Shown: piece after piece, positions 1 through 64,000 of the stretch
Position numbering within the stretch: the first letter of the stretch is position 1
How the letters are laid out: every line of letters starts with the position of its first letter
Translations under genes and position numbers: made by a program
Assembly (NCBI RefSeq): GCF_003704095.1
Contig: NW_020844150.1
Coordinates: 62,001-126,000 of the forward strand
DNA: 64,000 nt
Source of the DNA: Pocillopora damicornis
Taxonomy: Eukaryota
Reading direction: 5' to 3'
The notes under the pieces: generated by a model
What the model was told of the DNA's origin: nothing
Database searches by the model: none
Seen by the model: only the letters and a program-made list of their open reading frames with translations

Positions 1-24700: not shown

Positions 24701-27700
24701 GGATCACTTCTTCACTTCTTGGTTAGAAAATTTTGTCTTCTTTGAGCCATCCGAGTGTTTCATTCTCCACAAGTTAAAGAAATTTTATTCCTAAAGGTTT
24801 ACTTTTTTAGCACAATACAAATTTATTCGTGGATAGCAAAGCCAAAGTGGAAGAAAGTTGATTTAACTTCCAACATACTTGGACAGCTTCCTTCTTCAAT
24901 TGAATCTCCAGGACAAGCTTTTCCTCCCCCAGTGGGGTGGGGGTTTGTACACGATCTTGTTCTAACTTTCTTGTTTCCTCCACATAAACCTGAACCACAA
25001 CCACTCCACTGACTCCAGGGAGACCAGTTTCCATCCACTATAATAAAATTTATCCAAAATAATGAGAAAAAAAATCAGAGGTAAAATATGCTACAAGATC
25101 TAGGGAAATGCATGATAACTTCCATACGAATAATATTCACGATGTTGGCTTTTTCCGCCTGGAATGAAAATGAAACACGTCACTTACCATGTTTCTCGGG
25201 AGTGAGATACTTTTGAAGATCGTTTTTGTCTTTCCCTATCCAACAGTTACAGTTGAAAATAAATGACGGTCCATCAGTCCTATCTTCCACAGTGACAATG
25301 ACCTTAAATCAAAACCGAAGACTAAACAGTGTTGAATAAAAAAATGACCACCTTCAAACTATTTTGTCAACAATCTTTGAATATGATATATAATTTTTAG
25401 CCAGTATTGTAAGGTAAATAATCATGTAATTCAGCTTTATTAGGCTGCCATGTGATTTTTAATAAAGCTATCTATCTATCTATCTATTTATCTATCTGTG
25501 TTAATCCTCAACATCCTGCAGGAACCTTGTTGTCATTGGTGTTAATCTTATTGTTTCGTTGTTGTCCTTCTGATTAAGACAACGAAGCCTTTACTTTAGG
25601 TTTTGCATCACTTAAAAGGAACATTTCCTATGCCGTAGAAAACTTATCATGTCCAGGATTGAACGTAAATATTTTTTTGCGCACATTTTATTTAAAAGCT
25701 ATTCACCGAGGTGTTGCATTTGGTGGCTGGTGGTATATTTCTTTGGGCATTGCTAAGTACCGACACTGAAGTTAATTTGTTAATTAAGTTATAATAAATT
25801 AAATTTATAATAATTAAGTTATAATAAAACAGGGAGATATTAGAACTCAAAAATATGATTTTAACCTATTTGTTCCGGCAACGATGACAATATTTCCGGC
25901 TAAGTCTCTGCCATTGTTACAGAACTTACTTTCTCCAAGTACCAGTCTGTGGAGAAGATACCCTTCGTATCCTTTCTTATGCTGATTCTGACCGGTCTAC
26001 CAACGTCGGCCGAGTAGACATTAAACTGTCTGGTACTGAAGAGAGAAATTTGTTTGAAAAAGTACAGATTTACAAAGCTAGGGATCGAATTCAAGAGAGC
26101 AAGGACGTTAACAGTCGCTGTGCAACCGCTACTTAAATTATAAATTTGTTTTCACCCTAAGCGTTACCTTCCTCTGGAAAAATCCTCTCCAAGTAATTCT
26201 TCTCCATGAGCTCCTTTTTCCCCAATTAGTTTGAAAAACACACGAGATGGAGTTCCGGAAAATGATTCAGGTCCAGTCTTGACGTCCACGAAATACAACG
26301 TACCTGACAAGAAAGACAACATAAGTAAAGTCTGTACTTTAGCCAAGTGATGTACCCATCCAGAGCTTATCCTGTTTTCATTAACATGAAGCAAGTAGGA
26401 GTATCACTACCCCTTCCCCTCCCCCTTCCTGGTTGGAATGCTAGTCTACAGAAAAAATGGAGAAGCCTAAATTCACCTCAGAAAAGAACAGAGGAACAGC
26501 CCAACTCCCGCAAAACGGAACAATGGCACAGGGAGGGGAAGGTTGAGGAGGGTGGGTTAGTAGAGAGAGAGGAGTGTGAAAGGAAGGAGAGAAGGGGCTT
26601 CTTAGTGCGCATGTCTTTAAAATCTTGCGGAGAATAAATACTGCGATCGTTCTTACAAGTATACGGGCATTACTTACTGTCTGTTGGAAATTCACATTTT
26701 TCCATCAGGGCCTGGACCTCAGTGTGCATTAGGGCGGAAGTAAAGATTTGAAACTCGTCCATAGATCCATCCAAGAAACCTAGTGGATTTCCGCTGAACT
26801 TTGAAATTTCTACGGATGTACTCCAACCCACAAAGGATAGTTTCACAATATCTTTCGTCGTTGTTACAATCTTTTCACCATTTACAAACATCTTTACTTT
26901 TCCTAAGGCAGCATTGTAAACCGCAGTTATATGAGTCCACATTCCTAAGAAGTAAAATCGAAGCAAAGATTAAGAGTCAATCTGTGCTCGGGAAAAAGAA
27001 TCATTACAATAATCAGAGACCTCTAACTGTTACCAAATTGGACCGGTCATATTGATCACCTGGGGTCGGTGGACCTTTTTTTGTGTCACAATGAAATTTT
27101 ACTGATCCGCCCATACGGCTCTGTAATTATGTTATAATCTCCTCCTCTTTGGCAGTTCATCGGCAATCAATTCTCTATACTCCTCAATACTCTGTTGGCG
27201 ACGACTAATTCAATTCCACTTTGTTGCAAGTTTTGTTTACAAGAAAACAGTTGTGTTGGAAAATAATTGAGCGAAATAAAATTAAAACTTTCATAGAAAG
27301 TATGTAAAAAGGAACAAAACTAGGGAAAGGGAAAGATGAGACTTTTCTGACACAAAGCTTAATCAAGTTTGGTCAATTCTGACCGCCTAAAAGTACGGCA
27401 TATAGTCGTTACAAAGTTCGCGCATACGCAGACGTTTGACCGCTGTGTTTACAAATCTAGCTAGGCTCACTGACCTGAAGGTATAGCAGGCTCAGACATG
27501 ACATGAAACACAACCTTCCCATCAGGCTTCTTGTACAACCAGTTGACAACTGCATTTGGGGCCGCATTTGGTTTGATACTCAGGTAATGGGTTCCCCTGT
27601 CTCCAGTACAACCATAAATTGTATTTTCACGCTGGTTATCTACAACACGCACCCACAAGGAAATTGACATCGCATCCTTCTTCTCTTCGTTAAGTTTGTT

Positions 27701-29911
27701 TCCATCCAACTCGATGTGTCCTTGCCCTCCTTCAAATCGGATACTCATTTTGCACTTAGGGCTGTCCATAGTCTGCGCGTATTGACCCACGAGTTTACCG
27801 TTGTTAGCTTTTGGAGAATCGTCAATAACGAGCTTGTCTTTGATTTGATCGAACGTGAAATGAACTACAAGTCCACCGGAAGTCGACCCTGAACACAATT
27901 AATGTGACTGTTTATTACTGTAATTAGGACATGATTTTTTTTCCAGTATTGATATTAACAATTTTACGTGAAGCGAGAAAAGATCAAGTGAGGAGTGACC
28001 TCAGGAGACTCGCAAACCGCAAATACAAGGAAAAAAGTCCTCACCAAAACTAGTATTTTCTTAGTTATTGAAGTAGGGAAATTTAGTGAAATCTTCTTTA
28101 CATACTTTGTCTTGTTTTGAGAGCGGTTATCAGTTATTCTTTCAAATCCCGTTTATGATTAGCGAAAAATGTTTTTTTAAAAAATCAAAGCCACCATAAT
28201 CTTAATGTTACTAAAGAAATTAAGACATGGTCTCTTCATTCATTTGCAACTTTTAATGTTTTGATTCGCAGGAAATCCTGGTCTATTCGGAAGCCCTTCA
28301 GGATTCCTAAATCCTGACTGTATTTCGCGTATACATCCCGTATTTTTTAAATTAACTAGTAAGGGACTTTGGTGTATTTTCGAGGTGGTCAACAATTGTT
28401 TCATTGTACCTATTCGCAACATAAAACCTCTCCTCTTCCACCAATTTCTTCACTTTCAGTTTTGCCTGAGAACTGCCTGTTTTGCCTGACATATCGATCC
28501 AAGCTCCAGCGCACTAATATAATTACTGGGCCGATGCATCTAATTACCTATGTGTAATTATAAGGTGTTAAATTCCGTTTATCAGCCAATTTGTGCCAAT
28601 TTAAAATAATCACACGCTTATGCACATTATGTAGGAACAAGGCAGCTTAGCTTATCGATAAAGTACAATGGCTACGAAATATTACCTTTTTTTTTAGAGC
28701 CAAAAAGTCCTCTTACAACGCTGTGTACACCAGAATTCACATCATCTGTGTCATTTCCGAGCAGATCCGCGGTCCTGTTTTGAACTTCTGCAACTTCAAG
28801 TAAATCGTGCAGTTTAATAATTGAGTTATTAACTTATTTTAATTACTAGCGATTAAATTCAAATTTGTAAACAAAAAGAGGAACACATCGATTGACAGAC
28901 AGAGAGTCAGACAACAGATTAACAGACGGGCACACATAGTTAAACAAACAATCCAAACTAAAGTTAAAGACAGGGAAGCGAACAAGCAAAAGCGAACTAA
29001 CAACACAAGCTTGCAAAATTATATGAATTCTTAGTCAATCAATTACAAATGTCTATGGCTGAGTAAATGTAGAGAGTAAAGATTGCTTTACCTTCGGAAA
29101 TGTTCAAAACCTTGGGCAAAGAATTATGATCCTCAATGCTTGGCACGTGCTGCTGGTAATGCTGAGGGAATCTTGGTTGTGGTACGTTCCACTCTTGATG
29201 TATCCTGACTTCTGGATTGTTGAACATGTTCCCATAATACATCTGCTGTGGTGGGGGGCGTGGCTGTTCTGCTGGATCAAAAAGCTCATTCAAGTAGAAA
29301 GGCCTTGGACCTTGAGGGTCACCGTTATAGAGAGGTTGCGAATATACTAGAAAAAAAAAGAAATGAAAGTATAATTATGTCACGAGCAATTCGCAAACTA
29401 ATTTTTTAGATCAATCAAACAAACAGCATAAACTTATTTTACCAGAAATACTTATAATTGTACGAACACTACTTACCATGGGGAGGTATAAGAATATAAC
29501 ATTAGTAATATTACTTACAATTTTAACATTCTTTATGGTTGCAATGCCATTTGCCTTTCATTAGATAGATTTTTATTCCTGTTACGACCATCATTTTTAC
29601 CAACTTACTTATTTATTACTTACACATATATTACAATTTTTACGCAAATATTTTCTAGTTTCCAAGCACTCTGCTGAGCAGTATCTGCGTATTCCCCCTT
29701 GGTTTAGTGAGGTACAGTAAGAGTAAAAAAAAAATAAAATATCCATTGGTGCTTCGGTCTAAGGCATACGAGGGATGGGAGGGGGGGACTGTTTCCTGAG
29801 TCTTCGCCTTATTGCACTACTCATAAGGTATCCTATCTCTGAACACTTACCACTACGCCATAGAATTGCGAACAGTAATGTCAACCATAATAGTCTCCGG
29901 TTCATCATCAT
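8239..29911 (-). CDS. Large secreted mosaic protein (~31 exons, ~2,300 aa): SP-LamG-PLAT-5xTSP1-unassigned region-ricin B-F-type lectin
   Basis: Phase-consistent exons: 29851-29911 (MMMNRRLLWLTLLFAILWRS signal), 29092-29346, 28686-28787, 27475-27888, 26678-26944, 26168-26303, 25930-26035, 25188-25302, 24879-25037, 24325-24498, 23970-24149, 23707-23877, 22678-22860, 21446-21780, ~21047-21147 (donor uncertain), 20681-20896, 18415-19163, 17569-17874, 16794-17029, 15813-16086, 14919-15053, 14046-14177, 12877-13306, 12078-12371, 11065-11454, 10545-10684, 10116-10275, 9712-9843, 9333-9578, 8672-8890, 8239-8336 (stop). No TM segment was seen. Confidence 0.8.
8672..9578 (-). CDS. F-type lectin (FTP / fucolectin-like) domain exons
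   Basis: DIALGKPALQSS...LAVDGN...SCSIT...DPWWKVDL...NFEVRVG...NPMCG...GQYVSV...YLAICEVAVF. Confidence 0.88.
9712..10684 (-). CDS. Ricin B-type (beta-trefoil) lectin domain exons
   Basis: Three subdomains: KDCLS...VTLGSCDGDVSQW, KSGLCAA...QACDVTSEEQKF, DSGLCVT...LLKCDDKTVKDEQAW (QxW/QxF repeats). Confidence 0.8.
10860..10965. repeat. (TCAG)n microsatellite, degenerate
   Basis: gtcagtcagtcagtc repeats. Confidence 0.7.
13517..13654. repeat. Palindromic interspersed repeat; related copies at ~19870-20570 and ~42015-42100
   Basis: The arm ctgagttgaaaacgt...ggccaccgta...gacgtttcgagcgtt pairs with aacgctcggagcgtc...tacggtggcc...acgttttcaactcag. Confidence 0.7.
20028..20503. repeat. Interspersed repeat with a terminal ~105-bp hairpin (20396-20501), nested in a palindromic repeat
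   Basis: ggtaattgaa...gtgcaattttggtctgaaatcata / tatgatttcagcccaaattgcac...ttcaattacc. The host repeat resumes at 20505 (aactcggttgataa). Confidence 0.55.
21864..22277. repeat. Tandem pair of ~200-bp G-rich repeat units
   Basis: Two copies of (G)n-ctcgaaagat..gggtggatc...gggatcagggggggaatcagtcttcgctagcagagtagaaagggggaccatggaaaat. Confidence 0.8.
22678..25037 (-). CDS. Five thrombospondin type-1 repeat exons
   Basis: Five phase-1 exons with W-x-x-W-x-x-W-S/G-x-C...R-x-R-x-C-x-NP motifs. Confidence 0.93.
25188..26303 (-). CDS. PLAT/LH2 domain exons
   Basis: YFVDVKTG...SGTPSRVFFKLIGEKG...F.RG...DVG...IRKD..G...DWYLEKVIV...FIFNCNCWI. Confidence 0.88.
26678..27888 (-). CDS. LamG / concanavalin A-like domain exons of the minus-strand gene
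   Basis: GLVVHFTFD...MSISLWVR...GMWTHITAVYN...VKMFVNGE...GSMDEFQIFTSAL is the Laminin_G_3/pentraxin-like signature. Confidence 0.9.
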
Positions 29912-30945
29912 CCTTTGTCTCAAGAGACGGTACGTGTACGTTAACCTTCTAGTTTCTAGAAAGGGAAAGGAAAAAAATATATTCATGAACTGTGGACACT
30001 CCTTTCCACAAATACCACGTTTAAAATCCAGAAATAGATATCATGAAGTTATGGTGAACTTTTGAGAGACAAAAAAAAAAATTAAATTTGCCTCGGAGCG
30101 TTGTGACATTTGGTGCAAATCGATTCAAACCCTTCCTGAACTCCTTCCCATTCTTCCCTCTTCCACTCCATTACCCATGATCGGCACCGTTATATTAATA
30201 AATGTGCGAAATCTCCTCTTTCGCGCTATTGATTCCTGCCAACAAGAAAAGAAATCACAACGAAACAAAAGGCAGACGAGCCAGTCCAAACCTTACGCAG
30301 GGATTTATGATTAGTGGAACAAATACAGACCTCTGCATATTTGTAAGTTAGATTTAACCAGAGAAAAAACATTGAAAAAAAAAAATCACATAACGTTTCA
30401 AACCTTTCCGGATTAGCAACAACGAAGGTGTCACGTTTTTCACTTAGAGCCAAACATACTTTGTTAAAAGTGAAGTGTGCTTTTTACATTTTACTGCTCT
30501 GTTAACAGGTTAATCCGCTTTTTTTTAACAGGTCGATGGCAAAGGCCGTTAAGAAACGGGTATCCTATTTTTCCCTAGACAAAGGGTAAGAATAATACCT
30601 AGTTTTATCTTTTTAGCGGTAAAAGAGTGAATTTTTATTGTCTCAATAGCATGTTAGCAACTAATAACCTTAAAGTTCACAGTTTGCCTCGAGCTTCGTT
30701 CTGGAAAAAATGTTCGTCTCTCGGAAAATGTCCACGATCTAATATCCGTGCATATTTTCGCGCCAAAAGGAGGCTACTGTGATAATTATCCTTCAAATAT
30801 TTAGCAAAACACGGGAAAAAATATTCGTAAGCCCCTTACTATTTGCTGCGTGGGATTTTTACTTTTCAATGTTCTCTGCAACAACTTTACGAACTAACAA
30901 TCGAGTCCTTTTTTCTGTAACAACAGCAAAACGCTGTTGCATGTG

Positions 30946-31203
30946 TTAACCCTTTAAATCGTAAGAGTGACTAGCATCTTATTTCTCCTGACAATATCAC
31001 CCCTGTATGAAACATTAAGGTCACAATAAGGGAAATGATCGCCAACCAAAGAAATTCTAGATTGTTAAAAAAATTCTTCTTGTCAGCACCCTGAGAAATG
31101 TATAGAGAGCAGTATGGAGAACATGAATAAAAATAATAATTGTAATATAATAATATAAATAATAATAATAATAATGTATAGAGAACAGTATGGAGAACAT
31201 GCA
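30946..31203. mobile_element. Partial MITE copy (438-649 related family)
   Basis: ttaaccctttaa...gagtgac...atttctcc..acaatatcac. A similar copy lies at ~15395-15585. Confidence 0.6.
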
Positions 31204-34200
31204 TAAAAATAATAATTGCAAAATTTTTTTTCTCATCTAGACTTCATCATTTCACTTAGATAGAATGTTACCTTAGCAACATCGAAGCCTCCTAAAATCA
31301 CCTTCAACCATTTGTTTTTCATATTACAGAGGGAAACGAACCGACTATTGCGATGACTTCGTTTCATGATGACTAGTGTTTGAAAACGACGAAACTGTTT
31401 TGGCCCACTTGGTACTCTCCATATACTAACCTAAGTTTTCATTGTCTCGATTATCCAATGCTATGAGCGCGCGGAGGTCAGCTTTTTGAAAAGGCTGCCA
31501 TTCCTGACGTTGCTTGTTCCTTGTTGGATTAAGAGGTAACTCGAGCCATAGAAACGTATTTAATTCTGATCCTGCCTAAGATACTATTCGCTGGAATTAA
31601 GCCAGACAGATATCAGGAGACATTTTGATGGTCTTACTTTCAATTTTTCAAGTTTTGTTTCCAAAGCTATCAGAGAGCTAAACACTCGCAACCCAGTGAC
31701 AAAGAAACTGGATTTTCTTTTAAGCTAGGTAGAAATGGCTTATATACTACATAGAAACTTCAAGGTGTATAAGAACCACAACTTCAAGGAGATCTTTCAA
31801 GTGTTGACGCAGATTAAATAAAATTAAATTTTGAGTTCATTTTCCAGTTTGGACGAAATAGAGAATTCAGAGAAAAATTTCGACCAAAACCATCGAGCTT
31901 AACACTATTTACATCCTATCAGACATTGTCAAACAAAATTTGATTGCTGTTTGTAAATATTTGCCTAGTGAAATACTTATTTTAATTGGATTACAATCGC
32001 GCGTAATGACTAAACCAACACATGGATAAGATCAGATCTATCATTCATTCGAATTAATTTATCATCAAACTCACCTTTCAGAGGTTTGGAATCTCGCTTT
32101 GATTATTTTAGATGTCTTCCACCAACATTTGAGTTTATTAAGAAGAATTTGAAAAAGGTTTTTACAGCTATGATATAGCCACGTTGAATTATTGATCGCT
32201 CCTTTGTCTAGCAGGTTTTGTAATTGTCTTAAATCATTATTGCGAAAAGGCTCTCGCATTTGAACATTTAAAACAACAGCTACTTGCAAAAAGATAAGGA
32301 CAAATGCAAACATCATTTAAAAACGAAAATAAAATGGTGAAAGATGTGTTAAATCTTTCTTTCCTCACACCTGAGTTTTCGTGACGGTGTAAAAATATGA
32401 CAAAGAATCTTTTGGTCTTTGATAGAAACCTTAGGATGCCTCGGGTAGCACTCTGTGTTATGTGTGAAAACCTGTTATCCTAATCATTGACTGAGACCTC
32501 TGAGTCGTGAGAAGACTGGCGTAAAAACTCCGCGAGAAGTTACGAAATTCTTTTGAAATTGTCATTCAAGTTTAGTGCAGAACATTTTAGATTCGCTGGG
32601 AAACCTTCTTTACATTGCAAAAAATCAAACTCTTCGTTATCACCAAACTGGTGCCTAATTAACTCTAATCTTCTTTCCCCTGGCATTCTGGTGTGATTGG
32701 GACAACAGGAAGTTGTAAAAGCGGAAATATTTCGACCTTTTAGTTCTGGCGCATCACCCTCACCGGGAAAGGAGGGATGTTTCTCCCCCCTTCCTCCAGT
32801 CTGGATATTTTTTTTTTTTTGTGCACACTTAGCACACTTCTGTTTTCCGTGAAGTGCGAGTAGAATTTCACTATGTTTTATTCTGTTAAATAGGGTCTGC
32901 TACCGCTTTGATATTATTTCTCATCATTGCAGGTGCTTACATTTATTCATCCATATATTGCTTCATTCACTGAATATTTCTTTATCTTTTATTAAATCTA
33001 TTACCTTTATACACACTAACTGGAGGAGTGTGGCCGGGAAGACCCACCTCCTTCACCACCACATTGTTGTTAGAAATAAATAGGTACCTCCTACTCACGT
33101 TTATAAAATGACTAAGATTCTACGAGCGTTCGGATTGGTCACAAAACTTTCGTTTATTGCACCGATTAACCCATAGAACATTGAAGTTTATCTTATGAAA
33201 CATTTTACCGCAATTTCTATCGGTTTAGAGGGGGGAATGTTTCTCTCCCCATTCCCCTTCCCCGGGGGAAGACGCGAGAAAGGTGTTCTCCCAATATCTA
33301 ACGTAGGGTAACGCCGGTAAACCGCTAGAAAGTGCGATATATTCCTTGAGTAAAAGTACCCCAGTTACACTTCAACTTCATCACACAAGGGCAGGATTAA
33401 AAAATGTTAATAAATATCTTCCTTTTTTTAATTTTATTTTGACTTGTATAGCTTTCATGCATGCTGTGAGGTAATTGGATTAACTGCAAATTTAAAGTTT
33501 GCCTGTTATGCTTACGCTGAAGAAATTAGGATCAAATGGAAATTTTTCGTCTAACAGCTTATCATGTTGATCTTGCCTTCCAACTTTGAATTTTATTTCA
33601 AGTGCAGTTTGCAAAAGTGTTTGCATCTATGTGGGTAAATGGTTTGGTCTTGCTGTGCATATCATTTTCATCAGGACAAATTCAATATGCAATGACCAAC
33701 ATTCGTCGATTTTTTTTTTTTATATAATTACTTCTCAAGAAAACCGAATACAGCCAACCGTAAGAAGAGGTTTGGATTGCTTTCATAATTTTTGGAAACA
33801 CGCTGATTTTCTCTATTGGAAGATATCGATCTTTTTTCTCACATTTCACAAACAACTTAACAGTTTCTATGAATATTAACGCGTCTTGCTTAAAAATTCA
33901 GAAACTTCCACAACAGTCTACAATAAATTATGCGGTAGCCTGTTAAACGAACCTGAAAATAACCTCCCATTCTTCAATGACTCTCCGATGTAATTATGTT
34001 GAATTACTGAATTTTACGACAGCTTTCGTGCTTTATGACATAAAACTATGCTTACTTATGCAAGCAAACTTCATGCGTGGGGTAATCAAGAATTATTTTA
34101 TATAACAGACACCAAGAGGTTTTGTAAATATGTGGGGGAACAATGCCATTACGCAAGCAACCAGGGAATTGCGAAATATAAGTCAGAAACAGGTTTTTTG

Positions 34201-34631
34201 CATTTCTGTTAATATAACTTGTTTTCAATTCTGTTAATATATTTTAGGCTTGATAAAAGCAAAAACTATTCGAAATAAACGTCAAATTAACTTGATATAT
34301 ATCGTTGTAAAATGCTTAGGTCCACACAACCTTTAAATATTGCAATGGTTTTCAAGTCACTCTCTCTACTTCTATCTGAAATTGCTCTTTGACCTTTCTT
34401 TCTACTTATTTATTCAGTACTAAGCTAATATAAACACTACACTATCACCTTGATAGGCTAAAAAGTAGGTCAACAAATTGGTTTGCTATAGATTCAAACT
34501 GCTTCATCTTAAAACCAGCCAAATGCAGAGGTCATGGAGAAGCCAATCCAAGTGAGATATTCTATGAAAAAAAATGCTTTCGGATTCCAGTAACTTCAGA
34601 AGTTGATATTGTTTATCTCTTGCCTTAGCAG

Positions 34632-37600
34632 ATGCTGATGACACTACTTTGGAGTTTACTCGGATTTGCATGGATGCTCTCGCCATTCATGTGTGTCAAA
34701 GGTATTTCTACTGGACCAAAATTTATTTTTTATTCCAAAATATTTGGATAAGATCATAGACATCTGGACTGAAACTAAATTCATCAGGATATAGCCGTAA
34801 TTAAAGCCGAGAAATCTTAGTTTAAGTATGGGATATAAATCAAATTCTCTGATCTACAAGAAAACGAGGGAAGTTAGGGAAGACGAATGAAAGAGAGAGC
34901 AGGTGAAAGTCGATGTTAGACGAATTGTGATCAAGAGAAAACTGAAATTTTCAGATGTTCAAGATATTATTCTTTTAAAAGCTTTCATCAGTTATGGTAG
35001 CTAAATCTCACTTTCTATAGAAATATGAAAACGCAACACGCACTTGAAGAGCTATTTATATACATCACCTGCAATGCATCTGCACTGAAAGTAGCTACGC
35101 TGAAAAAGCGCTAAAAGTCTACGTTAAAATTGCTAGTTCTTCAAATTTTATTCCACTCGGCTATGCAGAAGACTCAGAAACGAATCCTTTCGATGAAAAC
35201 AAAGAACAGAAAAAAACAAACTTTTCAACGGAACTCTTGCGTTTAAAATTCAAAGCTTTCCAATCGTGCGTAAGCCGAGTCCATACATACTGATGTATGA
35301 ATGCATGATATCACGTATCAAAATGGCACTTAAATTGTTAGAAGTGATTCCATGTGATTTCAAAGGATGTATAGGTCATTTAAAACAATGAACGATCAGA
35401 ATTGCATACCATATGGATCGCAGATAAGGTATATACCGAGAAGATAACTCCGTCGTTGTTTTTTAAAGAGGTGGGGCGTTTAATTGAGTGGTAGGTTCCA
35501 GCTGAGCTCTTTAATCTTTACAAAGTCCACCGGTCTAAAATTTTGCTGATGAAAATCAGCACCAAATTGACTAAACGGAACTTTGTTAATTTGTTTGCTT
35601 ACTGATAATTTTTTACCTAGATGGAAACATATTCATCGATCTCATTTGATCTGTTAGAAATTGGGATCAGTTCAGAAAATAAGTCGGCTCGATTTGAACC
35701 TTTAAGAATTCAGTTACGAAATGTCCTTTGGAGCAAATTTCGTGAAACTCATGATTGGCAATTTCTCTTAAATTGGATTGATGCGAGAATCGGGCCCATA
35801 TGGAAAGTAGGTGGAATGGATAAATTTGCTTGTAAGATCTTCACTTCCTCTTTCTTTTTCAGGGAATCCTTGCGAAGGAACTTACAAGTTTTTGAATGAA
35901 AGTGATCGTTCAAGGCAAATAAATTCAAATAAGTGTGATGCCACTGACTTAGACGGAAAGTGGGGCTGGTTCCGAGTTTCTGGAGAAGCAGGGAATGCCC
36001 TGGCGTCCAGTCTCCCTCCGTCGGGTACTTGTAATGCAGGCCCTCGAGCTTACCTTGTAGATGATCATCCGTCATACGCTGTCGGCGAACTTACTCTTAC
36101 GCTCTGTGTGGCTACAGGAAATAACGATTGCTCTTCTACAAAGAGCCTCGCTGTAATGAACTGCGGCGAATTCTATTTATACGATCTGTTTATGATAAGG
36201 GGCTGCAGCAGCAGAGGATGGCGTTACTGTACAAATGGTATTGGTAAGTTTTGCTGCCCTGTGTACTGGGTGAGATATAATTTAGTTTAGCTAACAAGCT
36301 TTAGTAACGGATTTAAATTTGGTGGTATTTGTGTATTCCTTTCTCATTTTCAATTCTTCCTCTTCGGCTTTGCTGTTTTGCTCACGTTTTTGACTAAGTC
36401 CTCCAGAAAGTTCTTGCTTATGTCATCCCTCTTCCTACGTATGGTTCAAGTTTCACAACGTTTCACGAAGTGTTATTGCTATACACACCACAAAGCTACA
36501 GCTAACTAATACCTTTCTACGGGTTTTAAAGCTTACATTGTGCATTTGAACATGCTGGAATTGCTCCATCTTTAAGGATTCCTGCACCTTACAATGTGTG
36601 GAGTGAAAGGACGCTTGATAAAACGCCTTTTCTTTCTGTTTTGTTTTTGGTTTGTTTTTTCTTTGAGACTTGGAGAATTATTTGTACCGCTGCTTGAACG
36701 ACCTTGTTTCAATCATAAACGGCAAACATAATAACCAATTAATCATAATTTTCTCGCGATTTAAATTGGACTCAATTCATGAACTTTCTTGTAGCCATTT
36801 CTGGTCGACAGGTATTTGCCCTAATGTGAAGCGAAAAGGATTTGTGTCGCTAGGCTCTTAAGATATATCTCTCAGGGAAAAAATGAGCATTTCGCCATAG
36901 GTTTGGGACTTACCTAGTTATGTATCGCTCCCATTGAAATATAGTCCAAATTACGTTAATAAATCACGATAATTGGCACGTTGTTGTATGTCTTTCAGAG
37001 ATGTTTGCAAGAAATTTTCGAGCTTAGGAAATCACATACAGTCACAGCTTAAAAAAGGAAAAAGGAAAAACAAAATCATCTTCTTTTTCAGCGGACGATA
37101 AATGCCCTTGGGATAAATGTCCGAATGGGAAACTGTGCGTTTTGAAGGATAATGGAAAGCAATCTGAATGTGTGGATGGTAAAAGCTATGACTACTTCGA
37201 CTCCAATTAAGTCTATGATGTTAGATATATGTGTTATTAATTGAGCGTGAGGGTACTATGGCTACATTTTTGGTACGAAAGGGGAGATACTGTCAATAAT
37301 TAAAAAATGGTCTTGATCCAACCAGACGTGGTGCACTGATTGGGTAACGATAGAGACCTCTTTCAAATTGAAAGCAACATTTGGGTTTGTCATGTTTATG
37401 ACAGATAGTTCTAAATTTTTGTTAGGTAGTTACATCACAAGTATTTGCTTAAAACTCTCTTATGAGACGTCAAAAATCTAACTTAATATAGAGTAATGTT
37501 GTATGGAATGTTCAAGTTTGTGGATTGTTTCAGCTAGGTATTACATTCACTACACTTGATCTAACCATTATAATGACTAAAAAATGTTTTATTACAGCCC

Positions 37601-39768
37601 CTCTGTCAGGGCCTCAGACTCCGACGATGCCCCCCTCAGAGGATCCTTGCTCACCCAATCCTTGTTGGAATGGTGGTACCTGCAACAACAACTCCAATCC
37701 TTATACCTGCAGTTGTGTGTTTGGATACTCTGGCGCCAACTGTGATATAAACAGTTATGAAGGTAAAAACCTTAAGGTTAATATGCATTCAAAAAAGTTT
37801 AGATAGATAGATAGATAGATAGATAGATATATTTCGCCAGAAAGTATTCAAAATATTTATACATGAATAACCTGATAAAATTTTTCCTGTTAGGTTCTTT
37901 TGAAAACTTAGGGCTTATGACTATCAGCTTTCCCCTCCCCCCTCCCCTCCCCTTAATAAGACTAAAATTACAGGAATCATGTGTGGACTATTATTAACGG
38001 AACATAGTGAATATAAAAAAGACAAATAACGATAATAATAATGATCAGAAACACTGAGCACATTCTAAAAAACAAACGAAAAACACAGAAAATTGTGACT
38101 ACTTGAGGAGAATTGAGAAAGCAAAAGTGCTTTTAGTCTATATCTAAAAAGAGAGACAGTAGGGGCATTTGTTCTCTTAAATCTTATGGCAAACCATCCA
38201 GTATCTTTTACATGTCACTGCTTCTATATGCCATTTATTTATTCATCTATTTATTGAAAGAGTTCTACTTTGATTTGTCATTAGTTCCTATAGTTATGTT
38301 TAATGAGAAGTTCCGATTTATGATTTTGCGCTTTCGAGATTACTTTGGATTTGTTGTTACATCTTGTACAGCTACTTGCGTGGCTTGGCCTGTTTGCTCA
38401 TATTTTAGTATCTGACTTTTTGAAAAATAATTTAGATTGTGCTAGTGCCTTGGGCATGCAGAGTGGCGCAATCCCAAATATCAGTGTAACTGCAAGTTCG
38501 ACTTGGAATTCTTACACCAGTGCAAGCTTGGCCAGGCTGAACCTAACAGGGCAAGGGAACTACAGCGGAGGTTGGGTCGCTGGTTTCTTATCTGTCTTTG
38601 AGCATTTGCAAATTGTTTTCGATACAACCGACACTGTTCTGACAGCTATAGCGACACAAGGGAGAGAAGACGCCGATCAGTGGGTCAAAAAATACTATTT
38701 AAAATACAGGAATTCGAATTGGCGCAACTACAAAGACAAACAAGGAATTACATATACTGTGAGTATGATATATACAAGCTTCTTTGAGCGTTATAACTCT
38801 TTAAAGTGGCACAGATGTGTTAACGCTTCTAGAAAAAGTCATATGTTTTTTGTGAGTCCTCTAGAGGGTTGGAGTAGACTTAAATTTGAGCGAGTAATTT
38901 ATTACTCATTGAAAACGTGACTGTTCAAAGACTTAGCTGCTCGTGCAAAGACTTGATTGATGACTTAAAGAGAATAGTTGATTGCTGATGAAAAAACTTC
39001 AACTTTGAATTGTTTTAGGTTTGTTTGAACTCGGATTGATAGCAGTTAGCAATGAATCTTAATGCAAAGAAAAAGTGAGGTAATTAAAAGCAAGATAATG
39101 TTTAACAGAAAAACTTAAATGTCGAAATTGACATTTGAGGGTAAATTTGAATGCTGATAATACTTGAATGTCGAAAATAGCAGCTGGATTTTGTATATGT
39201 TTAAAAAGGAAACTTGAATGTTAAAAATAACTTGAATTTGACGGGAAAATTAACGGCATATTGAATAGTGCAAATTGGACTTCAATGGCAGAAACAAACA
39301 CAATTCAGAGATTGAGTGAGGCATTTTTTAGCGGTGGACTATAACTTTTTATCGTGTTTCATAGGAATCTTTTATAATTTTCATTTTTTTTATGATCATA
39401 GCTTTATATATTATTACTATCATCAACATCATCTTTACAGTTTACAATCAAAAAAACAAAAAGATTTGTTCCTCCTGGCTTGTTAGCAAAGCTCGCAGAG
39501 CCTAAGTAATTTTCGGGCTTTATTCAGTGTTCACTCATGGAAAAATCACTCACATATCACAGAAGTAGCGGAAGTAGTAGTACCAGAAGCGGCACTAGTA
39601 GTAACAGTAGTAACAGTAGTAATAGTAGTAGTAATAGTAGTAGTAGTAGTAATAGTAGTAGTAGTAGTNNNNNNNNNNNNNNNNNNNNNNNNNNNNNNNN
39701 NNNNNNNNNNNNNNNNNNNNNNNNNNNNNNNNNNNNNNNNNNNNNNNNNNNNNNNNNNNNNNNNNNNN

Positions 39769-39804
<36 letters not shown>

Positions 39805-42800
39805 TAGTAGTTTTGGTAGTAGTAGAAGTANNNNNNNNNNNNNNNNNNNNNNNNNNNNNNNNNNNNNNNNNNNNNNNNNNNNNNNNNNNNNNNNNNNNNN
39901 NNNNNNNNNNNNNNNNNNNNNNNNNNNNNNNNNNNNNNNNNNNNNNNNNNNNNNNNNNNNNNNNNNNNNNNNNNNNNNNNNNNNNNNNNNNNNNNNNNNN
40001 NTAATAGTAGTAGTTGTTGTAGTAGAAGAAGTAGTGAGTGTAATAATAGCAGAAGTAGTAGCAGTAATAGTACTGTTAAGAAGTGCCACTTCATTGTCTT
40101 AAGTGTCAACGTCTTTCACGTATCAATAGTTCTGTTTTCTTTTCTTGTTATATTTTACCAATTTTAGGTGTTCCAAGGAAATACAGATCGTAATGGTATT
40201 GTCAGACACGAATTGAGCCCCATTATCAGAGCATCTAAAATTCGCTTTGAAGTGCTGGCGTGGCACAACAATATTGCAATGAGAGTGGAGTTATATGGTT
40301 GCAGTGGTAATTAAAGATTCAAGCATTTTTTCTATTTGTCTTCATCAAGAACGATCAACAGTTGCTAGTTTCCAATTCAAACCTGAAGCTTTGGATGAAA
40401 GCTACTTGAATGATGCACAACATCTAAACCTTTTTTTAAAATTTATTTTAAGACTAATTATTTAGTATATGATGCACAGCGTGATATGAATTAAAAAAAA
40501 AAAGAAAGACTCACTGTACTAAAGTCACAAACCTATTAACTTACACACTGACTCACCAACTCTCTTACTCACTAAGTCACTGACACACTAACTCACTGAC
40601 TCAGTGACTCACTAAATCACTAACTCGCCGACTCACTGACTCACTAACTAACTGACTCACTGACTCACTAACTAACTGACTCACTGACTCCCTAACTCAC
40701 TGTCTCATCGACCCACTGAATCACCGACCGGCGGACTCTTCAACTAACTTACTGACCGACTGACCCACGGACTCACTGACTTACTGACTTCGACTTACTG
40801 ACCCAGAGAATGATTGAGTGGCTCATAGGCAAATAGAGAGAAAAACCGGCTGATCGATTGACAGAATCTTTGATCATTAGTGACTGACTTACTGAACAAT
40901 TCTAGCTGGCTGACTGACAAGCTGACTATGTACCTGCTCCGCCGTGTTCATCATTGACAATATTTCAAATATTCTTGTGCGTTTGTGATAACAACTTTTA
41001 AAACTGTTGGTGATTGGTATTTTCTTTATTTTCATGGCTTACCACTAACGAATTTTATTCATGTTGTACAGATCCCTGTTCGAGCAATCCATGCCTGAAT
41101 AATGGCACCTGCACCAGTGATCCCAGTGGCTCCTACACTTGTGCATGTCCACCGATGTACACTGATTCTCTGTGTGCCACTTTGGAGGGTAGGGCCGAAG
41201 ATTTAAGGGTACAATGGAGTAGACAGTACAATTTTCTCAACGTCAATTTAACATAAACTTATAGTAGGAAGTAATAGTAACCCTCTGCAGCCCTTTGGTC
41301 TCTTGTTAGATATTTTGATATGTCAAACCGTTTTCTAAGAGTTTTTCACCATTCCTGCCATTGCTAATCCAGGTACCAGGGAGTTGCAATGAATTTTACA
41401 TACCTCATCTTTTATATATATGCATACACCCATACATACATACACACATACATTCATGCATACATATAACAACCACACACAATGTCAACACATTTGAGAG
41501 GGCAAAAGGAAACTAAACATGTCGATATCATGACAACATTGCAAATTGGTTACTTCTTGTTGAGCTCTCGATGGCTTTAGTTCTCTAGGGAAGATTTAAC
41601 GTCGGTATTCTTTCGTGTTTGTATGTTATACAGACTTTTGTTTATCAAACCCCTGTCAAAACGGCGGAAACTGCAGTAATACGCAAGATGGCTTCAAGTG
41701 TACATGCCTCATGTGGTACACCGGGAACGACTGTAGCACAAAACGTAATTACATTTCTTGTTTACCAATATATCGCTTATAGCAATCATCAGTTGCTCTT
41801 TGGCATTACAATGATAAAAGAGTTCTAGCAAGGTTCCTCAATGAATGAACGAACTAACGAGGGGACAGGCAAATGAATAAATTGAACAAACAGGGATAAG
41901 TAGATCAGACAGACAGAATGGCAGGTTGAAAGAACCCCTGCCTCGCAGTGACTGACCGCCAAACAGATCAGCTTATCAAGATTGATAGCCTAGCAGACCG
42001 ATAGACTCTGAGGAAGTGCTAACGCTCCAAACTTTAACTTTGAAACTCTTAACGGCGGCCAATTTGCGTTATCAACTCATTTGATAATACCAAATTACCT
42101 TGTTAAACTGTATGTCAGACTGACACCCCTACTTTCTGACCAAATGACACACTGACCGACTCACACACTAAAAATGTGACAGACGGACAGACTGACAAAG
42201 GAACTGAAGGATAGATCGACTGACTGACAGGTCAACAGACGGTTAGAAATCTCGTACATGAGAATTAATTGTGGGGCACAAAATTTTTGACTTGCTGAGT
42301 AATGAGTGTTTCGTTAAAAAAAAGTCATCACCCGACATTTGACAAAAAAACATTTAAAGATCTTTGTAGCTTTTTATGACGTACTTTTACTCTGATATTC
42401 AATCAGAACATTTTTTTTCTAACAACAGAGTGTCACGGGCCTCTTGGGATGCAAAGTGGTGCAATACGAGACCATCAGCTTATTGCATCCTCGGAAAAAG
42501 ACAATTCTTCTAGCGTTCGCTATGCAAGACTGCACTACGAGAACAAAAAGAAGCCAAAGTCTTGGGTACCTTTACTGGACCATAGAGATCAATGGTTGCA
42601 GGTTAATTTGGGGAACGAGCTGACCTGGGTCACTGGTGTAGCTACCCAAGGAAAACAGGGTAAAAGAGGAGCATGGGTCAAAAATTTCCTGCTGAGGTAC
42701 TGGGGAGCTGGAGTACGAGCGCAGTTATACAAGGGTCATGGGGATATCCACTCCAAGGTGAGTGAAATAGAGAATAATCCATGGGCGAGGGTATAAAATT

Positions 42801-45800
42801 GCTCTTCAAGTATTCAATGTTCAAGGATTGCTGTGCTCACCTGTTGAAAAAAATTTTAACACTCGACGAAAAGTCGATACCTACAGGTAACTGTGTATTA
42901 TTTTGTTTATTATGTAAGCAGGACCTTGGATTGATAATGTTGAACGCTTTACCATTCATTCATCAATCTGACAGAGAGGTGCAAAGGGCACACGTGGGCT
43001 GTTTCGGCTTTTCTCAGGAATAAGAAACCTTAAAAAAAAAGAACAAAAAAAAAGGGAAATATAAAACAACAACAACAACAACACCCTGAATGTTTTTTAT
43101 GAAGTCTTAGAAATGCCAGGATTCGCTTAATTCCTTGAGATAAGCTCAGGTGTATTGTCGTGATTTAAAAAAAGTATAAATGGAATGTGGTTAAAACGAA
43201 AGGCTCAAAATTGTGTTTAGTTTCTTCAGCTTGCACTTAAGCTTTAATTTTACTAAGTTCATCGTTCATCATCACCGTAACTGTGATAAATATTATTCAA
43301 TACCTCAGATCCGATGAAGAGGGTTCAGGATATGCTCTAAGATGGAGTGTCCCATCCTCCATCTAAACGGTGGCGAGTGACTGATTCGTCGCTTTTTACA
43401 GTTTAAATTTTCTTTTATTAAGCCTCTTATCAATCTTTCACAGATTACCTTCTTTCCAATTTCAGTTATTTGTTGCAAATACAGACAGTAGCAGCGTTTC
43501 CCGTCATGAACTGGAGCCACCAGTCAGAGCGAGTTTCTTTCGCTTCTATACAAGGCAGTGGCACAATAACATAGCATTGAGGATAGAGCTCTATGGATGT
43601 AGAGGTAATAAAGAATTTTTAGATAAAACACAATCAGTATAACATCTGAAAGCAATTAAAAGCAAATTTCGGATATGAATGGAAAGAATCCATCTTCCAG
43701 CGATCTCTCAAAAATACTTGAGTCTGATTGACAACTGTGCCTGCAAGAATAGCCTTAAGCGGTTGAAAACGAATTACAATGAAAATCATGATTCTCTCTT
43801 GTTACAAGGTTCTGTATATCCATTGGATTTATACTGAAACAATTATATTATTTGCTCTGGATTTAAACTCACAATCGTCTATTCCGTGGTCGTCAACAAT
43901 ATAACAATTAGATCGTAATCACGAAATTTCTTTCGTGTGATATTTGACGAGGGTGAAGCCCGAATCAATTTTCATTCATGGAAATCGAGATCGAATATTC
44001 TTAACGCTTTCGCATGAATCTAGTAATCATTCAAACTTGTTATTTAATTTATAACCGTTCTCATTTAGGCTTCTTTACATAACTCGCCATTTATCATGGA
44101 TGGTGAGCAGAAAAGGGGTACACAAACCTTAGATGCTTAACATAGTCACCGACAGTAATATTCTTGCGAATCTTTCTACTGAGCAACGCTTTGCTGCCAG
44201 ACGCACACTTAACTCTCTCCTCAGTTATTTTTCAAACTTTTTAATTATCTTTTAAAATGTCTTTAGATTCGTGTTTGGCACATCCCTGTCGGAATGGTGG
44301 AACCTGTAACCGTAACTTGAGAACCGGAGGTTACACTTGCAGTTGTCCTTCCACATACAATGGTGATAGATGTGAGATTGGTAAGAGACTTCTCCAGTTT
44401 CAATGAAAACTCGGCATGTTCAGGTTGAATCCAGATCATACCCTCTTTTTCCATTTCATAACAGGTGATGTATGCACACTTAGTCGGCCGTGTTTAAATG
44501 GAGGTACCTGTTTATTCCTTGATTACTGGCCGTACTTCAGATGCAGTTGTCCAGCTGGATACCTGGGCCATGATTGCTGGCATCAAATTCGTAAGGAACT
44601 TCATTATGTCCCTCTTTAGACCTCTAACAAATACATAGACCGAGAATTAAAGAAACAGATAAAAGATGAAGTAATCATGTGATTACATCATCAAACAAAC
44701 AAACAAAAAAGCAAGAACACAGATGGAGGAATAAACTAATGAATTTACAGGCTGATGGACAGACTGAAACAACAGAATGAAAGGTTGCCAGAAAGGAAGA
44801 AAGAGGGAAACATCAATACTGAATGATATAATGAACGAAAATGAAAGGTTGAAAGAGTCACAGAAGGGAAGATTGACCGAATGACAGAATAGCAGAATGA
44901 TATGATGAAAGAGAAAAAGTATTAAAAAAAATTGTTGAATGAGAGAATGACAAGGTGATGGAGTGATAGAAAAAAAAAGCGATAGGCTGACAGCATATCG
45001 AAATAAGAGAATGACAGAATGACTCCATTGACTTACCAGTAAACTAATAACAATGTTTAGACTAGCAGAACTAAAACAGTTAGAAAGTAAGTTTTCAGAT
45101 TAAATATTCTTCTCCTTATCAACAGCTGATCAGTGTTCCCCTACTCCTTGTTTCAACGGAGGAACTTGTGGATACATCAATGAATGGCCGTATTTTGAGT
45201 GCGAATGTCCATTGTCGTACTTAAGTTATAATTGTGGATCCCAGTCAGGTACTATGGTCATTGATGTTATTAGAGGGTGGGATGATGTAGAAGGAGGTGA
45301 CGAGCACAACGCCTCGTTTTCAAAAGGTCCAATCGCTCGGCATCGAGGCTGTGTATCTTACGAAACGTAAAGGAAATGAAGAAGTGACCTCTTGGTTTTA
45401 TTATAGGGGCAAATAAGGTGTGTAAAGGAATTAATGGACTCTTCCATGACAGATAAGCAAGCTCACATATTAAAATTAGAGAGATGAATGCTAATAGATA
45501 ATGTTATGAAAATAAATTAAACCAAACACAAAAGAGAACTCAATTGAAAGTACAATCAGTCATTAGGACACTCTTTAAAAGGTGTTTTTTTGGTGGTAGA
45601 AGCAGGAATAACGAGATGCATGCGAAGTGCCGCGCAATCATTTTGGCTCGGGTTCGGTTCACGTATCTGTATTTACATAGGGGCTAAGTTTGGTTCAATT
45701 GTCATCCATATTCTGGGGGTTTTTCAGAGGTTATTTTAGTTTTCCTCCTTCAACAAAGACAACTTTCCAGATCTTAAATTCACTTGATGCACTAGGTCGG

Positions 45801-48800
45801 ACGTATATCAAGTTTTTCCCTCTGAATTTGACTTTTTTCAGACTTTTTTCATTTTTTTATCTATTCTACAGGTGACCCGTGTTCACCCGAGCCCTGTCTG
45901 AATGGAGGAACTTGTACAGCGGAGAGTAACCCGCTGGGTTTTGAATGCAGCTGCCCTTCAGGGTATATTGGATTTAACTGCGGCGTCGAGCAAGGTATAA
46001 GAAATGCACCAAAAGTGCAATCAATAATTGTGCCAAAGACTCAGTGATTTCATAAATCCTTTAATTGAAGTCCGTTCATCCGTTTGTTTATACGTAAACT
46101 ATTCTGCCCATTTCTTTATATATCAACCAGTCATAAAGTTGCATCAATTTATCAAGTTTATTTTCTTCTTTGTAGGCCTTATTTGAATGAGAACTTAACT
46201 ATTTAGCAGTCTCTCATGGAAGTCAGAGCTATGTATTTATATTGCAAGGTATTGAATATATTTGCATTTTTCTAAGTCAAAGTTCCTCATCAGGTGACCG
46301 ATGCTCGGACAACCCCTGCAACAATGACGGGATGTGCACAGCGGAGAACAACCTTCTTGGATACAGTTGCAACTGCTCTTCAGAATTTGTCGGTTTTGAT
46401 TGCTCTCTTCTGAAAGGTGTTATCGTGTTTACCAGAATAATTGATAACTTTACTTTTTAGACAACGTGAGCATAATATTTACGAAACAACATCATCCCAT
46501 GACGTGTCATAGTTTTGAGTGCTGGTTCGTAATGATGTGTATTTCACAGAGATGTACGCGTACACTTTATGTCCATAGAATCTCTAAATATTTTATGAGA
46601 AAATATTATGGGTGAAACAGAGAATTTTTAAAGACTTTGTGAGTGTTATATTTATGTCGCATAGAAATTATGCTTGTCTGCCATTATCGTGATTAACAAG
46701 TTTACGGAACGAGCTCAACTCATTTCCTACTTTCTAAGCTGTCTTTAGGTTTTGAAACCCAAAAGATAGAAATTTCGAACTTTTAGGTTAGGCATCATTA
46801 TCAAAGATCATTTTTAAGCTGCAGCACGTTTCAAAAGTTTAAGAGCTTTGCTTTGGGTATATCTCTCAATAGATGATCCCTGTCTCCCCAATCCATGTAA
46901 AAATGATGGTAATTGTACAAGGACAGCTGACCTGAAGGATTTCACCTGCAATTGTACCTCAGAATACACCGGTGATACATGTGAGAATAGGATAGGTAGG
47001 ACAGCTTCTAAAAAGTTTAAACGCAAAGTTGTTGTCGTTGTTGTTAAGCTTAATGAACGTAAGAAAGAGGAGAATTCGAGCCTCCTTAGATTAATGGAAT
47101 TTTAGACCTCGAGATATGGCGTTCTATTACCCAACCGCCGAGATAGTTCAGAATACTCTATATTGAGCTAAGCATGAGTAGCATGGAGTATACTGCTACG
47201 ATCAGAAATTTTACAAGCGTCTTGAGCGTGGATAGATAGAGGAGGAAAAGGAGTGGTTTGGCTAACCAACGACTTCTCTTTTGCTCAGTGGTTCAGCATC
47301 ATACCGTGAAATCTTCATTTCTGCGGCCAGCGATATCCCACGGGTCTCCGGTTTACTCTATGCTATACCAAGCACCCATAAGTAATATACTCCTTTTATT
47401 ACCGAGATCAAACGTTTTCGGCGTCAATTTATTTTGGAAGTGGCTGGTCCTTTCATGAAAATGTACTCTTGTCGCATTAAATTAACTTCTTAAATCTTTC
47501 TGGCATTTTCAAGTTCACGGCAACTGGAGCGACTGGAATGAATGGCCCAACTGTAACAAGCCCTGTAATGGCGGATCTAAAACAAGAAAACGCAGATGTG
47601 ATAACCCAGCACCAGCTTTTGGAGGGAAAAACTGCGAAGGTTTACCCACAGAAACGGAGAGCTGTAATTTGGCAAGTTGTCCAGGTTCGGTGTTGCTTGT
47701 ACGATGTGTAGGTTTACTTTCTATGACTTTAATTCTTCGATCGAGATATTCGGTAACCTTTCAAGGTCCATTTATATGACAAAAAATATTAATGCATCTG
47801 CCAATAACTATTTTTTTTCGATTTTCAGCTGAAATGATAAACTACAAACTCAAGTTAAAAAGTAGAGACTGGAACAGCAATCTAGCTAGTGTGGAAACTG
47901 AAGATTACATGGACCTTGAAGATACAATTAAGAAAGAGGTCATTTGTGTTACGACAATTTTAGTCTGTTACACGATTTATGTAAGCATAATTGCCAGTGC
48001 ATTTTACTGACGGGGCGGCACTGATGCCGGTTTTTGGGCAGTCAAATTGTAAAAAAATCTCAAAATTGGTTCATGTGTAACGCGCGTATACAAGGAGTAT
48101 GGATGCATGAAGGAAGTTTTGAGCACAAGAAAGAAGCGTAAGAATTGCTCGAGGCGCAGCAGGAAATAGGGTTAAGGATGAGAGAATCAGGCCACAGAGT
48201 ACGGGCTTTGGGATGCGAAATACGAGAAACGAGGCACGGGACTCTGGATGCGGGGTTAGGGATTTGCTAAGGGTTGGAGTTAAGATTTTTCTAGTTTTGA
48301 ATTTGGCTAAGTTTAGTTCGAGATTAATTTCCTTATTAACGTTTTGCTTTTCTGTTTGTTTGTTTGTTTGTTGGTTTTTTTTTTGTCGTTCTCTCTAGGT
48401 AATCAATTTTTATAACAAAAGAGATGAAGATGTTACAGTGGTGGTTTTAGAGTTCAGGTACGTTATGTAAGTTATGTTTAGGATTCATTAGAAACATGAC
48501 AAGTTTTAGAGAGTACCAGCCTGACTTAATGGTGGAGTGTAACTTATGATAGACTAGCATCCACTTTGTGAGAAGCAAAAATATACCTGCGGTAGTTTCA
48601 TGCAAGTCATGTATGAGGCTTTAAACCTCATTATTACACGATGAAGCGCACTAAACAATATAACATCATGTTATCAACGATTTGTATTCGGAAATGATGG
48701 CTTTAATTCGTCTTCATTTTCAGACCAGGAAGTGTTATTTCTAGTTTTAACGTTACCTACCCTGGAATAGACTCGTTACAGATCGTTTCTCTTCAAGAAG

Positions 48801-51800
48801 AAATAGCGGGAGGTGCATTGGGCGAAACTTCAGCTGAGTTGCTTAACATCACAGCCTCGAATGGTACGTAAGCAAAGTAATTCTCAACTGATGAGTATAA
48901 ATAGCATTGCCGGATTGCGCTGCTTCTTCTGTGATACCCTCCATCATTAGCTTGAGAAGCTAGTACCCTTCGGGCATTTTGCTAGTTTTGGCTCTGAGCT
49001 CACTGCATTGTTCCACTGCGAGACTATATTTTGTTCTACTAAGCCTTCGTAATTTCTTTGGATTTTGACGACTTCCAATCAAGGACGACTCTGATTTGGC
49101 CTATAGTTCTTTTCTCACGCCTTTGGCTTATCGTTGACAAAGATGTAAGATATAAATATTTCTTAAAATGTCTAGAGACGTTAGCTGTAACTATCTCTGA
49201 GAGCTGGCGCTTAATATACCAAAGACTTCTGGAAAAAATGAAAAAAATCCAAAATTTTGCAAAATACGTGTGGCTCATCGATGATTCTTCCTCTTCGCAA
49301 TTGCGTAGTCTTTAATGAAAATGTCTTGTTAGGTTTCAATTTTTAAGCTGCCAAAGTGTCTTATAACTTATGTTAAAAAGGAGACGCTAAAGACCTTCAA
49401 ATAATAAAACGACATAGTATATTTACTTCGGCATTGAGTATGTTCCGGGTCCAAGAGGCATTTTAGCCCAAGCCAGTACATAATGGCAAAGATCAACTCA
49501 AAGAGCTGAGGGCCTAAAACATAATTAGGCCGCGTAGATCATAAGCTGTATGGCCATTATTATGAGAACTGAAGAAATTAAAAACGAAACAGTCTGAACA
49601 ATCGTGAGAGCGGGCTAAAATACATTTTAAACCATCAAAATCTCTGCTCAGCACGCATTACGTGATTTGGATAGCTTTGACAGTATTTTTGTTCCGCAGT
49701 ACCGGGAGCTCCGCTCATCACGGAGGCTACTAGTACCACTTCGACGAGCATTGAGTTGGAATGGACTGCTGTCTTCCAGCCACCTTCTGCTCCACTGCTT
49801 GGCTATGTTATAGTGTACAAAGAAATCAATCGAAAATTCCAACCAGATATTATGAAATCATTACCTCCCAATCCCTCAAAAGCAGTGCTTGAGGATTTAA
49901 AAAAGTTTACTAACTACACCATCCGGGTGTATGCTTTTACAAGCAGCGGAAATGGAGTGTCTAGTAAGGCAGTCTCTGTCAGCACTCAGGAGGACGGTGA
50001 GTCTGAAATATGAGGAGAAAATTTTCAGTTTCTGGGCCAGGCCTCTCGCTAGCACGTCAAATAAATCTATAAAAATCAGCTTAGAGAACTGTGTGTTATA
50101 TCAAAATGACCCCCCTGTTGATCCTGTACATCTGCTTGTACGACATTTTTTGTAAAACTATGCAAATGAATGGTAGGTTACTTACTGTCGGAGTTGAAAG
50201 GGTTGCCAAAGTGAGCTGACTTTGTCTGTGATTTCCTTTTTTTCTCCCACCGTGACAAACACCCCAAATTTCAATTTGATTCGGTAAAAATCGAAGTAAG
50301 AGCCACCATATAGGTGTGGCATTGCTGAAATTAAATTATTCAGGTTTGAGGGATCACAACAGTTGCGCAAGAGAGTAGACCATATACAATTCTTTGTCAA
50401 TTACATGACATTGTCCCTTGCTTTATCTCATTTGTAATGCGGATGAGTTAGGTTTTCTTCAACAAGCTGAATACTTTTCTGTTCTTATAACCTTTCTATA
50501 TTGAACTTAGTACTACTTTTTTCTCTACCCAGTGCCAAGTGAACCGCCTCCCAATAGCGTCATTAAATCTACAAGTGAGAATTCAATCCGTGTGTCCTGG
50601 GAACAAATCAGCCAAGTCCATGTGCATGGAGTACTTCTAGGGTACGAGGTGAGATACGCAATAGATGATGGGTCATCGCCTTGGGTGAGCAAGACACTAG
50701 GTGTAGATGAATATGAAATACATTTAAAAGATCTGGAATATTTCACACCATACAAAGTTGTGGTTTGCGCTAGAACATCAAAAGGCTGTGGCGAAGAGTA
50801 TTCTGACATCGCTTATACGTTTGGAGATGGTGAGTTTATGCACTCTTCTATTCACAGTTAACTCTTTTACTTCCAGAAGTTAAAAAATGTCTCCGTGCAC
50901 CATATTTCCATTTAAAGAGTTCTTAGGGAGAAAAAACAATATATGGGGGATATTGACTGATTTAAAAACAGATTATTAGGGCTGACTTATCAAGAAATAT
51001 ATGGAAGACCGTTATAGAGGATTTTTAAAGGCACAGGGTCAAGGATGGCTTATCAAAAATTAGAAATGACAACCTTCTTTAATATCTTCACAAGTTTTCT
51101 TGATAGAGGATGAAGCAGTCATGAACATAGAAATGTGATGAAGGACGGTTAGCGTAGGCTTTATAGCTGCGCGGAAGAATAACGCGGAAGAATATCGTGA
51201 TGCATAATATTTTTAAGATTTGAAATTGGTTGAGTGCTTCCGAGCCAGCTAGATTTTCAGAAGAAGTCTGGCATATTTCAGCAGTCTTTCGCTAAGGCTC
51301 TGAAATCTTATCAATCAATCTATGGTTTTATCAGGAGCTTTTTTTTCTTAGTACCTAGCAAGCCTCCTCAAAGCGTAGCTGCTGAAAGACTAAAAGCTGC
51401 AGAATTCATTAAAGTCACCTGGAGTCCTGTGCCTTTTGGTTATGTCGGTGGTCTTCTCATGGGGTATTCCATAAACTATCGAAGAATTGTAACAGCTGAA
51501 AAGGAAGTTCTTCCATTGGAGGAGGAAACAGCCACAGCAAAATCAACGGATCTCTTCATATTTTTGAAAGTTCAAACCTACTCAATTTACGAAATTAAAG
51601 TGGCGGCGTTCACTCAAAAGGGCATGGGCCCTTATAGCGATTATGTTTATGGTGGTAAGTTTGGTGCGGGAGTGAAATACCAGGAGAAGAGAAAAATGAT
51701 AGCAGCCTCATTGTAAATTGTTTTCAGAACTTTACTTGAAATTTACTGCCAATTAACTGGCAAGAAGGGGGTTCATAAGCATATTTCAGAGTCTTATGGG

Positions 51801-52107
51801 GGGACGAGGTAAATTATATCTTGATACAAAAAAAATTCTCCAACACCCCCCCCCCCCCCCCCCCCCCCCCTAGGAGATAAGTAATGCAGACCACTTCTTT
51901 ATATGGTGTCGTGATTTGGTTCTCTCGACGAGGGAGAGGTGAGTGGGAGGGTAGGACATTAGCATATTGGTGAGTATTGATTTTTGTCCTTCTGCTAAAA
52001 GAAATGGAATTTGTTTTCTTCTTTTTTTCGTCTTTCCTTCTCTTTTAGAAACCTGTCGCTGTCCGAAAATCCTTTACACTAACTACTGGTCAGCTTCTCC
52101 ATATCTA
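34632..52107 (+). CDS. 5' part of adhesion-ectodomain / GluR0-like K+ channel gene: SP, D8C, 9 EGF, 2 F5/8C, TSP1, SEA, 3 FN3 and the start of the S1 exon (ends at a gap)
   Basis: Exons: 34632-34701 ([23 protein letters not shown]), 35863-36243 (uromodulin/GP2-like D8C: WFRVSGEAG...C.A....L...HP...NCGEFYLY), 37092-37178, 37598-37762 EGF, 38436-38758+40168-40306 F5/8C, 41072-41188 and 41634-41744 EGF, 42429-42757+43466-43604 F5/8C, EGFs 44267-44380, 44465-44590, 45126-45248, 45872-45994, 46294-46416, 46873-46995, TSP1 47514-47684, SEA 47829-47938+48399-48457+48724-48863 (FRPGSV), FN3 49700-49996, 50533-50829, 51352-51654, then 52049-52107 [20 protein letters not shown]. All are phase compatible. 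Confidence 0.85.
39560..40080. repeat. (TAG/TAA)n trinucleotide microsatellite with two assembly gaps (39669-39768, 39831-40001)
   Basis: agtagtagt repeats flank the N runs. The tract lies in the intron that splits the first F5/8C domain. Confidence 0.9.
40540..40930. repeat. (ACTC/ACTG)n degenerate tetranucleotide repeat
   Basis: actcactgactcactaact repeats. Confidence 0.8.
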
Positions 52108-54447
52108 NNNNNNNNNNNNNNNNNNNNNNNNNNNNNNNNNNNNNNNNNNNNNNNNNNNNNNNNNNNNNNNNNNNNNNNNNNNNNNNNNNNNNNNNNNNNN
52201 NNNNNNNCTTCTGCTCCACTGCTTGGCTATGTTATAGTGTACAAAGAAATCAATCAAAAATTCCAACCAGATATTATGAAATCATTACCTCCCAATCCCT
52301 CAGAAGCAGCGCTTGAGGATTTGAAAAAGTTTACTAACTACACCATCCGGGTGTATGCGTTTACAAGCAGCGGAAATGGAGTGTCTAGTAAGGCAGTCTC
52401 TCTCAGCACTCAGGAAGACGGTGAGTTTGAAATATGACGAGAAACCTTTCAGTTTCTGTGCCAGGCCTCCCGCTAGCAGGCCCCGTAAATCTATAAAAAT
52501 CAGCTTAGAGTACTGGGTGTTATATTAAGATGACGCCCTTTTGTTGGTAAGTTTGTAATTATCCTTTACATTTGTTTGTACAACATTTTTTGTATGTATG
52601 TTGTTAAGTATGTGAAGAAATAGCGAGTTAATTACTTTTAGAGCTAAAAGGGTTGCCACGGTGGGCTGAATTTGTTCATGACTTTCTTTTTTTCCCCACC
52701 GTAATAAACACCCTAAGTTTTAAAATTGAAATAAATTTCAAAATCGAAATAAGAGCCACCATGTAGATGTGGCTTTGCCGAAACTAAACCATTCAGGTTG
52801 GACGGATCACAATAGTTGTGCCAGAGAGTAGACCTCATCTCTAATGACGCTGAGTTACGTTTTTCTTTAATCAGCTAAATAAATCTTCTCTACCCAGTAC
52901 CAAGTGAGCCGCCTCCCAATAGCGTCATTAAATCTACAAGCGAGAGTTCAATCCGTGTTTCCTGGGAACAAATCAGCCAAGTCTATGTGCATGGAATACT
53001 TCTCGGCTACGAGGTGAGATACGCAATGGATGATGGGTCATCGCCTTGGGTGAGCAAGACGCTAGGTGTAGACGAATATGAAATAGTTTTAAAAGATCTG
53101 GAATATTTCACACGGTACAAAGTTGTGCTTTGCGCCAGAACATCAAAAGGCTGTGGCAAAGAGCATTCTGACATCGCTTATACGTTTGGTGATGGTGAGT
53201 TTATGCCCTCCTCCATATACAGTTAACTCTTTTATCTCCGGGAGTTACAACCGTCTCCTTGCAGTGTATTCCCACTTAGGGAGTTAATACGAAGAAGGAA
53301 ACATAACTTAAAGGAGAAATTGACTGGTTTAACAACAAATTATAAGGCTAACGTATCAAGAAATATATGGAAGACAGTGTAAAGGTTTTTGAAGGCCTGG
53401 CTTCAAGGATGGCTCATAAAAAATTTATAAATAATCATCCTCTTTAATATCTTCACAAGCTTCGTTAATAGAAGATGAACCAATCATGAACATAAAAATG
53501 TGATGAAGGACGCTTAGTGTAGGCTTCAAATATCATTGATTAATAGCCGCGCGGAAGAATAGCGTGATGCATAATATTTTTAAGACTTGAAATAGGCTGA
53601 GTGCTTCCGAGCCAGCTAGATCTTTAGAAGAAGTCTGGCACATTTCATCAGAGTCTTTCGCTAAGGCTCTGAAATCTTGTCAACCTACGGTTTTGTCAGG
53701 AGCTTTTTTTCTTATCCTCAGTGCCCAGCAAGCCTCCTCAAAGCGTGGCTGCTGAAAGACTAAAAGCTGCAGAATTCATTAAAGTCACCTGGAGTCCTGT
53801 GCCTTTTGGTTATGTGGGTGGTCTTCTCATAGGATATTCTATAAAATATCGAAGAATTGTAACGGCTGAAAAGGAAGTTCTTCCAACGGAGGAGGAAACA
53901 GCCATGGCAAAATCAACGGATCTCTTCATATTTCTGAAAGTTCAAACCTACTCAATTTACGAAATTAAAGTGGCGGCGTTCACTCAAAAGGGCATGGGCC
54001 CGTATAGCGATTATGTTTACGGTGGTAAGTTTGATGCGAAAGAGAAATACCAGGAGAGAAGAATGATAACAGCCTCACTGTAAAATGTTTTTAGAAGATT
54101 ATTTGAAATTTACTGCCAATTAACTGCCACTAAGGGGGTTCATGAGCATATTACAGAGCCTTACTGGGGACAAGGTAAATTATATCGTGACACAAACAAA
54201 ATCCTAAGGCCCCGTCCTCCTGAACATAAGCAATGCAGACCGCTTCCTTATATGATGTCGTGATTTGGTTCTCTCGTTGACGGAGGGGTGAGGGGGAGGT
54301 TAGGACAGTGGGTATTGATTTTTGTCCTTCCGATAAAAAAAAAATGGAATTTTTTTCTTCTTTTTTTCCTCTTTCCCTTCTCTTTTAGAAACATGTCGCT
54401 GTCCGAAAATCCTTTACACTAACTACTGGTCAGCTTCTCCATATCTA
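49784..54447 (+). repeat. Direct duplication of a ~2.3-kb FN3x3 + S1-start block (49784-52107 vs 52208-54447) separated by a 100-N gap
   Basis: Exons are nearly identical and introns are alignable but clearly diverged, with indels. Confidence 0.9.
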
Positions 54448-57400
54448 AGAGTGAACAAACAGGACAGGAAGTTTGGTGGAATATTGAGTAACATTGTCAT
54501 TGACATGATTCAAGTGGCTTGCGACACCTGTCCCGAATACGGTCGTACTATAGTTAAAACTGATTCAAACGGAAAAGGAAAAGATGCCTTCAAGAAAAGT
54601 CTCTTAGGAGTTCTAGCTGACATTGATAATATCCCACAGATAAGTTTCCCGATTTATGGCAACGAATACATCACAAGGTTCATGGGAAGTAATGTCTACA
54701 TAAACCTTGTGGAGTCTCCAGGACTGGCGTTTATTGCTGTTAAGAGGATGCCTGGAACAGCGGCCCGGAACATGATAAGTGCTGTGTTGGATTGCGCTCC
54801 GTTGGTAGTGCTTTCAGGCTGTATGGCATTCATCGCAGGGTTTATCATATGGGTTCTGGTGAGCACCATAAGAACTATTTACTTGTTGCAAAACGTGAAA
54901 TTGGATTTATCTAGTTCAAAACCCCATTAGTATTTGCCACGCTCTAAACAAGCGGCTTTGTACCAAATCAGCATCAAATAGGCGTGAGCTCATTCCCCGT
55001 AGAGGCGTAAATCGGTGCGGTGATGGCAATGTTGTTTAAATTTGTTGGGAATATAAAAAGTTTTTACTTCTCTTTCCCCGAATCGTCCATCGTTTAAGGC
55101 ATAAGCCTTATGAAAATACGCATGAGTTTCTTTCTTTTCTTCTGTCTGAAATCGTGTCTTTTTTCTTATTCGACAATTCCTTGAAATGACATTGTCAAGC
55201 CTCGCTCAGATCAGAAGCGGTAGTTTATTAGAAGTATAAACAATTCTCTTAAACTTTTTTTTCACGTAATAATTTTGAACAGGATATGAAACAAAACCCG
55301 GATGAATTTCCAGCCTCTTTTAGCAAAGGCGTCGGTGAAGGATTCTGGTGGTCATTTATCTCCATGACAACTGTCGGGTGAGAACAGCACGAAAAAATAA
55401 CTATTAGTCACATTACCTTGGTTAAGGACCTGTATCACTTGTTTGTTTCTTTTTTTTTCTTAAATCAGTTATGGAGATCGCTCGCCCCGTTCTGTTCCTG
55501 CTCGTATTTTTGGTATCGCATGGACCCTTACTGGTCTTGTTATTATCTCAGTTCTGATTGGTGCAATATGTTCAGCACTCACGTCTTCTACTATATCGTA
55601 TCCCGTCACCCTCTATGGCACAAAGGTGAGTTATTTCGAAGACTGTCACAACACTTTTCTAACTATTCCTTGCGCTTTGGATGGAATTTCACCAACAAAT
55701 TCGGCAAGTTCAATATCACAAATGGATTTGCATCACAAACGACGCACTGATTAATCAAATAGACTGATTGATTGATTAGCCAACTGACTAATTGATGGAT
55801 TAATTGATCGATCAGTAGATAGAAATTGTAAATGAGTGATTGGTTTTCTTATTGCTTGCTCCTGGACACTCACGAAAGCGTCCTTAATCTCTTGTTTGAT
55901 TTTATATTTAGCAGCAACATGACTATCATTGTATTACTTTGAACGTTTGAGATTTGAGATTTCAGTTTCCTTGGTATGTGGATATATATTTATGTCATTT
56001 CAGGTTGGAGCCATTCAAAACTCTACCGAGCAACGCGTCGGCGTTTTGAAAAACGCAAGAGTAAACGAAGGTAGCATTTGAATTTTCCTTTTTTCTGTGA
56101 TAACTTATCTTCTTCTTTTTTTATTTATTTATTTTTTAACCAAAAGGAAACAATTCATCTGCACGTAGCGTGCGATTTTTCCTTGATATATTAACTTAGA
56201 AAAGAAAAAGTATTTTTTTTTGCTAGACAAGTTCCATCGTCCAAGATTGGAGGTGTCAAAAAATTGAAAAGAATCTTTTGTAAGAAAAAGTTCTCTTTTA
56301 GGGCAGCTGACATGATAAGGATAATTTTCAGCCTCGTGTCATTTACTGCTAACTGTCTAGTGAGTTACTTATTTCTTTTACGGCTTTGTTATTGTGGACG
56401 TCATAGCAAACAATATAATTGATATCATCAATATCAAAATATCAAACACGTTGATCTTTGCGATGCAAGCTTGTGCGGCCGGTTATTTAAACTACCAAAT
56501 CTAAGCAAACTTACTTGGAAATGTAAACTTGCAGCAAAAAAAAGAAAAACAACGCTATTCATAATGCGTGTGGATCAGTAAAGCCGTACGAAAACTTTTT
56601 CATAATCATAGGTCTTAACTTACCTATAACTGAATCATAGATAAGAAATATACCAACTTTGAGGACCTCCGTTCAGCCCTGGAGGATGGAAAAGTTGAAG
56701 GTGCTCTTTTAGACACCTATGTTGCAGCAGAGCACAAAGACGAGCTCTTCAACGACAAAATCTTTGTGAAGGAGATTCTGGACAGACCATTCGGTTATGG
56801 AGTTGTTTTATCAGGAGCGGCAGTGAATGTGGAACAGAGATGTCGCGATTACATCAGCATGCAAATAAGCAAAATATTCCATATCATCCAGAACACAACT
56901 GAGACGCTTGATGTAAGTGTCTCATTTCCTTAAAAAAACGCCTTTGTTTGAGCACATGGAGTATTGCAATAGCTTTTGAGATACTTTTTTCGGTTGGAAA
57001 GGAAAATTTCAATTCATTGTCGTAAAATAATGCAAAGCAATCGCCACGTTCAATCAGAGAAAAGGAGAATATCGTAAGAGCCAATAACAACGCACCGCAA
57101 AACCAATCAAACTGTCTGAAGGGTGGGAAAACGCGAGGGAACAATTTACAAAAGCCGGTTTTATAATTTTTTTTCTTTGAAGCATCGACACCATGTAGTA
57201 CTTTGTCACATAATGTCAGGAACAGTTCTTCAGTGCCTGTTTTTATAAGTACACTTGAATATTTTTGATTGAAAAAGCTTTTTTGTAACTTTTTTTAACC
57301 ATATTTTAAAATCTTTTTGAGATTGGAAAGCGCCAGGATACTGGTGTTAAATAGATATCTTTATCCGGAACGAGTTTTCAAGTACTCTTTGCAACTCTAT

Positions 57401-58707
57401 GTTTCTAAAGTAATAATAAGCTTGCAGTATTGATACAGCCGACATTACCGTCCACCCTCTATCCTTAAAGAAGTTGTATAATCCCAAGCTATTCGTGGCA
57501 CAGTCCATCCACCGAACTAAAAGTATTGTGGCACAGCCTACCCACCAAAGGTACATTGTAGACATCTCTGTGCACTTTGAAAACACTGCTCGTTCTTTTT
57601 TTTTTTTTTTCCGAACTTTAGCCAGCTCCATCAGATGAGGATGTGGAGCAGAGCACGGGCCTGTTTGATGGTTCTTCTGATACGTTCCTTATCGCGATGG
57701 CTTCTTTGATTGGAATGTTAGGAGTTGCTGTCATCGTTGGACTTATTTATCAGTATAAGATATTCGTTCCTCAGGAAAACAAAGGTAAAGTTATTGCTTT
57801 GTTTAAGGGAAACCGAATAGGGTGTCTGGTTTGGTTTATTTCAAATGTGAAAATATAATATATATATAAAGGCAAATGCTTGGGTAGAATTGCGAGATCG
57901 ATTGCTCTTGGTCGCCATTTTGGATTGGTGTGACAGAGATGACGGGTTGGGTAAGAAAAAAAGAAATCTAGCGAAGGAATTCAAAGAAAGACAGACTAGC
58001 ATGTAGAAGGAGATCATGAGGTTTTTTCCCTTCTACTATTTGTCAGCTTATCTTTCCTCTCCCTTTGCGATAGGGACTATTAGCTACCAGAACAACTACC
58101 TCGCGCAAAAACGCGTCCATCGTCAGGAGAATTTGCTCAATTTGACTATTTACTATTCGAGGCTGAGCTTTTACGAGTCATAGTAAAAGTAATCAATAGT
58201 GAATATTTCATCATTTCAGTTGCAAGACTCAAGTCTTCCACATCACATTTTGCTTCGAAAGAAGCCTTTGTTGAAGAAATGAGAGAATTCGTGAACTCGT
58301 TTTATTCTGAGCTGTCCATCAAGATAAATGCGAGCAAAGAGAAGAACAAAGAAGCAATTGAAAAAATCAAAGAAAGAGTTGGAAAGAAACTTGGAGGATC
58401 TGCAAAGAGCTCGAAAATTCCTGGCCTGGTGATAAAAAATCCAGCCTATTCAAGCTCGTCTGCTGAAAACTCCTTCGACTTGAAAAGAAAACTCATCAGG
58501 CCCAGCTCGACAAAAAGCCTTCTCGATCAGACTCAACAATGGAATTCTCCAAATTCTGCAGCACTGAATCGTGTTGAAGTATTGTTGAGGTCAAAAAGCT
58601 CATCCAGTGATCACCGTAAACGTGGTATGGGGTGTGAGACAACTTTGCATAACAGTAAAGCGACGAAAAGTTATACGAAGCCCCGAAAGCTTAATGTTGC
58701 AAAATAG
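52208..58707 (+). CDS. 3' part: 3 FN3 + GluR0-like ligand-binding clamshell (S1/S2) + K+-channel pore (TTVGYGD) + M4 + cytoplasmic tail
   Basis: Exons: 52208-52420, 52898-53194 and 53722-54024 (FN3); 54389-54858 (S1+M1, ...ISFPIYG...ESPGLAFI...LVVLSGCMAFIAGFIIWVL); 55283-55377 (NPDEFP...GVGEGFWWSFISMTTVG); 55469-55625 (YGDRSPRSVPARIFGIAWTLTGLVIISVLIGAICSALT); 56004-56070 (VGAIQNSTE); 56641-56912 (LEDGKVEGALLD...FGYGVVL); 57622-57784 (M4); 58220-58707 (tail, stop). Confidence 0.9.
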
Positions 58708-60859
58708 CTCAAGTCTTACGTCCTGTCTATCGGGGAAAGAGAACATGAACCAAGGAACTTTAGAACTGGAAATATTTATGATGGTGATATTACCCCAATG
58801 CATTTGCAAAATCATCCCAAAAAAAGTGCTTTCGAATTCCCCAAAATGTTTTTATAAATGCATTTTCGTGAAAAAACCTTTTCTGAATTGCTCTCCCTGT
58901 ATTTTTCAGCCTAAATTGCAGAGCTCTCTCTTCTAAGTCACAATCTGTGTCCATGACATTTCCTATTTGGTATTTCTTTTTCGATAAGGAAATTATTCAT
59001 TCAAAGTGGAACATTTCGTCTAGAAATATTCTTTCCAATTTTTCCCATGAGTGGAAATACTGTCACAAAGTATGAATATATTCTCTCTTTCATGAAACGA
59101 GTTTGTATTTTTTGTCTTAACTTGAGCGTGGTCTACTAAACCCTGGTTTTCACATGATTGCCCTAATTTTTCCGATCGCCTCAGATATGGAGACGATCTG
59201 GTGATTGCAAAGTTCTCCTCGTTCGAATCTCCATTGATTGTACTCGTCCTTATTGTTTGGAAATTACCTAGAATACTCAGGGCCATTCGGATGATCGAGC
59301 AAAAAAAGTGATGCTCTCGTGTCTCAAGGGAGTTCACACTGTAACTATTGCTTGTCTGACACTCCCTATTGACACGAGACATCCGTTTCACAATTAGTTG
59401 TTGGAGGCATTTCTCAAGCAACTCCAGATGAGACATATTAAAACGTTTCTTTCAAAGTGAGAGATCATTCTAGGAGCCACTGAAACGCAAATAATAAACA
59501 CCACGAGGCTTTGTGATGGTGATAATGACAGGTCAAATGCTGCTTGCCGATAGGTTTCTTCGCGCATACCACACTCGATATGCTCGAAGCTGAAGTGTTT
59601 TTTTGTTTGTTTGTTTATGTTTGTGTCCCACGTGATGTTACAGATCAGTCAGAATCGTAAGTGGCGCAAGCGCGACTCGAGGACCAAGCGCAGTATAACC
59701 CCATGCCTCATTATTTCTACAGTTCCTCGGTAAAAAGAAAACAACGGCTGATAACAAAAATAACAGTTCATCTCTGGGACTACTGCTCTGTTAAAAGCGG
59801 TTTGCAGCTTATCGGAGATCATCTCTTTGGATCTTTTTTCCTAGTCGAAGTGGGCAATTATAGTTAATTGTGTGTTTCGTTCATGTACATTATATTTCCT
59901 TTCTCTTCGTAATTCGACTCTGTTAACGACGGAACATATTTTTGAACACCTGCTACAGGTGAATATAGCACGTTTTTGTTGCGTGATCGCTCAGGGATGC
60001 TGACGTTTTTTTTAATTAATAAGCTTATAGCATGTTGAAATTTGCTGATGTTCTCTAAATTACAATCATATCTTCTAGTCTGCTCCTTAAGATTATTCGC
60101 AAACTTAAACGACTGCGCTCAGGAATAAGAAAGAAATGTAAAAACCTTCCCAGCTGTGCTCTGCAAAACAGCAATGGAAAGTAAGAACATCTCATAATTT
60201 TTTGATGTTAACATATAGTTTTATTCATTATTTTTTCTTTAAACTCCAAAAATAGAAATAGCTCAGTGACGTCATCACACAACTTCCTTTTTCTACTCAC
60301 ACTTAAGTCGCATAACTCCGGCATATGCCAAAACATTGGCAAATCAAAAGCGTTTCTCGTTTCCACAGAGACCTTAATTGAGGTTGACTTTGCTACATAA
60401 GGCAGGAGAGACTATTTGTAGTACACCATTAAAACCTTGATTTCGGGTCATCTAAATTGAAGAGCTGAATTATTTCTACAGAAGAAATTTTGGGAGTAAT
60501 TTCTTTCCAATGATTTACCTCAATTTTGAGACCATTCGCCTCCACTAGGATGGTAAGTTTCAGTTTTAACAATGCATTAATGTTTACAGGGTTTATCGCA
60601 GGATTTAATTTTTTCTTGGCAATAAACAGAGTTATTGTTTTCTTTTCTATATTTGCCTTTTACTTCTCCGAGAAACAAAACCATTAAAATTTATCGCGTC
60701 CTTAAGATGTGGTACGAAATTACATAGTTCGACTGTTTAATAACGACATACTTTCCTGCTAAGAGTAAGGAGAGTGGGGTAAAGGGGGCAGGGGGTATAC
60801 CTTGAAAGGATAAAAGTATGGAAATTCACTAGGCAATATTTCAAAGATTAAATATAATA

Positions 60860-61140
60860 TAATACACTTTATTTCAAGAGGGTAGCACGGAATAGTTACA
60901 GAAACTAGTAAACTTGTGGCCCTCTATCTAAAATTCAAATTATAACAACATATTCCGAATATACAAAGTCAAAGTGCAAAATAAATAAAACTATGGAAAT
61001 ATAGAAGTTCTGCATCAATATAAATAAGTATAAAAGCTAATGATATGAAAAGATAAATATATGCAAAATAAGATTAAACTATGAAATGGTGTAATTCCTT
61101 GCCGCTCTTCGAAGAAGATATCTCGATAGTTATTCTTAAA
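60860..61140 (-). mobile_element. Probable LINE (L2-like) 3' tail fragment
   Basis: Minus strand gagggccacaagtttactagtttc...gtgctaccctcttgaaataaagtgtatt forms a 3' stem-loop plus AATAAA tail. Recognised from memory only. Confidence 0.4.
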
Positions 61141-61624
61141 GGAATACCTTATTAATCAACTTATAAAGAAATTGAAATTATCTGCAAAATTTTTAGCGGG
61201 TGAGTATATGAAGAAAATTCATATTTTGTTGTTCTGATCAGTGGTTACGAAGTTAAATTCTACTTCCTGCAGAGTTTTTATAAATGACAGTGAAGGTGAA
61301 TGGTCTCCAAATTGAGTAAGTGACGAAATGTCTCTGTTCAAATGTGTAATTTCCTTATCAAAAAGGAAATGCCAAATAGGAAATATTGTGGAAAAAGATT
61401 GTAACTTTGAAGAAGGAGGTCTGCAATGTAGGCTGGAAAATACAGGGAAAGCAATTCCGAAAAGGATTTTTCACAAAATGTAACATTTTGGGGAATTCGA
61501 AAGAACATTTTTTGGGATGATTTTGCAAATGCATTTGGGCAATATAACCATTATGAACATGTCTAGTTTTAAAGTTCCTCGGTTTACCTTCTCTCTCCCC
61601 GATTCGCAGCACGCAAGACATTAG

Positions 61625-63689
61625 CTATTTTACAATATTAAGCTTTCTGGGCTTCGTATAACTTTTCTTCGCTTTACTGTTATGCAAAGTTGTCTCACAA
61701 CCCATATCACGTTGACGGTGATTATTGGATGAGCTTTTTGACCTCAACAATACTTCAGCACGATTCAAAGCTGCAGAATTTGGGGAATGCCATTGTTGAG
61801 TCTGATCGGGAAGGCTTTTTTTCGAGCTGGGCCCGATGAGTTTTCTTTTCATGTCGAAGGAGTTTTCAGCCGACGAGCTTGAATAGACTGGATTTTTTAT
61901 CACCAGGCCTGGAATTTTCGAGCTCTTTGCAGATCCTCCAAGTTTCTTTCCAACTGTATGTTTTTCTTTGATCTTCTTGATTGCTTGTTTGTTCTTCTCT
62001 TTGCTCGCATTTATCTTGATGAACAGCTCAGAATAGAACGAGTTCACGAATTCGCTCATTTCTTCAACAAAAGCTTCTTTCGAAGCAAAATGTGATGTAG
62101 ATGATTTGAGTCTTGCAACTGAAATAACAAAAATTTCACGATTGATTGCTCTACCATAAATCTTAAAACTCAGGCTATTTTTTTAAAAGCTCAGCCTCCA
62201 AAAGTAAAGAGTCAAATCTAGCAAATTCTCCCGACGATTGCTCCCGTTTTTGAGCGAGTTAGTTTTCTGGTAGCTAATAGTTCCCATCTTGGATTTGCAA
62301 AGGGAGAGGAAGGATAAGCTGACAAGTATTAGACGGAAAACAAACCTCGTCATCTCCTTCCAGCTGCCAGTCTGTCTTTCTATCAATTGCCTCGCTAGAT
62401 TACATTTTTTTTACCCAACCCAGGTCATCTCGGTCACACCAATCCAAAATTGCGGCCAAGAGAAATCGATCTCGCAATTCTTCCCAAGCATTTGCCTTTA
62501 TGTGTAATCTATGTTCACATTTGAAATAAACCAAACCAGACACCCTATTTGGTTTCCATTAAACAAAGCAATACCTTTACCTTTGTTTTCCAGAGGAACA
62601 AATATCTTATAATGATAAATAAGTCCAACGATGACAGCAACTGCTAACATTCCAATCAAAGAAGCCATCGCGATAACGAACATATCAGAAGAACCATCAA
62701 ACAGGCCCGTGCTTTGTTCCACATCCTCATCTGATGAAGCTGGCTAAAGTAAAAAAAAGAACGAACAGCGTTTTCAAAGTGCACAGGGCTGTCTGCAATG
62801 TACCTTTGGTGGGTAGACTGTGCCACGAATAGCTTGAGATTATACGATTTCTTTAATGATAGAGGGTGGTCGGTAATGTCAGTCAGGTAATGTCTATCAA
62901 TACTGGAAGCTTATTATTACCTTAGAAACATAGAGTTGCAAAGAGTGCTTAAAAACTCGTTCCGGATAAAGATATCTATTTAGCACCAATTTCCTAATGT
63001 TCAAAGGCGCTTTCCAATCTCAAAAAGATAAAAAGTGGTTCTATAAAAGTAATAAAAAAGCTAATTCAACCAAGAAAAGTTTTAAGTGTAATTAGGAAAA
63101 ACAGGCACTGATGAACTGTTTCTGATATTACACAAAGTACTACACGGTGTTGATGCTTCAGAAAATAAAACCAGCTTTTCTGAGTTGATCGCTCGCGTTT
63201 TCATGCCCTTCAGACAGTTTGATTGGTTTTACCGTGCGTTCTTATTGGTTCTTTCGATATTCTCCTTTTATCTGATTGAACGTTGTGATTTCTTTGCTTT
63301 ATTTTTACGACAATTAATTGAAGTTTTCTCTTCTAACCCAAAAAAGTACCTCAAAAACCTCTGCATACTCCATGTGTTCAAACGAAAGCGTTTTTTTAAA
63401 GAAAATGAGACACTCACATCAAGCGTTTCTGTTGTGTTCTGGATGATTTGGATTATTTTGCTTATTTGCATGCTGATGTAATCGCGACATCTCTGTTCCA
63501 CATTTACTGCTGCTCCTGATAGAACAACTCCATAACCAAATGGTCTGTCCAGAATCTCTTTGACGAATATTTTGTCGTTGAAGAGCTCGTCTTTGTGTTC
63601 CGCCGCAACATATGTGTCTAAAAGAGCACCTTCAACTTTTCCATCCTCCAGCGCTGAACGGATGTCCTCAAAGTTGGTATATTTCTTAT
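61625..63689 (-). CDS. 3' exons of an inverted paralog of the GluR0-like K+ channel gene (continues beyond the window)
   Basis: Exons 63418-63689 (S2, 272 nt like the + copy), 62581-62743 (M4, 163 nt) and 61625-62118 (tail). Frames are open and splice sites intact. Confidence 0.9.
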
Positions 63690-64000
63690 CTGTGATTCAG
63701 TTATAGGTTAGTTAAGACTTATGATTATAAACAAGTTTTCTCACGGCTTTACTGAGCAAAACGCATTTCCAATAGCATTTTTTTTTTGCTGCAAGTTTAC
63801 ATTTTCAAGTAAGTTTACTTAGACTTGGTAGTTTAAATAACCAGCGACACAAGCTTGCATATCAAAGATCAACTTGTTTGATATTTTGATATTGATGATA
63901 TCAATTGGGTTGTTAGCCATCACGTCCCCAATAACAAAGTCGGAGAAGAAATGAATGACAACCTAAGCAGTGGCAGTGAATGATAAGAGGCTGAAAATTA

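What the first reader, a model, noticed from the sequence alone, without database searches (positions are those of the whole stretch)
34632..58707. Adhesion-receptor ectodomain fused to a prokaryote-type (GluR0-like) K+-selective ligand-gated ion channel
Seen: phase-compatible exons give signal peptide-D8C-EGF-F5/8C-2EGF-F5/8C-6EGF-TSP1-SEA-3FN3, followed by S1-M1-pore(TTVGYGD)-M3-S2-M4-tail (~1,900 aa). The FN3-to-S1 junction appears independently on both sides of the 52108-52207 gap, so the fusion is not created by the gap. Established: a split periplasmic-binding-protein clamshell around an inverted 2TM K+ pore is the architecture of cyanobacterial GluR0. Canonical animal iGluRs have an LIVBP-like N-terminal domain and lack the TVGYG filter. 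Inference: here a ~1,300-aa cell/matrix-adhesion array replaces the N-terminal domain, giving an 'adhesion ion channel' that could convert contact, glycan/matrix binding or tension into K+ flux. I do not know of a characterised protein with this architecture.
Basis: partly seen in the sequence, partly recalled or inferred. Interest (0 to 1): 0.93.

Follow-up and report, generated by a model that had tools for sequence, protein, structure and literature searches.

The report
Coral adhesion-ectodomain potassium-filter glutamate-receptor-like channel
A coral gene joins a long cell-adhesion-type outer region to a glutamate-receptor-shaped ion channel that keeps a potassium-channel filter; it belongs to a large family found across Cnidaria that I could not find described in the literature.

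Summary
Pfam, exon by exon, finds 9 EGF, 2 split F5/8C, 1 TSP1 and 3 FN3. SEA is supported through orthologues. D8C is not confirmed.

RNA contigs from three independent coral transcriptome studies splice the last FN3 exon to the S1 exon (54024>54389). They also join every channel exon, including TTVG|YGD across a 91-base intron.

A homologue's AlphaFold model matches whole iGluR LBD-TMD structures. Its S1+S2 clamshell matches the GluR0 ligand-binding core at Z 20.

Gene models with the same layout exist in Stylophora, Oculina, Montipora, Acropora, Nematostella, Exaiptasia, Actinia, Hydractinia and Clytia. Their outer modules vary widely. This genome holds 21 full-length S1-M1 exons.

Caveat: the letters on the two sides of the 52108-52207 gap are not continuous. 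The gap separates two paralogous FN3-to-S1 blocks (exons 93-98% identical, introns 82-87%). One 1,900-aa reading frame across it is therefore unproven, although a 1,388-aa Oculina model is collinear from the signal peptide to the tail.

K+ selectivity, the ligand and any adhesion or tension gating are inferences.

The scan met this family before on other DNA of this genome (s1-762903). My literature searches found no description of it.

The parts
34632..34701 (+). Exon 1: start codon and signal peptide (predicted)
   Evidence: Hydrophobic 19-mer, KD 1.62. Donor in phase 1. The Oculina orthologue P0194 starts the same way and continues with GNPCE, as exon 2 does.
35863..36243 (+). Exon 2: 8-cysteine, D8C-like domain (family assignment unconfirmed)
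   Evidence: No Pfam hit at E<=1. 48% identical to P0194 residues 19-106. WFRVSG motif aligns with P0191.
37092..37178 (+).
   Evidence: Open frame with a phase-compatible acceptor and donor. No RNA check was made.
37640..37762 (+). EGF 1
   Evidence: PF00008, E 4e-6. Phase 1-1 splice sites.
38409..40306 (+). F5/8C domain 1 in two exons (38409-38758 and 40168-40306). The intron between them holds the gaps 39669-39768 and 39831-40001.
   Evidence: PF00754 profile 1-90 on the first exon and 86-127 on the second. Donor and acceptor both phase 0.
41072..41744 (+). EGF 2 (41072-41188) and EGF 3 (about 41633-41744)
   Evidence: PF00008, E 1e-8 and 2e-6.
42429..43604 (+). F5/8C domain 2 in two exons (42429-42757 and 43466-43604)
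   Evidence: PF00754 profile 3-82 and 86-127. Phase 0 junction.
44267..46995 (+). EGF 4-9, one exon each: 44267-44380, 44465-44590, 45126-45248, 45872-45994, 46294-46416, about 46872-46995
   Evidence: PF00008 on each exon. Phase 1-1.
47514..47685 (+). TSP1 repeat (3' end approximate)
   Evidence: PF00090, E 2e-11.
47829..48863 (+). SEA-like domain in three exons (about 47829-47938, about 48399-48460, 48724-48863). The spliced reading gives ..LEF-R-PG|SVISSF.., a G|S motif of the SEA self-cleavage type.
   Evidence: No Pfam hit on single exons. Collinear with the SEA of P0003 and P0194. Middle exon and phase-2 junction read.
49700..51654 (+). FN3 x3, copy 1 (49700-49996, 50533-50829, 51352-51654)
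   Evidence: PF00041, E 9e-14, 3e-11 and 1e-6. Phase 1-1.
52049..52107 (+). First 59 bases of an S1 exon (copy 1), cut off by the gap
   Evidence: 98% identical to 54389-54447. Acceptor intact.
52108..52207 (.). Assembly gap. The sequence on its two sides is not continuous.
   Evidence: Left side ends in an S1 exon and right side starts inside an FN3-1 exon. A similar 100-N gap in the inverted paralogue hides the FN3 and S1 exons.
52208..54024 (+). FN3 x3, copy 2 (..52420, 52898-53194, 53722-54024), transcribed and spliced
   Evidence: PF00041. GT..AG joints in RNA contigs of X1, X6 and X12. One 836-nt contig spans all three exons plus S1 (boundaries).
54389..54858 (+). S1 half of the clamshell plus M1
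   Evidence: Joint 54024>54389 in three studies. AF2 model pLDDT 88. Residues 1-111 align with the S1 part of binding proteins and iGluR LBDs, Z 5.5-7.1.
55283..55377 (+). Pore helix and first half of the filter (..SMTTVG)
   Evidence: RNA joints. Weak Ion_trans_2 hit.
55469..55625 (+). Second half of the filter (YGD) and M3. No SYTANLAAF motif.
   Evidence: RNA joint 55377>55469. Ion_trans_2 22.4 bits, Lig_chan 18.8 bits.
56004..56912 (+). S2 half of the clamshell in two exons (56004-56070 and 56641-56912), with the family-invariant Asp in ..ALLDTY..
   Evidence: RNA joints. Invariant D/Y columns in A1. S2 is part of the Z 20 match in the homologue.
57622..57784 (+). M4 helix
   Evidence: KD 2.59. 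RNA joint 56912>57622, and a loose end at 57784 that reads the start of the tail exon.
58220..58707 (+). Cytoplasmic tail to the stop codon. It is a long helix in the homologue model.
   Evidence: Loose-end letters in X1, X6 and X12 match 58220 onward. Helices 429-518 in P0129.
61322..64000 (-). 3' end (tail, M4, S2) of an inverted paralogue. It continues beyond the window with pore, [gap], SEA, TSP1 and EGF exons.
   Evidence: 85-86% nucleotide identity to 56322-59020. Exon order read.

Best explanation
SHOWN: 34.6-58.7 kb holds a real, spliced, transcribed coral gene, or two tandem paralogues cut by the 52.1 kb gap. The product is a type-I membrane protein with three parts in order.
1. A signal peptide and a modular adhesion/lectin-type ectodomain: a Cys-rich D8C-like domain, 9 EGF, 2 F5/8C and TSP1.
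2. A membrane-proximal SEA plus 3 FN3 stalk.
3. An iGluR-fold channel core, S1-M1-pore loop-M3-S2-M4, followed by a helical tail.

The core has a compact GluR0-like clamshell and a TTVGYGD potassium-channel filter. It is one member of a large family seen only in Cnidaria so far. In that family the core and the FN3 stalk are constant and the outer modules vary.

INFERRED: four subunits form an inverted K+-selective pore, as in GluR0. Closure of the clamshell on a still unknown small ligand pulls M3 open, K+ leaves the cell and the cell hyperpolarises. The variable ectodomain places or tunes the channel by binding matrix, glycans or other cells. It may also pass on force through the SEA/FN3 stalk.
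For: Transcription and splicing:
- GT..AG joints 52420>52898, 53194>53722, 54024>54389, 54858>55283, 55377>55469, 55625>56004, 56070>56641 and 56912>57622 appear in RNA contigs of three studies.
- One contig spans FN3-1' to S1.

Fold:
- The P0129 model has pLDDT 78.
- The best 500 Foldseek hits counted (E <= 0.001) are led entirely by iGluR LBD-TMD chains; every listed row is one, at E ~1e-10 over about 450 columns.
- S1+S2 match the GluR0 cores 2pyy (Z 20.0) and 1ii5 (Z 19.8).
- The window's own S1 exon aligns in register with the S1 part of such domains.

Topology: no transmembrane segment lies between the signal peptide and M1.

Filter: T[VL]GYGD is present in 25 of 29 long public models.

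Family:
- 272 library hits.
- Gene models from nine cnidarian genera carry fn3/TSP_1/SEA/F5_F8C/MAM/LamG/pentraxin together with Ion_trans_2.
- Oculina P0194 is collinear with the window from the signal peptide to the tail.
- This genome has 21 full-length S1-M1 exons.
- ESM Atlas leads place the family clusters in Cnidaria and name cyanobacterial GluR0-type channels as the nearest structural relatives.
Against: - The 52108-52207 gap breaks continuity, so the 5' ectodomain and the 3' channel may belong to two paralogues.
- No RNA was laid on the 34.6-52.1 kb exons.
- Pfam and a PDB profile search see no binding-protein signal in S1 or S2. The strong fold evidence comes from a homologue only 26% identical in S1.
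- No Arg equivalent to the iGluR alpha-carboxylate anchor is conserved in 127 S1 segments, so an amino-acid ligand is doubtful.
Confidence: 0.8

Rival explanations
1. Two tandem paralogous genes, A and B, each with the full ectodomain-plus-channel layout, are truncated and stitched together by the 52.1 kb gap. Exons at 34.6-52.1 kb belong to A, whose channel is hidden. Exons at 52.2-58.7 kb belong to B, whose ectodomain is hidden. This concerns the gene model, not the nature of the protein.
For: - The two blocks are diverged but both intact: exons 93-98% identical, introns 82-87%.
- That is about the same divergence as the inverted paralogue.
- A 100-N gap in that paralogue hides several kb of exons.
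- Splicing from a copy-1 S1-M1 exon into FN3-1' would break the frame (phase 0 into phase 1).
Against: - The orthologous Oculina and Stylophora models have one set of 3 FN3. That fits one gene plus a redundant contig equally well.
- No second near-identical full S1 exon is found elsewhere in the assembly.
Confidence: 0.5
2. The ectodomain, not a small ligand, gates the channel. Adhesion or tension on the outer modules, perhaps after SEA self-cleavage, is passed through the FN3 stalk to the clamshell. This would make an adhesion- or force-gated K+ channel.
For: - A constant SEA-FN3 stalk sits next to S1 and the outer modules are hypervariable.
- A G|S motif of the SEA cleavage type is present.
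- The canonical ligand-anchoring Arg is not conserved.
Against: - The clamshell is complete and well conserved, including an invariant S2 Asp. That suggests a pocket still under selection.
- In known iGluRs the outer domain modulates and anchors rather than gates (established knowledge).
- No experiment bears on this.
Confidence: 0.2
3. The protein is mainly an adhesion or recognition receptor, and the channel core is a non-conducting or non-selective membrane anchor.
For: - Pore-deleted copies exist nearby, and one such form appears in RNA.
- One model has a degenerate filter (SQGFGD, P0053) and two have no filter motif.
Against: - The pore-deleted copies carry lost splice sites, a stop or a frameshift, so they are decaying.
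- The filter, pore-helix glycines and M3 are conserved across Anthozoa and Hydrozoa.
Confidence: 0.1
4. The fusion is an artefact: a mis-joined assembly, read-through of neighbouring genes, or bacterial contamination.
For: - The assembly is fragmented here, with 3 gaps in the finding and 8 more in the next 20 kb.
Against: - The FN3-3 to S1 intron is only 364 bases, and the junction is spliced in polyA/oligo-dT RNA of three studies.
- The same junction appears in independent gene models of nine genera.
- The core is split by seven spliceosomal introns.
Confidence: 0.02

Closest known systems
GluR0 (cyanobacterial K+-selective glutamate receptor; LBD structures 1ii5, 2pyy)
   Same: - Clamshell split around a pore with a TxVGYG filter.
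- Compact ligand-binding core of about 215 residues, which is the best structural match (Z 20.0 and 19.8).
- No LIVBP-type amino-terminal domain.
   Different: - The coral protein has an M4 helix and a long cytoplasmic tail.
- It has a signal peptide and about 1,300 aa of EGF/F5-8C/TSP1/SEA/FN3 modules.
- Its gene has introns.
- Sequence similarity of S1/S2 is undetectable by HMMER.
- The ligand-anchoring Arg is not conserved.
AvGluR1 (rotifer iGluR with a TXVGYG motif; PMC3483616)
   Same: - An animal protein of iGluR fold that keeps the K+ channel signature.
- Its LBD (4io2) appears among the weak matches of the window's S1 model.
   Different: - By my recollection, not checked here, AvGluR1 has the usual LIVBP-type amino-terminal domain and binds amino acids.
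- The coral family has adhesion modules instead, lacks SYTANLAAF and forms a large gene family.
Animal iGluRs (AMPA, kainate, delta, NMDA, epsilon)
   Same: - S1-M1-P-M3-S2-M4 order.
- Whole LBD-TMD fold match over about 450 columns.
- Outer domains that can mediate adhesion, as in delta receptors with cerebellin and neurexin (established knowledge).
   Different: - K+ filter instead of the Q/R/N pore.
- No SYTANLAAF gate motif. The 2018 survey discarded sequences with fewer than 4 of its residues (PMC6307864).
- Lig_chan is below the Pfam cut-off on the window's exons.
- No LIVBP domain.
Adhesion GPCRs and receptor-type molecules with SEA/FN3 stalks (analogy only)
   Same: A variable adhesion-module array, then a juxtamembrane domain of self-cleaving type, then a signalling membrane core. 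The family has diversified by exon shuffling of phase 1-1 modules.
   Different: - The membrane core is an ion channel, not a 7TM receptor or phosphatase.
- SEA cleavage and force sensing are untested here.
Two-TM and K2P potassium channels (Pfam Ion_trans_2)
   Same: - The pore helix, filter and inner helix are recognisably K+-channel-like.
- The best PDB sequence hits of P0129 are K2P, NaK, MthK and SK.
- Ion_trans_2 scores 37-52 bits in most homologues (27.7 in P0053), all above the 22.5 cut-off.
   Different: - The pore must be inverted in the membrane, because the N-terminus and S1 are extracellular.
- The pore is inserted into a binding-protein clamshell.

Membership tests
iGluR superfamily (clamshell-gated tetrameric channels) | Order S1-M1-re-entrant pore loop-M3-S2, with S1 and S2 forming one class-II binding-protein clamshell | tested here: met
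   - Homologue P0129: the best 500 Foldseek hits are led entirely by iGluR LBD-TMD chains.
- S1+S2 match GluR0 LBDs at Z 19.8-20.0.
- The window's S1 exon aligns in register at Z 5.5-7.1.
- The order of the window's exons is confirmed by RNA joints.
iGluR superfamily | Pfam Lig_chan (PF00060) above the gathering score | tested here: inconclusive
   - Window exon: 18.8 bits against a cut-off of 30.8. The domain is split over exons and could not be joined.
- Homologues: 20.5 to 38.6 bits. P0019, P0023, P0088 and P0197 pass.
Eukaryotic iGluRs (AKDF, NMDA, epsilon) | SYTANLAAF gate motif in M3 | tested here: not met
   The window's M3 reads ..SVLIGAICSALTS... The family consensus is SILxGxxTxxLT. 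Only the first Ser fits.
Eukaryotic iGluRs | LIVBP-type amino-terminal domain (ANF_receptor) | tested here: not met
   No ANF_receptor hit on any exon or homologue. EGF, F5/8C, TSP1, SEA and FN3 are found instead.
Eukaryotic iGluRs | M4 helix after S2 | tested here: met
   Hydrophobic exon 57622-57784, KD 2.59. Helix 391-423 in the P0129 model, included in the iGluR alignments.
GluR0-type (prokaryotic K+-selective iGluR) | K+ channel signature TxVGYG in the pore loop | tested here: met
   TTVG|YGD across the 55378-55468 intron, joined in RNA. Conserved in 25 of 29 long models.
GluR0-type | Minimal architecture: no M4 and no extra extracellular domains (from my recollection of GluR0, not checked here) | tested here: not met
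   M4, a tail and an ectodomain of about 1,300 aa are present.
GluR0-type / amino-acid-binding iGluR | Ligand triad: S1 Arg for the alpha-carboxylate and S2 Asp/Glu for the alpha-amino group | tested here: inconclusive
   - No Arg is conserved in 127 S1 segments. Only a Lys/Arg at exon position 68 reaches 77%.
- An invariant Asp sits in the S2 motif LxDAY.
- Equating that Asp with GluA2 E705 rests on my memory of iGluR motifs, not on a residue-level structural alignment.
GluR0-type | K+-selective, ligand-gated current | not testable with these tools
   Needs electrophysiology.
K+ channel pore (Pfam Ion_trans_2) | PF07885 above the gathering score of 22.5 | tested here: met
   - Homologues score 27.7-52 bits, all above the cut-off.
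- The window's half-pore exons score 16.4 and 22.4 bits separately.
SEA domain (self-cleaving type) | SEA fold with a G|S[VI] cleavage motif | tested here: inconclusive
   - No Pfam hit on single window exons.
- Orthologues score 27.0 bits (P0194), 26.9 (P0019) and 32.8 (P0191) against a cut-off of 26.4.
- The motif ..FRPG|SVISSF.. is read across a splice junction.
- Cleavage was not tested.
D8C (uromodulin-type) | Pfam D8C_UMOD (PF23283) | tested here: not met
   No hit at E<=1 on 35811-36287. Only P0192 shows a sub-threshold hit, 19.7 bits against 27. The eight Cys and the W[FY]R motif are seen by eye only.

The most novel reading that the evidence does not exclude
These proteins may be a new functional class, 'adhesion ion channels'. 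Engagement or tension of a hypervariable adhesion/lectin ectodomain would be relayed by a self-cleaving SEA and FN3 stalk to a GluR0-like clamshell. That would directly gate a K+ pore. Cnidarian cells would then have a fast electrical read-out of contact with prey, symbionts, microbes, neighbours or matrix. The family may also preserve an intermediate between bacterial GluR0 and eukaryotic iGluRs (K+ filter plus M4).
Probability: 0.2. Interest if true: 0.95.

Novelty: new variant of a known kind. Interest (0 to 1): 0.8.

Why it matters
- It would put K+-filter, GluR0-like channels into animals as a large, expressed and diversifying gene family.
- It gives a testable intermediate for the long-standing model that iGluRs arose from a binding protein plus an inverted K+ channel.
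- It shows an ion channel built on the same "variable adhesion array + stalk + membrane core" plan as adhesion GPCRs.
- iGluR surveys that filter on SYTANLAAF would exclude such sequences by design (PMC6307864). Automatic annotation calls them contactin-, sidekick- or PTPRQ-like, so they are easy to miss.
- Members exist in Nematostella and Hydractinia, which to my knowledge are genetically tractable, so function looks testable.

Tried and rejected
**No signal**
- Pfam on S1, S2, M4 and tail exons: no binding-protein hit.
- hmmsearch of a 50-sequence S1-M1 profile against PDB: nothing below E 0.049, and no binding protein or iGluR.
- phmmer of P0129 against PDB: the 60 best of 188 matches shown are all K+ channels.
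- Foldseek on the window's S1-M1 model alone: best E 0.27, although the list is made of binding proteins and iGluR LBDs.

**Searches that added nothing**
- The search for homologous proteins with the P0129 core returned only P0129 itself, because of the word-sharing limit.
- A regex scan of paralogue loci for FN3 ends and filters was too narrow to be useful.
- D8C by Pfam and by BLASTP to P0191: only a 15-residue motif.

**Not run**
All window searches were exon by exon, by reference.

**Literature**
- Searches found no description of the family.
- I also read two iGluR phylogeny papers.

**Rejected readings**
- Bacterial contamination or a fusion artefact: introns, polyA RNA and nine genera argue against it.
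- A true 6-FN3 gene: it would need skipping of an out-of-phase S1 exon.
- Allelic haplotigs as the only source of the duplicate block: 13-17% intron divergence is high for alleles.

Full report
**What the window is.** The window is G000:C785:62001-126000, from a 234-Mb assembly in 4,393 contigs. GC content is 38%. RNA and DNA runs that hold the stretch are labelled coral or marine metagenome. The closest named homologues are from the corals Stylophora and Oculina. From memory the assembly statistics fit Pocillopora damicornis. I did not verify that.

**Observation: the ectodomain.** I searched stop-free pieces of the + strand one by one against Pfam.
- The three FN3 exons occur a second time at 52.2-54.0 kb.
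- Almost all ectodomain exons are phase 1-1 with canonical sites. The two F5/8C domains are split by phase-0 introns.
- The putative D8C exon (35863-36243) has eight cysteines and a WFRVSG motif but no Pfam hit.
- The SEA exons give no Pfam hit on their own. They are collinear with the SEA of the Stylophora and Oculina orthologues, which passes the Pfam cut-off in Oculina.
- A middle SEA exon near 48.4 kb makes the spliced reading ..LEF-R-PG|SVISSF...

**The channel exons and their RNA support.** Seven exons (54389-54858, 55283-55377, 55469-55625, 56004-56070, 56641-56912, 57622-57784, 58220-58707) are in phase with canonical sites. I laid Logan contigs of four RNA runs from four studies on 52300-58200.
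- Three polyA, oligo-dT or cDNA runs (X1, X6, X12) show GT..AG joints at every predicted junction.
- These include 54024>54389, which joins the last FN3 exon to S1, and 55377>55469, which makes TTVG|YGD.
- One 836-nt contig runs from FN3-1' through FN3-2' and FN3-3' into S1.
- The loose end at 57784 reads the first bases of the tail exon.
- The random-primed run X5 covers introns and shows no joints.

The fusion is transcribed.

**The gaps.** The two gaps at 39.7-40.0 kb lie in an intron between complementary halves of one F5/8C domain (Pfam profile 1-90 and 86-127), and both splice sites are phase 0.

The gap at 52108-52207 is different. The left side ends 59 bases into an S1 exon. The right side begins inside an FN3-1 exon. 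The two FN3-to-S1 blocks are 93-98% identical in exons but only 82-87% in introns. Both are therefore intact, selected copies, and they are about as diverged as the inverted paralogue at 61.3-64.0 kb.

Beyond the window, that paralogue reads tail, M4, S2, pore, [100-N gap], SEA, TSP1, EGFs on the minus strand. So a nominal 100-N gap in this assembly can hide several kb, including the FN3 and S1 exons.

I therefore cannot say whether the 5' ectodomain and the 3' channel are one gene with a redundant contig scaffolded in, or two tandem paralogues. A real 6-FN3 gene is unlikely, because a copy-1 S1-M1 exon (ending in phase 0) cannot splice in frame into an FN3 exon (phase 1).

**Why the architecture stands either way.**
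- The paralogue C has the same ectodomain-plus-channel content.
- The FN3-3 to S1 intron is only 364 bases.
- The 1,388-aa Oculina patagonica model P0194 is collinear with the window from the signal peptide and the GNPCE.. Cys-rich domain, through EGF, TSP1, SEA and three FN3, to S1, pore, S2, M4 and tail.

**Fold.** Sequence methods see only the pore.
- Ion_trans_2 and a weak Lig_chan hit fall on the pore exons.
- K2P, NaK and MthK are the best PDB sequence matches of the homologue P0129.
- A 50-sequence S1-M1 profile finds nothing in PDB.

Structure comparison does see the clamshell.
- AlphaFold2 of the 519-aa Hydractinia homologue P0129 with a 15-sequence alignment gives pLDDT 78.
- Foldseek's best 500 PDB matches (the number counted, all at E <= 0.001) are led entirely by AMPA, NMDA and delta receptor LBD-TMD chains, at E ~1e-10 over about 450 columns.
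- VIA-align puts S1+S2 (residues 24-374, across the membrane part) on the GluR0 ligand-binding cores 2pyy (Z 20.0, rmsd 2.7 A, 203 of 217 residues) and 1ii5 (Z 19.8). These are tied with bacterial Gln/Arg/His-binding proteins at Z 18-20.
- The window's own S1-M1 exon, folded with 50 family sequences (pLDDT 88), aligns in the right register with the S1 portion of such proteins and of GluA2, GluD and GluK LBDs. The Z of 5.5-7.1 (rmsd 1.8-2.9 A, 77-96 residues) is modest on its own. All 50 top rows are of that kind.
- ESM Atlas leads agree. The family clusters are cnidarian and the nearest structural neighbours are cyanobacterial SBP_bac_3+Lig_chan+Ion_trans_2 proteins.

**Topology.** Only the signal peptide, M1, M3 and M4 are hydrophobic enough for the membrane. 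With disulfide-rich extracellular modules running directly into S1, the pore loop must enter from the cytoplasmic side. That is the inverted arrangement of iGluRs and GluR0.

**Family.**
- The S1-M1 exon finds 272 proteins among 1.84 billion representatives.
- All named long ones are cnidarian: Stylophora, Nematostella, Hydractinia, Clytia, Montipora, Exaiptasia, Actinia, Oculina and Acropora.
- Their Pfam content is a constant FN3 run next to the core, often with TSP1 and SEA. Beyond that come very different outer modules: pentraxin/LamG, F5/8C, MAM, TLDc, fibrinogen C, EGF_CA and TNF. Proteins reach up to 4,700 aa.
- The filter is T[VL]GYGD in 25 of 29 long models.
- The core begins with an almost invariant E-T-C-x-C-P motif at a phase-1 exon border.
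- This genome has 21 full-length open S1-M1 exons and further fragments.

**Ligand.**
- Across 127 S1 segments there are four conserved cysteines (TCxC...CxxC) and the motifs SFPxxG and PLVxSPGxAFI. There is no conserved Arg that could play the role of the iGluR alpha-carboxylate anchor.
- S2 has an invariant Asp in LxDAY. From my memory of iGluR motifs it sits where the alpha-amino-binding acidic residue lies. I could not check this residue by residue.
- The clamshell therefore looks functional, but its ligand need not be an alpha-amino acid.

**Mechanism.**
- Shown: the architecture, its transcription, the fold and the conservation.
- Inferred from GluR0 and iGluR knowledge: a tetramer with an inverted K+-selective pore, gated by clamshell closure. 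This gives K+ efflux and hyperpolarisation.
- The variable ectodomain most likely localises or modulates the channel through matrix, glycan or cell contacts.
- Direct gating by adhesion or tension through the SEA/FN3 stalk is the more novel alternative. I give it about 0.2.

**Known or new.**
- GluR0 and AvGluR1 carry the TXVGYG motif (PMC3483616). GluR0 is cited as bearing a K+-channel-like filter (PMC12226733).
- The 2018 metazoan iGluR survey discarded sequences with fewer than four SYTANLAAF residues (PMC6307864). That rule would exclude this family.
- The 2025 eukaryote-wide phylogeny I read does not mention it.
- Seven literature searches, including UniProt and locus identifiers, found nothing. 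The library is incomplete, so this is absence of evidence only.
- The sequences are public but named after their FN3 repeats.
- An earlier follow-up in this scan reached the same view for another locus of this genome (s1-762903). What this window adds is the adhesion ectodomain and its splice link to the core.

**Limits.**
- The strong fold evidence is from a homologue.
- The upstream exons have no RNA check.

Noticed in passing
G000:C785:135100-141600 (L013/L014; window-equivalent 73.1-79.6 kb): There are three further partial copies: D on + at 73.1-74.3 kb, F on + at 76.7-77.4 kb and E on - at 79.6-77.5 kb. In each, the first ~22 codons of the S1 exon are fused directly to the donor that normally follows the M3 exon. 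This deletes the rest of S1, M1, the pore and M3. D and E have lost the acceptor AG, D has also lost the donor GT, F has an in-frame TGA, and the junction shifts the frame. They look like pore-deleted pseudogenes descended from one deletion event.
   Followed up: partly
window 54455>56014 (RNA run X6): One RNA contig (depth 6) joins S1 codon ~22 to the S2a exon, with 12 other letters between. This is the same junction as in the pore-deleted genomic copies, so at least one such copy seems to be transcribed and spliced.
   Followed up: partly
L013 (window-equivalent 64000-72300, minus strand): The inverted paralogue continues as S2a, pore exon, a 100-N gap (64899-64998), SEA, TSP1 (94.5% aa identity) and at least seven EGF exons. 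The gap replaces the pore-1, S1-M1 and FN3 exons.
   Followed up: yes
window 55529-55589, 56678-56882, 57683-57753: RNA contigs come in two versions that differ at 7-11% of exon positions, in several runs. This suggests co-expressed close paralogues or divergent alleles or species in the samples.
   Followed up: no
window 39487-40100: The two gaps at 39.7-40.0 kb are flanked by a trinucleotide microsatellite. It reads as runs of V or S in translation, which probably explains why the assembly broke there.
   Followed up: no
window 37092-37178: A small phase 1-1 exon coding a Cys-rich stretch (..[12 protein letters not shown]..) lies between the D8C-like exon and the first EGF.
   Followed up: no
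Public records for P0003, P0020, P0042, P0065, P0189: Automatic names (contactin-3-like, PTPRQ, sidekick-1/2) come from the FN3 repeats and hide the channel core. The Stylophora model P0003 also skips part of M3 and lacks M4.
   Followed up: partly
window 54391-54540 and family alignment A2: Four near-invariant cysteines (TCxC near the start of S1 and CxxC about 40 residues later) are a family hallmark absent from classical iGluR S1. Whether they form two disulfides or a metal site is unknown.
   Followed up: no

Follow-up and report, generated by a model that had tools for sequence, protein, structure and literature searches.

An ionotropic-glutamate-receptor layout around an intron-split potassium-channel signature in Pocillopora damicornis, and the animal family to which the gene belongs

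The window, the whole stretch of 64,000 nucleotides of Pocillopora damicornis DNA that was analysed, carries on its plus strand a gene with the channel layout S1-M1-pore-M3-S2-M4-tail, preceded by FN3 domains. The 3′ part of a paralog lies tail to tail with it on the other strand, and a long series of adhesion-type exons stands to its left.

40162 to 52107, plus strand: adhesion-type ectodomain exons (F5/8 type C, EGF, TSP1, SEA-like, FN3)
52208 to 54024, plus strand: three FN3 exons joined to S1, the first cut by a 100-N gap, the others at 52898-53194 and 53722-54024
54389 to 54858, plus strand: exon encoding S1 (half of the clamshell, with a periplasmic-binding-protein fold) and M1; the R485-equivalent arginine is absent
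55283 to 55377, plus strand: exon with the M1-pore linker, the pore helix (WW) and the first half of the filter, ending in the GG of the first glycine codon
55378 to 55468, plus strand: phase-2 GT-AG intron of 91 nt inside the first glycine codon of GYG, its joint seen in RNA of three of four runs
55469 to 55625, plus strand: exon with the rest of the filter (YGD), the M3 inner helix with its GluR0-type gate region, and the M3-S2 linker
56004 to 56070, plus strand: exon with the start of S2, supported by RNA and an open frame
56641 to 56912, plus strand: S2 exon with the conserved acidic residue equivalent to E/D705
57622 to 57784, plus strand: exon with the S2-M4 linker and the third membrane helix, M4, which bacterial relatives do not have
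58220 to 58707, plus strand: exon with the C-terminal tail (cytoplasmic by the inferred topology) and the stop
61625 to 63690, minus strand: tail, M4 and S2 exons of the inverted tail-to-tail paralog, whose M3 exon lies just past the window end

Joined, the exons of the plus-strand gene leave 769 codons open, with GT-AG ends at every intron and three hydrophobic helices. Between the second FN3 exon and the tail there are eight junctions, each of them covered by RNA contigs from at least two runs, and a single contig of run X7 (836 nt) spans FN3-FN3-S1; no one RNA contig was found to hold the whole gene. Two of the three FN3 exons in 52208-54024 are over the Pfam fn3 cut-off; the frame of exon 55469-55625 taken alone matches Ion_trans_2 at E 1.2e-4 and Lig_chan at E 1.5e-3, neither of which passes the cut-off. 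In 142 codons compared between the twin copies there are 23 silent and 5 replacement differences. The open frame, the RNA and this excess of silent differences rule out a pseudogene.

The first-pass annotation had proposed a phase-2 donor at 55377, an intron of 91 nt and an intact TTVGYGD across the joint 55377/55469, and each of these was borne out. RNA contigs from which exactly 91 bases have been removed were found in runs X1, X7 and X8, that is, in three of four runs and in three studies; one contig of run X6 reads unspliced into the intron. The upstream exon (55283-55377) ends in GG, the downstream exon begins at 55469, and splicing yields MTTVG-YGD in an open frame that is lost when the intron is kept. 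Ten GT/AG pairs lie near the junction, three of which keep the frame, and only 55378/55469 preserves both the pore helix and the filter. The two other frame-keeping pairs lose the pore helix and are absent from the RNA contigs of the four runs, so that alternative junctions can be set aside. An X7 contig of 362 nt was used to tell which of the two near-identical paralogs is spliced: it has no differences from the window copy's S1 exon over 54652-54857, and we infer that its remaining 156 nt are the 95 + 61 nt that flank the next joints. The M3 end reads LIGAICSALT in the spliced frame, as had been noted. The motif was also described as hidden by the intron, which holds for raw genomic open reading frames and not for the public protein model of the closest relative, P0002, in which it is present.

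The arrangement of the two copies is probably affected by the assembly. At a 100-N gap (52108-52207) the series of ectodomain exons that begins at 40162 breaks off, with only the first 60 nt of an S1 exon present; after the gap the sequence restarts in the middle of an FN3 domain and is followed later by the inverted copy of the 3′ exons. Past the window end, the paralog's M3 exon adjoins a second 100-N gap (G000:C785), and a second ectodomain follows on the minus strand. We think that the block 52208-64898, bounded by the two gaps, is probably inverted in the scaffold; flipping it gives two complete tail-to-tail genes with about 1 kb missing at each gap. The RNA pairings agree with this reading: X1 RNA shows 0-1 differences from the left FN3 copy and has the 6-nt insertion that marks the tail of the paralog, and X7 RNA agrees with the right FN3 copy and the window's S1 exon. 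The ectodomain exons at 40162-52107 thus probably belong to the paralog, and the filter exons (55283-55625) probably receive their distal ectodomain from beyond the window. Inversion of the block would also account for the truncated inverted paralog and for an apparent 2.4-kb tandem duplication of FN3 exons, which is probably an assembly effect and not genuine. The architecture of the gene with the filter exons is the same whether or not the block is inverted.

Exons with a cysteine-rich stretch like the N-terminus of the homologue P0003, with EGF and with F5/8 type C domains lie at 35811-38917 and probably open the left ectodomain; a signal-peptide exon was not located among them. A SEA-like exon at 48707-48871 has a GSVI motif that is common to all 14 long homologues. 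Motifs of the GS[VIL][VIL] type mark SEA self-cleavage in mucins, and we take the one in the window to be a possible self-cleavage site. On the minus strand, 8600-29400 holds exons of at least one large gene, with TSP1-like, lectin-like and unrecognised coding stretches. Further family fragments in both orientations, among many N gaps, lie on the same contig (L002-L003, G000:C785:134001-151958) and are either extra copies or assembly debris.

The closest public protein, P0002, is annotated as "uncharacterized"; it is a model from Pocillopora verrucosa, 1424 aa long, with 96% identity over the S1 exon. It consists of F5/8 type C, EGF, TSP1, weak SEA and FN3 domains followed by an ion-channel pore; in Pfam its Ion_trans_2 match (E 8.3e-13) is over the cut-off and its SEA match (E 8.5e-4) is under it. 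Structures were predicted for relatives of the window gene, namely the channel part of P0002, which shares 93% identity with that encoded in the window, and a second family member. The P0002 model (pLDDT 84.5), which has a helix after S2 at residues 374-407, best matches GluR0 (1iiw, Z 20.0, rmsd 3.0, 210 aligned) and 2pyy (Z 19.6), the 1iiw match spanning model residues 3-351, a clamshell split into S1 and S2 around M1-pore-M3. Periplasmic binding proteins (Z 18.3) and AvGluR1 (Z 16.7) come lower, and whole-chain matches include the AMPA receptor LBD-TMD (E 5e-13) and NMDA receptor chains. The second model gives the same order, led by 2pyy (Z 21.5, rmsd 2.5, 204 aligned). Since GluR0 is only slightly ahead of plain periplasmic binding proteins in both (20.0 versus 18.3, and 21.5 versus 20.3), the fold is uninformative on the ligand.

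In the spliced gene the TxxTxGYG(D) signature follows the pore helix and lies between two membrane helices. The best 60 matches of the family pore profile among solved structures are all K+ channels, and the pore-helix WW is conserved in at least 90% of the family. The gene product combines a glutamate-receptor layout with a full K+ signature; that such a layout surrounds the signature had been claimed before, and both the exon layout and the fold matches support it.

The gene is one of many. Channel modules of this kind were found in stony and soft corals (one of the latter), anemones, Hydra, Hydractinia and one jellyfish, and in the acorn worms Saccoglossus, Glandiceps and Ptychodera; this range is a lower bound, because the deep profile alignment included FN3 columns and proteins matching FN3 alone filled part of its 150 rows and crowded out distant members, and species names were looked up for 30 unnamed matches only. 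We counted as members the 135 of 289 proteins that span at least 300 channel-module profile positions, which excludes fragments and FN3-only matches. TTVGYGD is present in 106 of them and [TS][TS][VIL]GYG in 125; SYTANL occurs in none of the 135. Residues before S1 number more than 110 in 64 members and 110 or fewer in 71, some of these truncated and others, such as Hydra P0045 and acorn worm P0295, complete. Where ectodomains are present they are of several types: CUB-Ig, EGF/C1q, SRCR-FN3 and LamG/pentraxin/MAM/FN3. Altered filters were seen in P0159, P0190, P0237 and P0022 (SSGNWD, GSQGFGD, GTHGFGD and TTVGFGE); by sequence, these are candidates for non-selective or modifier subunits.

A search of the coral's own genome with the post-intron exon gave 51 loci, a lower bound for that search that may include haplotype duplicates. 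A phase-2 acceptor precedes YGD at 47 of the 51, 45 of these with a matching donor, and an unsplit filter occurs at none, which rules out an intron peculiar to this gene; judged from these sequences, the intron in the filter glycine codon appears ancestral to the whole family. The loci L016, L207, L208 and L223 were not called by the intron pattern, yet match the profile. S1 and S2 exons both fall within the retrieved stretch at 39 loci, and a comparison with PF00060 gave 37 exon-level matches, 6 of them at family loci. Four to five members are clustered on each of the contigs G000:C629, C2502, C374, C2563 and C2688, which suggests repeated tandem duplication.

A tree, without AvGluR1, Lambda, plant or protist sequences, was built from 48 family rows, 24 bacterial-type rows (22 random full-length, the other 2 on viral contigs) and 19 canonical receptors pieced together from exons of the same coral. 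The family and the canonical receptors fall on separate, fully supported branches, with the acorn worms inside the family, and a 39-row repeat again separates the two (15 and 10 rows) with full support. Free trees split the bacterial rows, which are biased in that they come from the best 80 of 528 loci, chosen by filter pattern; forcing them together is not rejected (p-AU 0.195), and neither an independent bacterial origin nor gene transfer is shown. We infer an old animal family, from the intron shared among the coral loci and from the range across cnidarians and hemichordates.

The M3 gate had been singled out as differing from SYTANLAAF, as it does; it is, however, not peculiar to this one gene. 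Compared column by column, M3 of the family is of the bacterial GluR0 type (resembling S-x-F-T-A-x-I-x-S-x-L-T) and homologous to SYTANLAAFLT, so that a novel gate is ruled out; by sequence the gate appears to be old, not new. The window copy has itself diverged from the family consensus, with LIG and Cys versus FTA and Thr in most members. Among the canonical coral receptors the N and Y columns of SYTANLAAF are fixed in 18-19 of 19. A K+ pore can, by one report, be gated by an iGluR clamshell without SYTANLAAF (PMC6385376), and by analogy a GluR0-type gate would be compatible with clamshell gating.

The ligand pocket is where the family departs from its relatives. R485 is described as the key contact to the ligand alpha-carboxyl, and D705 as contacting the amino group (PMC12226733). 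The D/E705 equivalent is present in 48 of 48 family rows, and the S-x-E motif and PPY are also conserved on the pocket side. At the R485 position, scored by sequence alignment through a variable loop with small insertions and not from model coordinates, arginine is found in 2 of 48 family rows, versus 22 of 24 bacterial-type and 19 of 19 canonical rows; the window copy has Ile in the alignment. Arginine two columns to either side occurs in 3 and 5 of the 48 rows, counted from the invariant proline, every other S1 offset has it in at most 18 of 132, and T or S stands at the T480 position in 9 of 48. The role of R485 could be taken by an arginine from another part of the protein. Nevertheless, loss of the alpha-carboxyl contact makes glutamate, as far as the residues go, an unlikely ligand.

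How the family stands toward known channels can now be set out. GluR0-type proteins (Synechocystis GluR0, 1iiw; Nostoc, 2pyy; "Group 1" of PMC2950845) have the same S1-M1-pore-M3-S2 order, a TxVGYG filter, a very similar pore helix and M3, and the best fold match in both models; unlike them, the coral family has M4 and a tail, spliceosomal introns, conserved S1 cysteines and often a large adhesion ectodomain, whereas the bacterial rows stop before M4 and, in 22 of 24, keep the carboxyl-binding arginine that the coral family lacks. The rotifer protein AvGluR1 (Adineta vaga, PDB 4io2), compared here by description and by fold only, likewise comes from an animal and has both M4 and a TXVGYG filter (PMC12332018, PMC11479355); it is described as having eukaryotic iGluR architecture and being activated by amino acids (PMC12332018, 10.1101/2021.01.27.428399). 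Its fold match (Z 16.7 and 18.7 in the two models) is below that of GluR0, and the coral family differs from it in having adhesion modules or nothing before S1 and about 50 copies. Canonical iGluRs (AKDF, NMDA, Epsilon and Lambda) share the three membrane helices with a re-entrant loop, the clamshell, the D/E705 equivalent and M4; the coral family has a K+ signature in place of their Q/R/N pore, no SYTANLAAF (0 of 135) and no R485, and Pfam found no iGluR amino-terminal domain in the members checked. Adhesion-type receptors such as receptor phosphatases and contactins share the SEA, FN3, TSP1 and EGF modules and have no channel, whereas here such a stalk is joined to an iGluR-type clamshell with a K+ pore.

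We consider it reasonably probable that the gene encodes a stalk-tethered, tetrameric K+-selective channel, opened through its clamshell by a stimulus other than glutamate and hyperpolarising or shunting the cell. Four subunits would assemble, as in GluR0 and iGluRs. S1 and S2 would lie outside the cell and the pore loop would enter from the cytoplasm, an inverted K+ pore, given the extracellular modules before S1 and the hydrophobic N-termini of complete homologues. Closing of the clamshell would then pull M3 open, again as in GluR0 and iGluRs, and K+ would leave the cell, hyperpolarising or shunting it. A pocket that keeps the acid for an amino group, without the carboxyl-binding arginine, would make an amine-type or other non-amino-acid ligand likelier than glutamate. 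The stalk of FN3, SEA, TSP1 and EGF modules would anchor the channel in matrix or mucus or on a partner cell, and gating may be tuned by it. K+ selectivity and hyperpolarisation, proposed from the filter in the first-pass annotation, are plausible from the sequence; GluR0, with the same signature, is reported to be K+ selective (PMC12332018). GYG is described as not sufficient for selectivity, as in HCN channels, since residues outside the filter count (PMC9614928), and the window filter keeps its threonines and the pore-helix tryptophan pair.

The same stalk raises the idea, which we think unlikely, of a K+ channel gated by adhesion or force, in which the clamshell has given up small-molecule binding and relays a pull or the binding of a partner from the ectodomain, possibly after SEA-like self-cleavage. 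The ectodomain is fused directly to S1, GS[VIL][VIL] lies in the SEA-like region of all 14 long homologues checked, SEA is listed for P0003, P0004, P0009, P0012 and P0019, the ectodomains are highly varied (CUB-Ig, EGF/C1q, LamG/pentraxin/MAM/FN3, SRCR), and the R485 and T480 equivalents are both mostly lost. However, with 71 of 135 members having at most 110 residues before S1, and complete short ones among them, the core appears to work without a stalk; D705, S-x-E and PPY suggest that a ligand site is retained, and the SEA match of P0002 is under the Pfam cut-off. Quite improbable, in our view, is a channel whose clamshell is structural, either a background K+ channel that needs no ligand or a cation channel of weak selectivity. 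A placozoan receptor without the ligand-backbone residue D705 is reported to leak constitutively (PMC12226733), as is a K+-pore chimera without SYTANLAAF (PMC6385376), and HCN channels are a precedent for weak selectivity (PMC9614928). Yet some 50 diverged paralogs with varied ectodomains would fit a sensory repertoire better than a leak, and unlike HCN the filter retains TT and WW. Ordinary amino-acid gating as in GluR0 or AvGluR1, which answer several amino acids (10.1101/2021.01.27.428399), with the carboxyl held by another residue or an ion, is the least probable. In its favour, the nearest folds are amino-acid binders and D705 is retained; against it, the key carboxyl contact R485 (PMC12226733) is missing in 46 of 48 rows and no other S1 offset supplies an arginine in more than 18 of 132.

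In the literature GluR0 is described as having no M4, and from animals a single example, AvGluR1, is cited (PMC12332018, PMC11479355, PMC3483616, 10.1101/2021.01.27.428399); a 2010 paper gives the glutamate-receptor body with a K+ filter as limited to bacteria (PMC2950845). The sections of the 2025 and 2026 phylogenies that name iGluR groups list only AKDF, NMDA, Epsilon and Lambda (PMC12226733, PMC13648236). Our search, which covered literature outside subscription, found no description of the family; an earlier mention is possible. Neither TTVGYGD nor family accessions occur in the six searchable supplementary files of PMC12226733 (a picture PDF, perhaps a clustering figure, lay outside the search) or in the one supplement file of PMC13648236, whose alignments are in an outside archive. 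The family has apparently been missed by the iGluR surveys, which are described as using canonical receptors as queries and filtering on M3 and ligand motifs (PMC12226733, PMC13648236), and by the cnidarian K+ channel survey, which in its stated scope is of voltage-gated channels only (PMC9989356).

What is new here is the family, of the GluR0/AvGluR1 kind; the intron and the gate are ordinary within it. A glutamate-receptor body with a K+ filter is otherwise cited from bacteria and from one rotifer gene, the latter as an evolutionary intermediate, and in cnidarians, with acorn worm members, it forms a large, intron-rich, expressed family. If the pore is K+ selective, cnidarians possess directly gated inhibitory cation channels by the dozen, and the transition from a K+-selective GluR0 to the non-selective iGluRs could be tested in Nematostella and Hydra, whose short members lend themselves to cloning. 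The adhesion ectodomains would offer a possible direct route from touch, mucus or cell contact to membrane potential. One can envision, though we would not count on it, a fifth and so far overlooked branch of animal iGluR-type channels that predates the cnidarian-bilaterian split: K+-selective inhibitory sensors in their dozens, which would respond to non-amino-acid ligands or, through swappable adhesion ectodomains, to contact and force.

The searches also turned up further sequences. A metagenome scan with an acorn-worm protein gave four loci. Among viral contigs there were 80 loci, and the top two, L121 and L122, were examined; these are bacterial-type (GluR0-type) channel genes with the K+ signature and without M4, on contigs of a viral collection that may be viral or host DNA. 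Finally, locus L101 (G000:C2500:194000-200000) holds a canonical glutamate receptor of 966 aa that is intronless, whereas its relatives are intron-rich.
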